Shown: positions 1-64,000 of the stretch, in pieces
How the letters are laid out: each line of letters opens with the position of its first letter
Numbering within the stretch: position 1 is the stretch's first letter
NCBI GenBank assembly: GCA_043228905.1
Contig: JBHGNT010000014.1
Span: 7,626,001-7,690,000, forward strand
Source of the DNA: Azolla caroliniana
Lineage: Eukaryota; Plantae; Polypodiophyta
Direction: 5' to 3'
Length of the DNA stretch: 64,000 nt
Translations under genes and position numbers: made by a program
The notes under the pieces: generated by a model
The model's database searches: none
What the model was told of the DNA's origin: nothing
What the model saw: the letters and a program-made list of their open reading frames with translations, nothing else

Positions 1-303
1 GAAACCATTATAATTAGACCTTACTTCCAAAGAAATGAAAACAATGCTTACTTCATATCTAAGATTGAGAAGGATATCATCGCAAAGTTGCCCAAATAAG
101 GTATGAGGAAAAGAGATAATACAATAATGGAGAATTAGGAAATTCTAAAAGCGCATGTGAAGATGTGCAAGAAAAGGAAGACCTCATTGTTGCAATGGAA
201 TTTGCCTTGTAGATTAACAAGAACTCCAACAACGACCATGCAAACAGGTTAAGCAAATCCCCACTCCAACTATGGGCGAGACCATTGTAGTAACCTTTGT
301 AAC

Positions 304-689
304 TGTAGAAAGTAGCGTGCGGAAGCAGGTATGAAGACAGAACAGAGGAAGGAAACTCAGGTTCAATGGAGAGCTTGGGCTTACACGGTATACGCGGGAG
401 AGACAGAGAGAGTAGACACAAAAAACTATTTCAATAATAATACTCAAGTCTGTACATAAGACGTGCTCAGTGAACACTTTTATACAAATCCTGGAAGGAC
501 TGACCGAAGTACTGATAGTACTTCAATGCTCATTAAGAGCTCCTACACTAACTCCCAAATATATTCCTCACGGAATATCTTTCCTAACGACCTCCCAGTT
601 TACGCACTCGGCCTAACTGATCGGTCCCAACCGATCCGGTCCTCGGCTTCTTCAGCTGATCCGGCCGATGTTGAGCTTGTCTCTCAACA
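304..689 (-). repeat. 3' LTR of copia A
   Basis: Direct repeat of 10467-10852; about 10 substitutions by eye. Confidence 0.97.
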
Positions 690-1912
690 CTCCCCCTCAA
701 GCTCAACTTGAGGCTCTTCGGGATCTTCACAGCGCCGGTTCCTCCTGGCTTCTCGCCTCGCTCGCGCTCCTCGACCTGTTCGACTCCACGCGCTTCGACC
801 CTTCCGGTCGGCTTGTCTGCTCATGCGGCCTTTATCAGCTCTTCTGCTGTTGCGGTGTTGACGCTTCTCCTGCTGCCTTTTCTTCCGCTTGGGCCTCGGT
901 TGATTCAGTGTGTCTGAATCAAACATCCGAACCGACTCGGCTACACCTGATCGGTTTTCGCTCTCGTCCGAGTTGGCTGTCTCCAACTCGTCCTCGGTCT
1001 TCTCGCCTTCGATGGCGTCATCTTCCCCATGCGTGGTTGGCTTCGGCTCTCTCCTTCGGTTGCTCCCCTTCTGTCTGCTTCCGAACTTTTCCGCGGGTCC
1101 GCCCTCGGCTTCTTCAGCCGATCCGATGTCGAACTTGTCAACCGACTCGGTGTCGTGGTGTCCACTCCTTTCCTGCTGCCTTGCTTGGTCGTTCGGGGCT
1201 TTTCTCCCCCTCAAGTTTGGCACGTCGAGGTGACGCAATCCAAGCGCACCTGAGAATTACCGCAACTTGTCCAGACCAAGAGGCTTGGTGAAGATGTCGG
1301 CAGTCTGCCGATCCGTCGGAACGTACTGAAGTTCGACTTCACCGGAAAGGACACGCTCACGGACGAAATGATAGTGCACCTCAATGTGCTTGGTCTGTGC
1401 GTGGAAAACAGGGTTCTTCACGAGTTGGATGCTGCTGAGGTTGTCGTAGTAGATCGTCATTGGATCGGACACCTCCTCTTGCAGTTCCTTAAGTAGCCGC
1501 TTCAACCATATGGCTTCGCATGTCGCGACAGCCGCTCCTCGGTACTCGGCTTCGGTGCTCGACAGTGCAACTGTCGGCTACTTCTTACTGCTCCACGCGA
1601 TCGCGGCACTCCCGAGCGAGAACGCGTATCCAGACGTGGATCGGCGATCGGCAGCGTTGCCAGCCCAATCAGCATCGGTGTAGCCGACTAACTGCGCGGC
1701 TGCACCGGTCCGATATAGCAGTCCCCGGTCCTTAGTGCCGTTGACATACCGAAGTATGCGTTGCGTACACTGAAGGTGCTCCTCGGTAGGTCGCGCAATG
1801 AACTGACTGATCATTCCGATTGGATAACTGAGGTCGGGTCGGGTGATGGTCAAGTATATGAGGCTTCCGACCATTTGGCAGAACCTTGTCGGGTCGCATA
1901 CCTTTCCCGTAT
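684..1912 (-). pseudogene. Copia A pol 3' part: end of RT, RNase H and charged C-terminal extension
   Basis: IYLTITRPDL, GYTDADWAG, TKHIEVHYHFVRE and ADIFTK motifs; in-frame stops. Confidence 0.93.
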
Positions 1913-2675
1913 TGTCGTGTTGTTACGCGCGTGCGTGGAGAAAGGCGGGACCACGGGGGTCTTGGACTAGGGAGCGACGGAGCATAGGAAGTCGCACTTC
2001 ACCGTTTCTGGGGCACCCCTGAAACACACCGGAAGCAGCCGAAGGGAGAGAGGGAGTGAGAGAGCCTGCTTGACACCGACTCACGCGCGCGCACACACAC
2101 ACACACACACGCACACACACGCCCTCTTGTACAGGAAATGTAGGGAAGGAGGGGAGCACCCGACACCAACAAGACGCGAATATACATAGACAAACGCAAA
2201 CATATATGTATATATATATAAGAAGAATACACTCCCGGCTTCGAGCCGGACTGAGGTAGGTTACAGTAGTCGTCTGCTGCCAAGCCGTCGTCGGGGAGCT
2301 CACGGGCTCGTCGCGCCGAGCGGGGTCTTGCGCAGGAGATGAGCTAAAGCCAACCCTAAATGAACACAAAGGGGAAGAAGAAGAAGCAGAAGAAACCTAA
2401 CCCTAAACCTACCGGTATACCCTCTAACGCAAAAATGGGCAACCCTTACACAAAGGGCATTCACTTCCTTTTATAGATCAAGGAAAGGGATGCGTTACAA
2501 TGTGGGACAAATCCCGACTTACATGGGATCGTCTGTCCCGACGTGACTACTCTTGGGCACCATAAAGGCGCCCTCGATATTCACACTAAATGTACATTGG
2601 TGCGTACAGACGCTGCACCCAGCCGATGTAGCCAATGTTCCCGATTTCCGCCTCTGGCCGAAATTCTTCACTACA
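1913..2675 (-). repeat. 3' LTR of element B
   Basis: Direct repeat of 6146-6908; contains (CA)n, (TA)n and telobox-like AACCCTAA motifs. Confidence 0.95.
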
Positions 2676-3719
2676 TCCGCCCCCACCTAACCACACATCC
2701 ACCGGTATGTGCCAAGTCCGGTTGAAGGGTGAGAGATTTCGGCCGGTGAGAAACCGGTCTTCCGTTATCCGCATCCCGGCTCACTGCCGGATTGACCCGT
2801 CGGCTTCGAGTCTGCCTTCTCGCTCACCTCCCCGTAGGCTCGTCGACCCGTCGATGGGTCCTCTGCCGCGATCTCCGTAGTACGCGTAGTTCCGTTGGCC
2901 CTTGTTCGGCCGTATGAACACCCTGCTTCCGTCGTATGCTCGATGTCCTCCGCTTAAGGAATACCCGTGGCAACCCGCTTGGCCTCCGTTGTTGAATCGT
3001 GATGTCCCGATGGTGTTTCACGTCGCCTTCGTCCTTCCGCCGCCACCTTCCTTCTCCATGGTCTTACATTGCCGCGTCGGCTCGATCCGCCATGGTCTCC
3101 GGAACGGTGTGGAGGATCCCTTTCCGGCCTTCTCCGCGCTCGCCTTCCCGCTTCGGCACCTCCGCATGCCACATACCCTCGTCTGTTGTTTGGCGTTGCC
3201 CGTGTTGCACTCCTCGTCGGCCCCTTTCCGGCCAGATCGTGCATCGTTGTTCACCCGCATACCGGTGTCCTTTGCATCCGAGGAACACCCCGTAGTAGCC
3301 CGCTTGCCCGTTCCCGTCTTCGTGCTGCTGCAACAGGTCCTGAGTCTTCCGCTTGCCGTCGTCCCCTCGCCCCCACCAGCTTATCACCCCGGCTTGCCGT
3401 GTCAGTCTTCGTTACTTCGACGGAGCTACCGAGATCCACGAAGCGAGTGCGGAGGATCCTCCTCCGGCCTCTCTTCCCATCCTGGTTCCGACCCTGTGCA
3501 GTCCGCTAGGCACTTGTCACTTCGTTCTTGACACCTCCCTTGTGCCGTCTTCCGCTTCCTTCGTTCAGCCCTGCCCGCGCCAAACACCGTCCCGTAGTCA
3601 CGCTTCGATCCGGCCCGCGATGGCCACTTACGAGACTCTTGTTCTACCCAAGGTGTGCCTTTCCGACCTGACACACCTCTCCGTGTTTGCCCCTACCGGC
3701 TCCTTCCGAACCTCGTGTC

Positions 3720-4015
3720 GTCGGGTCCCGTTCCCTGCCGCCATTGTCCTTCTCCCTCGGTCTCACGTTGCCACGTTGGCCGAACTGCCGGAGCCTCCGG
3801 ATCGGTGTGAGGGTCCCATAGGACCGGACTCCGTTTGTATGCTTGCCGTAAGTCGGGTGTCTTTTGTTTGAGTCCCTCCCGGACTCTCCTCGTGTCTTCC
3901 GCGTAGTCGGGTCCCGTTTCCCGCCGCCACCAACCTTCTCTCTCGGTCTCATGTTGCCACGTTGGCCGAACTGCCGGAGTCTCTGGTTAAGTGTGGGGAT
4001 CCCGTAGGACCGGAC
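3720..4015. repeat. Degenerate duplication, about 186-bp period, inside element B
   Basis: gtcgggtcccgtt...ggaccggac at about 3720 and about 3906. Confidence 0.8.
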
Positions 4016-4030
4016 CTCCTTACGCCCATT

Positions 4031-4250
4031 GCCTTTGTCACCTCGCCGCAACCGTCAGTATCTTGGTCTTACGTCGACCGCGTTGCCGACTGCCGAAGTC
4101 TCCAGAACTGGTGTGATGGATCCTCCGTAGGCCACCCTGCCGTAGCCCCTGCCTTCGTCACCTCGCCGACACCGTCAGTATCTTGGTCTTACGTCGACCG
4201 CGTTGCCGACTGCCGAAGTCTCTAGAACCGGTGTGAAGGATCCTCCGTCG
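4031..4250. repeat. 120-bp tandem repeat inside element B (encodes TPVLETSAVG)
   Basis: ccgtcagtatcttggtcttacgtcgaccgcgttgccgactgccgaagtctc repeated with a 120-bp period. Confidence 0.9.
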
Positions 4251-6123
4251 GCGTTCGTCGCCTTCCTGACCCTGTCCCGGGTCATCCTTTCCCTCATGCC
4301 GAGAGGGAGGTTTACTCCGCATCCTCTCCCGTGGTACCGACGTACCGTGTCTTCGGCCTCTTCGTAGGCCTGCTCTCTTCCTCCCTCCCGGAATGGTCAT
4401 GCGGGAGTCCGCTCCACCCGGTTCTCGTCCGGGTCCGTTCGTCCTTCTCCGGATTGCCGAGTCCTGTTCTCCTGTCGCCACCGTCTTTCGTACAGGACTT
4501 ACGTTGGCACTCGGGCCTGCAGCCGGATCGGTGTAAGGAATCCCATAGGACCGGCTTTCATTCTCTTTCCAAATCTCAACCTTCGCCCGGTCGGTCTTTC
4601 TCCCCATGTAAAAGAGGGCGGCTCGTCCCGCACCCCCTTCCGTATCGGCACTTTCATGCCGACTCCGGCCCCGATCGAACGATCCACGACCGGATTATGC
4701 TCCACCCGTATCGGAATGCCGATCTCCTCGTGCCGCGTCCGCCCTCGGCCTCCTCGCAGGCCGTTTCCCATCCGACTTCGTTGGCATCATGCCAGGACTC
4801 CTCGGTACCGCCATCCATCTCCTCGGTCTGACATGGGCATACGGGCCCGAATGCCGAGTTCTCCGGAATCCGGTCTGTGGGCTTTCGTCCGCTCCTTCCC
4901 CGTATCGTCTCGCCGGTGATTCTTGGCCCTCTGCCGCCGCCTTCCTCCGCTTGGGACTTACGCAGGTATTCGGGCTCGACTGCCATCGTCTCTGGAGCAA
5001 GCGTGGGAAGACACAAAGAATCACCCGCCCGTTTTACGCCCTTGTCTGTAGCCACCGACTCTTCGTGGTCGGCGGTCGTCTTCTTACCGATCGCGCAAGC
5101 CCCGTCTGGGCTTGCTTCTCCAATGACCAGGATCTCGGGCTGACACGCCCGAAACTGCTGGTCCCAACGTTCTGGTTCTGCAATCGGTATCTCGGCCTCG
5201 TCCTTGGCCGTTCTATCTCCGCAAGTCGAGAGGGTGGCTCGTCCCGCGCCCTCTTCCGTGGTACCGACGTACCCTTCTCTTTCGGCCTCCTCATCCTCCG
5301 ATCACCTCCGGCCCGACTCCATAATAAGCCCTTCTTCGGCTTCAATTTTCCCCTCCTCCTCGAGCATCGCTTTGAGCGCTGCGTACGCCTCCGCAGTCCT
5401 GGCCCCAACGCCGACCCTTGCCGACTCTCTTTGTCGTTCGGCCTCTTCCCGCTGTGATGGCACACCGTCGCGTACCTTCCTCTTAGCCTTCTCGGCTCGC
5501 TCGTTGTCTAGCCTTTGGCACACCCTTCCTACCTTCGACCAGTCCTCCGTAAGCCCATTCGCTCCATCATCGTCTTCGAGCTCAATCCCGATGGCTTCCC
5601 GTTCCGCTCGGTCGATCGACCTGACGAACAAAAGGACTTTGTCCGCCCCCACCAAACCTTGTTCCCGCTCTGGGAGCCGAGCAAGTCATCGCTCGAACTC
5701 CCGGAACACCTTCGTCGCACCCCGGTGGGTCTTTGCCGATGCTACCCACTGGTCGAAGTGGTGCCGTACCTAGTTCTTCCGCCATCCTCCGTATGCCTTC
5801 AGGAGCGCCTCTTCGAAGGCCTCCCACGAACCATGAGCTTCACGGAGCTCCATTACTTCCGCTTGCATCCGGACAGCTACGAACCGGCAGAATAACTCCA
5901 GCCTCAACGCCTCGTCTAAGCCACGCTCTTCCATTTCCACGTTGTAGGCTTCCAAGTAAGATGGGACTTTGTCCTCGTTGAAACGGACGACTCTTTCGAC
6001 CACTCGCCCAACCGCTTGTTGCGCTGCTTCTCGCCTCATCACCACTCGTGCCGACTCCAACACCACTTCGGCCACCATCTCCGCAAGGTCGTCGTCATCC
6101 GACTCCATCCTCCCTTGCCGCCC

Positions 6124-6141
6124 TTCACGTCGGGTTCACCA
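6124..6141 (-). promoter_or_regulatory. Primer-binding site, tRNA-Trp (element B)
   Basis: Plus strand TTCACGTCGGGTTCACCA matches the 3' end of plant cytosolic tRNA-Trp; 4 nt from the LTR. Confidence 0.88.
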
Positions 6142-6145
6142 AATA

Positions 6146-6314
6146 TGTCGCGTTGTTACGCGCGTGCGTGGAGAAAGGAGGGACCACGGGGGTCTTGGAC
6201 TAGGGAGCGACGTAGCGTATGAAGTCACAAATCACCGTTTCTGGGGCACCCCTGAAACGCACCGGAAGCAGCCGAAGGGAGAGAGGGAGTGAGAGAGCAT
6301 GCTTGACACCGACT

Positions 6315-6346
<32 letters not shown>

Positions 6347-6908
6347 TGCACACGCCCTCTTGTACAGGAAACGCAGGGAAGGAGGGGAGCACCCGACACC
6401 AACAAGACGCCAATATACACAGACAGACGCAAACGTATATGTATATATATATAAGAAGAATACACTCCCGGCTTCGAGCCGGACTGAGGTAGGTTACAGT
6501 AGTCGTCTGCTGCCAAGCCGCCGTCGGGGAGCTGACGGGCTCGTCGCGCCGAGCGGGGTCTTGCGCAGGAGATGAGCTGAAGCCAACCCTAAATGAACAC
6601 GAAGGGGAAGAAGAAGAAGTAGAAGAAACCTAACCCTAAACCTACCGGTATACCCTCTAATGCAAAAATGGGCAACCCTTACACAAAGGGCGTTCACTTC
6701 CTTTTATAGATCAAGGAAAGGGATGCGTTACAATGTGGGACAAATCCCGACCTACATGGGATCGTCTGTCCCGACTTGACTACTCTTGGGCGCCATAAAG
6801 GCGCCCTCGATATTCACACTAAATGTACATGGGTGCGTACACATGCTGCACCCCGCCGATGTAGCCGATATTCCCGATTTCCGCCTCTGGCCGAAATTCT
6901 TCACGAAA
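6146..6908 (-). repeat. 5' LTR of element B
   Basis: Direct repeat of 1913-2675; terminal CGACA mutated to CGAAA on the plus strand. Confidence 0.95.
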
Positions 6909-6914
6909 CCGTAT

Positions 6915-9900
6915 TGGGACGAAGCTTGATGGTTCAGTCCAGAGGAGTCGAAATGGACTTATAGTCGACCATCCCGAGTTTGAAGAGCATACTCAGCACG
7001 TAATGACGTTGGCTGATCAATATGCCTTCGGGGGTACGGATCACTTCGATCCCAAGGAAGTAATGAAGGTCCCCCAGATCCTTCATGTCGAATGATGCCG
7101 CAAGTTGAAGCTTCACGCGGTCGATTTCACCTAGGTCGGCGCCGGTGATGACCAAGTCATCAACATATAGTAAAATACTAACCGGTCCGAGTCGACCTTT
7201 ACGGATGAACAAGGAAGAGTCCGATTTTGACGTGACGAAGCCCAACCGACGCAGTTGTTGCGTGATCTTCGCGTTCCAGGCACGCGGGGCTTGCTTCAGT
7301 CTGTAAAGGGACTTTTTCAGTCGGCATATTGCCAAGGAGTTCGTTCCAGAGTGAAATCCGAGGGGCTGTACCATGTACACCTGTTCCTCAAGGTCACCTT
7401 GCAGGAACGCATTCTTTATATCCATCTGATGTAAGTGCCACCCCTTTGCCGCAACTACTGCCAGCAAAACATGGACGGTCATCATTTTCGCAACCGGCGC
7501 AAACGTCTCATCGTAGTCGATGCCGCGTTTCTGCGCGTAGCCTTTTGCCACTAGCCGAGCCTTGTACCGGTTGACCGAGCCATCGGTGTTGTACTTGACT
7601 TTGTACAGCCATCTACACCCGATCTTCTTCACACCCTTCGGTGCGTCAACCAGGTCCCAGGTCTCGTTCTCCGCCAATGCGTGCATCTCTTCCTCCATCG
7701 TGGCACGTCAATTCGCGTCTTTAGCCGCTTCTGCGTAGCTCTCCGGCTCACGCACTTCCGCTACACGGGTCATGTACGCATAATGATGCGCCATGTACTC
7801 ATTGTATCCGAACCGCAAAACAGGATTCTTCTGGCGGGTAGATCGGCGTAATCTCACATTAGCCGATGTCGAGGCCTTCTCGGCCGACGCGGTCTTCATC
7901 TTTAAAGACCCGTCACCGGTTCCCTCGGAGTCGGACTCACGTCAGTTTGACTCGTTCCTTTCCGTGCCAGAATCCGACACCTTCTTCTTCCCTTTCTCTT
8001 TGCGTGTAAGCCGTCTCCTCAGCTTCCTGTGCGGGGAATACACGGCCGAGTCTCCACTACTCGCCGACTCTTCATCGGACTGGTCGTACCGACTCAGTCG
8101 TCCAATCGGTCCACATAACCGGAGTGAAATCGGACTCTCTTCGCGGGTCTCGATTTCGGGCTCATCCGGAGGCATCTCGGCCTCGCTGACCTCATCGTTA
8201 GAACTCGTATTGGAGTCGGGGTTCCGAGTCGGGGGTAGGTACCAGGACGCGGACTCGTCAAACACAACGTCGCGGTTGACACGCGCTTGTTTGGTGCGAG
8301 GGTTATAGCACTTATAACCCTTCTGCTCGTCCGAGTAACTGACCAAGATGCATTTCTCGGCCTTTGCGTCCAGCTTCCTCATTTTCTCCTTCGGTATATG
8401 CACATACGCAATGCTACCGAACACCCTCAAGTGTCGCAAGTTCGGCTTCGTTCCGAAATATAGCTCGTGCGCCGACACTTTGTCTCCGATCCGGTTCTGG
8501 ATGTATACCACGGTCCTTACCGCCTTGGCCCAATAGAACTTGGGCAAGCTCTTCTCCGATAGCATTGCCCGTGCCGCTTCCACAACTGACCGATTCTTTC
8601 TCTCGGCCACGCCGTTCTGCTCTGGCGTGTATCTACAACTGAATTCGCGGCGAATTCCCATTTGTTGTAGATAACCGTTGAATTGATCGGAAAAGTACTC
8701 TTTTCCGCGATCCGACCGCAGGCACTTGATCTTTCGTACCGTTTCGGCTTCCACGAAACCTTTGAGGTCCCAGAAACAGTTGAAGACTTCGCTCTTCCTC
8801 TCAATGAGGTAGATCCACGTGTGCCGTGTGTGGTCGTCGATGAAGGAGACGAAATATCGGCTCCCGCCAAGACTAACATTTTGTGTCGGCCCCCATACAT
8901 CGGAGTGTATAAGGTCGAGCTTGTTCCGGCTCCGATTTCGCTCGTTGGGGAAAGGAAGTCGGTGTTGCTTCCCGAGCTGGCAGGCTTCACAAATTTGTGC
9001 CTTTCGGCCACTAAATTTGGGCAATCCGAATACTACCTGTTTCGATTGCAGATCTTGAAGCCGTTGGTGGTTGACGTGGCCTATCCGCTTGTGCCACAAG
9101 TCGATGTCCGACTCGGTCTTTTGTCCCTTCGCGAACATTGCGGTGCCGCCGTCAGTGGAGTCGAGGATGAACATCCTCCCGTCTCTGCGCCCTTGCGCAA
9201 TCACACGTTCATGAGTTTCCCTTTCAGCCCGACATGGCTAAGGGGAACTTCTCCGACATTTGCGATCGGATGCGGAGTGTCGTCTCCTGTTGCGACTACT
9301 CCAGGTTGTATCGGTTTTTCAAGGTACAAGAATCACTCCTTATGGCTCGTCATGTGGTTTGACGCGCCGGAGTCTACGTACCACACCTCGTCCGATCTCG
9401 GGGTGCTCTGTTTCATTGAGTTTGCTTCGTGTCTCGTCACGAAGACAGACCCTTCTCCAGCTTTCCCGGAGTCTTTGGCGTAGTGCGATCGCTGCCGATT
9501 TCCCCTGTGGGTATGTCCGGAGCCGTTTCCGGAACCGGTTCTCTCCGAATCGGCACGCTTCTTCCAGCACTCACTTTCCCCGTGGCCTTTCTTGCCACAG
9601 TACCAGCACTCCGCGATGGCCTTCCCTTGCCGGTTCTCATCGCTTCGACTCCCCCTGTTTCCGGAGGGTCTGGAGTTGCTGTCGGCATCACTTCGGTGCC
9701 TTCTTCCTTGATCTTGTCGGCCGCCTTCATTGCGCCCCGACTCGCCTCGTCCTCCACGTCCACGGGGCCTATCTCCCTCCATGTATAGCATTCTGCTGTC
9801 GGCGTGTGTGCTTGTAGACGCACCCGCGTGGTTCTCCTCTACCAGGAGCATCGACTGTAAGTCGAAAAAGGACGGCGTATTCTCCCGGGTACACACAGTC

Positions 9901-10394
9901 GTTCGGAACGCTCCGAACTTCGACACCAAACCTCCGAGACAGATCTAGACCATCTCGCTCTCCTCGATGTTCACCTCTATGGAGGCGAGGGAGTCGCAGA
10001 TATCCTTGATCTTCGAGGTATAGTCCGCCACCGACAAGTCGCGTTGTTGTAGGTTGCTCAACTCCTGTCGGAGCTGAAGCTTCCTGGCTGTGGTGCTCGC
10101 GGCAAAAATCTTCTTCAGATTTTCCCACGCACCCTTCGGCGTCTTTGCATCCCGAACATAGCTCAATAGTTGTTCGCCCACACACGATGCAAAGCAGTAT
10201 AGTACCCTGCTCGCCGATTGCTCCCACGACGGGAAGTCTCTGTGTGTCGATTCGGGTGCCGCGTCATTAGCTCCTTCGACATAACTCTAGTAACCGTGTC
10301 CGAGCAGGTACTGGTGCATCTTGTTGGACCAAGACGCGTAGTTGGTTCTGTCGAGCTTCTCTGATGGAAGCGAGCTCGCCATGCCTCTATCCAT
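6915..10394 (-). pseudogene. Copia A gag-protease-integrase-RT
   Basis: CWYCGKKGHGESEC zinc knuckle, WYVDSGASNHM protease, WHKRIGH..CEAC, LIHSDVWG, PEQNGVAER, YKARLVAKG, LLYVDDL; several stops. Confidence 0.95.
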
Positions 10395-10454
10395 CGTTCT
10401 TCTTGTTCTACTTCGTCAAGCTGTGTTGGCTGCAGAGAGGTTCTCAACCCTCAC

Positions 10455-10466
10455 GCTCTGATACCA
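10455..10466 (-). promoter_or_regulatory. PBS tRNA-iMet (copia A)
   Basis: TGGTATCAGAGC on the minus strand directly abutting the 5' LTR. Confidence 0.93.
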
Positions 10467-10852
10467 TGTAGAAAGTAGTGTGCGGAAGCAGGTATGAAGA
10501 CAGAACAGAGGAAGGAAACTCAGGTTCAATGGAGAGCTTGGGCTTACACGGTATACGCGGGAGAGACAGAGAGAGTAGACACAAAAAACTATTTCAATAA
10601 TATTACTCAAGTCTGTACATAAGACGTGCTCAGTGAACACTTTTATACAAGTCCTGGAAGGACTTACCGAAGTACTGACAGTACTTCAATGCTCATTAAG
10701 AGCTCCTACACTAACTCCCAAATATATTCCTCACGGAATATCTTTCCTAACGACCTCCCGGTTTACGCACTCGGCCTAACCGATCGGTCCCAACCTATCC
10801 GGTCCTCGACTTCTTCAGCCGATCCGGCCGATGTTGAGCTTGTCTCTCAACA
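10467..10852 (-). repeat. 5' LTR of copia A
   Basis: Direct repeat of 304-689. Confidence 0.97.
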
Positions 10853-10895
10853 GTAACCACAATGAGGATATAACTCATGCTATGGGGAAGCTTTT

Positions 10896-10899
<4 letters not shown>

Positions 10900-10927
<28 letters not shown>
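10900..10927. repeat. (GA)n microsatellite at the LINE 5' boundary
   Basis: About 14 GA units. Confidence 0.95.
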
Positions 10928-10930
<3 letters not shown>

Positions 10931-11029
10931 AGACATGCGTTGGAAAGCCCTCGATTAGAGCTTCGTAACGAGATATAGCAAGTTAAATTTGGTGGTCTGT
11001 ACGAGAAGCAACGATTAAAATAAGGAATA

Positions 11030-12683
11030 TTGTGTTGTTGGCATCCACATACTCAAGACACATTGCAGGTCTTCGATTGTATTCATCATCTTCGACCTCT
11101 TCAATCGGGTGAGTTTGTCTTTCTTGTTCATGGAAAATTGTTTTTATCCCAGATCACTATCACATCAAGAATAATGTATATAAACATGAATTCCTCTCAA
11201 ATTGTGGGGAACATCGATATGGAAACAATTGATAAAAAAAAGAGTAATGTGATGGTTGAATGTAATCATGAAAGGGAAGACATTGGAAGTTCTAAGAGGT
11301 TTAAGGGCATTGAGGAAATTAATGAGAAAAAAGCAACATATGCTGAAGTAATACATGTAGATGAGGTTGACAAGGATAATTGTAATTGGGATACTTTATG
11401 GGGAATTGCCAATACCTTATTGTCTGATATTGTGGAAGAAAATGAAAATGCAACGAAAGAATGCAATGATGTGGATGTTGATGCTAAGGTAGTGTTGCAA
11501 TCTTTTGATGTATTCTATGATCGTGCAGTTATATTGTTTTTTACTGGGAAACTCCCATACATTAATTGGATTAAACAATGGTTGAACACAATCATGTCAC
11601 CAAATTGTGTTGAAAATATATATGCAGGACCGCGAGGGTTTTATGATGTAGTGTTTCGTTCATTGGAACATCGAAGTGCACTGTTGGCTAAAGTTCTAGT
11701 GTTTTTTGATAAACGATTGGTGCATGTAATGCAAAGGTCCCCTGTTGTGGACTGTCATGCTTTGTTGAAACAAGAATGCCCTATTTAGGTAATAGTGGAT
11801 TGTAAGCATGCTTTTTTATGGCCACTTTTACCAGAGTTGATGAGTCAAATGGGTAAAGTGTTGGTATCTCCACATGCAAATGCTAGAAATAAGTGCAGAT
11901 TTTGTGTGTTATGGGATACAAGTCGTAAGAGGACAGGATGGGTGCGTATGAACACACCAGGAATGAAAAGACTTTATTTTAAATTGAAGTAGGAGACATT
12001 TGCAGGTCACTATTTTGGATGTGGTGAATGAAGTCACTTTATGGCGGAATGCCATCGTCATTGTCCTTCAACTACAGAGGTTCCTAATGAAGGGAATGGT
12101 AAGGAAGGAGTTGGGAGAGATGTTGGTGTGTCAGATATGGTGGTTGTTATGGATGAAGGAACATCATGTAGAGCAGGTTATAAAGAGGTTTCACTTCAAG
12201 GTTTGGGCCCTAAGAGTAAGGGAACTCAATCTATGGATATGGAAAAACAAAATTTGGTGGTTATAGATAAGGGGGATAAAACCATTGGATAGAACTAGTA
12301 ATGATGGTGTTGTTGAAAAGGATTGCCATCAGGTTAAGGGCAAGTCGAAGGGTAAATCAATGAATATGCAACGTAATAGTTTGCCCACTACCTGTGAGAC
12401 TACTTGGAAAAGTAATTCAGGAACTAGGGAGGGTCCTCGAAAAGTTCCTTGGCAAAGACAATTTAGGGATAAGGGATTACCCCTTCACCTTCAATTTGAT
12501 CCATTGGGACGAGTTGTAAATTCATCGAATTCTCAAGGTTTTCGTCAAGCGAGAGAACCTAAACAAAAGAGTTCGATATACAACTCTAAGGATGTGGTGC
12601 ATGAAAATCCATATGCAACATTGGAACATGCTTTGACTAGTTTCATGACATCGGTTGCTCTAAAGGAGCAAGTGCACCCATAA
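11030..12683 (+). pseudogene. LINE ORF1 (DUF4283-like region plus degenerate CCHC knuckle)
   Basis: GPRGFYDVVFRS..LVHVMQ segment and YFGCGE*SHFMAEC knuckle near 12010-12055; stops and frameshifts. Confidence 0.7.
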
Positions 12684-12696
12684 CATTGTTGACTAA

Positions 12697-15600
12697 ATGA
12701 AAGTGGAAACATGGAATGTGAGAGGGGCATGTTCTCCTCATAAGAAGTATATATTATGGAAAACTTTATTACATAAAGAATGGGATATATTATGTGCAGT
12801 TGAGCATAAGTATCATGAGTTAGCAAGATCCACAGTTCATTTGCGTGGATATTCATCATTCAATGCAGGACATCTTAATAATCATTATTCAGGTGTGGTA
12901 TTAATCGTGCGGGATAAGTATTTTCCTTAGGTGGTGCATAATGATCCTTATGGTCGATTTTTGGTTCTAGAAATCACTTTTTTTGCCGAGGTTGTGTGGT
13001 GGTTGGGATTTATGCCCCTAACCAAGACACTCAACGTATTGCATTATGGGGCTCACTCTGCCAAACCCTATGTGTGGGCCGTCTAGGATTACTTATGGAT
13101 GATTTTAACATGTGTGTTGATGCATCTCAATCTACGTCTGAACATTCAATCATGGATGATCCTAAGCAACTTGCTTAGGATTCATTGGCTATGGAGGATT
13201 TGAAGTTGGATGTTTGGACATGGTTGCATGGGAATGATCTAGGTTTTACTTTCCAATCCGCTCAACATAGACAAACATGGAGTCGGTTAGATAGAATGTA
13301 TGTGATGCACAATGATTCTTTTTTACTGACATCACTTCGTATGGTAGTTTTACAAGATGTAGGAACTTCAGATCAATTTCCTATTTGTTTGGAGATTTGT
13401 GGTCATGCAATTGACATGTATAAATCCTTACTTGGAAAGCCTCCATTACACTTTAACTCTTCTCTTTTGCTTCAACCTCACTTTGATTCTCTCATGGAGC
13501 AAATTTCAGTAATTTTTTCACAAGAAGTGAATCTTAAAGGATTTAAAGCATGGGATATCACATTACGAAATATTAAGATCGTTCATCGTATGTATGGAGT
13601 AACTAATGCTCAATGAAGAAGAGGTCTTCTTCGAAAATTCTTACAAGTTCTCTCTAGGTGTAATCCATTATTGATACGTGCACCTTTAGGTGAGGAGCTT
13701 TTGGATATGCAAAGTCAATTGCATGTTATTATTTCTCAGTTGCAATGCCAAAGTTATCGTTATACAAAGATGTGACAATTGAGGGATGGGCTCATAGATA
13801 ATCAATGTCAATCCCATTTGTTTTTCCAAGCGTTACATCCTACTTATACTCGATCTAATGTGGTACATGTGAAGCAAGGTGATGAATGGATAGTGGATCC
13901 TACTAAAATAATTGACATATGTGTTCATTATTTTGAGTTGATTGGCCCACAATTGCTAATGACAAATGAGGTGAGTAGAGCACGTCATGAGTTTTATGAT
14001 GTGGTTGGATGTATTGTGCATGATCTCATTAGTCATGAATTGGATGTGGATTTCACTGAGGATGAGGTGGACACAGTTTTAAGGCATCTTCCTAGTGGTA
14101 AGAGCCCTGGTTGGGATGGCTTGACAAATGAAGTTTTTAAGCGATATTCACACATTTTAAAGGGGCCCTTAACTTTGATGTTTCAACATTCTTGGGATTC
14201 TGGTCGTATGCCTCAAGCTTGGAAGGTTGGTCTAATTAAATTAGTTCCAAAGGTGGCATCTCCAAAGTCATTTCATCAATGGAGACCTATTTCTTTGATG
14301 GGGGGGTTGTATAAGATATTTACAAAGGTCTTGGCAAATAGATTACAAAAGTATTTGCCAAAGTTGATACATCCTGCCCAATATGGTTTTATTGCAGGTA
14401 GGAATAGATTGCATAATGTGTTGAATGTTCAAATGGCCATGGATTATGCCCGAAACACTCATCAAGAATTGATTATGGTGCAATTAGATTTGGAGAAAGC
14501 TTATGATCATGATAATTGGTCCTTTGTTTCTGGTTTAATGCATACAATGGGCTTTGGACCTCGTATGTCTCACCTCACATTTTTATTAGGACAAGATGTG
14601 GTGTCTCGAGTCATGCTTAATGGAGGAGTTACATTAGATATTGCCCTTACAAGATCCGTTCGTCAAGGATGCCCTATTAGCCCCTTGTTGTTTGTTATTG
14701 TTACTCATCCCTTGTTAGTGATGCTATCAAGGCTTGCAACAAATGGTGATATTGTGGGTCTACACCTTTCGTCTGGAGGGCAACTAGTTGCGGAAGCTTT
14801 GGCTGATGATTCTTTCATGTTTCTACAAGCCTCACGAGAGAATCTTGAGAAGGGGATGTTTGTATGGAACCAATTTGCATTGGCTTCCGGATTACATATT
14901 AATTGGAGGAAGTCTAGTCTCATATCATGTACTGAAAGGGATTTGGAATGTTTAAGATGGCATGGATCCGTGGTGAAGAAAGGCTCTATTTTTCGACACT
15001 TGGGCTATCCATTAGGAATGAATGTTACAAATGGTCAATTGATTGAATGGATGTCTAGTAAGTTGAGGGATAAGTTCATGTATTGGAAATCACAATCTTG
15101 GCCATTTCATGTACGTTTGAAGGTTGTACAATGTATTATGGAACCTATGATATTATATTACTTGCCACTGCTGTCATGGACAAAGAAGGCTTTGGATTCT
15201 ATTTTGCAACCTCTTCGATATTTGTTGTGGAAGAAAAGGGATAAGATGGGAATCACTTGGGTTGCATGGAATCATTTGGCAACTCCTAAGTGCTTGGGGG
15301 GAGTTGGAGTATTGAACTTATCTAAGCATATGATGGCTTGTAGATTTTCATTATTACAAGACATGTGTTCAAACTCACAACCATGGATATCTATTGTTCA
15401 ATATTTCATTGAGAACAAGGGTTTAACACATGGGAGGACAACAATTAAGGCTTCATGGTGGCAATTACTAAATGGATGTATTTCACTTAGGATTCTAGGC
15501 TCTACATGTGTTCAACACTTGGTTATCTCATGGCAAGAAACACTCTTATTATGTGTATGGAAACCATCATCTAGTAGAGAGCATTATAATTCTTTGCAAA

Positions 15601-16520
15601 AAGAGTTACTTGTGTCTTCTTGGTTAGTATGTTGGCTAGGAAAGGAGAGATTATGCTCTCAATTTAATTGTTTGTTTCGTTTAGGGGTCAAAGAGGTGGG
15701 AGATATAGTTGAGGCTCCATCTCAAAGAATTTTGGAGTTTGTTGAAGCACGACAATTATTACGCATTCCGCCTAATTATGGGTATTTTTTGGCAACAACT
15801 ACGAAATATTCCATTGATGCAAGGTCCCTTACCTCTACAAACAGGAGAACAACTGTGGATTGATTGGTGTTTAAAGGGTCAAACATTGTTGTTACAAGTG
15901 ACTACTAATCTTTTGTATCATTGCTTTGTTGAGTCTCTTGGATGGTTATCAGCTAAGGCTAAAGAAGAATGGAGATTACACAAATCTGATCATGGGTGGT
16001 GGCAAATCTTACAACGTAGTTGGCGTTCTAAATTGCCACTTGTAGCAAAGGTCTTCATTTGGAGAGTTTTGATTGGAGAATTTCCTTTGGGATTAGCTCT
16101 AAAGCCTCGTGGACTAGCAACAGGTAATTGCTTTTTTCGCACTGTTCAAATGGAAGATAGTACTCATCGATTTATACAATGTCCGATTGCTCCTCACATT
16201 TGGAGTTACATTTCTCAAATTTGGCAAGTTTTATCACGGTGTTATTTGACACCTAGACATTGGGTGTTTGCACAATTTACATAGGTGGACCCAAAGTCAG
16301 AGATGGAGATTGTTTTTCTATTTTTGAGATATTGGGGATTGCGTCATAATTGGAATATGCGCAAGGCTTTTGTATTCGATGGTAGACATGGAGTGAAAGC
16401 ATATCTACGAAAGTTGAAGGGAGTACTAATGTGACAATTTTCTTTATTGGAGCAAGTGGAAATCCTTTCCTCGATGGAATGTTTGTCTTGTTTATTGGCA
16501 ATTCAACATGTTCCATTACC
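12697..16520 (+). pseudogene. LINE ORF2 (AP endonuclease - reverse transcriptase - zf-RVT)
   Basis: TWNVRG, GIYAPN, DDFN, SRLDR, KSPGWDG, WRPISL, LDLEKAYD, RQGCPISP, LADD, HLG, CFF..EDSTHRFIQC. Confidence 0.93.
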
Positions 16521-16623
16521 CATGTAGTGTAGTGTCGTTAGTGGGTGACCATACTTCATGGTCACACCCATTGTAAGTAGTGTTTTTTACACACATTTAT
16601 TAATATAATTGTGTGTTTTCACC

Positions 16624-16656
16624 AGAGAGAGAGAGAGAGTGAGAGAGAGAGAGAGA
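16624..16656. repeat. (GA)n microsatellite at the LINE 3' boundary
   Basis: About 16 GA units with one interruption. Confidence 0.95.
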
Positions 16657-16786
16657 ATGTTGTGTATGGCAAGTGTATTCTTATCAATGTATGCAAATTA
16701 GATGGACAGAAAGTTACATTGTATATGTGGGAGGCATCATCAAGGGAAACTCCAAAGTTGAATGTCCTAAAGAGTGTGCTTGGTGG

Positions 16787-17259
16787 TGTCAAGACTGAGA
16801 GAGAGAAAGAGAGAGAAAGAGAGAGAAAGAGAGATAATTGAAAGAGAATTATTATATTGAAGAGAAAAATGGATTACAAAGAGTAGGCTACAAAATGGCA
16901 TTGAACCAATTTAGGTTTGGGATGGGTGGTAGATCCCTATTTATAAGTAGTAGAGAACACTCTAGAATATTCTAGGTTATCCTAGAATGTAGAGTAATCT
17001 AGAAGATCTCTAGAGTATTCTAGAAGGTTCTAGTGGTATAGAACACTCTAGAATATTCTAGGTCATTCAAGAATGTAGAGTAATATAGAATATTCCTATG
17101 ATATTAGATTTCATATTCTAAAAACTATACATATAAGAATATAAATACAATGGTTAAGGATTTGACATGTGTATAACAAGGTCATGGGTTCAAATCCTTT
17201 CGAGTCATAATGTGAGTGTCATGATCCTTTCGATGCATGATGTGAGTATTATCATGACA
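16787..17259 (-). repeat. 3' LTR of gypsy I
   Basis: TGTCA..TGACA termini; PPT GAAGAAGGGAGATAG adjacent; internal TCTAGA-rich repeats. Confidence 0.92.
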
Positions 17260-17272
17260 CTATCTCCCTTCT

Positions 17273-19566
17273 TCAACGACACGTCTCACGGGTCGTAGGG
17301 TTTGTATTAGGACCTGGTTTACAAGGATATTGGCGATGAAATGCATTGACGAGTTCTGCAACATTGGAAAGATTTGCGGCAGGTTCCCAAGTTCGATCAT
17401 TGGGGGTATAGCCTAGCCAATCGACTAAGTAATACAACTTGTTGCGCACGATTTTAGAATCTGACGAGTTCTGCAACATTGGAAAGATTTGCGGCAGGTT
17501 CCCAAGTTCGATCATTGGGGGTATAGCCTAGCCAATCGACTAAGTAATACAAATTGTTGCGCACGATTTTAGAATCGAGAACGATAGCAACTTCAAATTC
17601 AGGCCCGTCCAAGAACTCGACAGGTGGGGGGGGTGTCGTAAGACAACCCGGAATTGAACTTGTAGTATAAGGTTCCAAAAGGGATACATGAAACACCGGA
17701 TGAAGATGCATGTGCGGAGGGAGGTCCAGACGAAATGCAACATCACTTATCTTACCAGTGATCATGTAAGGGCCAAAACGTTGATAATCCAATTTACTGC
17801 AAGGTCGAATGGTCTTGATGTTGTGTTGTAGAAGCCATACATGATCCCCAATGCGGAACTTTTTTGAGGAGTCTAGACGATGACCATCGGCAAGCCTCTT
17901 GTGTGTAAATTGAGCATTGTGCAAATTGTGGAGGATGTTAGCTTGAACTTCTTGGAGGCAACTAAGACGATCCTTGGCAGTAGGGTTGGTAGGAATGTCT
18001 GGATGTGCATTCATCGTCCACCGAGGATGATAGCCCGTATTTGCGAAAAATGGGGAATATCCTATAGAAGAATGGGCTGAGTTGTTGTAAGCGAATTCTG
18101 CCAAGTACAAAAAATCAACCCAATCATCTTGTTGATAGTTGATGAAACAACGAAGATATTGTTCCAATGTCTGGTTGGTACGCTCAGTTTGGCCATTTGT
18201 TTCGGGATGATAGCCTGAAGAAAGCTTAACAGAAATGTGGAGAGAAGTTTGAACATGTGCTTCCAAAACTTTGAGATGAATTGTGGACCACAATCACTAT
18301 TAATATCATCCGGCAGACCATGATGCTTAAATACCTCCCGTATAACGAGATCAGCCGCCTCTTGACTAGTAATCGACTTTGTACATGGCAAGAAATATGC
18401 CATTTTGGTAAATCGATCAACCACTGTGAGAATTGCATCAAAACCTTTTGAAATGGGGAGATCAATAATGAAGTCCAAGGATATAGACTTCCAAGGAGTT
18501 TTCGGAATGGGAAGTGGTTGTAGTAAGCCATAGGATCAGTGACGAGGACTCTTTGATCGATAACATATATCACAGCTCCAAACATACTCCTAAACAAAAT
18601 GACGAAGGCGAGGCCACCAATAGCGTCGAGAAATTAATTCTAGAGTCTTGCGAACTCCAAAATGACCAGCCATTGGTGAGTCATGGCAATGTTGTAAAAC
18701 TTGTAGCCATGGGGGACCATCAGGAACATACAATAGATTTTGTCGAAATAGAAAACCACCATGCCAATAGAACTGACAATAGTCATTATGAGGATTTTTC
18801 GACCGTGAGCAAGAAGCACGATCCGGGATGATATGATCCAAAACATCCTTGGCGAAATCATCAGTGGCCATATGATCTCGAATGGAATCAAGAAGAGTGG
18901 AATTTTCAAGAGTTGTTATGGCGTTAACTACCATTAATCATAATCAATTAGGACCCAAAAGGATTTGTTTTTGATGCTCAAATGCAGGTTCCCCTGGACG
19001 AAGTTCCATATAAGAGCGCGGAGAAAGAGCATCTGCTTTGCCTTGCTGCATCCCAGGGCGATATATGATGATAAAGTCGAAGTGAGTCAAAAATTGCGCC
19101 CATCGGGCTTGTCGCCGACTCAAGACTCGAGCATTTTGGAAATAAGTCAGGTTCTTATTATCATTGTAGACAATGATTTGCTGAGAAGAACCTTCTAGAA
19201 AATGTCACCATTGTTGAAACAAATCCACGATTGCAAGAAGCTGTTTATCATGGATCTCGTAGTTGATCTCTGCAGCTTCAAACTTTCGTGAATGAAAGGC
19301 GACAGGGTGTAGCTGTCCATCATCTCCAGTCTGCGAGAGGACACTCCCTAGTGCAAAATCGGATGCATTGGCTTCGAGGATGAAGCGTTTTGTTGGGTCG
19401 ACATGTGCTAAGATAGGTGTCATTGTAAATGCTTGTTTTAAACTTTCGAATGCCTCGGCTGCATCTGAACTCCATATAAATGGTTGATCTTTATGTGTGA
19501 GTTGAGTAAGTGGAAGCACAACCTTGGAATAATCTTTAATAAATTTTCGATAAAAATTTGCAAACC
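17273..19566 (-). pseudogene. Gypsy I RNase H - integrase - chromodomain
   Basis: [55 protein letters not shown] motif, YLVDWLGY..TWEP. Confidence 0.93.
17347..17576. repeat. 115-bp tandem duplication of chromodomain coding sequence
   Basis: 17347-17461 and 17462-17576, one mismatch. Confidence 0.95.
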
Positions 19567-19958
19567 TGTAAAAGATTGCTTGCCGAAGCGTTAGAAAGAA
19601 CAATACACAAAGAGAGAGAGAGAGAGCAGGACACACTATTCTTCAAAATTATATGAATACTCTGTGCTTTGTATCTACAACGCGCTCATCAGCGCTATTT
19701 ATACAAGTCCACACGGGACTGTTAGAAGTACGGTGTACTTCAATGCTCACACGAGCATCTGACACTAACTGCGAGACTATAACTACCTAGTAGTCTAACC
19801 TATGCTAGGTTTCCGGTTACGGATTGGATCCGGCATACCGGCTCCCCAACTCACCGGTCCTTACTGCTTATCGGCTCGGTTGCTCACCGGCATACCGATT
19901 CATCTCGCTTACCGGCTCAGGCTTATTCAGCCGATCCGGCTCCGGTTGAGCTTGCCGC

Positions 19959-22900
19959 TCAACACTCCCCCTCAAGCTCAACCTGAGGTAGGGTCATAGT
20001 GTCAACCTCTGTGGCAGCCGATTCTTCCAACCGACTTCTCCTGGCGTCGCTTCGCCTTGCTCGCGCTCCTTGTCCGGTCCGGTCCCGTTTGCCGTGACCC
20101 CTTTGGTTCTGCGTGCCTCGACCTTCAACATGTCTGCTCAATAGGCCCATCTCAGCTCCTTCGCTGCTATGACTCCGGCGCTTGCTGATCCGTCGGTTCC
20201 TCCGCAATGGCATCGACTTCCGTTGCATCCGTGTCTCGTTGGCCTCTTCAGCCGATTCACCAAAGTCGAATTCTTCATTCGATTCCGCATCATGGCCACT
20301 ACGATCGTGATGACCTCCGCATAGCATGCACTTCTCTTCTTGAGTGTACACTTCTTCTTCACAGCCGCTCACTCCGACCTGTTCGGATGTGCCGACTTCC
20401 TTCGTCGACTCGACTTCATTTTTTTTCTTGTCTCCACCTTTGCCGGTTCTTCTCTTACCTACGGGTTCAACAGTTTTTTTGCCTTTGCCCGTTTCGGTAG
20501 TGTCTTTGCCCTTGCGTCTCCCCCTCAAGTGCGGCACGTCGAGATGTTGAACACCAAGCATTTCGGTAAAGTGCTGCAACTTGTCCGACCCGAGCGGCTT
20601 GGTGAAGATGTCGGCAACTTGCCGATCCGTGTGAACATACCGTAGTTCAACTTCACTGCTCAGGACCCGCTCACGCACGAAGTGATAATGCACTTCTATG
20701 TGCTTTGTGCGAGCATGGAACATAAGGTTCTTGGCGAGCTGCATGCTGCTGAGGTTATCGCTGTCGTAGTGTATTTCGTACACTACGTGAAAAAGTAAAA
20801 ATAATATAACCGATTTAATTACATATAAATAAATAAAATAAGAATATCAAAATATTTATCACGTGCATAGGGCAGGATTCAAACCCTGTACCTCCACATA
20901 ACCAAACCTCAACTTTACCATTATGCTACCTTATCTTTAGCATTCTACAAATAGATTTAATAACTATAAGTGCTTTATTTGCGCCTACCTTTATTAAAAG
21001 GTAAATCATGCATTTTTAGAGGGCGTGAATATTTTATAGAAAAACGCAAGCAACTAAAAAGTGACTCATGCACATCTAGTGTGCATGAGCACTATATTTA
21101 GCAAATAAAAGCGAGGATTAGAAAAGCATCACATGCACATTTAGTGTGCATGAACATATTAGAAAAAAAACATATAGCTATGCTTAGTCTCTCCCATCAC
21201 TATATAAGGATGGGGAGCACATTGTAGTTTTTGTTGATTATTTTTCTATAATGATCAATCAATCTAAAATATTCGTGGGATTCACGAATTTGCTAAAATA
21301 ATTCTCTCTTACTACCTAAATATTGACTAAATATACTAAACTCGTGGGATTCACGAGATTTTTATCTTATAACTCTTTATACCTATTCTTTACTAGCCTT
21401 ATTTGTATTTTTCTTCCTCCTAGTCCAAAACCTCAGTGGTTCCCACCCGACTCACGCAACGATCCGGAGCCGAAAGGCACGACATCGCAGTAGATCAGGA
21501 TCGGGGTCGGTACCTCGATCCGTAGGTCTTGCAGTAGTCGCCGAAGCCAAATGGCTTCGCAGGTGGCAACGGTCGCGCCCCGGTATTCAGCCTCAGTGCT
21601 GGATAGAGCCACTGTTGGCTGCTTTTTGCTGCTCCATGCAACAACCGCGCTCCCAAGAGAAAACATAAAGCTGGAAGTTGAGCGACGATCCGTTGCATCG
21701 CCGGCCCAGTCGGCATCCGTGTAGCCGACAAGCTCTTCGGTTATACCTTGCCGGTATAAGAGCCCCCGGTCCTTAGTGTCGCTTACATACCTCAGTATTC
21801 GTTGCGCGCACTGAAGGTGCTCCACGGTCGGCTTCTGCATGAATTGGCTTACCACTCCGACCGGATAGCTAATGTCGGGTCGGGTGATGGTCAAGTAGAT
21901 CAGGCTTCCGACTATTTGTCGGAACCGTTTCTCATCGCAAGCTGGTCCAGATTTGGGACGGATCTTCTGATTCCGGTCCAGGGGTGTGGAGACAGGTCAG
22001 CATTCCATCATGCCGAACTTGTACAATATATTCAACGCATAATGGCGTTGAGAAAGCAATATGCCGTTGTGGGTGCGGATCACCTCGATCCCCAAAAAAT
22101 AATGAAGGTCCCCCAAGTCCTTCATATTGAATGCGTCTGAAAACTAGGACTTGATGCGGTTGATTTCCGGAAGACCTGGGCTGGTGATGACTAAATCATC
22201 AACATAGAGTAAGATACATACCGGACTGTTTGAGCCTTGACGAATGAATAGGGAAGAGACCGACTTAGAGGCAACAAACCCCATCTTTCGCAACCGGTGC
22301 GTGATCTTAGCATTCCAAGCACAGGGGGCTTGCTTCAAGCCATACAACGACTTCCTCAGTCGGCATACCGCCGACTTGTTCACCTCCGAGTGAAATTTGG
22401 GGGGTTGAGTCATAAAGAATTCTTCTTCAAGATCTCCTTGAAGGAAGGAATTCTTCACATCCATCTGATGAAGATGTCACCCCCTTGCCGTAGCAACCGC
22501 TATTACCACATGAACCGTCGTCATCTTCGCTACAGGAGCGAAGGTCTCGTCGTAATCGATTCCGTGGTTCTGCGCATATCCCTTCGCCACTAACCGGGCC
22601 TTGTACCGGTTAACTGTACCGTTGGCATTGTACTTTATCTTGTACACCCACTTGCATCTGATCGGTTTACAGTGACGGGGAGGGTCAACCAGGTCCCAAG
22701 TTCCGTTGGCATCCAGTGCCCGCATTTCTTCCTCCATAGCAGCACGCCAATTTGCGTCCTTTGCCACTCGTGCGTAGCTCTCTAGCTCACGCACTTCCGC
22801 AACCTTGGTCATGTACGCATAATGATGCGCCATGTACTCGTTATACCCATACGGTTTAACGGGATCCTTCTGGCGGGTGGACCGGCGGAACTCACCGTTA

Positions 22901-25586
22901 CCCCATATAAGACCCTTCTTGGCCGGTTCGGTCTTCGTTCTCGAAGATCTGCCTATGTCCTTGCCGAAGTCAAATACGCACCGATCCGACTCATCATTGC
23001 CGGTCTCGAATTCCGGCATCTTATGCTTCCCTTTCTCTTTGTGTGTGAACCGTCTCCTCGGTTTCTTGCGCGGGGAGAGCACGACAGAGTTTCAACTACT
23101 TGCCGTTTCATCATCCGACTGGTTGGACTGATCCAGTCTCTCATTCGGTTCGCTTAACCGGAACGATTCCGGACTCTCATCTTGAGTCCCGGCTTCATCT
23201 TTCTCTACCTGGGCCGGTTCGGGCTCACTAGCCCCATCCTCCGATATCGGGTCGGGATCGGAAGTCAGAGTCGATAAGGAATACCACGATGCCGATTCAT
23301 CAAACTTGACATCTCGGCTGACTCGAACCTGCTTCGTCCGGGGGTTACAACACTTATACCCCTTTTGCTCTTGAGCATAGCTGACTAGGATGCATTTTTC
23401 CGATTTTGCATCCAGCTTTCTCTGCATCTCATCCGGCACATGTACATAGGGTATGCTGCCGAATATCCGGAGGTGTCTCAAATTCGGCTTGCGCCCGAAA
23501 TACAGCTCGTGAGCTGACAGCTTGTCCCCTATCCGGTTCTGGATGTAAACGGTCGTTTGGACCGCCTCCGCCCAATAGAACTTGGGCATGCTCTTTTCCT
23601 CCAGCATTGCCCTAGCCGCGTCAATCAACGACTGATTCTTGCTTTCGGCCACACAGTTCTGTTGCGGTGTGTATCTGCAGCTGAATTCTCGCCAAATTCC
23701 TTTTTGTTGCACATAGCTGTTGAATTGGCCGGAAAAGTACTCTTTTCCGCCATCCGACCGTAGGCATTTGATCTTCCTCTCCGATTCCTGTTCCACCATC
23801 TTTTGGAGGCTCCGGAAACACTCGAATACTTCGCTCTTCCGCTCAATGAGGTAGATCCACGTATGCCGCGTGTAGTCGTCGATGAAGGAGACGAAATATC
23901 GACTCCCGCCAATGCTAGCATTTTGTGCCGGTCCCCACACATCCGAATGGATAAGATCGAGCTTGTTACGGCTTCGATTTCTTTCGGTGGGGAATGGAAG
24001 CCAGTGTTTCTTCCCGAGTTGGCAGGCTTCACAAATTTGGGCTCTCCGGCCGCTAAACTTCGGCAAACCGAAAACGACTTGTTCCGTTTGCAGGTCTTGA
24101 AGCCTCCGGTAGTTGACGTGGCCGATCCGCTTGTGCCACAGGTCGATATCCAACTCGACCTTCTGTCCTTTGGCGAACAGTGCTTTGCCGACATCATTGG
24201 TGTTGAGAATAAACATCCTCCCATCTCTGCGCCCTTGCGCAATAACTTCGCCCTCAACCTCAATGAAGCACCCGAGGTGCGTAAACCGCACCTGCATCCC
24301 CTGGTCGACGATCTGTCCGACCGACACCAGGTTCTTCGTGATCGTCGGAACATGTAATACATTCATCAGCTTCCCCCTCTGTTCGACGTGGCTCAAAGGA
24401 ACTTCTCCGACGTGCATGATCGGGTAGGGAGTGTCGTCTCCGGTTTCGACAACTCCCGGTTGATCCGGCTTCTCCAAAAAGGAGAACCACTCCTCGTGGC
24501 TCGTCATGTGGTTTGATGCGCCGGAGTCAACGTACCACACTTCCTCCGATTTGGAAGTGGTCTTCTTCATTGAGTTTGCCTTGTGCTTCATCACCAAGGC
24601 TGGCCCCTTACCGTTCTTGGATCCTCCCGATCTGTTTGCGTAGTGCGAGCTTTGCCGGCCTTCCTTACCAGTCTTGCCGGATCCGGATTTGTCCGAATCG
24701 GCACACTTTCTCCAACACTCGCTTTCCCTGTGGCCCTTTTTGCCATAGTACCAGCATTCCGTAGCGGATTTTTCTTGTCGGCCTCTGGCACCACCTTGAC
24801 TCCCCCTGCTTGTGGAAGTCCCGGAACTGTTGGCACGCTCACTGTGCCTTCGTTCTTGCTCTTGCGGCCGCCTCCATTGCGTGCTGACCTGCCTCGTCCA
24901 CCACGCCCGTGGGACCGATCCGCTCCCGTGTACAACATCCGGTTGTCTGGGGATGCACCGGTAGATGCACCAGCGTGGTTCTCCTCTACAAGGAGCATCG
25001 ACTGTAAGTCGAAAAATGAGGGCGTATTCTCCCTTGTACAAACCGCAATCCGGAAAGCTCCGAACTTTGACGCCAGGCCTCCAAGACAGACCTACACCAT
25101 CTCGTCTTCCTCTACGGTGAAGTTAATAGAGGCAAGTGAGTCACAGATCCCTTTGATCTGGTCTATGTAATCTGCCACCGACATGTTCTTCTGTCTAACA
25201 TTGCTCAACTCCTGTCTGAGTTGCAGCTTCCGGGCAGTGGTGCTTGCGGCGAAGACCTTTTTCAAGTTTCCCCAAGCATCCTTCGGTGTCTTCGCGTCAC
25301 GGATATGGCTGAGCAGCTGGTCACCGACACTGGACGTGAAGTAGTACATCACCCTGCTTGCCGCCTGTTCCCACACTGGGAAGTCCTTGTGTGTCGTCTC
25401 CGGTGCTGAGTCGTTCACTCCGTCGACATAACTCCAGTAGCCATGCCCAAGCAGGTACTGGTGCATCTTGTATGACCAAGATGCGTAGTTGGTTCTGTCG
25501 AGCTTCTCCACCGGGAGTGACGTAGCCATACCTCTGTCCATTTCTCCTTTTGTGTCTGTTTTTCGATCTGTTAGGGTTTCCTTCAT
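19959..25586 (-). pseudogene. Copia C gag-pol (frameshifted; RNase H split by the solo LTR)
   Basis: ORF pieces 25092-25586, 23092-25041, 22477-23082, 22144-22464, 21433-21894 and 19959-20783 carry copia motifs. Confidence 0.94.
20762..21484 (+). mobile_element. Solo LTR of the Trp-primed family (F type)
   Basis: Reverse complement of the F LTRs; TGTCG..CGACA; 4-bp TSD TCGC (20758-20761 / 21485-21488); removal restores host YCDNLS. Confidence 0.93.
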
Positions 25587-26047
25587 AAGCGTAGATGTCT
25601 ACAGCAGAGGTTCTCAACCCACGCGCTTTGATACCATGTAAAAGATTTCTTGCGGAAGCGTTAGAAAGAACAATACACAAAGAGAGAGAGAGATAGAGAG
25701 AGGGCAGGACACACTATTCTTCAAAATTATATGAATACTTTGTGCTCTGTATCTACAACGCACTCATCAGCACTATCTATACAAGTCCACACGGGACTGT
25801 TAGAAGTACGATGTACTTCAATGCTCACACGAGCATCTGACACTAACTACGAGACTATAACTGCCTAGTAGTCTAACCTATACCAGGCTTCCGGTTACGG
25901 ATTGGATCCGGCATACCGGCTCCCCAGCTCACCGGTCCTTATTGCTTACCGGCTCGGTTGCTCACCGGCATACCAATTCATTTCGCTTACCGGCTCAGGC
26001 TTTTTCAGCCGATCTGGCTCTGGTTGAGCTTGCCACTCAACAAAACC

Positions 26048-27083
26048 CAAGAAAACATTGCACATCACGCATTGAAAGGGGCGTTTGCCACTCTAAAATT
26101 GCTTGTACCTTCATGGGGTCCATAGCAATACCATCTGATGATACAACATACCTCAAAAATTCCACTTGATTCTGGCCGAAACTACACTTTTCTAATTTTG
26201 CGTAGAGACCATATTCTCAGAGTCGACGCAGTACCTGACGAACATGTTCGTCATGCTCCTCTTGGGTCTTCGAGTAGATTATAATATCATCTAGGTAAAC
26301 TATAGTGAAGATAACAAGAAAATCTTGAAAAATATCGTTCGCCATATGTTGGAAAACAACAGGTGCATTCGTGAGACCGAATGGCATCACTGTATACTAA
26401 AAATGTCCATAGCGAGTGCGGAAAGCTGTCTTCCATTCATCCCCCGGGCGAATCCGAACTAGATTATATACTCCGCGAAGGTCCAACTTCGTGAAATATT
26501 TTGCACCACTAAGACTTTCCAAAAGATTCGGGATTAATGGTAGAGCATATTTATTCCGGATAGTCACTTTGTTTAGCCCTCGATAATCCACGACCAACCG
26601 AAGAGTCCCATTATTCTTCTTAATGAAGAAGATAGGTGCACCAGCAGGGGATCTAGAATGCCAAATTAATCCGTTTGCCAGATTCTCATCAATATATTCT
26701 CGCAAAGTCTCTAGCTCTACAGGGGAGAGATTATAAATTGGGCCCCATGGAGGTTCTTTCCCTTGTTGTAAGTCAATAGGGCAGTCGTATGGCCGATGCT
26801 CCGGCAATGTATTGGCCTTCACCTTATCAAAGACATTTGAAAACTCCTTGTATTTCTCTGGTAGTTTAATGTCCGCTTCACGTGAAGTGGATGATGGAGT
26901 TGCTACTATTGCGAAGACAAACATGGCCTCATTCCCCCCTTCCTCCCGCAACTGTTGTAAAGAGATGGTTGATAACTCCATAACCCGAAGATTGATTGGA
27001 TGAAAAGAACAATTGAGGAGACCCGGGAAAAAAGCACAAACCCCGCATCCCTCTCTCCTACATGTGATAATAGATCCCCGGAG
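26048..27083 (-). pseudogene. Gypsy I reverse transcriptase N-terminal part
   Basis: [52 protein letters not shown]. Confidence 0.92.
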
Positions 27084-27442
27084 TGTCATGATAACACTCA
27101 CATCATGCATCGAAAGGATCATGACACTCACATTATGACTCAAAAGGATTTGAACCCACAACCTTGTTATACACATGTCAAATCCTTAACCATTGTATTA
27201 ATATTCTTATATGTATAGTTTTTAGAATATGAAATCTAATATCATAGGAATATTCTATATTACTCTACATTCTAGAATGACCTAGAATATTCCAGAGTGT
27301 TCTATACCACTAGAACCTGCTAGAATACTCTAGAGATCTTCTAGATTACTCTACGTTCTAGGATAACCTAGAATATTCTAGAGTGTTCTCAATTACTTAT
27401 AAATAGGGATCTACCGCCCATCCCAAACCTAAATTGGTTCAA
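27084..27442 (+). repeat. Inverted U3 portion of the gypsy I LTR
   Basis: 359-bp reverse complement of 16901-17259. Confidence 0.93.
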
Positions 27443-27444
27443 AC

Positions 27445-27536
27445 TGTCAAGACTGAGAGAGAGAAAGAGAGATAATTGAAAGAGAATTATTATATTGAAG
27501 AGTGAAATGGATTACAAAGAGTAGGCTACAAAATGG
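27445..27536 (-). repeat. R/U5 portion of the gypsy I LTR in normal orientation
   Basis: Direct repeat of 16787-16898 with fewer GA-rich units. Confidence 0.92.
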
Positions 27537-27896
27537 TGGAGACTAAAGTCTCATGTGATGTTGGGAAGAGGACAACCATTGGACCATTGGCCTTGATTCC
27601 AATTGAAGTTGTAGTGATTGATTGGATGCACCTTCCTTCACTTGAGAAGCAAAATCATGCTTTTGGTTCAGACTCTACCCTCATCATCTGATGTTGGGAC
27701 CTCACATTTGGCATTGAAATGCAATGGAACCTGTAGTGCTGCTTGACGCCCCCGGGCCCGAACCCACCCACCCTACCCTACCCTACCCTTTGGGAAGTGA
27801 GCCATGAAGAAGCATGAGAGGAGAACACGTGTGGTGTGGATAAAAAGTTCCCAAGGAAAGGGAGTGTTTTGTTTTTGGAAGAGGTGTGATCTACGT

Positions 27897-27929
<33 letters not shown>

Positions 27930-28215
27930 GTCTGTGTGTGTTCTCAGAACCTTTTGCCTCTCCCACCAATCAATGACTCTCCGCCCATGAGAGGCAATCA
28001 ATGGTGGGAGTCGGAGGAGCTGACATTCTTGATGGCTCTGTGTCTTCATCATCCCTGCTTCTGCAGACCAATGATGACGATGCTATTCATCATCATCATC
28101 CTCAGAAGAGCAGTAGAGTTTGTTAATTCACCCTTACATATATCTTATTATATATAAATACGTGAATGATGCATAAGTGATAATGAATGAGGAGGTTCTA
28201 TCTAATTCCTCTTTT

Positions 28216-28255
<40 letters not shown>

Positions 28256-28273
28256 TCTTCTTTTATCTAATGA

Positions 28274-31200
28274 ATGTTTCGTAAACCTCGGGCGCAGATA
28301 ACCGGAAAGGCATCATTTTCCAGACTTAAAACGACCCAAAAACTGGCATCGAAACCTGATCAGTTCTTCTATCACCAAGAAAGCTTAATAGAAGGAGCAA
28401 ACCAGCTATTATATGTTTCTTTAGAAGAGAGAATTTCCTCGTTGGAAAGAGGGAGACTTGATTCTGATTTTCCTTCAGTAGAGAGATTCATCTCCATACT
28501 CCATGACTGTAAAAAGGTGAAAGATAACAAATTCATAATCCGATGTTATATGTATCTACAGAGCAATGGGCTGGAATCTCAACCATTGCCTGGAAATCTA
28601 TTTGTCTCTATATTTGCAGACGTTGGAAATATATGCTATGCCCAGAAAGTATTCAATAGGCTTCATTGTCGAAATGAATGCACATGGATGTCTCTAATCT
28701 TAGGATATGTTAAATGTGGGGAGCCTCAAGAAGCCCTCATTTTTTATGAACAAATGCAGCAAGATGATTCTGTATACCCTAGCAAGCACACATTTGTGGC
28801 TGCCCTCAAGGCATGCTCTCAGATCACAGATTTGGAATGTGGATGTCGAATACATGATCAGATTGCTAAGAAAGGATTGATAGAGACGGATGTAGTGGTT
28901 GGGAGTGCCTTGGTTCATATGTATGCACAATGTGGTGTGCTTACCAAAGCTCAATCTGTGTTTGATAATCTGTTGATTCGGGATAGGATCTCCTGGAATG
29001 CGCTGCTTACAGGATATGCCAAACATGGGCATAGTGTGGATGCACTGAACTGTTTTGAAGAGATGAGAGTGGAGGGAATAGCACCAGACCGTGTTACTCT
29101 TCTCTGCTGCTTGAAGGCTTGTGGTAGCATAGGAGCCCTAGATCGAGGCGAAGTGTTGCATGCAGAGATTGATGAAAAAGGATTTCTAGAAACAAATGTT
29201 ACAATTGGCAATGCACTTGTGGATATGTATGCGAAATGTGGTTCCCTGATCAAAGCTCAGGAAGTGTTTGATAAGCTTCCAATTCGAGATGTGGTGTCAT
29301 GGACTGCATTGATTTCAGGTTACGTGGAAGCTGGTAATGGGCATGAAGCTTTGAATTGTTTTGATCATATGCAAGATGATGGAGTCTCCTCAGATCCTAT
29401 CTTGTTTGTTTGTGCTTTGAAAGCTTGTGGGTGCAAGGGAGAGGTGAGTAAGGGTCAGGATTTGCACACAGAAATTGTTATCAAAGGATTTGATCGAAAT
29501 ATGCATGTTTGCAGCTCCTTAGTGGATATGTATGCAAAATTTGGGTATCTATCAATATCAAAGAAACTATTGGATAGTCTTTCAATCCGAGGCCTAGTGT
29601 CCTGGAATGCACTGATAACAGGGTATGTTAAATTTGGATATGCTGATGAAGCACTCACTTGCTTTGACCAAATGCAGCATGAAGCAATCCCGCCTGATGC
29701 CATCACCTATGCTTGCAGCTTGACAGCTTGTGGATTCACAGGAGCTGCAGATAAAGGCCAAGAAATACATGATATGATTGTGAAACAAGGATACTTATTA
29801 GAAAGACATCCATCTGTTGTGAATGCATTAATTGACATGTATGCCAAATGTGGCTTACTTACTGTAGCACATAATGTTTTTGATAGCCTTTTATATCGAG
29901 ATGTAGTTTTGTGGACCATACTTATTTCAGGATATGCTGAGCATGGGTATTGTGAAGAAGCACTAAATTGTTTTAGTGAAATGCAATATGAAGGAATCTC
30001 TCCAGATGCTTTAACATTTGTCTGTTGTTTGAAAGCTTGTGGCAGCATTGGAGCAACAGATATGGGTGAAGAAATACACGCAGAAATTGCGAGACAAGGA
30101 TTGCTAGAAGAAGAAGATGCAGTACTGGGCAACGCTTTGCTTGATATGTATTTGAAGTGTGGCATGCTTGCAAAAGCCAGTGATTTTTTTAATGAACTTC
30201 CAGTTAGAGATGTAGTGACATGGAATGTGCTAATCGGTGGGTACATTCAACATCAGAGGTGTAAAGAAGCTTTGGTTGTTTTCCATCAGATGCAACAAGA
30301 AGGCATCTTTACAGACCTTATCACCTATACATGCATCTTGAAAGCTTGTGGCAGTTTAGTTTCTATAGAGAAAGGCCAGGAAATTCATAGTGAAATTATG
30401 AAAAAAGGATTTGCAGAGAAAGATGAAGTTGGGAATGCATTAATTGATATGTATTGTAAATGCAGCTACTTTGCAGAAGCAGAAAGTACTCTTGAAAACC
30501 TTTCAATCAAAAGTCTAGTATCATGGAATGCATTGATTTCAGGCTATGCTGACCATGACCATGCTGAGGAAGCAATCAAATGTTTCAGCAGGATGCAAGT
30601 TGAGGGCTTTCATCCAAATGCTTTCACATATGTTTCCATAGTCAAATCTTGCAATAACATAGGTGCCATAGATAAGGGCAAAGAATTACATTTGGAGATT
30701 GCAAAAAATGGTTTGCTTGAAGGAGACCGCCTTCTTGGTAGCAGTTTGCTCGATATGTATGCTAAATATGGCATGCTGGAGAAAGCCCAAGAAGTGTTTG
30801 ATGGGCTTGCATTTCATGATGTTGTTTCATGGACATCACTTATTGCAGGGTATGCTGAACATGGTTTTGGAGAAGCAGCCCTTACCTGTTTTGAGAAAAT
30901 GCAGCATGAGAGCATCCCTCGAGATGCCATTACATTTATATACATTTTGAAAGCATGTAGTAGTTTAGGAGCCGTGAACAAAGGAGAGGAGATATGTGTA
31001 GAAATTTTCCAGGCAGGATTGGTGGATAAAGACATAGATGTTGGAAATGCATTGCTAGACATGTATGCAAAATGTGGTTGGCCAGCTAAAGCGATGGAAG
31101 TGTTCGAAAAACTTAGTGATCGAGATATAGTTTCATGGACAACATTGGCCACGGCTTATGCGCTAGTTGGGGAAAGTGAAAGGACATTCTCCATCGTTGA

Positions 31201-31585
31201 TAAAATGACGAAACAAGGAGAAAACCCAAATCTTGTCACATTCCTGTGTCTTTTGAGTGTGTGTTCACACACCGGATTAGTGAGTAAAGCTCTGATGTAC
31301 TTCAAAGTCATGTGTGAAGATTTCTGTTTTGTTCCAAGTGTTGAACACCATGGATGCATTATTGATCTTCTTGGCCGAGCTGGCCAGTTAGAAGTGGCAA
31401 TGTCCTTAGTCAAGAGGATGCCATTTGATTGTACTAGTTCTGAAGTTTGGCATACACTCTTAAATGCTTGTAGAAAGTGTGGAAATGTGGAGCTTGGTGA
31501 ACAGGTCTTTGAGCATGCCCTTGTACTTGATCAAGGTGATACAGCTGCATATGTATGTATGTCCAATTTGTATTTAGAATGCTAG
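28274..31585 (+). CDS. PLS-class pentatricopeptide repeat protein with E1 and truncated E2, no DYW (putative organellar RNA-editing factor)
   Basis: Intronless 1103-aa ORF with about nine P-L-S triplets (DVVSWTALISGY / TFVCCLKACG / GNALVDMYAKCG), then HHGCIIDLLGRAG, VWHTLLNACR and AAYVCMSNLY before the stop. Confidence 0.95.
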   Translation: MFRKPRAQITGKASFSRLKTTQKLASKPDQFFYHQESLIEGANQLLYVSLEERISSLERGRLDSDFPSVERFISILHDCKKVKDNKFIIRCYMYLQSNGLESQPLPGNLFVSIFADVGNICYAQKVFNRLHCRNECTWMSLILGYVKCGEPQEALIFYEQMQQDDSVYPSKHTFVAALKACSQITDLECGCRIHDQIAKKGLIETDVVVGSALVHMYAQCGVLTKAQSVFDNLLIRDRISWNALLTGYAKHGHSVDALNCFEEMRVEGIAPDRVTLLCCLKACGSIGALDRGEVLHAEIDEKGFLETNVTIGNALVDMYAKCGSLIKAQEVFDKLPIRDVVSWTALISGYVEAGNGHEALNCFDHMQDDGVSSDPILFVCALKACGCKGEVSKGQDLHTEIVIKGFDRNMHVCSSLVDMYAKFGYLSISKKLLDSLSIRGLVSWNALITGYVKFGYADEALTCFDQMQHEAIPPDAITYACSLTACGFTGAADKGQEIHDMIVKQGYLLERHPSVVNALIDMYAKCGLLTVAHNVFDSLLYRDVVLWTILISGYAEHGYCEEALNCFSEMQYEGISPDALTFVCCLKACGSIGATDMGEEIHAEIARQGLLEEEDAVLGNALLDMYLKCGMLAKASDFFNELPVRDVVTWNVLIGGYIQHQRCKEALVVFHQMQQEGIFTDLITYTCILKACGSLVSIEKGQEIHSEIMKKGFAEKDEVGNALIDMYCKCSYFAEAESTLENLSIKSLVSWNALISGYADHDHAEEAIKCFSRMQVEGFHPNAFTYVSIVKSCNNIGAIDKGKELHLEIAKNGLLEGDRLLGSSLLDMYAKYGMLEKAQEVFDGLAFHDVVSWTSLIAGYAEHGFGEAALTCFEKMQHESIPRDAITFIYILKACSSLGAVNKGEEICVEIFQAGLVDKDIDVGNALLDMYAKCGWPAKAMEVFEKLSDRDIVSWTTLATAYALVGESERTFSIVDKMTKQGENPNLVTFLCLLSVCSHTGLVSKALMYFKVMCEDFCFVPSVEHHGCIIDLLGRAGQLEVAMSLVKRMPFDCTSSEVWHTLLNACRKCGNVELGEQVFEHALVLDQGDTAAYVCMSNLYLEC

Positions 31586-31974
31586 AATCGGGAGATCAGC
31601 AATATAAATATTGACCAAACTATCATAACTAAAATTTTGGGAACGAAAACAATCCCAAATGTACATACTTGTATCGCAATGATCCTTAATTCTTCATGTG
31701 CATTTTCATTTGTAAGCCTTATCTATTATGGACTTCCTATAAATGTGTAGATATCAAAATCCTTCTTAAAGATTCATCAAACAGATGACATATCTTTAAC
31801 TAGGGAAACCATAAAAGATCTCTTTGAACCAAAGTTTGAGGCTTACAATTATGTTGGGCCTTGTATTGAAACAACATAAGGCTGGATTATTTTAGTGGTT
31901 TAAACTTCTTTGATGTAATTATATGAGTAGTTATAGAAGATCTAGTTTAAGACACATGCACATAAGGACTGCTT

Positions 31975-32440
31975 GATTCAAGTCAGGTTCAAGTTTTTGT
32001 AAACGGTTCAATTTCGTTTTGTTTCAGTTCTAGCCTTTATCCGTTTAACGGTTTGACGGTTAAGGATTGATATTTGATAATTTTATAAAATTTGTTTTGA
32101 ACATTTTAAGCCTAATTTTGATATTTTAAGAAAAACCTTTAAATTTTGAAATTTTGAAAATTTTGAAATTTTGAAAATTTTGAAATTTTTAAAATTAAAA
32201 CATGAAATTTTGAATTTTGACTTAACTTGAAAACCTAAACCGCGGTTTTAACAGTTTAACGATTTAAAGGTTTAAAAGTCATTGAAACCGTTTGGTTTGA
32301 GCTTGATTTTTTCGTAACGGTTCGATTTAAACTATTTTGTTTTAAGCAATTTCATGGTTCGGTTCGGTTTAAGTTTCAATTATTTTAAACAATTTGAGTT
32401 TGAGACTCTTGAACCGAACTAAACTAAATTGAACCATTAG
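31975..32440. other. AT-rich MITE/hAT-like remnant with AACCG/CGGTT motifs and AAATTTTG tandem repeats
   Basis: Many aacggtt/ggttc motifs; (aaattttga)n at about 32140-32220; no clear TIR or TSD. Confidence 0.4.
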
Positions 32441-32444
32441 TGAT

Positions 32445-32863
32445 TGTTAATTTTTTACAATGATTATAATGACTAAACATGACGTGATGGTCACCATGTG
32501 ATAGCTAGGCTTGAACCTATGACCTATCCTATGTCTACGTATATATTAAATATTCATTAATGAGCTATTGTAATTAGAAGAATCTAGAATATTCTAGAAC
32601 TTTTTGGAACATTCTGGAAAACCCTAGAATGCTCCATGAGCCACTATATAATCAAGCCCCCTCACTCTTGTTGAAACATTCTATTTCAACACCAGTCTTG
32701 AGTTATCTATGTAAGCTCTCTTGTGTACTTCTTTATCTTAATATGTATTTCCTTTCATAGTTTCTCTCTCTCTCTCTCTCTCTCCATGGCTATCTCATCT
32801 ATCTCTATCATCCATCACTCTTTCTCTCGCTCTTTCTCTCGCTATCTTGTCTCAACTCTAATA
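32445..32863 (+). repeat. 5' LTR of old gypsy element L
   Basis: TGTTA..TAATA ends, TCTAGA repeats, TATA box, then GT plus TTGAACCAGAAT (self-priming-like site); partner LTR not in window. Confidence 0.6.
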
Positions 32864-33094
32864 GTTTGAACCAGAATTCCCCTTTCCTTAGCCACTTCCT
32901 AAGCCCTATATAATTGTGCCAACTGTTAGTCAACAAGATTTTATGACTGTTGTCTCTGAATTGGAAAGCCTTAAGACCAAATTTGTGGCACTTGAGATGG
33001 ACAATCAATGATTGTTTGAGGATCTCCAAATAGTGGTCGTGGAAAAAACAACATGATGAGTTCACATGACGAGTACAACAATTAGAGTTAGCGT

Positions 33095-33835
33095 TGTCGT
33101 GAAGATTTCCGGCTACGGTGAGAAAACCAAGAGGGACAATTTAAATGGGGATGTACAACGTTGCACATGCACTTGTAAATTTGTGTAATAAGAATAAGTA
33201 AACAAAATGTAATGGGAAGGGTAATAATCTAAGGTGCTAAAGGTGCACCACGGAGTTTGTAGAGGCATAAATGTGATGTGCACTTTGTAGAGTACGAGGT
33301 CAGTAATGGGCATAGTAGTATGTGTGAGGAGTGGGAGCTAAGGCCCATCAATCCCTCCTCCTAGAATCCAAGCAAATATCCCCATTGAATAAAGGGGATA
33401 TTTAGTCTCTCCTTTTTGTAACGGCTTTCTCTGCTTATGCAATAAAAGGAGAGGAAGGGGCACCATTGAAGGGGTTGCCTATTTTGAGTAAGAGAGGTAT
33501 ACCACTTAGGTCCGGGGTCTTTATTCGGGTTTCTTTTAGGGTTTTCTTCTAGGGTTTCTTCTTCGTCTTCTTTACTTGCTTATCCGGTTAGGGTTTTGTT
33601 ATACCATTTGGTGCGGTCTATGCATCCATTGTTGTAATCATTCGTGAAGTCTTAATAAACTTGTTGAGTATGTCGAATCCATCGTCTTCTTCTTCAATCT
33701 TAATGTCATATTCATTGTCCTCTCCTCTTGAGCTAAGCTTCCATTTCTTGTCTTATTCTTTCTCCTCTACTCCCTAGTCCAAGACCCCTGCGGTCCCGCC
33801 TTGGATCCTACACGTACTCGCGGAATATCGCGACA
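33095..33835 (+). repeat. 5' LTR of element D
   Basis: TGTCG..CGACA; matches the split 3' LTR; related to the B LTR around TATA/telobox and U5. Confidence 0.93.
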
Positions 33836-33840
33836 TAATT

Positions 33841-33858
33841 TGGTGAACCCGACGTGAA
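33841..33858 (+). promoter_or_regulatory. PBS tRNA-Trp (element D)
   Basis: TGGTGAACCCGACGTGAA. Confidence 0.88.
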
Positions 33859-33931
33859 GAGGCGGCAAGGGAGGACGGAGATGGATGAAGACTTTGACTT
33901 CGCGGAGATGATGGCAAAGATTGTGACGGAT

Positions 33932-36900
33932 TGTAAAGAATCGGATATGGATTCTTGTGAAGCGGAAGAGATATGAGTTATGTGTGTGTATGAGAGAGAG
34001 AGTGTGAGAGAGAGAGAGACAAGGAATAAGACACAGAGAATACGCAAGGTAAGAGTATATTAACAAAGGACAAAGACTCAAGACAATACAAGGTGGGAGG
34101 AGGGTGCTTTATATAGTCACCCTCTCTCTTCCTTAACTACAAGACTCATGGAGGATGGGGAATGTGAAAGCTCATAAGTTATGTGTCATAGAATATGATT
34201 CTATGACTCAGACTAAATCCTAGAATACAAAGAGGTGACATAATGGTGACTCTTGCCGTTGGAGTGTCTATTCACTCTCAAGGTGAGTTCACACACTAGA
34301 CCAAGTTGAGCTTGATTCTCAACACACCCCCTCAAGCTCAAGTCAGGTCGGTTTAAGACGGTATCCGAAATCCGCTTCGACTCGCGTTCCGGAGTGCACG
34401 TCGATTCACGTCGACTCACATTTATGCGGAGTTGCGGGATCCGTGCTCTAGCTTGCGTTGTGCGTAGTTGCGAAGTCTGTGCTTCAGCTTGTGTCTTTCT
34501 TCGCGTCTTTGCGCGGTTGCGTAATCCACGCATTATTGCGTAGTGTGCGCGGTTTGCGGAATCCTTGCGTTATTGCGTAGCGTCTTCAGTACTCCCCCTC
34601 AAGCTTGGTAGGTTAGGGATCATCAACCCTAGATCGGTCATGAATTGCCATAGCTTGTCGGCTCCTAAGGCTTTAGTGAAGATGTCGGCCGTTTGAAGAT
34701 TGGTGCTAATGTGTTGTAGGTTGACATCGCCAGCTAGAACACGCTCTCGGATGAAGTGATAGTGCACTTCGATGTGCTTTGTCCGCGTGTGGAACACCGG
34801 GTTCCGAGCCAAATAAATACTGCTCATGTTGTCGAAGTAAAGGGGAGTTGGATCCTTGATGGGAACGCCCAAATCCTTCAAAATCCTCTTTAGCCATACG
34901 GCTTCACATGCAGCTACGGTTGCACCCCTGTATTCCGCCTCTATACTTGAAAGAGCGATGATAGGCTGCTTCTTGCTACTCTAGGATATTGCTCCATTGC
35001 CGAGGGAGGAAACAAATGCGGAGGTTGATCTTCTATCGGCTTTGTAGCCGGCCCAATCGGCGTCGGTGTACCCCTCGAGTCATATTGGCATCGCAGTCTT
35101 GTAGAGGATGTCGTAATCCATTGTGCTGCTCATGTATCGAAGAACTCGCTTAGCGCAATCCAAGTGAGTATCACGCGGTGTTTGCATGAATTGACTAAGG
35201 AGACCGACCAGATAACTGAGATCAGGACGAGTGATCGTGAGGTAGATGAGACTCCCGATGAGTTGCCGATATTGAGTCGGTTCACACGCTTTGGTGCCGG
35301 AGTTCGCATCTAGTTTGAGATTGCGATCGAGCGGGGTTGCCGCGGATTTGCGCTCAACCATACCGAACTTGTATAACAAGTTGAGGATGTAGTGCCGTTC
35401 AGAGATCATGATTCCGGCCGGAGACCGAATTACCTCAATGCTGAGGAAGTAGTGGAGCTCCTTCATGTCTGTCATCTCGAACTTGTCAGAAAGGAGGGAT
35501 TTGACCTTATTGATTTCGACGAGATGCTCACCTCCAATGACTAGGTCATCCACATATAAGATGATGACGATTGGACTTGCGGAATCGCGTCGTATGTAGA
35601 GGGAGTTGTCCGATTTGACATACGGAAGCCGATTTGATGAAGATATTGCGTTATCTTCGAATGCCAAGCACCCAGTGCTTGATTGAGGCCGTACAGTGGC
35701 TTCTTGAGTCAGCATACAACTTTCGGATGGGTGCTCGAGTTGAAGCCGGGTGGTTGTATCATGTACACCTCCTCTTCTAATTCGCCTTGTAGAAATGCGT
35801 TCTTGACGTCCATTTGATGGAGGTGCCACCCTTTCGCCGCGGCAAGCACAATTACAGTCCGTACCGTCGTCATCTTTGCCACCGAGGCAAAGGTCTCCTT
35901 GTAGTCAACTCCGTGCATTTGGGCGTAGCATTTCACTACGAGTCGCACTTTGTAGCGGGTGACGGAACCGTCGGTGTTGTACTTCACTTTGTAAATCCAT
36001 TTGCATTTGATCGCCTTTTTGTGTGGTGAGGTGGGAACAAGATCCCACGTCTCATTCTTGCGTAGTGCCTGCATCTCCTCGTTCATGGCTTCTATCTAGC
36101 GCGGATCCTTGGCTGCTTCGGAAAATGTTTCCGGCTCGCATATTGTCGCTACCTTCATCATAAAGGCATAGTGATATGCCATGTAGTCATTGTAGCCGAA
36201 TCAGTTGACCGGATTCTTTTCACGGGTGGAGCAACGGAGCTTTTCATTTGCAGAGATGAGGGCTTTCTTAGCGCCGATTGGTACATTGAAGCCACCAAAC
36301 TCATTGTCGAGTGAGTGAGTCGACTCATCGCCGTCGAAGCGATCGTCTACGTATTCCGCCATTTTCGCCTTGCCTTTGTCCATCTTCGGGCTAGGCCGTG
36401 ATGTGCTTTGATCGCTCAAAGGCTCTTGTGGTCCGCTCAGTCGGGTCGTGATCGGACTTTCTTCGAACATGCGCGTAAGGCGATCTTCATCCTCTATCTC
36501 TTGTTCGGCGGATTCTGGGTTTAGTGGAGTCGGAGTCGAAGTTGTCTCTGGTGTGTACCAGGATGCGGACTCGAGATTTTCGAGTTGAGGGGTTGTAGCA
36601 CTTGTACCCCTTTTGCTCCAATGAGTATCCTACGAGGATACATTTCTCCGACTTCGGGTCGAGCTTTTGACGCTTCTCATCGGGGATGTGCACGTACGCT
36701 ATTGCGCCGAATATCCGGATGTGTGATAAGTCCAGCGTCTTTCCGAAGTATTTTTCGTGCGGAGTGACCTCGTGCACACCAGATGTTGTGCACCAGTTCA
36801 TTAGGTAGACGGCCGTATTTGCAGCTTCGGCCCAATATGACTTGGGCATATGCTTCTCGTTCATCATGGCCCGTGCTACTTCGAGGATGTACCGATTTTT

Positions 36901-39576
36901 GCGCTCGGCTACTCCGTTTTGTTGCGGAGTGTGTCGGCAAGTGAATTCTCGCTGAATTCCTTCGTTACGCCATGAAATCGTCCGAGAAGTACTCCTTGCC
37001 GCCATCCGATCGAAGACATCGTACATGTCAGCCCGTGGCTTTCTCGACTTCATTCTTGAATTTTTGGAAGTGTTCAAACACTTCACTCTTTTGCCGCATT
37101 GGATAGATCCAAGTGTGCCTAGAAAAGTTGTCGATGAAGAGAACGTAATATCTCATCCTTCGAATGTCGCCGTTTGAGCCGGACCCCATACATCGGAATG
37201 AATTACGTCGAGTATGCCTTTGCTCACGTTCCGCTCCTTCGGAAATGGGTGTCGGTGTTGCTTGCCGAATTGGTATGCTTCGCATACACCTTCAATCTCC
37301 TTCTCTTTGAATGTCGGGAGTCCGATGACAACTCCTTTCAATTTCATTGCTTTGAGTTTGTTAAGATTGATGTGGCCGATTTGCTTATGCCATAGCTCTA
37401 TGTCGGAGTCGGCTTTCGTGCTTTTCGCGAACATGACGGATTTCATCTCGTGCGAATCGAGAATGAACATCCGGCCCTCTCTTCTTCTGCGTGCGATGAT
37501 TCACCCTTCTTTTTCGATGAAGCACCCTTCTTGGTCGAATCGTACTTGCATCCCTTGCTCAACCATTTGGCCGACCGAGATCAGATTCTTCGTGATGGTG
37601 GGAACATGTAAGAAATTTTAAATGTATGTTTGCTTACCTCTTTCACCGAACGGAACATTGCCGATGTGCCGAATCAGGTGCGTAGTGTCATCTCCGGTTT
37701 CGACATAACCGGGTCGCTCCGGCTCTCGAAGTTCGAGAAACCATTCTTCATGAGATGTCATATGGTTTGAGGCTCCGGAGTCAACAAACCATACGCCCTC
37801 CAGATTGAGGGCACTAGTTGAGGTAGAGGCCGACATAGAGTTTGCTCTATGTTTCATCATGAACATTCCGCCACGGTCGGAGTTCCGTGCATACATTCCG
37901 CGACGATCTTCGTAGTCGGAGTTGTTCCCGTACATTCTGCTATACTCTTGTAGTCGGAATTGTGCGCGTAATTTGAGAGTTGTCGGATTGTGGAAGCCGA
38001 TGTTGTGCCTTTCGGCACTGGATCGTTGCGTGAGCCGGGTGGGAACCGCTGAGGTTTTGGACTAGGAGAAAAGAAAATTCTAAGGCAATTAAGAATATGA
38101 AATATATTGTAAGAAAGAAAGATTTGAAAACCTCGTGAATCCCATGAGTATAGTGTATTAGTGAGTACTACGATTAAGAGAGAAAAAAAAAAAGTTAGCA
38201 AATTCGTGAATCCCAAGATTATATTATATTAATCCACCCTTATAAAATAAGCAACAACCCTCCATACATCTTTCTCTCCTCCTTATATAAGGATGGAAGA
38301 GGCTAAGCATAGCTTCATGCTTTTTCTAAAGTGTTCATGCACACTAAATGTGCATGAGTTGCCTTTTTACACTATGCTTTTATTTCCTAAATATAGTGCT
38401 CATGCTCGCTAGATGTGCACGAGTCATTTTTTTATTGGTGTATATTTTTCTTATAAATAAAGTATTCACGCATTCTAAAAAATGCATGACTTTCCTTTTA
38501 ATAAAGGTAGGCATAAATAAAGGTCTTATATGTATTGAATCTATATTTAAAACACTTAGGATAAGTTAGTACAATGGTAAGGTTGGGGTTTGTTTACATG
38601 AAGGTACAAGGTTTGAATCCTGCCCTATGCACGTAATAAATATTTTTAATATTTTATTTTATTTATTATACATACTTTAAATCGGATATAGTATTTTACA
38701 TATTTCACGTAGCGTGTGATTCACACTACGACACCGATTCACGCATCTTCTTTCGGCAGTCTTCTTCGTGATGGCCGAGCTTTCCACAATATCTGCATTC
38801 GGTTGCGTTTTGACGGCTTGGGCCGGAGTGGAAGCTCCCCCTTCTTGCGAAGGTTCCTCGTTGGCTTCCATTTTGTGGCCGAAATTGGGAGTTGTTACCA
38901 TAGGTCGGACCTCGTCCGCCTTGTCCTTGGCCGAATCGGCCTCTCGACCGTCCGCGTCCTCTTCCTCTATTCGAGTGCGTGTAGAGCATGTGGCCTTCTG
39001 ACTCATTGCTCCTTGTACGCACGTGGTTTTCTTCGACCAATAGCATTGATTGGAGCTCGAAGAAGGAGGGAGATTTCTCCTGTGCTAGAATGGCGGTTCG
39101 CATTGCGCCGAACCATGGTGCGAGGCCGCCGAGGCATATTTGAACCATCTCATCATCATCGATATTTACGCTTATTGAGCCGAGCGAATCGCAAAGCCCC
39201 TTGATCTTCGAGGTGTATGTCGTAATGGACATGTCCCTTTGTTGAATGTTGTTCAACTCTTGGCGGAGTTGAAGCCTTCTTGCGGTTGTGTTTGCCACGA
39301 AAATCTTTCGTAGATTTTCCCATGCCTCCTTCAGTGTCTTGGCTTCGCGAATGTAGCCAAGCATGTGATCGTGAACACATGTCGCCAAGCAATACATCAC
39401 GCGGCTTCCGGCTTGCTCCCATGATGAGCTAGTTCTTGGTCGTCAGCGTGGAGCACAACACACGATCACGATGAGGCGAATGGGCCAGATCGAGCTACCA
39501 AATCGCTCTGATACCATGTAAAGAATCAAATATGGATTCTTGTGAAGCGGAAGAGATATGAGTTATGTGTGTGTAT

Positions 39577-39621
<45 letters not shown>

Positions 39622-39942
39622 TGAGAGTGAGGGAGACAAGGAATAAGACACAGAGACTATGTAAAGTAAGAGTATATTTACAAAGGAGGAAGACTCAACA
39701 CAATACAAGGTGGGAGGAGGTTGCTTTATATAGTCACCCTCTCTCTTCATTAACTACAAGACTCATGGAGCATGGGGAATGTGAAAGCTCATAAGTTATG
39801 TGTCATAGAATATGATTCTATGACTCATACTAAATGCTAGAATACAAAGAGGTGACATAATGGTGACTCTTGACCGTTGGAGTGTCTATTCACTCTCAAG
39901 GTGAGTTCACACACTAGATCAAGTTGAGCTTGATTCTCAACA
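33932..39942 (-). mobile_element. Ty1/copia element E (decayed; hosts a solo LTR)
   Basis: LTRs 33932-34324 and 39517-39942; TSD CGGAT (33927-33931 / 39943-39947); PBS iMet 39505-39516; CRYCGKLGHHEEDC, WFVDSGAS, IHSDVWG, LYVDDL motifs. Confidence 0.96.
38001..38733 (-). mobile_element. Solo LTR of the Trp-primed family (diverged F type)
   Basis: Homologous to 45680-46466; 4-bp TSD CCGA (37997-38000 / 38734-38737). Confidence 0.92.
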
Positions 39943-39947
39943 CGGAT

Positions 39948-41293
39948 GCTAGATAGAAGAAGGCGGGGCGAGATGCGGCTCAACAAGCCGTCGAGAGGGT
40001 GGTCGATCGAGTCGGCCGATTCAATGGAGATGATGTCCCGAGGTTTTTGAAAGTGTACAATGCCGAGATGACGAAGAGGGGCGTGGACGAAGCGATGTGG
40101 CTAGAATATTTTCGTCGAGTGGCGGCCGTATCGATGCACAAAGAGGTCAAGGAGCTTCGAGACACTCACGAGTCGTGGGAGTCCTTCGAGGGAGCTCTAT
40201 TGGAGGCGTACGGGTACGTTAAACCGGAGGGGCGAGGTCGGCATGAGTTCGATCGATGGGTGGCGTTTGTGAAGGCCCATCGGAACGCTATGGAAGCATT
40301 CCAAGAGTTCGAGTGTCGTTTCCCTCAACTCTCGGAGCGGGATCAGAGATCAGTGGGGGCGGACAAAGTCCTCTTATTTTTGAAGACGGTCCATCAAAAG
40401 GAGAGAATGGACATTCTATTCGAGCTTGAAGATGATCACGTAGCACACGGTCTCACCGAGGAGTGGTCTGAAGTAGAGTGGATGTGCTGAGAACATGATG
40501 CGAGATGGTCAGCCACAAAGCGGCCCACGAGTGGTGGAGAAGAGAGAGCAGTGAGTGACTATGCACTACCGTCGGATGAGAGCTCAACGCGTAATGATAT
40601 GGAGGAGTACGACCTAGAGGCGTTAATTCGGGAGGCATGCGAGATCGTGAAGGTGAAGATCGAAGCCAAAGAGTGCCTTGTTATGGAGTCGAGCCCGAGA
40701 GGATCGGAGGACGCGGAGGAAGATGCCTCCCTACGCGTGGAGGACGGGGCCTATGCGGAGGCCGGAAGAGTGTACGACGACGTGGGAGAGGGTGCGGAGC
40801 AAGCGACCCTCTCGTCTTGCGGTGAAGGGACGACCATGGAGGAGGCTGGTGACTACCAAGCGGGGAGCGCCACTTCGAGAGTGGGCGGGGAATTTGGGAT
40901 ACGATGGCCCGAAACATCAAGCGGGGAGGAGACGAGTGGTGGTGCCGGGACCTTACCCACACCGATTCTAGAGACTCCGGCGTCTGGCCCGAGAGCCGGT
41001 GTGAGACCTAGAGTGACGAATGATGGCAGTGGCAAGGCGGGCAACCATGACGATGGAAAGGAAATCGAGGAAGAGGAGGCGGCAAGCGTAATCGAGGCTT
41101 CCGCGATCGGAGACGAGGTAGCCACGAACAATGACGTCTGGATGGAGGTGGCTACGGACATAACGAGCAACGACGCCGGGATCTTACCCGCACTAGTTCT
41201 AGAGACTCCGGCATCCGGCCCGAGAGCCAGTATGAGACCTAGAGTGACGGATGGTGGCGGCGGCAAGGCAGGCGACTGAAACGAAGAGGAGGA
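39948..41293 (+). pseudogene. Gag-like ORF of element D, middle part (starts about 33881, continues 50288 to about 51650)
   Basis: VGRFNGDDVPRFLKVYNAEM..WESFEGALLEAYG..VGADKVLLFLKT..GLTEEW; two PxxLETPASG repeats at a 231-bp period. Confidence 0.82.
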
Positions 41294-41376
41294 TGTTAGG
41301 AAACAGGTCCCTCCGGATGGGAAGTGAGAAGAACAGCACTGATGAGCAAACTCGGCCTCGGCCGAATCCGTATGTG

Positions 41377-41482
41377 GAGTACCCGGTGAGAACCGGACGA
41401 CGAGTACCCGGCTACGGAAGACCCGGTGAGAACCGGATGACGAGTACCCGGCTACGGAAGACCCGGTGAGAACCGGATGACG
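41377..41482. repeat. About 40-bp tandem repeats in the H LTR (also 49660-49785)
   Basis: gagtacccggctacggaagacccggtgagaaccggatgac units. Confidence 0.88.
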
Positions 41483-42016
41483 TGTGCCCGGAAAGCGTCG
41501 GATGATGCAGGCCCGGTGAGGAGTGCTCACCGGATGAAGGGACATATTCGTAAATATGTTTCTGAGAGTCCATCGGGGCAATATTTGTAAATAGCCGAAA
41601 AGTCATATTAGTATAAATATGACTGAGGGCAAACTTTAGTGTGTTTTTTTTTGTTGTCATTCTTGTTGGTGCAAGATTAGAGCGTAACAGTGTACAGAGA
41701 GAGAGAGAGAGAGATGAAGAGGTCGTTTCCTCTATTGTAACCGCCGCCTGTGGCGAAGATAGCAAGCTCGAGGTTGTTACCTCGGTGCTTTACTATTGTA
41801 CATTCTAATATAGTGATAGTTTGCAGTCTGTGGCTGCCGTGGTTTTTCCCTAGTTTGGGTTTTCCACGATAACATCCTTTGTTCTCTTCTCTCCATTGTG
41901 TTGTGCATTCATTCTCATTTTCAGTGTTAGATTCTAAGCTTGGTTGTGGCCGAGCGTTGTTTATCGGGAGTGTGTAGTTCCTGACAAAGTGGTATCAGAG
42001 CGAAGCGACACAGAAA

Positions 42017-45000
42017 ATGGATGAATCATTGGGAGGCATGTTCAAGCTCACCGGCTCCAACTATTCGGTGTGGAAGTCGAAGATGAGGGACATGCTCGTG
42101 GTTAAAGATCTTTGTTTGCCGGTTTAGTTTGGGGACAAGAGACCGGACAAAATCGACGCCACGATATGGGAGGTGATGCATATGAAGACAACTGCGTACA
42201 TACGGTGCTTCATCGACATGAGTCTATACAACAACTTCAATGAAGAGAGCAAGGCTCATGAGCTCTGGGAGAAGATCGGCATTATGTTTCAAAACAAAAA
42301 TGCTATTAATCAGGTTTCGGTATTTCGGAAGCTAGTAAGACTCTGGTACCAAGATGGCTCCAACATGGCGGAGCACATGAATGCCTTCCAGGGGCTGATC
42401 CACCAGGCAACATCATTGGAAGTACCTCTCGCCGACGAAGTACTAGCACTACTCCTACTCGGTTCCCTCCCAGATAGCTGGGAGACGTTGGTTGTCACTT
42501 TGGGCCACGCCGGGCCGGAAGTGAAATGATTATCCCTAGCAAGAGTGAAGTCGAGCTTGCTAGATGAGGAGGCAGGTCGGAAAGATAAGGATACGAGCTC
42601 CGACTCCAAAGCGCTCCTTACTGAATCGGAACGTGGAAGCCAAAGGAACCGTAGTCCCCAGAACCGGGAGAAGTCGGGGACACGGTCAAAGTCAAGGGGG
42701 AGGCCTACCTGCTTCTATTGTGGCAAGCCAAGACACTTCCAGAAAAACTGTCGGCACTTCCGAAAGGACAAGGAAACCGACGACACCGATTCGAAGCGGA
42801 CATCGGACCGAAACGGTAAAGACCGGAAGGGAACCATGGCAATCGCGTCAAGTGAAGAAGAGTTGATGCTCATCACCAAGGAGAGTGAGCTAAACCTTGC
42901 CGGCGACGAGATGACTTGGGTGGTCGACTCCGGATTGTCGTTCCACCTTACCCCGGACCGGAAATGCTTCTCATCCTACTCAGTCGGTGATCACGGCTGT
43001 GTCCGGATGGGGAATGAAGGTACATGCCGAATTTTCGGCATAGGAGACGTGTGGTTGACAACGCCAACCAGATGCAAGCTGCTGCTGAAGGATGTTCGAC
43101 ACGTTCCGGAGGTTCGTCTAAACCTGATATCACCCGGTCGACTAGATGATGAAGGCTACACGGGTAGCATCCGGAACGGTGTTATGAAGTTCAGCAAAGG
43201 GAGCATGATTGTGGCTCGGGTCCGGAAGGTAAACACTTTGTACCTGATGAATGCCCAGTTATGTTCGGAGGAAGTGAACGTGGCATCTGACACTGCCGGT
43301 GAGCTGTGGCACAAGAGGCTGTGCCACATGAGCGAGAAGGGGATGAAGAGGCTTGCAGAAGACAACCTCATTCCAGTGAAGAACGTGCACTTGGAGAAGT
43401 GCATTGATTGTCTGGCCGATAAACAAAATCGGACCTCCTTCTGATCGAGGCCACCGATGAGACGTAATACACCACTGGAGTTGGTGCATACTGATGTATG
43501 TCAAGTGGACACGAAGTCACATGCCGGATCGCAGTACTTTGTGACGTTCATAGATGACCACAGCCGGAAGCTGTGGGCCACACCATTGAAGACGAAGGAT
43601 CAGGTGTTATCCGTCTTCAAAGAGCTCCACGCGAGAGTGGAAAGAGAAGCCGGCCGGAAGTTGAAGGTGGTTCGAGCAGATAACGGAGGTGAATACCGGG
43701 GGCAGTTCGAGGAGTATTGTCATTTGAAGGGAATCCGGCTCGAATTTACCGTGCCGAAGACGCCGAAACTAAACGGGCTGGCCGAGAGGATGAACCGGAC
43801 CATAATGGAGAGGGGCCGGAGTATGCTGGCGCATGCAAAACTACCCAAGAAGTTTTGGGCTGAGGCACTGTCGACGACGACATATGTGATAAATAGATCA
43901 CCCTCAATACCCTTGGACGGAGACACGCCACAGAGAGTCTGGACTGGTAAGGAAGTGTCCTACCGGCATCTGAAGGTATTCGGGTGTCTTGCGTATGTGC
44001 ATGTAGCTAAGGACCGGAGAGGAAAACTAGATTCGAAGACCCGGCCATGCATATTCCTCAGTTACGGTGACGATGGGTTCGGCTACCGAGTGTGGGACTT
44101 GGCCGACAAGAAGGTATTCCGGCGTCGAGATATTATCTTCATGGAGGACAAGACGCTCGCCGACTGGGAGTTGGAGAAGAAGATAATGAACTCCGAGTCG
44201 ACCGGTAACGATTGATTCTACGATGAGCAGACCCAACCGGCAAGAGACCGGTTAGCACTCGAGGAACCAGTCGGTTACGGTGAGGATACCGAACCGGTAG
44301 AAGAAGAAGTAGAGGAAGCTGAAACCGGAACTGGCGAAGACCCCGAATCGGATTCGGATGAAGAGCAAATGGAGGAGCCGGTTATCGAAGCCCAAAGACG
44401 GAGATATCCTCTCAGAGAGAGAAGGCCCCCCCGGAGATTTCCGGATGCAGAGCATGTGTTGCTAACCGATGAGGGAGAGCCAGAAAGCTTTGAAGAAGCG
44501 AAGGATGACACCCACAACCGGAAATGGTTAAGTGCCATGCAGGATGAGATGGATTCCCTGCACGAGAACCATATGCACGAATTGGTGGAGTTGCCGAAAG
44601 GAAAGCGGGCACTCCGAAACAAGTGGGTGTACAAGTTGAAACCGGGAGATGCCGGCAACCCCCCGAGATACAAAGCCAGGATTGTGGTGAAGGGGTTCGA
44701 CCAGAAGAAGGGCGTGGACTTCGACGAGATATTTGCCTCGATAGTAAAGATGACCTCCATCCGGACGGTGCTGAGTATAGCGGCAAGCATGGACCTCGAA
44801 GTAGAGCAGCTGGACGTGAAGCTGACATTCCTTCACGGTGACCTTGAAGAGGAGATCTACATGCAGCAACCGGAGGGATTCGTGGAGAAAGGGAAGGAGC
44901 ACCTAGTTTTTCGGTTGAAGAAGAGCCTGTACGGACTGAAGCAGGTTCCCCGACAATGGTACCGGAAGTTTGACTCCTTCATGACCGATCAAGGGTACCA

Positions 45001-45679
45001 CAAGACGCAGGCCGATCATTGCGTGTTTGTGAAGAAGTTCGAAGGAGGCGACTTCCTGATACTCCTTCGATCGTCGGACGGGACCAAGCCAGAATACGGA
45101 TGTTGAAGAAGGCTCTCAATCGAACTTTCGCAATGAAAGACTTGGGTCCGACAAGACAGATGCTGGCGATGCATATCATCCGGAACCGGCCAATGAAGCA
45201 ACTGTGGCTGTCACAGGAGAAATACATAACAAAGGTGCTTCAGCGGTTCAACATGTTAGAAGCGAAACCAGTCGGATCGACACTCCCGGGAAACTGCAGA
45301 TTATACGGTAAGCAAAGCCCGAAGACGAAAGCAGAGAAGGCTGATATGATGAAGGTTCCATATGCCTCTGCCATCGGGATCTTAATGTACGCAATGGTGT
45401 GTACCCGACCGGATATAGCATACGTAGTCGGAGTACTGAGCCGGTTTATGAGAAATCCCGACAAGGAGCACTTGAACATGGTCACATGGATACTCCGGTA
45501 CTTGAAGGGCACTTCGGACATGTGTCTCCGACTCGGCCCCGATAAACCTCAACTTGACGGTTTTACTGATTCAGACATGTCGGCTGATATGGATACCAGT
45601 TGGTCTACATCCGGGTATGTAATGACTTATGCAGGGGGAGCTGTTTCGTGACAGTCGAGGCTGCAAAAGACGGTTGCGT
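42017..45679 (+). pseudogene. Copia H gag-PR-INT-RT-RH (RNase H end at 49257-49606)
   Basis: FKLTGSNYSVWK, CFYCGKPRHFQKNC, WVVDSG, LVHTDVC, NGLAERMNRT, YKARIVVKG, VPYASAIG, GFTDSD. Confidence 0.94.
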
Positions 45680-46418
45680 TGTCGTGCCTTTCGGCTCAGG
45701 ATCGTTGCGTGAGCCGGGTGGGAACCGCCGAGGTTTTGGACTAGGAGAAAGAAGAATATGAGATGAGGCTAGTAATGAATAGATTATTAGAAAGAGAGAT
45801 AGAAATTTCATGAATCCCACGAGTGTATTGTATTCGATTAATCAATATTTAGATAAGAATATGTATTTAGATTGAAAGAAAGATATAAGAAACTTGTGAA
45901 TCCCACAAGTATAGATTATATTATTTTCGTGAATACCACGATTATATTAATCGGTTGGTGTTTTCGGAAATATATCCAATTTCCAAATATTTCACACCCC
46001 TATTACATTCTGCTCCCCATCCTTATGTAGTGATGAGAGAGACTAAGCATAGCTACATGCTTTTTCTAATATGTTCATGCACACTAAATGTGCATGTGAT
46101 GCTTTTCTAATCCTTGCTTTTATTTGCTAAATATAGTGCTCATGCACGCTAGATGTGCATGAGTCACTTTTTAGTTACTTGCGTTTTTCTATAAAATATT
46201 CACGCACTCTAAAAATGCATGATTTACTTTTTAATAAAGGTAGGCGCAAATAACGGACTTATAGTTATTAAATCTATTTGTAGAACACTAAAGATAAGGT
46301 AGCATAATGGTAAAGTTGAGGTTTGGCTACGTGGAGGTACAGGGTTTAAATCTTGCCCTATGCACGTGGTAAATATTTTGATATTCTTATTTTATTTATT
46401 TATATGTAATTAAATCGG

Positions 46419-48428
46419 TTATATTATTTTTACTTTTTCATGTAGTGTACGAAATACACTACGACACTCGCCCCCTCCGAACCCGCACATCCTCCGGTAT
46501 GTGCCGAAGTTGCCGATGCTCATTGTCTCCCCTTCATCCTCCGTTTGTCCCGCTATGTCAACTTTGTCTCTCCATTTTGAGTAGACCCATTCTTTCCACC
46601 CGAACCATTGTCGCCATCCGATCCACCATATTCTTTGTTCTCTCTCGTCATATTCTTGGCCCTTGTCATTCGTGGTAGTGTCTTTTACTGGCCTCTTTCT
46701 TGTCTTCATCAACCTTGACTTTTTTCCGGATCGCTCTCGTCCGATCGACTTTCGGTTTGATCGGCTTCCGATCGGATTCGTATTCGGCCGAATCGGAATC
46801 GGTTGTTCGGTTTCGATTGAGTCGGTCTCCTTCCGGCCCGGTTTCGATCTATCGGTTTCGGTTTCGGTTGGCTTTCTTTTCCTCGTTTTCACCAGCCTCG
46901 ACCGGTCCAACCTCCGATTGAGTCGGATTAACTTCTTTCCGGATCGGTCTCGTCCGATCGGCTTTCGGCTAGGTCGGCTTCCATCCATATTCGCGTTCGG
47001 CCAAGTCAGACTCGGTCGATCGTTTTTGACCGAGTCGACCCCTTTTTGGGTCGGCTTTCTTTCGGGTCGTCTTTCGGCCGAATCCTCATCCTTTCGGTTC
47101 GGCTTTCTTTCGGGTCGACTTTTGGTCGAATCCTCATTCGCCCGGTTCGGCTTTCTGTCAGGTCGGAATCCCGTCCGGATCACCTTCCATCCGAACCGGC
47201 TTTCGACTTTACCTTTCTTGCTTCCACCTCCCGTCTCTCCGGTCTCACGTTGGTTCTCGGACACAACCGCCGAAGTCTCTAGAATTAGTGGGTAGGAATC
47301 CTCGATATTATCATCCTCCGTTGTTTCACCCATAGCCATATTCTTGGCTATCTCTCCGTCATACGCATCGGTTTCGACCTTTGTTTTCTCTCCGCCACCT
47401 TCCGTCTCTTCGGTCTCACGTTGCCTTTCGAACGCAACCGCCGGAGTCTCTGGAATCAGTGGTGGGGAAGTCTCGATATGGCCATCCGTCGTTGATTCGT
47501 CCATAGCCACCTTTGATTCGATGTCATCTTTCGTGGCGACCTCCTCAATCAAGTCCTCCTTTCTCTCTTTCACTGCATCAATTATGCTTACCCCTTTTTC
47601 ACCCGATGTTTCGGACACTTGTATTCTGAAATCTTCTTCTACACTTGGGTTATCGGCCTTATCCTTCGTCGTTGTTCTTTCGCAAGACAAGAGGGTAGCT
47701 TGTTTTACACTCTCTTCCGTCGCACCATCATGTTGTATTTCGGCCTTCATATCGGCTCCATCGTTTGTCTTCAATCGACCATCCTTCATCGGCCATGTCG
47801 TTGACAAGATTCTTATCTTCCTCTCATCATGTCTCCGGCATACCCTTTGGACTTCGGCCCAATCTTCGGTAAGACCATTCGCACCGTCATCGTCTTCGAG
47901 TTCGATCCCGATGTCCATCCTTTCTTTTCGATCGATCGATTTTACGAACATTAAGACTTTATCCTCCCCCACCAATCGTTGTTCCCGCTCCGAGAGTCGA
48001 GCAAGACGATGCTCGAACTCTAGGAATGCTTGTGTTGCACTTCGGTGGGTCTTCTCCAATGCCACCCATTCGTCAAACTCGCATCGATCTCGTCCCTTCG
48101 ATCTCTCGTAGTCATATGCCTCTCGTAAAGCTTCTTCAAAGGACCCCCATGTTGGATTTTGTTGCCGTATCTTGTAGATTCTTTCTTGTAACTCATCCGT
48201 GGCTACCCGACTGAAGGATATCACTTGCAATCCTTCCGGTATCCCACATCGCATCATCTCCCCTTTGTAGTCACGTAGATAGCGTGACACATCATTTCCG
48301 TTCAATTCCCCTTTTCGTCGCACAAGCCGCTCTACTGCCACCTTCATCTCCGTCATCGCGTGTTGTTCTTGTTGCATCCGCTCAACCATCATCATCATCA
48401 TGTTCATCGCCTCTTGTTGATTTTCCAT
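46419..48428 (-). CDS. Intact 669-aa gag-like protein of element F
   Basis: Uninterrupted ORF starting about 15 nt after the PBS and filling the whole internal region; conserved N-terminal ~210 aa shared with B and D; acidic then basic repetitive tail; gag identity is inferred from position and motif pattern. Confidence 0.8.
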   Translation of the reverse strand: MENQQEAMNMMMMMVERMQQEQHAMTEMKVAVERLVRRKGELNGNDVSRYLRDYKGEMMRCGIPEGLQVISFSRVATDELQERIYKIRQQNPTWGSFEEALREAYDYERSKGRDRCEFDEWVALEKTHRSATQAFLEFEHRLARLSEREQRLVGEDKVLMFVKSIDRKERMDIGIELEDDDGANGLTEDWAEVQRVCRRHDERKIRILSTTWPMKDGRLKTNDGADMKAEIQHDGATEESVKQATLLSCERTTTKDKADNPSVEEDFRIQVSETSGEKGVSIIDAVKERKEDLIEEVATKDDIESKVAMDESTTDGHIETSPPLIPETPAVAFERQRETEETEGGGEKTKVETDAYDGEIAKNMAMGETTEDDNIEDSYPLILETSAVVSENQRETGETGGGSKKGKVESRFGWKVIRTGFRPDRKPNRANEDSTKSRPERKPNRKDEDSAERRPERKPTQKGVDSVKNDRPSLTWPNANMDGSRPSRKPIGRDRSGKKLIRLNRRLDRSRLVKTRKRKPTETETDRSKPGRKETDSIETEQPIPIRPNTNPIGSRSNRKSIGRERSGKKSRLMKTRKRPVKDTTTNDKGQEYDEREQRIWWIGWRQWFGWKEWVYSKWRDKVDIAGQTEDEGETMSIGNFGTYRRMCGFGGGECRSVFRTLHEKVKII

Positions 48429-48443
48429 CTCCTTGCCACCCGT

Positions 48444-48461
48444 TTCACGTCGGGTTCACCA
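48444..48461 (-). promoter_or_regulatory. PBS tRNA-Trp (element F)
   Basis: Plus strand TTCACGTCGGGTTCACCA, 4 nt from the LTR. Confidence 0.88.
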
Positions 48462-49085
48462 ACTGTGTCGTGCCTTTCGGCTCCGGATCGTTGTGTGAGT
48501 CAGGTGGGAACTGCCGAGGTTTTGGACTAGGAGAAAGAAGAATATGAGATGAGGCTAGTAATGAATAGATTATTAGAAAGAGAGATAGAAATTTCATGAA
48601 TCCCACGAGTGTATTGTATTCGATTAATCAATATTTAGATAAGAATATGTATTTAGATTGAAAGAAAGATATAAGAAACTTGTGAATCCCACAAGTATAG
48701 ATTATATTATTTTCGTGAATCCCACGATTATATTAATCGGTTGGTGTTTTAGGAAATATATCCGATTTCCAAATATTTCACACCCCTATTACATTATGCT
48801 CCCCATCCTTATGTAGTGATGAGAGAGACTAAGCATAGCTACATGCTTTTTCTAATATGTTCATGCACACTAAATGTGCATGTGATGCTTTTCGAATCCT
48901 TGCTTTTATTTGCTAAATATAGTGCTCATGCACGCTAGATGTGCATGAGTCACTTTTTAGTTGCTTGTGTTTTTCTATAAAATATTCACGCACTCTAGAA
49001 ATGCATGATTTACCTTTTAATAAAGGTAGGCGCAAATAAAGAACTTATAGTTATTAAATCTATTTGTAGAACACTAAAGATAAGG

Positions 49086-49139
49086 TAGCATAATGGTAAA
49101 GTTGAGGTTTGGCTACGTGGAGGTACAGGGCTCGAATCC
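49086..49139 (+). promoter_or_regulatory. tRNA-like Pol III A/B boxes inside the F LTR
   Basis: A box TAGCATAATGG and B box GGCTCGAATCC (GGTTTGAATCC in the solo LTRs), 32-nt spacing. Confidence 0.55.
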
Positions 49140-51782
49140 TGCCCTATGCACGTGGTAAATATTTTGATATTCTTATTTTATTTATTTATATGTAATTAAA
49201 TCGGTTATATTATTTTTACTTTTTCACGTAGTGTACGAAATACACTACGACAGCGTTGTCAACCACGGAAGCGGAGTACATGGCAGCTGTGGAAGCTAGC
49301 AAGGAAATATTATGGATGAAGGACTTCATCGGAGAGCTCGGTATCTGGCAAGATGAATACCGGCTCTATTGCGACAGTCAAAGTGCCATCCACCTTGCTA
49401 AGAATGCAGCCTACCATTCCCGAACAAAGCATATCCAGTGAAGGTATCACTGGATCCGGAAAAGAGTAGATGACCAGGAGTTCGCGCTGACGAAGATCCA
49501 CACGGCCAAGAACGGGTCAGATATGCTGACCAAAGTACTGATACCCAACAAGTTGGATGCATGCCGGAAGCGGATCAGACTAGTAAGACATCCCATGCCG
49601 GAGTGAAGGGGGGGAGTTTGTAAGGAAACAGGTCCCTCCAGATGGGAAGTGTTCGGATGTGGAGTACCCGGCTACGGAAGACCGGGTGAGAACCAGACGA
49701 CGAGAACCCGGCTACGGAAGACCCGGTGAGAACCGGATGACGAGTACCCGGCTACAGAAGACCCAGTGAGAACCGGATGACGTGTGCCCGGAAAGCGCCG
49801 GATGATGCAGGCCCGGTGAGGAGTGCCCACCAGATGAAGGGACATATTCGTAAATATGTTTTTGAGAGTCCATCGGGGCTATATTTGTAAATAGCCGAAA
49901 AGTCATATTAGTATAAATATGACTGAGGGCAAACTTTAGTGTGTTTTTTTTAGTTGTCATTCTTGGTGGTGCAAGATTAGAGCGTAACAGTGTACAGAGA
50001 GAGAGAGAGAGAGATGAAGAGGTCGTTGCCTCTGTTGTAACCACCGCCTGTGGCGAAGATAGCAAGCTCGAGGTCGTTGCCTCGGTGCTTTACTATTGTA
50101 CATTCTAATATAGTGATAATTTGCAGTCTGTGGGCTGCCATGGTTTTTCCCTAGTTTGGGTTTTCCACGATAACATCATGTGTTCTCTTCTCTCCATTGT
50201 GTTGTGCATTCATTCCCATTTTCAGTGTTTGATTGTAAGCTTGGTTGTGGCCAAGCGTTGTTCATCGGGAGCGTGTAGTTCCTGACAGATGCGAGGCCTG
50301 GAACGAGCATATACGAAAGGACCGAAGGGGAGGCCGAGAGCGGCAACAAGAAGAGAGTCGAGAACCAACCTGACCGGAAGGCGAACTGGGAAAAGAATGA
50401 AGCGGGGCCCGGTCAACTGGGCCCAAACTGAAGAAGAGCCGACAAGACCAGAAGTGTTCAGCTGAACCCTTACCGACCGGTTACGATTATGGAAGGAAGC
50501 TGACCAAACCGGAACATGATCGGTCGGGACCGAACCGAGCAAGGACCAAGCCGGCATGATTGGAGATCGGGGAGGACGAGTCGCAACACATGGTGGGAGC
50601 CGGTGAGCGCGAGAAGGAGGCCAAGCGGGCATGACGACTACGGTCCTGTGAAAGACCGGAAACGGGCGGGACACTCCACACCTATTCTAGAGACTTCAGC
50701 GGTTGCGGATGAACGTAAGATTGGAGAGACGGCGGGTGGCAGCGAGGAGTCGGTTACCGGAGCGGGTATCCGGTATGAAATAATGGACGAATGGGGCCAA
50801 AACGGCAAGCCCCAGTTGGAACGAGCTATGACAACAAAGGGAGAAGAGGCCAACGTGGAGGTCAGGTATACGACGGGTGAAGGGAGTAAAACGAACCATG
50901 CACTACGACCGGCTAAGGGCCAAGAAGCAAGGATGCACCCAGAAGAGTGGCAACGAGTGACCGGCAACGGTGGGCCGATCGAGCCTTTAAGAGGCAAGCA
51001 CGTGGTGAGAGACGAAGCGGTAGGGTGCCATGATTGGTGGATGAACGGCTGGAGAGAAGCATGGTGTGCGGTGAATAAAAGGGTACACGTCGGGAAGAGA
51101 ATGTGTGGCGTGCCGGAGGACATGCGAGGCCAAGAGGGTGCAAGTCAAGGCGAAGCAGTATCAAGAGCAGCGAAGGACACCGACCCGGAGGTCGGTATGA
51201 GGGTACGTTCTACGGCGAGAGAACACGACAAGCAAGGGGGAAGCGAGGAGTGCGTAATGGGGTCGCGTAAGGACTGAAGAACGAGTGTGCATTCGGGGAA
51301 CGATAACGGCACACAAGAAGATCCTACGCAAAGCGAGCGCGGAGCGGAGAGAGTCAGCATGCGGAGACGATCGAACCGACAGAGGGACATACGCGGTACG
51401 CAAGGCGTGAAATCCGACGTACAACCGAAGTGACCGGGGGCCCAATCGAAGGGCATACATGGCGGACAAATTCGGAGTGGCCGGGTTGACAACGGCATCC
51501 AGGAGGACATATCGGGGAGGAAGGCGCAAACGTCGGATATGGTGGATCGGATGGAGCCGATGGATCGGGGCCGGAAGGAGCCGGCAAGGCGGTCGGGTGT
51601 CGGGACGGCAGATGACCCGGTTGATCATCGTCGCCAAAATCTCTCACCTTTTCCCTCTTGGCACATACCGGTGGATGTGCGGTTTGGTGGGGCCAGATGT
51701 CGTGAAGATTTCTGGCTACGGTGAGAAAACCGGGAGGGACAATTAAAATGGGGATGTGCAACATTGCACATGCACTTGTAAA

Positions 51783-54700
51783 TGTAAAAGATTATGTGCG
51801 GAAGCAATAGAAAACCGAACACACACGATATACGCAGGTTTAATGGAGAGCTTTGAGTATACACAATACACGGGAGAGATAGAGAGAGAGAAACACACAG
51901 AAACTCAATTCAAAATAATACTCAATCTGTACACACACCATGCTTAGTGACCACCTTTTATACAAGCCCTGACAATAGGGCTGACACAAGTATTGACAGT
52001 ACTTGACCGCTCATAAATGAGCCTCGACACTTACTCCCGAAATTATTCCTTACGAGGAATATCTTTCTAACGGCCTTCCGGTTTACGCACCGATATGGCC
52101 ATGTTATGTGTACCGATTTACGCACCCAGTCTACGCACTGGGTTACGCACCGTATTATGCACACATGTTGAGCTTGTCTCTCAACACTCCCCCGCAAGCT
52201 CAACTTGAGGTTCCACCTGCTCCACTGGATCTACGCTCCAGTTCCTTCTAGCTTCACGCCTCACTCGTGCTCCTCGATTCGTTCGATTCCGCGCGCCTCG
52301 ACCCTCCCGGTCGGCTTGACTGCTTAAACGGCCCTTCTCAGCTTCCTTGTTGTTGTAGTGTTGGCGCCTCTTCTGCTACCTTCTCTTCCGCTTGGCCCTT
52401 GGTTGATTCAGCGTAACCGAATCAAACATCCGAACTAACTCGGCTTCCTCCGATCCGTTTTCGTTCTCATCCGAGTTGGTTGTCTCCAACTCGTCTTCAA
52501 TCTTCTCGCCCTTGATGGCTTCATCTCCCCCATGCTTGGCTAGCTTTGGCTCTTTCTTCCGGTTGCTCCCCTTATGTCCGCTTTCACACTCTTCCGTGGA
52601 TCCGCCCTCAGCTTCTTCAACCAATCCGAAATCGAATTCGTCATCCGACTCGGCGTCACGGTCTTTTCCGCTCCTTTCCTACTCCCTTCCGTGGTCATCC
52701 AGGACGTCTCTACCCCTCAAGTTCGGCTCGTCGAGGTGACGCAACCCAAGCGCACCCGAGAATTGTTGCAACTTTTCCAGACCAAGAGGCTTGGTGAAGA
52801 TGTCGGCGTTCTTCCAATCCGTCGGAACATATTGAAGTTCAACTTCACCGGAGAGGACACGCTCACGGACGAAATGGTAGTGAACCTCAATGTGCTTAGT
52901 CCGGGCGTGGAAGACAGGGTTCTTTGCTAGCTAGATGCTACTGAGGTTGTTGTAGTAGATTGTCGTTGGATTAAATATCTCCACCTGCATATCCTCAAGT
53001 AGCCGCTTCAACCATATGGCTTCAAATGTCGCGACATCCGCTCCTCTATACTCGGCTTCGGTGCCCAACTGCGCAACTGTCGGTTGCGTCTTGCTCCTCC
53101 ACATGATCGCGGCACTCCCAAGAGAGAACGCGAAACCGAACCTGGATCGGCGATCGGTGGCGTTTCCGGCCCAATCAGCATCGGTGTAACCAACCAACTG
53201 CGTGGCAATATCGGTTTGATATAGTAGCCCCCGGTCCTTAGTGCCATTGATGTACCGGAGTACGTGTTGTGCCCACTGAAGGTGCTCCTAGGTCGGTCGC
53301 GCCATGAACTGACTAATCACCTCGATTGGGTAGTTGAGATCTAGTCGGGTGATGGTCAAGTATATAAGTCGACGTACCACACCTCGTCCAACTTCGGGGT
53401 GATCTTCTTCATCGAGTTAGCTTTGTATCTCTTCACGAAGACTGACCCTTTTCCGGATCCTTCGGCGTAGTGCGATCGTTGCCGATTTCCTTTGTTGGTC
53501 AGTCCGGAACCTGATCCTGACCCGGTTCTCTCCAAATCAGCGCACTTTTTCCAGCACTCGCTCTCCCTGTGGCCTTTCTTGCCACAGTACCAACCTTCCG
53601 CAGCGGATTTCCCTTGCCGGTTCTCGTCGCCTTGACTCCCCCTGTTTCCAAAGGGTCCGGAATTGTTGTCGGCATCGCTTCGATGCCTTCTTCCTTGATC
53701 TCGTTGGCTGCCTCCATTGCGCACCGACTCGCCATCTCCCTCCATGTACAACATCTTGTTGTCGGCATGCGTGCTCGTCGACGCACCCGCGTGGTTCTCC
53801 TCTACAAGGAGCATCGATTGTAAGTCAAAAAACAACGGCGTGTGTACACACAGCAATTCGGAACACTCCGAACTTCGACGTCAGTCCCCCGAGACTAATC
53901 TGCACCATCTCACCTTCCTCGACGTTCACATCGATAGAGGCTAAAGAGTCGCATATATCTTTGATCTTCGAGGTGTAATCAACCACTGATAAGTCGCGTT
54001 GTCATAAATTGCTTATCTCCTGTCGGAGTTGAAGCTTCCAAGCTGTCGTGCTTGCGGCGAAAATCTTCTTCAGATTTCCCCAAGCATTCTTTGGCGTTTT
54101 CGCATCCCGAATATAGTTGAGGAGTTGTTCGCCCACACAAGACGCGAAGCAGTACAGTACTCTGCTCATTGGCTGTTCCCACACCGGGAAATCTCTGTGT
54201 GTCGATTCGGGTGCTATGTCCTTTGCTCCGTCAACATAGCTCCAGTAACCATGCCTGAACAGGTACTGGTGCATCCTGTAGGACCAAGATGCGTAGTTGT
54301 TTCTGTAGAGCTTCTCCGTCGGAAGTGAGCTAGCCATGCCTCTATCCATCGGTTTTATCTGTTCTTCTTGGTTGGTTTTCCTTTCAAGCTATGTCGGTTG
54401 CAGAGGCTCTCAACCCTCACGCTCTGATACCATGTAAAATATTATGTGCGGAAGCAATAGAAAACTGAAAACACACAGAATACGCAGGTTTAATGGAGAG
54501 CCTGACCTGAGTATACACAGTACGCGGGAGAGACAGAGAGAGAGAAACACACAGAACCTCAATTCAAAATAATACTCAATTTGTACACACATCGTGCTCA
54601 ATGAGCACCTTTTATACAAGCCCTGACAATAGGGCTGACACAAGTACTGACAGTACTTGATCGCTCATAAATGAGCCTCAACACTTACTCCCAAAATTAT

Positions 54701-54841
54701 TCCTTACGAGGAATATCTTTCTAAACGGCCTTCCGGTTTACGCACCGATACAACCATGTTATGCGTACCGATTTACACACCTAGTCTACGCACTGGGTTA
54801 CGCACCGTATTATGCACGAATGTTGAGCTTGTCTCTCAATT
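51783..54841 (-). mobile_element. Ty1/copia element G, internally deleted, inserted in the 3' LTR of D
   Basis: LTRs 51783-52186 and 54433-54841; PBS iMet 54421-54432; TSD GTAAA / ATAAA; protease WYVD fused directly to RT IYLTITR. Confidence 0.93.
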
Positions 54842-55445
54842 ATAAATTTGTGTAATAAGAATAAGTAAACAAAATGTAATGGGAAGGGTAACAATCTAAG
54901 GTGCTAAAGGTGCACCACGAAGTTTGTAGAGGCATAAATGTGATGTGCACTTTGTAGAGTACGAGGCCAGTAATGGGCATAGTAGTATGTGTGAGGAGTG
55001 GGAGCTAAGGCCCATTAATCCCTCCTCCTAGAATCTAAGCAAATATCCCCATTGAATAAAGGGGATATTTAGTCTCTCCTTTTTGTAACGGCTTTCTCTC
55101 CTTATGCTATCAAAGGAGAGGAAGGGGCACCATTGAAGACGTTGCCTATTTTGAGTAAGAGAGGTCTTCTTTACTTGCTTATCCGGTTAGGGTTTTGTTA
55201 TACCGTTTGGTGCGGCCTCTACGGCCATTGTTGTAATCATTCGGGAAGTCTTAATAAACTTGTTGAGTATCTCGACTCCATCGTCTTCTTCTTCAATCTT
55301 CATGTCATATTCATTGTCCTCTCCTCTTGAGCTAAGCTTCCATTTCTTGTCTTATTCTTTCTCCTCTACTCCCTAGTCCAAGACCCCCGCGGTCCGCGGT
55401 CCCGCCTTGGATCCTACACGTACTTGCGGAATATTGTGACAACGT

Positions 55446-55697
55446 TGGTGAATTTGCAACAACATTCGACAAGAGATGAAGGGATCATTAAAGAACCCTA
55501 GATTAGCTTACATGCAAAATTTGATGGTACAAGGTCTCAATTTAGGGATTTTTAAATCACTTACGACTCCTCATTCAAATGTATCCCATACGATAACCAA
55601 CTAATGCATCTCGAGTAGGGTTTGTAGGCACCCTATTGATGGGCATAACATTATCTTGGTTTGCTCCTGTACTTGAAACGAAATCTCCATTGTTATA
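55446..55697 (+). pseudogene. Decayed gag of gypsy L (continuation after element D)
   Basis: KFDGTRSQFR..VGFVGTLL.G..LSWFAP resembles J gag KFDGTRSWLRG..VGLIGALLTG..AWFAP. Confidence 0.75.
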
Positions 55698-58600
55698 TGT
55701 TAAAGAATACGTGTGCGATAGACACTGAATACACAGTCAGTGTTCAGAAACTCGACAGTTAGGTAAACACGAGAATAGTGAGAGAGAGAGAGAGAGAGAC
55801 ATAGGGAGCAAAGAACAACTTCTATTACAAATAATGAACACTCTATGTACATACACAGTGCTTAGTGAGCACTTTTTATACAAGCCCTTAACAAGTGGGC
55901 TGTTACAAGTACCATCAGTAGTTGAATGCTCATAAATGAGCATGACACCATGATTCCGGATATCATCCGGACACTGATCCGATTCTCCGTTCCAGATATC
56001 AATCTGGATATAGCTTATGCAGCCAATCCAGATTCGGTTGAGCTTGCTCGCTCAACACTCCCCCTCAAGTTCAATTTGAGGTCAAATTGTGGTGTCAGTG
56101 TCTGTAGTAGCCAGTCCTTTCCTTTGGCTGCTTCTTACGTCCTCCTACCTTGCCCGCACTCCTCGTCCAGTCTGGTTCCACTTCCCACGACCCATCTAGT
56201 TCTGTGCACCTCGTCCTCCTTGGTCGACTTGTCTATACAGCAAGCCCATTTTAGTTCCTTCGCTGTTATGACTCTGGCGCTTGTCGAGCCATTAGCTCCT
56301 CCGTGTTGCTGTTGACTTCCGCTGCCTTCTTGTCCGCTTGTTAGTTTATCCGGCTTCCTCCGATTCGTTCCAACTCTTGTCCGAGTTGGTAGTCTCCAAC
56401 TCGTCTTCTGTTTTAGGCCCTTCACCACGTTGAACCACGTCCGGATCTTGGCCTTCTTCCGGTTGGGTCTGTCCTTCTTGACTCTGCCACCGATACCACT
56501 TGTTGAGACGTTTTCGAATGTGTCGACTCCTTCGGTCTGCTATGCTTCCTTTATCTGCTCATCTCCCCCCTTGATTCTTTCTTCCTCTTCGCCTCCTTGT
56601 CTGGTGCCATCCGTTCCTGTTCCTGTTCTCCCCCATCGAGATGCTAAATGCTGAGCATTTCCGAAAAATGATGCAGCTTGTCTGATCCGAGTGGCTTGGT
56701 GAAGATGTCGGCAACCTGCTGATCCATGTGAACATATTGAAGTTCAACTTCACCGCTCAAGACCCGCTCACGAACAAAGTGATAATGCACTTCTATGTGC
56801 TTTGTCCGAGCATGGAATACAAGGTTCTTCACGAGCTGTATGTTGCTTACATTGTCGCAGTAGATCAGGATTGGGGTCAGCATCTCGATCCGGAGGTCAC
56901 GCAGCAGTTGCCAAAGGCAGATGACTTCACAGGTGGCAATGTTAGCGCCCCGGTACTCAGTCTCAATGCTCGACAGAGCCAGTATTGGCTGCTTTTTGCT
57001 GCCTCATGCAACGACCACGCTACCAAGAGAACACATGTAACCGTACATGGATTGGTAATCCGATGCATCACCAACCTAGTCGGCATCGGTATATCCGATT
57101 AGCTTCCCAACTATACTATGTCGATATAATAGTTCCTGGTCCTTCGTGCCGCTAACATACCAGAGTATCTGGTGTGTGCACAGAAGGTGCTCGATAGTTA
57201 GCTTCTGCATGAACTAGTTGATCACTCCGACCGGGTAACTAACGTCGAATCGAGTGATTGTCAAGTATATGAGGCTTCCGACAATTTGTCTGAACCGTTT
57301 CTCATTGCAGGCCAGTCCGGAGTCGGGACGTACCTTCAAGTTCCGGTCTAGGGGTGTGGAGATCGGTCGGCATTCCGTCATGCCGAACTTGTACAACATA
57401 TTCAACACATAGTGTCTTTGTGAGAGCAATATGCCGTCAGGGGTCCGGATCACCTCGATCCCAAGAAAATAATGAAGGTCCCCCAGGTCCTTCATTTCAA
57501 ATGCGTCCGACTGTCACTAATGAACAATTGGGGGTAAAGAGATGGGGAAGTTGATGAGAGATAGGGAGATCGAGAAGTTGATGAAAATGAGTAAAAATAT
57601 CTATTCCATGACTGGTGTTGATCTCCTTGATGTTAACAAGGGAGATCAACCCTTTTTATACATGTAGTGATGCATTATAATCATGCTCATGCCAAGTCTT
57701 ACATACTATAATATCAAGCATACTAATTCTTGCATGCCAAGTCTTACATACTCAGTCTTACATACCGAGTCTTACATATTGGGTCTTACATACTAGGTCT
57801 TACATACCACTCTTTACACAAAGGTTTGAATTCTAAAGTTTGTCTAGGAGAAATATATATACAAGGGCCTAAGGTTCACATTCGAGTCGATGTTCATGAC
57901 GTTATCCTCCCCTTAAGTGCCGACTTCAAGAAGGTGCGGGTTTGTGAGGATATCGGAGATGAAAATCATGAACCACTTCCGGGGCATTTAGTAAATTTCT
58001 AGCGGGCTCCTATTTAGCCTCAAAGATGGGATATCCTTTCCACAATACCAAATACTGGAGCTTTCGTCGGCTCTTGTGCGAGTCCAAAATGGTCTTGACT
58101 TCATACTCATCCCCGGTCGCCAAAGCCACAGGGGGAGGTGGCTCGATGCTTCTTCTTAGAATTGAGGATGGATGATAGAGCTCAAGAAATGATGCATGGA
58201 AGACATTGTGAATTCGGTAGTGTGATGGAAGAGCAAGACGGAAAGCCACAATGTTGACTTTATCAATGATGCGGAATGGACCCAACTTTTTGTAATCAAG
58301 TTTGTTACATGGGCGAGTTGTCGGAATATGTCGACGTAATAGCCATACCATGTCACTAACTTTAAAATCAAGTGCAACCCGTCGATGTTGATCAGCCAGC
58401 CTTCTCTTTGTGTCATTCTTGAGCAATTGAGAATTCTAGGGATAGGTCATGATGCACTTCTTTCATCAGACGAGCTCGTTCTTCAGGAGATGGATTCACA
58501 GAACCAACAGGGATAGCTATACTAAAGCATGGGTGGAATCCATAATTTGCGAAGAAGGGTGTTACACTAGTTGATGTGTGGAGAGTATTGTTGTAGGCGA

Positions 58601-60969
58601 ACTCAGCCATTGGAAGAAATTTGATCCAATCATCTTGTTGATAACTCATCATACATCGGAGATATTGCTCTAGGATCTGATTTACTTGTTCCATTTGGCC
58701 ATCTGTCTCAGGATGGAAGGCTGTCGAAAATTTTGTGGAAGTTCCAAGAGTCTGGAAGAGGTGCTTCCAGAAATGAGACATAAATTGGGGACCATGATCA
58801 GAGATAATGTCATTCGGTAAACCTTGAAGGCGCACAATATTTGTTAACAATAGATCTATTGTTTCCGTCCCTGAAGTGCCATCTTTGTGAATCTATCCAC
58901 CACCACTAATACTGAATTGAATCCCTGAATGTCAGGAAGGTCAGTGATAAAATCCATCGAGATGGAGGCCCATGGCCTACTTGGAATTGGCAAAGGTTGA
59001 AGTAGACCGTAGGGACGATGATGTATTGCTTTGGCGAGGGCACATGTATCACATGTTTTCACAAATTGTTTAACAAGTTTCCAAGGTTGTGACCACCAAT
59101 AACTTCTAGAGATTAACTACAAATGTTTTGCAATGCCAAAATGTCCAGCTAGGGCATCATCATGGCATTCCTTCATGATACGGATACGACAAGGACCATC
59201 TGCGACATACATTAAGTTGTTCCGAAAAAGAAAACCATCTCGAAAAATAAATTGTTCTTGACTATTCCATACCTCCTTTATGTTTGATTTGTTGACCCGA
59301 TTATCCTTAATTTCTTTTGCAAATTTGTTAGTGGCAGTATTTGTGGCTATTGCATTGAGTAATGATTCATCTGCACCCATATAAGCTGCAAAGAGCTAAA
59401 TTTAATGTGGCTGTAGGAGACAACGTGATTGTTGATTGTAGGTCTCATCTCCTGGTCGAATTTTGAATTTCGAACGCCGAGATAGGGCATCGGCTTTACC
59501 ATGTTGGGCATAGGGACGAAAAACAATTTGAAAGTCATAGTCAGCTAGGAAGGTCGACCATCGCGCTTGCCTCTGGTTCAAAGTGCGAGTAGTGGTGAAG
59601 TAGACGAGGTTCTTGTGATCGGTCACCAGTTGGACACGGTGTTGGGTGTCTGCTAAGTAAGGACACCATTCTTCAAAGGCGGCAATAATGGCAAATAGTT
59701 CTTTGTCATAAACTGGGTAGTTGATCTCGGGAGGTGTGAACTTCCAAGAGTAAAAGGCAACAAGATGAAGAATCCCATTGTTATCTGATTGAGAGAGAAT
59801 GGCACCGATGGCGAAGTCAGAGGCATCAGTTTCGATCGTAAAATGGTTTGGTCAGATCTGGGTGTAGAAGTACCGGAGTTGAGGTAAAAGCCTTTTTTAG
59901 TGTCTCGAATGCTAGTTGGGTTGTGGGAGTCCAACAAAAAGGGGAATCCTTCCGAGTGAGTGCTATAAGTGGTTGCGCCAATGTAGAGAATCCCTGAATG
60001 AATCAACGATAGAAGTTGGCAAAACCCAAAAATGATTGCACATCCTTGACCTTGGTGGGGACTTCCCACTGTTGAACTGTTTCGACTTTCTTCTCGTCCA
60101 TAGTGATACCATTAGATGAAATGACATACCTGAGTAATTCAACTGAGGTTTGATCAAACTCACACTTTTTGGGTTTCGCATGGTCAAGATAAGTCGAACG
60201 TGCTTGGTGTGTTCTATGTAGTCCTGTGAGAAGATAAGTATGTCGTCGAGATAGATGACCACAAATTGGTCTAGATATTCTCGAAAGATGTCATTCATCA
60301 TATGCTGCAAAACGGCAGGAGCATTTGTGAGACCAAATGGCATTACCATGTATTCAAAATGCCCATACCTAGTTTGAAATGTCGTTTTCCACTCATCTCC
60401 AAGCTTGACACGCACCAAGTTGTAGGCGCCTCTAAGATAGATTTTGGAGAATATACGCTCAGCCCGAAGTCGGTCGAGGAGTTCGGGGATTAGAGGTAGT
60501 GGATAGCGGTTTCAAACCATGAATCGATTGAGCCAGCGATAGTCGATACATAGGCGCAACGTTCCATCTTTCTTTTTGACAAATAGAATAGGAGAGCTAG
60601 TTGGAGATTTTGAGTGGTGAATGAATCCCTTTGCGAGTTTCTCTTCAATGTATATTTTGAGGGTCTTCAGTTCAGGTTCCGATAACCCATAGATAGGGCT
60701 AAATGGAGGACCAACACCATCTTTCAAGTCAATTGGACAATCATATGGGCGATGTTCGTGCAAGCGATCAACATTTTTCTTCTCAAATACATCAGAGAAA
60801 TCATTGTATTTTGATGGAAAAGAGCTAGTACATAGGGTAGTATCTGGAGTGGACATGACTGCCATGTCCTTACAATTAGAAATGGATGCAATCAGCATTG
60901 TATCGCTTACCCGAGCAAGAGTTGGAACTGTTTCTGAGGCCGACACGGGACTAACTATCGATGTTGTTT

Positions 60970-61200
60970 CTATTGGAGCAACCGCTCACATGGTTCTCTC
61001 TGAAGAGGAAATGGGACCGACTGATAACCTGGTCCTCACCGAAGCAGAAATGGGAGTTGCCCCTGAAACATTGGTGGGAGCAACCGTTGACGCAGTCCTC
61101 ACTAGAGCTAAAATTGGAATCGGAGCAAACATTGATGTGGTTCTCACTGGAGTAGAAACGGGAGTTGTCCCTAAAACATGAGACGGTCTTCACCGGAGTA
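60970..61200. repeat. Degenerate ~39-bp repeats in the protease-RT spacer of J
   Basis: gga..tggttctcact..ga.gcagaaatg-like units. Confidence 0.6.
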
Positions 61201-62692
61201 GGCGGCCAAACAAATGGTGGAACATTGGCTCGAAGAAGGGTGAACGCAATACCTTGTGAGTGAAAATTCGAGGTGAAATTGATGGAGCGAGATCGCCAAT
61301 GCATGACTGGATTGTGAGTTTCGAGCCATGATAACTCCAAGATGATAGGATGTCCAGGTGATGTGATGAGGTTAAAAGTGATTTCTTCCTGGCGGGCTCC
61401 TATGTGGAGACCCAAGGGAATTGTTGTATTTGTGTTGGCACCATAAGAGAGTGTTCGACAGTCGATCACTTCAATTGGAATCGGGATGGTTAATTTGTTG
61501 CCTGGAATGTTGTGTTTTCGTGCAAACATGATGTCAATAAAGCACGACGTAGCCCCAGAATCCAACAAAGCTTTTGTCTTCAGAGTGGTAGAGCCAAACT
61601 GAAGAGTGATCAGATTCGTGAAACTTGTTGTCGAGGAAGTCGGTTGATTGGGCCCTTGACATAATTGTCGAGTCTTGCGGTCCAGATGCACAACCCCTAA
61701 TGCAACTAGACATTGGAGTTTTCCTGTTGGCCGAAAATGTCAACCCCATCTACACAATGTGGTGTTTGATGGGGTCCCTTTTTTGGGCAAGAGCGGATCA
61801 AATGGTCAGGGCCGCCACAATAGAGACATAAATTGTTGGCCCGTCGATGTTGTCGTTGCGCATTAGTCAATGGTCGATAGCGAATTTGATCGATCTCCAT
61901 TGGCAAGCTGGAATTTGTGGTGGGAGTTGAAGATGAAGTGGAGGATGACATGGGAGGCGGTGTCGTCAACCATGGTAGGTGACTTCGCGTAGCGGCTGGC
62001 CAAGGTGGATGGATCCGGTGAGGATGTTCCTCTTGCTGGAACTCAAAGAGACGGTTATCGCAATGCATAGCTTAGGAAATAACCTCATTCAAAGATGTGG
62101 GCTCAGGAAAATTAAGTAAAAGATTTTTTATCTCACCTCATAATCCTCGGCGGAATTGATCGAGGAGGGCTTGTCCGTCCCACTCGACATCGCACGCGAG
62201 CTGACGAAATTCGGATGCATAGATTGATGTTGCACGATCGCCTTGTTGTAACGCATATAGTTTGTTGAGTGTGGCTCGTTGTTTGTCGGTCTCCCCAAAA
62301 GTTGCCTCAAATTTGGTAAGAAATGCTTGGAAGTCATTCAAGAGGGGCAAACCAAGCTTGTGCTTGTCCTGTCAGCAACGCGCCGATGAGCCCAACTTCT
62401 CGAAAGTCATCAGAATAGCGTCGGGGCTGAAGAAGAAGAATAAGGCGGATTTGGTTGATGAAACCTCTTAGCCATGACCTTGTTCCATCGAATTTGTCTG
62501 GCAAGCTGACATTGGGTTCTACATCATAAGGGTCAACAATCGGGTGAGGTATAACCGGTGTGGCTGCATGAAGTTCTTGAACAGAGTTTCGCAAGTTCGC
62601 ATTTTCATGTTGGAGTTGTTGCACGACCGCCAAAATTTGCTCAAGATTACTAGATGATTCTGACATGATAGTGTATTGAGAAAGAAGGAAAG

Positions 62693-62703
62693 AAGGAGAT
62701 CAA
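62693..62703 (-). promoter_or_regulatory. Self-priming PBS of gypsy J
   Basis: Minus-strand TTGATCTCCTT is exactly complementary to AAGGAGATCAA at 62810-62820, about 30 nt downstream of the LTR TATA box. Confidence 0.85.
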
Positions 62704-64000
62704 TCTGTCACGGATGAACAATTGGGGGTAAAGAGATGGGGAAGTTGATGAGATAGGGAGATCAAGAAGTTGATGACAATGAGTAAAAATATCTATTCCA
62801 TGTCTGGTGTTGATCTCCTTGATGTTAACAAGGGAGATCAACCCTTTTTATACATGTAGTGATGCATGATAACCATGCTCATGCCAAGTCTTACATACTA
62901 TAATATCAAGCATATACATACTGGGTCTTACATACTGAGTCTTACATTCTAGGTCTTATATACCACTCTTTATACAAAGGTTTGAAGTCTAAAGTTTGTC
63001 TAGGAGAAATATATATACAAGGGCCTAAGGTTCACATTCGAGTTGATGTTCATGACACCGACATCTAGGACTTCACTCGGCCGATTTTATTAAGTCCGGC
63101 TCCAATGATGAGTAAATCATCTACATTTAGCAGGATACAAACTGGACTGTTTGGACTGTTCCGGATGAATAGTGACGAGTCGGAATTTTAGGCCGCAAAC
63201 CCCATCTTACACAGCTGGTACATGATCTTCTCATTCCAAGCTCGGGGGGATTGCTTCAGACAGTAAATCGACTTCTTGAGTTGGCACACTACCGACTTGT
63301 TCATCTCCGATTGGAAACCGGGGGGTTGGATCATATAGACCCATTGTTCAAGGTCACCTTGAAGAAACGCATTCTTCACGTCCATTTGGTGAAGATGCCA
63401 TCCCCTTGCCGCAACAACAACCAGTACCACATGAATTGTCAATCATCTTCGCTACCGGAGCAAAGGTCTCATCGTAGTCAATTCCGTAGGTATGTGCATA
63501 TCCCGTTGCCACTAACTGGGCCTTGTACCGGTTGACCGAACCGTCGGAATTGTACTTCACCTTATATACCCACTTACATTCGATAGGTTTACACTGTCGA
63601 GGAGAGTCAACCAGGTCCCATGTGTTGTTTGCATTAAGTGCCCGCATTTCTTCCTCCATAATAGCACGCCAAATTGCGACTTTTGTTGCTTATGCGTAGC
63701 TCTTCGACTCATGCACTTCTGCCACCTTAGTCATGCATGTATAGTGATGCGTCATGTAGTCATTATACCCGTACCTCTAGACAGGGTTCTTCTGGCTAGT
63801 TGAGCAGCATAACTTGTCATTACCCAATTTGAGGCCCTTCTTGGCCGATTCAGGCTTCCTTTCTGACGATCCGCCTTCTTCCTTTCGGGGGTCATATTCG
63901 CTTCGATCCGACCCTTCACTGCCGGTATCGTATTATGACATCTTCTTCTTCCCCTTCTCTTTGCGTGTGAACCGTCTCCTCGGTTCCTTGCGCGGGGAGA

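What the first reader, a model, noticed from the sequence alone, without database searches (positions are those of the whole stretch)
1907..55445. All five insertions of the Trp-primed family sit on a CpG, and all inside other retroelements
Seen: TSDs are TCGC (20758/21485), GCGT/ACGT (33091/55442), CCGA (37997/38734), GCGT (45676/49253) and CCGTAT (1907/6909), with CG at positions 2-3 every time. The hosts are copia A, C, E, H and gypsy L. The copia insertions here have 5-bp TSDs without such a pattern. Even at a 10% CpG frequency per site, four centred hits would have a probability near 1e-4. Known: some Drosophila gypsy-group integrases (ZAM) prefer CG-rich targets. Inference: the helper integrase makes a 4-bp stagger centred on CpG and may read methyl-CpG, steering insertions into silenced TE DNA.
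Basis: partly seen in the sequence, partly recalled or inferred. Interest (0 to 1): 0.85.

Follow-up and report, generated by a model that had tools for sequence, protein, structure and literature searches.

The report
Phygy-type retrotransposon always inserts at CpG
These plant jumping genes really do insert almost only at CG dinucleotides, but this habit is already published for the moss 'Phygy' group that they likely belong to, and nothing here shows that they sense DNA methylation.

Summary
The pattern is real and extends beyond the window. Four of five insertions have a 4-bp duplication with central CG; the fifth is 6 bp (CCGTAT, CG off-centre). In related contigs, 11 of 15 further flanks are NCGN and 3 more are single C-to-T decay products. 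Plurality consensuses of 121-156 junction contigs read NCGT in four of four sequencing runs. The elements are gag-only or solo-LTR derivatives of a gypsy partner found here (gag-PR plus RT-RH-INT; no chromodomain, no extra RNase H). Trp primer, 4-bp NCGN duplication and no extra domains are the published signature of Phygy elements of Physcomitrella (PMC6317226: 186 elements, TSD 4 bp in 100%, motif NCGN, Trp primer in 81%). Nesting is not special: 97% of the window's CG sites lie in transposon DNA, and 5 of 6 other LTR insertions are nested too. The likely mechanism is a foamy-virus-like intasome that kinks a central pyrimidine-purine step, with added CG selectivity. Methyl-CpG reading is untested and not excluded (about 15%).

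The parts
1913..6908 (-). E1: non-autonomous (gag-like only) Trp-primed element, LTRs 1913-2675 and 6146-6908 (K2P 0.050), in copia A RT; 6-bp TSD CCGTAT at 1907-1912/6909-6914
6124..6141 (-). E1 primer-binding site TGGTGAACCCGACGTGAA, 4-nt spacer after the LTR (tRNA-Trp identity recalled, not tool-tested)
20762..21484 (+). E2: solo LTR in copia C RNase H; TSD TCGC at 20758-20761/21485-21488
33095..55441 (+). E3: non-autonomous element (about 4.3 kb without nested copia E, H, I); 5' LTR 33095-33835, PBS 33841, 3' LTR 51698-55441 split by copia I; inserted just behind the LTR of gypsy L in CG-poor DNA (1.6%); TSD GCGT/ACGT
38001..38733 (-). E4: solo LTR in copia E gag; TSD CCGA at 37997-38000/38734-38737
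45680..49252 (-). E5: non-autonomous element, LTRs 45680-46466 and 48466-49252 (K2P 0.027), PBS 48461, one open frame 46419-48455 whose N-terminal 209 aa are 49-53% identical to the partner Gag; in copia H RNase H; TSD GCGT
2676..2715 (-). conserved block of about 40 nt ending in a G-rich polypurine tract before the 3' LTR; same block at 51658-51697 (+) and 46467-46506 (-), and in partners L001, L007, L040

Best explanation
The five insertions are gag-only and solo-LTR copies of a Trp-primed, chromodomain-free gypsy group, likely Phygy, whose partner integrase leaves a 4-bp duplication centred on CG and is predicted to pick that site by DNA shape and sequence, not by a methylation-reader domain. 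Shown: the NCGN bias, the partner's shared LTR end, PBS and Gag, its domain content, and a fold closest to foamy-virus integrase. Inferred: the partner (or a sister) mobilises the window's elements in trans. Its intasome would kink the target at the central pyrimidine-purine step, as known for 4-bp-stagger retroviral integrases, and added base contacts would narrow YR to CG. Candidate contacts are a conserved loop of the SH3-type C-terminal domain and a conserved Glu at the position of PFV Ala188. Insertions fall inside other retroelements because nearly all CG sites here are in retroelements. The 6-bp case is likely an occasional aberrant stagger.
For: Published Phygy signature: 4-bp TSD in 100% of 186 elements, motif NCGN, tRNA-Trp in 81%, no extra domain; the text calls it the only plant lineage surveyed with a target motif (PMC6317226 passages and supplementary table). 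Partner L001 has two overlapping ORFs (712 and 1241 codons); its LTR is 76-80% identical to E2/E4/E5, and its LTR end + CAGT + PBS reads as in E5. Pfam finds RT, RNase H, H2C2, rve, a weak SH3 and DUF4100 in Gag, but no chromodomain and no RNase_H PF00075. Nearest named pol relatives are from the liverwort Riccia, 60-64% identical at best. Integrase model (pLDDT 71.7; C-terminal 70 aa disordered and unconserved): the top 8 PDB hits are PFV intasomes, then Ty3. PFV-type 4-bp integrases select a central YR step largely independently of chromatin (PMC4422553 abstract and passages). The bias replicates: 11 of 15 flanks and four run consensuses. Nesting is expected by composition.
Against: No P. 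patens Phygy sequence was at hand, so membership was not tested on a tree. YR flexibility alone does not explain the data: CA, TG and TA steps are 18% of steps against 5% for CG, yet only 3 of 19 four-base sites have them at the centre, so an extra selectivity step is needed and is unidentified. E1 and E3 share only distant Gag (27-35%), PBS and PPT with the partners found, so their true helper may be another sister. The partner's estimated length (about 7.2 kb) is slightly under the published Phygy range (7656-9968 bp). One TSD is 6 bp; one flank (L022, CAGA) is not NCGN.
Confidence: 0.72

Rival explanations
1. The integrase prefers methylated CG, through methylation-altered DNA flexibility or a direct contact with the methyl group, and so favours silenced transposon DNA over unmethylated genes.
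For: CG is chosen over the more abundant CA/TG/TA steps. CG sites here decay like methylated ones: transitions between LTR pairs at 15% of CG, 12% of CHG and 3% of CHH sites, and 3 of 15 outside flanks show a TG or CA centre. A review reports that C methylation created strong target preferences for an avian retroviral integrase in vitro (PMC11054761 passage citing Kitamura 1992; original not read). A liverwort genome paper reports Phygy among lineages enriched at centromeres (PMC12885004 passage).
Against: No reader domain found. Decay of the TSD CG shows methylation after insertion, not recognition. Nesting is no higher than composition predicts, and other families nest as often. ZAM integrase binds its CG-rich site on oligonucleotides and PCR products, which carry no methylation (PMC2527525 passages; the lack of methylation is my inference).
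Confidence: 0.15
2. The elements belong to another Trp-primed, 4-bp lineage (TatI or an unnamed clade shared with basidiomycete fungi) that has the same CG preference as Phygy.
For: TatI is also 4 bp and Trp-primed. ESM Atlas look-alikes of the partner Gag and RT include Basidiomycota clusters. No direct Phygy reference was compared.
Against: TatI always carries an extra RNase H, which Pfam does not find in L001 or L006. NCGN is reported only for Phygy.
Confidence: 0.11
3. The pattern is chance or a boundary-calling artefact in five sites.
For: Small n in the window; one TSD is 6 bp and one is mismatched; 2 of 5 control TSDs also contain CG.
Against: Boundaries fit paralogue and empty-site comparisons; independent replication.
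Confidence: 0.02

Closest known systems
Phygy (non-chromovirus Ty3/gypsy of Physcomitrella; Neumann et al. 2019, PMC6317226)
   Same: tRNA-Trp PBS, 4-bp TSD with NCGN, TG...CA ends, no chromodomain, no extra RNase H, no extra ORF in the partner; nesting into other elements is also reported for Phygy (into Tcn1; PMC6911290 passage).
   Different: Window copies are gag-only (3.6-5.0 kb) or solo LTRs; partner about 7.2 kb; host unnamed, probably another non-seed plant (inferred from Riccia relatives and a self-priming chromodomain gypsy in the window); one 6-bp TSD; mechanism not studied in the passages read.
TatI (REXdb)
   Same: 4-bp TSD, tRNA-Trp primer.
   Different: TatI has an additional RNase H in 100% and no reported motif; not found in the partner.
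Prototype foamy virus intasome
   Same: Closest solved structure by sequence (E 9e-22) and by fold; 4-bp stagger; central YR step.
   Different: PFV accepts any YR weakly; here CG is nearly obligatory, and a conserved Glu stands where PFV has Ala188.
Drosophila ZAM integrase (PMC2527525)
   Same: Gypsy-group integrase with an intrinsic CG-rich target (CGCGCg).
   Different: Longer fixed consensus plus a second binding site; different lineage and host.

Membership tests
Phygy | Placement in the Phygy clade on RT/RH/INT trees | not testable with these tools
   No P. patens Phygy reference was returned; nearest named pol is Riccia at 60-64%
Phygy | 4-bp TSD | tested here: met
   4 of 5 in the window; fifth is 6 bp
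Phygy | NCGN target motif | tested here: met
   4 of 4 four-base TSDs; 11 of 15 outside flanks; run consensuses
Phygy | tRNA-Trp PBS | tested here: met
   Same PBS in 3 of 3 non-solo window copies and 9 hits in loci; its identity as Trp is recalled, not tool-tested
Phygy | No chromodomain, no extra RNase H, no extra ORF | tested here: met
   Partner L001 (L006 runs off its contig):
Phygy | Length 7.7-10 kb, polyprotein spans nearly the whole interior | tested here: inconclusive
   L001 interior 342-6008 is almost all coding; the estimated total of about 7.2 kb is just below range; contig is a collapsed assembly
TatI | Additional RNase H (aRH) | tested here: not met
   No PF00075 hit at E<=0.05
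Chromovirus (heterochromatin-targeting) | Chromodomain at the integrase C-terminus | tested here: not met
   C-terminus is acidic, disordered and unconserved

The most novel reading that the evidence does not exclude
Phygy-type integrases are chromodomain-free readers of methylated CG: they kink and select 5mCpG directly at the target centre and so confine new copies to silenced DNA. This would be DNA-level epigenetic targeting by a retrotransposon integrase and would explain the published but unexplained NCGN rule.
Probability: 0.15. Interest if true: 0.75.

Novelty: new member of a known kind. Interest (0 to 1): 0.27.

Why it matters
As it stands, this extends a published lineage trait (Phygy's NCGN target) to an abundant family with non-autonomous derivatives in another plant, and supplies an intact partner integrase sequence. 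That makes an open question testable: why this integrase needs CG. If it reads methyl-CG, it would be a new route to safe-haven targeting and a possible methylation-mapping or targeting tool. If it reads plain CG, it is a neat but ordinary case of integrase sequence specificity.

Tried and rejected
No whole genome is held, so no genome-wide TSD logo and no TE-versus-gene insertion test could be made. Pfam found nothing in the four window gag-like frames scanned. The first lay of contigs on a whole LTR gave no usable flank table; only the short-stretch lay did, and it gives plurality consensuses, not frequencies, with 113 rows not shown. A suspected recurrent hot spot (L040 flank resembling E2's site) was rejected: the L040 flank is the partner's own gag. 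The single-sequence fold failed (pLDDT 36). Cluster look-ups gave no organism names. GingerRoot (PMC6839031 passages) has 6-bp GC-rich TSDs with no CG centre, so it is not relevant. The RLG paper (PMC7466625 passages) gave no TSD or clade data. Print searches: 'Phygy' 18 papers; 'NCGN'+'retrotransposon' 3 papers, only PMC6317226 relevant; 'NCGN' alone mostly medical noise; methylated CpG/target site selection/retrotransposon integrase 41 papers, 15 listed, none on plant integrase methyl reading by title; 'DUF4100' 0. Subscription papers are not covered, and the REXdb sequence files were not among the supplements held. No tRNA genes in the window. Own-findings look-ups had nothing on this family. 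No tree was built, for want of a reference.

Full report
Anatomy. Self-comparison and reading of most of the sequence show a nest of plant LTR retrotransposons, a LINE and one PPR gene. Five insertions share TGTCG...CGACA-type ends: E1 1913-6908 (-), E2 20762-21484 (solo), E3 33095-55441 (+, holding copia E, H and I), E4 38001-38733 (solo) and E5 45680-49252 (-). E1, E3 and E5 carry the PBS TGGTGAACCCGACGTGAA 4-5 nt after the 5' LTR; I recall this as complementary to plant tRNA-Trp, and no call tested it. They form two LTR subfamilies (E1/E3; E2/E4/E5) and encode only a gag-like frame with no pol. LTR pairs differ by K2P 0.027-0.050.

The observation. TSDs are TCGC, GCGT/ACGT, CCGA, GCGT and CCGTAT. 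Paralogue alignment and frame register give 4 bp for E2, E4 and E5 and 6 bp for E1. Contigs of the uninterrupted copia site (46 and 34, one sample) support E5's boundary. So 4 of 5 are CG-centred, against local CG frequencies of 1.6-8%. The control is weaker than stated: non-family TSDs are GTAAC, AAACC, CGGAT, GTAAA/ATAAA and CCGAC, with copia H unreadable, so 2 of 5 contain CG.

Independent tests. A scan of metagenome contigs with a related Gag-PR gave 41 loci. BLAST of LTR termini found 31 ends in them. I dropped 12 next to a PBS, 3 next to a PPT and 1 at a contig end. Of the 15 left, 11 are NCGN, 2 have a TG and 1 a CA centre (single C-to-T decay of CG) and 1 is CAGA; P(>=11 of 15) is 5.5e-12 at the loci's 5% CG. 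Two of the 15 starts (L022, L036b) rest only on my motif pick, and some contigs are collapsed assemblies. The window's paralogue of the L022 site reads CCGA. Laying assembled contigs of four public runs (two or more organism codes, three studies) on E2's 3' end gave loose ends exactly at the LTR terminus in 156, 149, 130 and 121 contigs. Their consensus starts CCGT, ACGT, CCGT and ACGT, with overall agreement near 0.4, meaning diverse flanks. Ends with a mutated terminus gave GCGT or ACGT again. PBS junctions mostly have A or T at that position, so they do not cause the signal. These are pluralities, not frequencies.

Nesting. All five sit in retroelements, but by hand annotation 89% of non-family bases and 97% of CG sites in the window are TE, so 5 of 5 has probability 0.84 for any CG-seeking element. 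Five of six other LTR insertions with mapped ends are nested too. This part carries no information on targeting.

The helper. L001 has overlapping gag-PR and RT-RH-INT frames, an LTR 76-80% identical to E2/E4/E5 and the same LTR end, spacer and PBS as E5. Its Gag is 49% identical to E5's over 209 aa, and 27-32% to E3's and E1's. Pfam finds RT, RNase H, H2C2, rve, a weak SH3 and DUF4100, and no chromodomain or extra RNase H. Named relatives are Riccia proteins at 60-64%; Atlas look-alikes are in Streptophyta and Basidiomycota. An alignment-based model of the integrase (68 sequences, pLDDT 71.7) matches PFV and Ty3 integrases best. Its last 70 residues are acidic, disordered and unconserved.

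What is known. Neumann et al. 2019 (PMC6317226; passages, section 15 and supplementary table read) state that Phygy elements prefer NCGN, unlike all other plant lineages surveyed. Their table lists Phygy as 186 elements, 4-bp TSD in 100%, Trp primer in 81%, no extra domain. TatI shares Trp and 4 bp but always has an extra RNase H. Phygy nesting in Tcn1 (PMC6911290, passages) and Phygy in a liverwort (PMC12885004, passages) are also in print. The family therefore works like Phygy in every feature I could test; membership by tree could not be tested.

Mechanism. Integrases with a 4-bp stagger bend the target sharply and favour a central pyrimidine-purine step, largely independently of chromatin (PMC4422553, abstract and passages). 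CG is such a step, but CA, TG and TA are over three times as common here and are scarcely used, so further selectivity is needed. I infer base contacts. Leads are a conserved loop before the WFGPY motif and a conserved Glu in DRGEL that aligns with PFV Ala188, where retroviruses have small neutral residues; in PFV that residue contacts bases three positions outside the joint, not the centre. The methyl-CG rival has a precedent in an avian retrovirus in vitro (PMC11054761, passage). CG sites here do decay like methylated ones (15% CG, 12% CHG, 3% CHH), but that holds for all TE DNA and does not show recognition. ZAM integrase binds its CG-rich site on synthetic DNA (PMC2527525, passages). I put methylation-independent readout in a Phygy-type element at 0.72, methyl reading at 0.15, another lineage at 0.11 and chance at 0.02.

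Verdict. A real, well-replicated, but already described lineage trait in a new family. Interest 0.27; the residual value is an intact integrase with which to ask why CG is required.

Noticed in passing
window 2676-2715 (-), 46467-46506 (-), 51658-51697 (+); L001 5969-6008; L007 5638-5677; L040: A block of about 40 nt (GGCACATACCGG.GGATGTG.GG.TT.G then the G-rich tract) is conserved before the 3' LTR across both subfamilies and the partners, though the rest of the interior has diverged; likely a cis signal for plus-strand priming or packaging.
   Followed up: partly
L001 pol, integrase core: DRGEL motif at least 90% conserved in 68 homologues puts Glu at the PFV Ala188 / HIV Ser119 position, usually a small neutral residue.
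   Followed up: partly
window 57512-63057 (-): Tcn1-like chromovirus with an aromatic-cage-type chromodomain (read by eye), a self-priming PBS complementary to its own LTR, and TSD CCGAC; suggests a non-seed plant host.
   Followed up: partly
window 16809-17262 and 27082-27541: Two 97%-identical blocks in which a 361-bp part is inverted relative to an 81-bp part; possibly an inversion at an element end.
   Followed up: no
window 28274-31585 (+): Intact 1103-codon PPR frame (10 PPR_2 stretches, weak E motif), the only recognised host gene, embedded in the TE nest.
   Followed up: partly
L001 Gag and RT (Atlas): Closest look-alike clusters include DUF4100-bearing gypsy proteins of Basidiomycota, so the lineage may be shared with fungi; their TSDs would date the CG preference.
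   Followed up: no
window 17347-17576: Near-perfect 115-bp tandem duplication inside a gypsy LTR (99%).
   Followed up: no
L036, L040, L002: Several family LTRs are inserted into the partner's own gag/protease or into family LTRs, again mostly at CG.
   Followed up: partly

What the first reader, a model, noticed from the sequence alone, without database searches (positions are those of the whole stretch)
45680..49252. Pol-less, tRNA-Trp-primed LTR element family (B, D, F plus two solo LTRs)
Seen: three elements with distinct LTRs (763, 741 and 787 bp) share TGTCG..CGACA ends, an identical 18-nt PBS TGGTGAACCCGACGTGAA, a short GGYGGCAAGG leader and one ORF with a conserved ~210-aa N-terminus. 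No protease, RT, RNase H or integrase motif was seen. F keeps an intact 669-aa ORF. Known: the PBS matches the 3' end of tRNA-Trp, the primer of avian sarcoma/leukosis viruses, whereas most plant LTR elements use tRNA-iMet; gag-only TR-GAG elements are described in angiosperms. Inference: a diversified non-autonomous lineage that makes its own capsid and borrows Pol from an unseen non-chromovirus gypsy partner.
Basis: partly seen in the sequence, partly recalled or inferred. Interest (0 to 1): 0.85.

Follow-up and report, generated by a model that had tools for sequence, protein, structure and literature searches.

The report
Capsid-only parasite of Phygy-type retrotransposons
These plant jumping genes lack all copying enzymes but keep a conserved capsid-like gene, and they share their primer site and insertion scar with complete retrotransposons that likely copy them, making them an old, part-swapping variant of the known gag-only hitchhikers and not a new kind of element.

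Summary
F (45680-49252), B and D share an exact 18-nt PBS and a short leader, and carry one gag-like frame with no protease, RT, RNase H, integrase or zinc knuckle. The tRNA-Trp primer is not a surprise: tRNA-Trp priming and a 4-bp NCGN target duplication are the published hallmarks of the Phygy non-chromovirus lineage, and 4 of the 5 insertions here have such a scar. The 'unseen partner' exists: metagenome contigs with the same PBS, LTR end and hairpin+PPT encode Gag-protease and RT-RNaseH-integrase. F's N-terminal 210 aa fold as a two-lobed Gag capsid, under purifying selection (dN/dS about 0.1-0.3). The capsid C-lobes of all 20 Pol-less sequences form one clade, so these are an old lineage, not independent recent deletions. 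F is a recombinant: its LTR end, leader and N-lobe group with an autonomous family. Related subfamilies lost one lobe or both yet keep a frame open across the element, which weakens 'makes its own capsid'. Closest known: TR-GAG and wheat WHAM/Sabrina. Verdict: new variant of a known kind.

The parts
45680..49252 (-). Element F, complete Pol-less LTR element (3573 bp), inserted in the RNase H region of a copia element
48466..49252 (-). F 5' LTR, 787 bp
   Evidence: 21 substitutions against the 3' LTR, no gaps
45680..46466 (-). F 3' LTR, 787 bp; the ORF's last 16 codons run into it
48444..48461 (-). F primer binding site, 4 nt after the LTR; complement of a tRNA-Trp 3' end (inferred: 16 of 18 bases match the human tRNA-Trp complement) and of the plant small RNA called miR894
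46419..48428 (-). F intact 669-aa gag-like ORF
   Evidence: tail open against 0 of 200 shuffles
48134..48428 (-). N-terminal helix and capsid N-lobe (codons 1 to about 99); groups with autonomous family L054/P0004/P0007; crossover near 48134-48149
47799..48133 (-). Capsid C-lobe (to about codon 210); marks the Pol-less clade
46653..47798 (-). Tail predicted disordered: acidic part (aa 214-415, 25% D+E) then basic repeats (aa 416-590, 31% K+R); no detectable likeness to autonomous loci
46548..46652 (-). Trp-rich segment predicted helical (aa 593-627), found in 12 of 17 Pol-less homologues
46485..46504 (-). 6-bp hairpin just before the PPT, shared with autonomous elements
46467..46484 (-). G-rich polypurine tract
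45676..45679 (.). F left target duplication GCGT (right copy 49253-49256)
1913..6908 (-). Element B (4996 bp): LTRs 6146-6908 and 1913-2675, PBS 6124-6141, broken ORF from 6108, 6-bp target duplication
33095..55441 (+). Element D (about 4.3 kb net): 5' LTR 33095-33835, PBS 33841-33858, ORF from 33881 with stops, split by three copia insertions (about 33932-39943, 41376-50287 which holds F, 51778-54839)
20762..21484 (+). Solo LTR 1 of F's LTR type, scar TCGC
38001..38733 (-). Solo LTR 2 of F's LTR type, scar CCGA

Best explanation
F, B and D are copies of one old lineage of enzyme-less LTR elements that keeps a capsid-domain gene under purifying selection and is likely packaged with, reverse-transcribed by and integrated by complete Phygy-type gypsy retrotransposons. 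Shown: shared PBS, LTR end and hairpin+PPT with autonomous elements; NCGN scars; a monophyletic capsid C-lobe; dN/dS under 1; a recombinant 5' module in F. Inferred steps: (1) the element's RNA is translated across its whole internal region; (2) the Gag-like product joins particles that contain helper Gag-Pol, probably carrying its own RNA by the basic tail in place of the missing zinc knuckle; (3) helper RT primes on tRNA-Trp and sometimes switches template between co-packaged helper and parasite RNAs, which would explain F's captured LTR, leader and N-lobe; (4) helper integrase inserts the cDNA at NCGN sites.
For: Phygy: 4-bp NCGN scar 100%, tRNA-Trp PBS 81%; 4 of 5 window insertions NCGN. 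Loci found by the PBS alone include Gag-protease plus RT-RNaseH-integrase elements with no chromodomain hit in 4 of 4 Pol frames scanned. Model of aa 1-213 pLDDT 93; 21 of the top 22 VIA rows are Gag-type capsid domains by title, best Z 9.7 (dArc1; rmsd 8.9, 160 aligned), single lobes Z 8.9 (rmsd 1.7, 65) and 8.1 (rmsd 3.0, 80); Atlas top hits Retrotrans_gag. C-lobe tree: 20 of 20 Pol-less rows one clade, 100/100, stem 0.84; held with 107 rows and a mixture model, with none of the 31 autonomous-labelled rows inside. 0 of 7 loci with a Pol-less-type C-lobe have a knuckle, 11 of 13 with autonomous type do. dN/dS F C-lobe vs 9 Pol-less partners 0.10-0.31, upper bootstrap bounds at most 0.54. N-lobe tree puts F with L054/P0004/P0007 (99/99); Pol-less monophyly rejected, p-AU 0.01; sharp crossover at codons 94-99; the same chimera in L002 and P0001, and contigs of host-like runs bridge the junction. 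Gag of Physcomitrium patens is among the homologues (P0167).
Against: No autonomous partner was seen in the window's own genome (no genome held); the helpers come from metagenome contigs of other, unnamed samples, which are collapsed assemblies and can be chimeric (L013's second element is suspect). Phygy membership was not tested against reference RT sequences. The Pol-less capsid is more relaxed (0.1-0.4) than autonomous C-lobes (0.05-0.19 where dS was defined) and the tail is near neutral (0.4-0.85 in unsaturated pairs); pairs are not independent. Subfamilies lacking the N-lobe (L031, L043, L013b), the C-lobe (P0011, P0012, P0014, P0016) or both (L001, L051, L071), and 2 of 10 non-coding ones, show that a whole capsid is dispensable. 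Foldseek gave no match at E <= 0.001 and VIA Z of 8-10 is middling for a helical protein. Direction of the capture was not tested with a root.
Confidence: 0.8

Rival explanations
1. The Pol-less Gag forms complete capsids on its own and only imports helper Gag-Pol (the first reader's version; a cooperative Gag donor as proposed for WHAM/Sabrina).
For: F, B, D, L076 and L078 keep both lobes, both under purifying selection (F N-lobe 0.23, C-lobe 0.22 vs L002); confident two-lobe model.
Against: No zinc knuckle; a 450-1200-aa disordered tail with no protease of its own; high-depth subfamilies lack a lobe.
Confidence: 0.35
2. What is selected is mainly an open frame across the RNA (for stability against nonsense-mediated decay or for delivery to assembly sites), with the capsid piece acting as a docking tag or a competitor of helper Gag, like Ty1 p22.
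For: 8 of 10 complete Pol-less internal regions carry a 456-1419-aa ORF, 3 of them with no capsid hit; 9 of 9 tails open against 0 of 200 shuffles each while tail dN/dS is near neutral; C-lobe-only forms keep dN/dS 0.20-0.24; p22 is a Gag fragment that disturbs particles (PMC8458377, abstract start).
Against: 2 of 10 elements are non-coding; DNA indel test was mixed (8 of 12, 3 of 3, 16 of 34, but 2 of 11 and 21 of 66 multiples of three; LTR controls 16 of 79); the Trp-rich helix is conserved as protein; the elements are mobile, not fixed host genes.
Confidence: 0.3
3. The copies are independent recent deletions of autonomous elements, and the open frame is a leftover.
For: F's LTR end, leader and N-lobe are 66-70% (protein) like an autonomous family.
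Against: C-lobe monophyly on a long stem; dS up to about 1.5 among Pol-less copies with low dN; the tail has no likeness to autonomous loci except the 35-41-nt PPT cassette.
Confidence: 0.04

Closest known systems
TR-GAG (Chaparro et al. 2015, PMC4350172)
   Same: LTRs, PBS, PPT, one Gag ORF, no protease/RT/RNase H/integrase, multicopy, F under 4 kb.
   Different: 4-bp NCGN scar, not 5 bp; no zinc finger (TR-GAG1 has one); long acidic/basic tail and Trp-rich helix; B, D exceed 4 kb; Gag missed by Pfam, so their HMM screen would likely miss it; one old lineage with purifying selection and an identified helper type, whereas TR-GAG1's partner was not found; reported from angiosperms and a brown alga.
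Phygy, non-chromovirus Ty3/gypsy (Neumann et al. 2019, PMC6317226)
   Same: tRNA-Trp PBS, 4-bp NCGN scar; helpers have gypsy domain order with no chromodomain; Gag homologous to a P. patens protein.
   Different: Described as specific to Physcomitrella and as autonomous 7.7-10-kb elements; the window's elements have no Pol, so they cannot be placed by the defining RT/RH/INT phylogeny. Relatives here are named from Riccia and Adiantum as well.
Wheat RLG_WHAM / RLG_Sabrina with helper RLG_Wilma (Wicker et al. 2021, PMC9744471)
   Same: Long-lived Pol-less families that keep gag, share PBS and LTR termini with a helper, have variants with replaced ORFs; helper switches by LTR transfer are proposed there for Angela.
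   Different: WHAM and Sabrina_SA keep protease; tRNA-Asp primer; angiosperm; no lobe-level capsid swapping or loss described in the passages read.
Ty1 p22/p18 and Drt2 capsid C-lobe restriction factors
   Same: C-lobe-only Gag products (as in L031, L043, L013b).
   Different: Copia, yeast; restrict transposition; made from an internal transcript or a domesticated gene, not from mobile Pol-less elements. Functional likeness untested.

Membership tests
TR-GAG | LTRs with PBS and PPT | tested here: met
TR-GAG | Single ORF with Gag capsid similarity | tested here: met
   fold and Atlas hits; homologues with Retrotrans_gag below cut-off; no direct Pfam hit
TR-GAG | No protease, RT, RNase H, integrase | tested here: met
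TR-GAG | Length under 4 kb (1-6 kb in the paper's HMM screen) | tested here: inconclusive
   F 3573 bp meets it; B 4996 bp and D about 4.3 kb meet only the wider range
TR-GAG | Multiple dispersed copies | tested here: met
   3 in the window; 2155-3118 contigs per run lie on an 821-bp stretch of F
TR-GAG | 5-bp target site duplication as described | tested here: not met
   4 bp in 4 of 5 insertions, 6 bp in B; so filed as a variant that works like TR-GAG, not as a strict member
Phygy | Clusters with P. patens Phygy in RT/RH/INT trees | not testable with these tools
   The elements have no Pol; reference sequences were not among the supplements held; no P. patens name among the 120 listed Pol hits of the helper
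Phygy | 4-bp NCGN target duplication | tested here: met
   4 of 5 insertions; empty site
Phygy | tRNA-Trp PBS | tested here: met
   16 of 18 bases match the human tRNA-Trp complement; exact complement of a CCA-ended plant small RNA; the host's own tRNA gene was not seen
Phygy | Helper Pol in order RT-RH-INT with no chromodomain or extra RNase H | tested here: met
   4 of 4 helper Pol frames (3 complete to the stop) by Pfam
Phygy | Full polyprotein spanning the internal region | tested here: not met
   B, D, F lack Pol: they are dependants of Phygy-type elements, not Phygy elements proper
Chromovirus / Tat | Chromodomain / archaeal-type RNase H in the helper | tested here: not met
   no such Pfam family at E <= 0.01 in the helper Pol frames

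The most novel reading that the evidence does not exclude
An ancient parasite lineage whose Gag is not a self-sufficient capsid but a modular boarding pass: single capsid lobes, repeatedly swapped with or captured from helper families, dock a disordered RNA-binding tail and its own RNA onto the helper's particle, with selection keeping one frame open from PBS to PPT even after the capsid is lost.
Probability: 0.3. Interest if true: 0.68.

Novelty: new variant of a known kind. Interest (0 to 1): 0.42.

Why it matters
It gives the gag-only class a case with an identified helper type, measured selection on the capsid and a mapped recombination with the helper, which makes the open question of what the Gag of TR-GAG elements does testable. 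It suggests Phygy-type elements reach beyond moss to liverworts and ferns. These high-copy elements are invisible to Pfam-based annotation, so seed-free plant repeat catalogues likely miss them. The PBS is also the exact complement of the abundant small RNA filed as miR894.

Tried and rejected
Whole-genome search impossible. Pfam on F: nothing; PDB sequence profile: 0 hits; Foldseek none at E <= 0.001. Longer (1172-3345 aa) homologues of the N-terminus: none of 578 candidates, weak evidence. Viral contigs: no relative of P0007; 31 loci with the PBS 15-mer held 0 tRNA genes, so no tool-side plant tRNA-Trp was obtained. No RNA holder listed; not evidence on expression. Complex prediction of F C-lobe with helper C-lobe: no verdict, score 0.00. 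Idea that the Trp-rich motif is a read-through of a helper 3' UTR signal: rejected, only the hairpin+PPT is shared with helpers. Idea that the tail is decayed pol: no similarity found. Idea that the 3' cassette is a tRNA-end replacing the PPT, as other notes on this genome report for other families: not supported, a G-rich PPT follows it and its first base varies. Hairpin covariation is thin: one pair changed on both sides in 2 of 15 sequences. DNA indel-frame test inconclusive. The L002 row's sliding window was out of frame and is not used. A link to avian retroviruses: rejected as incidental. Literature searches for a prior description and miR894-tRNA links found none; Repbase, REXdb sequences and subscription journals were not searchable.
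Full report
Observation. The 18-nt PBS occurs three times exactly, against 0.06 expected. Each copy follows an LTR end CGACA by 4-5 nt and precedes a short GGYGGCAAGG leader and an ATG. F spans 45680-49252 with 787-bp LTRs differing at 21 sites (K2P 0.027); B spans 1913-6908 (0.050); D spans 33095-55441 and is split by three copia insertions, one of which holds F (0.044), so nesting order and LTR ages agree. F's 669-aa ORF is intact; B and D are broken. No Pol, protease or zinc knuckle lies in any of them. The host is a land plant (PPR gene); a fern is my inference from named relatives and recall, not a test, and no genome is held.

Four of five insertions have 4-bp NCGN duplications, and contigs from 3 of 4 public runs skip exactly 3577 bases at F's site. 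Neumann et al. 2019 (PMC6317226; passages, section 13 and one supplementary table row seen) list Phygy, a non-chromovirus gypsy clade from Physcomitrella, with 4-bp NCGN scars in 100% and a tRNA-Trp PBS in 81% of 186 elements. The PBS matches the human tRNA-Trp complement at 16 of 18 bases (10.1101/400127, one passage). The element table and FASTA of that paper were not among the supplements held and could bear on membership.

The partner. Several encode Gag-protease and an overlapping Pol; 4 of 4 Pol frames scanned show RT, RNase H, integrase and no chromodomain. Two of the 19 homologues of F's N-terminus have knuckle, DUF4100 and protease. Named relatives are from Physcomitrium patens, Riccia sorocarpa and Adiantum nelumboides. 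Helpers and Pol-less elements share a 35-41-nt hairpin+PPT cassette and nothing else 3' of the capsid.

The protein. Residues 1-213 give a confident model (pLDDT 93) whose best structural matches are Gag-type capsids (Arc, copia, PNMA, PEG10, Ty3, retroviral CA; best Z 9.7; each lobe separately Z 8-9 at rmsd 1.7-3.0), agreeing with the Atlas; Foldseek ranks the same proteins first but none at E <= 0.001. The rest is predicted disordered (318 of 456 residues under pLDDT 50) except a Trp-rich helix, present in 12 of 17 Pol-less homologues.

Lineage, not deletions. In the C-lobe tree (39 rows; 4 rows lacking the lobe left out) all 20 Pol-less sequences form one clade, 100/100, and no autonomous-labelled row enters it among 107 rows (few columns, quick search). 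Among 20 PBS-selected loci with enough sequence, 0 of 7 with this lobe have a knuckle and 11 of 13 with the autonomous type do. dN/dS for F's C-lobe against 9 Pol-less partners is 0.10-0.31; N-lobes 0.23-0.37; autonomous C-lobes 0.05-0.19 where defined; tails 0.4-0.85 (pairs overlap, some saturated, contigs are collapsed assemblies).

F is a recombinant. In the N-lobe tree (34 rows; 3 rows without a real lobe left out) F groups with autonomous L054, P0004 and P0007 (99/99) and Pol-less monophyly is rejected (p-AU 0.01). Nucleotide identity to L054 falls from about 0.75 to 0.45 and to L076 rises from 0.5 to 0.75 at codons 94-99; F-D similarity starts at 48149. L002 and P0001 share the chimera and host-like contigs bridge it. 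Template switching between co-packaged RNAs is the standard route to such recombinants (established knowledge); it is inferred here, as is the direction of capture.

Against a self-made capsid. Of 14 PBS-to-PPT spans found, one was a false match and 3 carry RT; of the 10 Pol-less ones, 8 have a 456-1419-aa ORF and 2 are non-coding; of the 8, 2 have both lobes, 3 the C-lobe only, 3 neither. Four proteins have the N-lobe only. All 9 tails tested are open where 0 of 200 shuffles are. So translation through the element, or a docking role for one lobe, may matter more than a full capsid; this is the novel case.

Comparison. TR-GAG (PMC4350172; abstract, parts 2 and 4 of the text and passages read) defines gag-only LTR elements; this family meets the structural features but not the 5-bp scar. 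Wheat WHAM/Sabrina with Wilma (PMC9744471; passages) is the precedent for old semi-autonomous partners and helper switches; recombination among non-autonomous families is common in sugar beet (PMC13570524; passages). Ty1 p22 was seen only as abstract starts. Searches found no description of Pol-less Phygy derivatives or of Phygy in ferns (PMC8282616 and PMC12924346 checked by passages), within a library that lacks subscription journals and repeat databases. Earlier scan notes held nothing on this family.

Verdict. Real; a new variant of the gag-only non-autonomous kind, dependent on Phygy-type helpers; interest 0.42.

Noticed in passing
window 48441-48461: The PBS complement equals the abundant CCA-ended plant small RNA filed as miR894, which maps to gypsy repeats in Cryptomeria (PMC5846777); likely a tRNA-Trp 3' fragment that could target these elements.
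   Followed up: partly
L001, L071, L051: Trp-PBS elements with 456-636-aa ORFs spanning most of the element but no capsid hit; L051's tail is simple Ser/Thr and Arg repeats yet stays open.
   Followed up: partly
window 48109 in runs X1, X3, X9, X4: A high-depth contig leaves F here in 4 of 4 runs and matches the C-lobe-deleted subfamily P0011/P0012, so that subfamily occurs in the host-like organisms.
   Followed up: partly
window 1907-1912 and 6909-6914: Element B has a 6-bp target duplication and an altered outer terminus, perhaps an aberrant integration.
   Followed up: no
L031, L043, L037, L039: C-lobe-only Pol-less elements share LTR end (78-79%) and leader with a different autonomous family, a possible second capture of a 5' module.
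   Followed up: partly
window 28274-31585: Intact 1103-aa plant PPR gene amid nested retroelements.
   Followed up: no
window 13191-16284; 17454-18934; 26397-27176; 58010-62666: LINE-like RT frame and several gypsy remnants with chromodomain-like ends (read from ORF text); they are only 21-29% like the helper Pol and are not the partner.
   Followed up: partly
L013, L015, L022, L054, L064, L075: Autonomous helpers have Gag-protease and Pol in two overlapping frames; the published table lists this organisation as not determined for Phygy.
   Followed up: no
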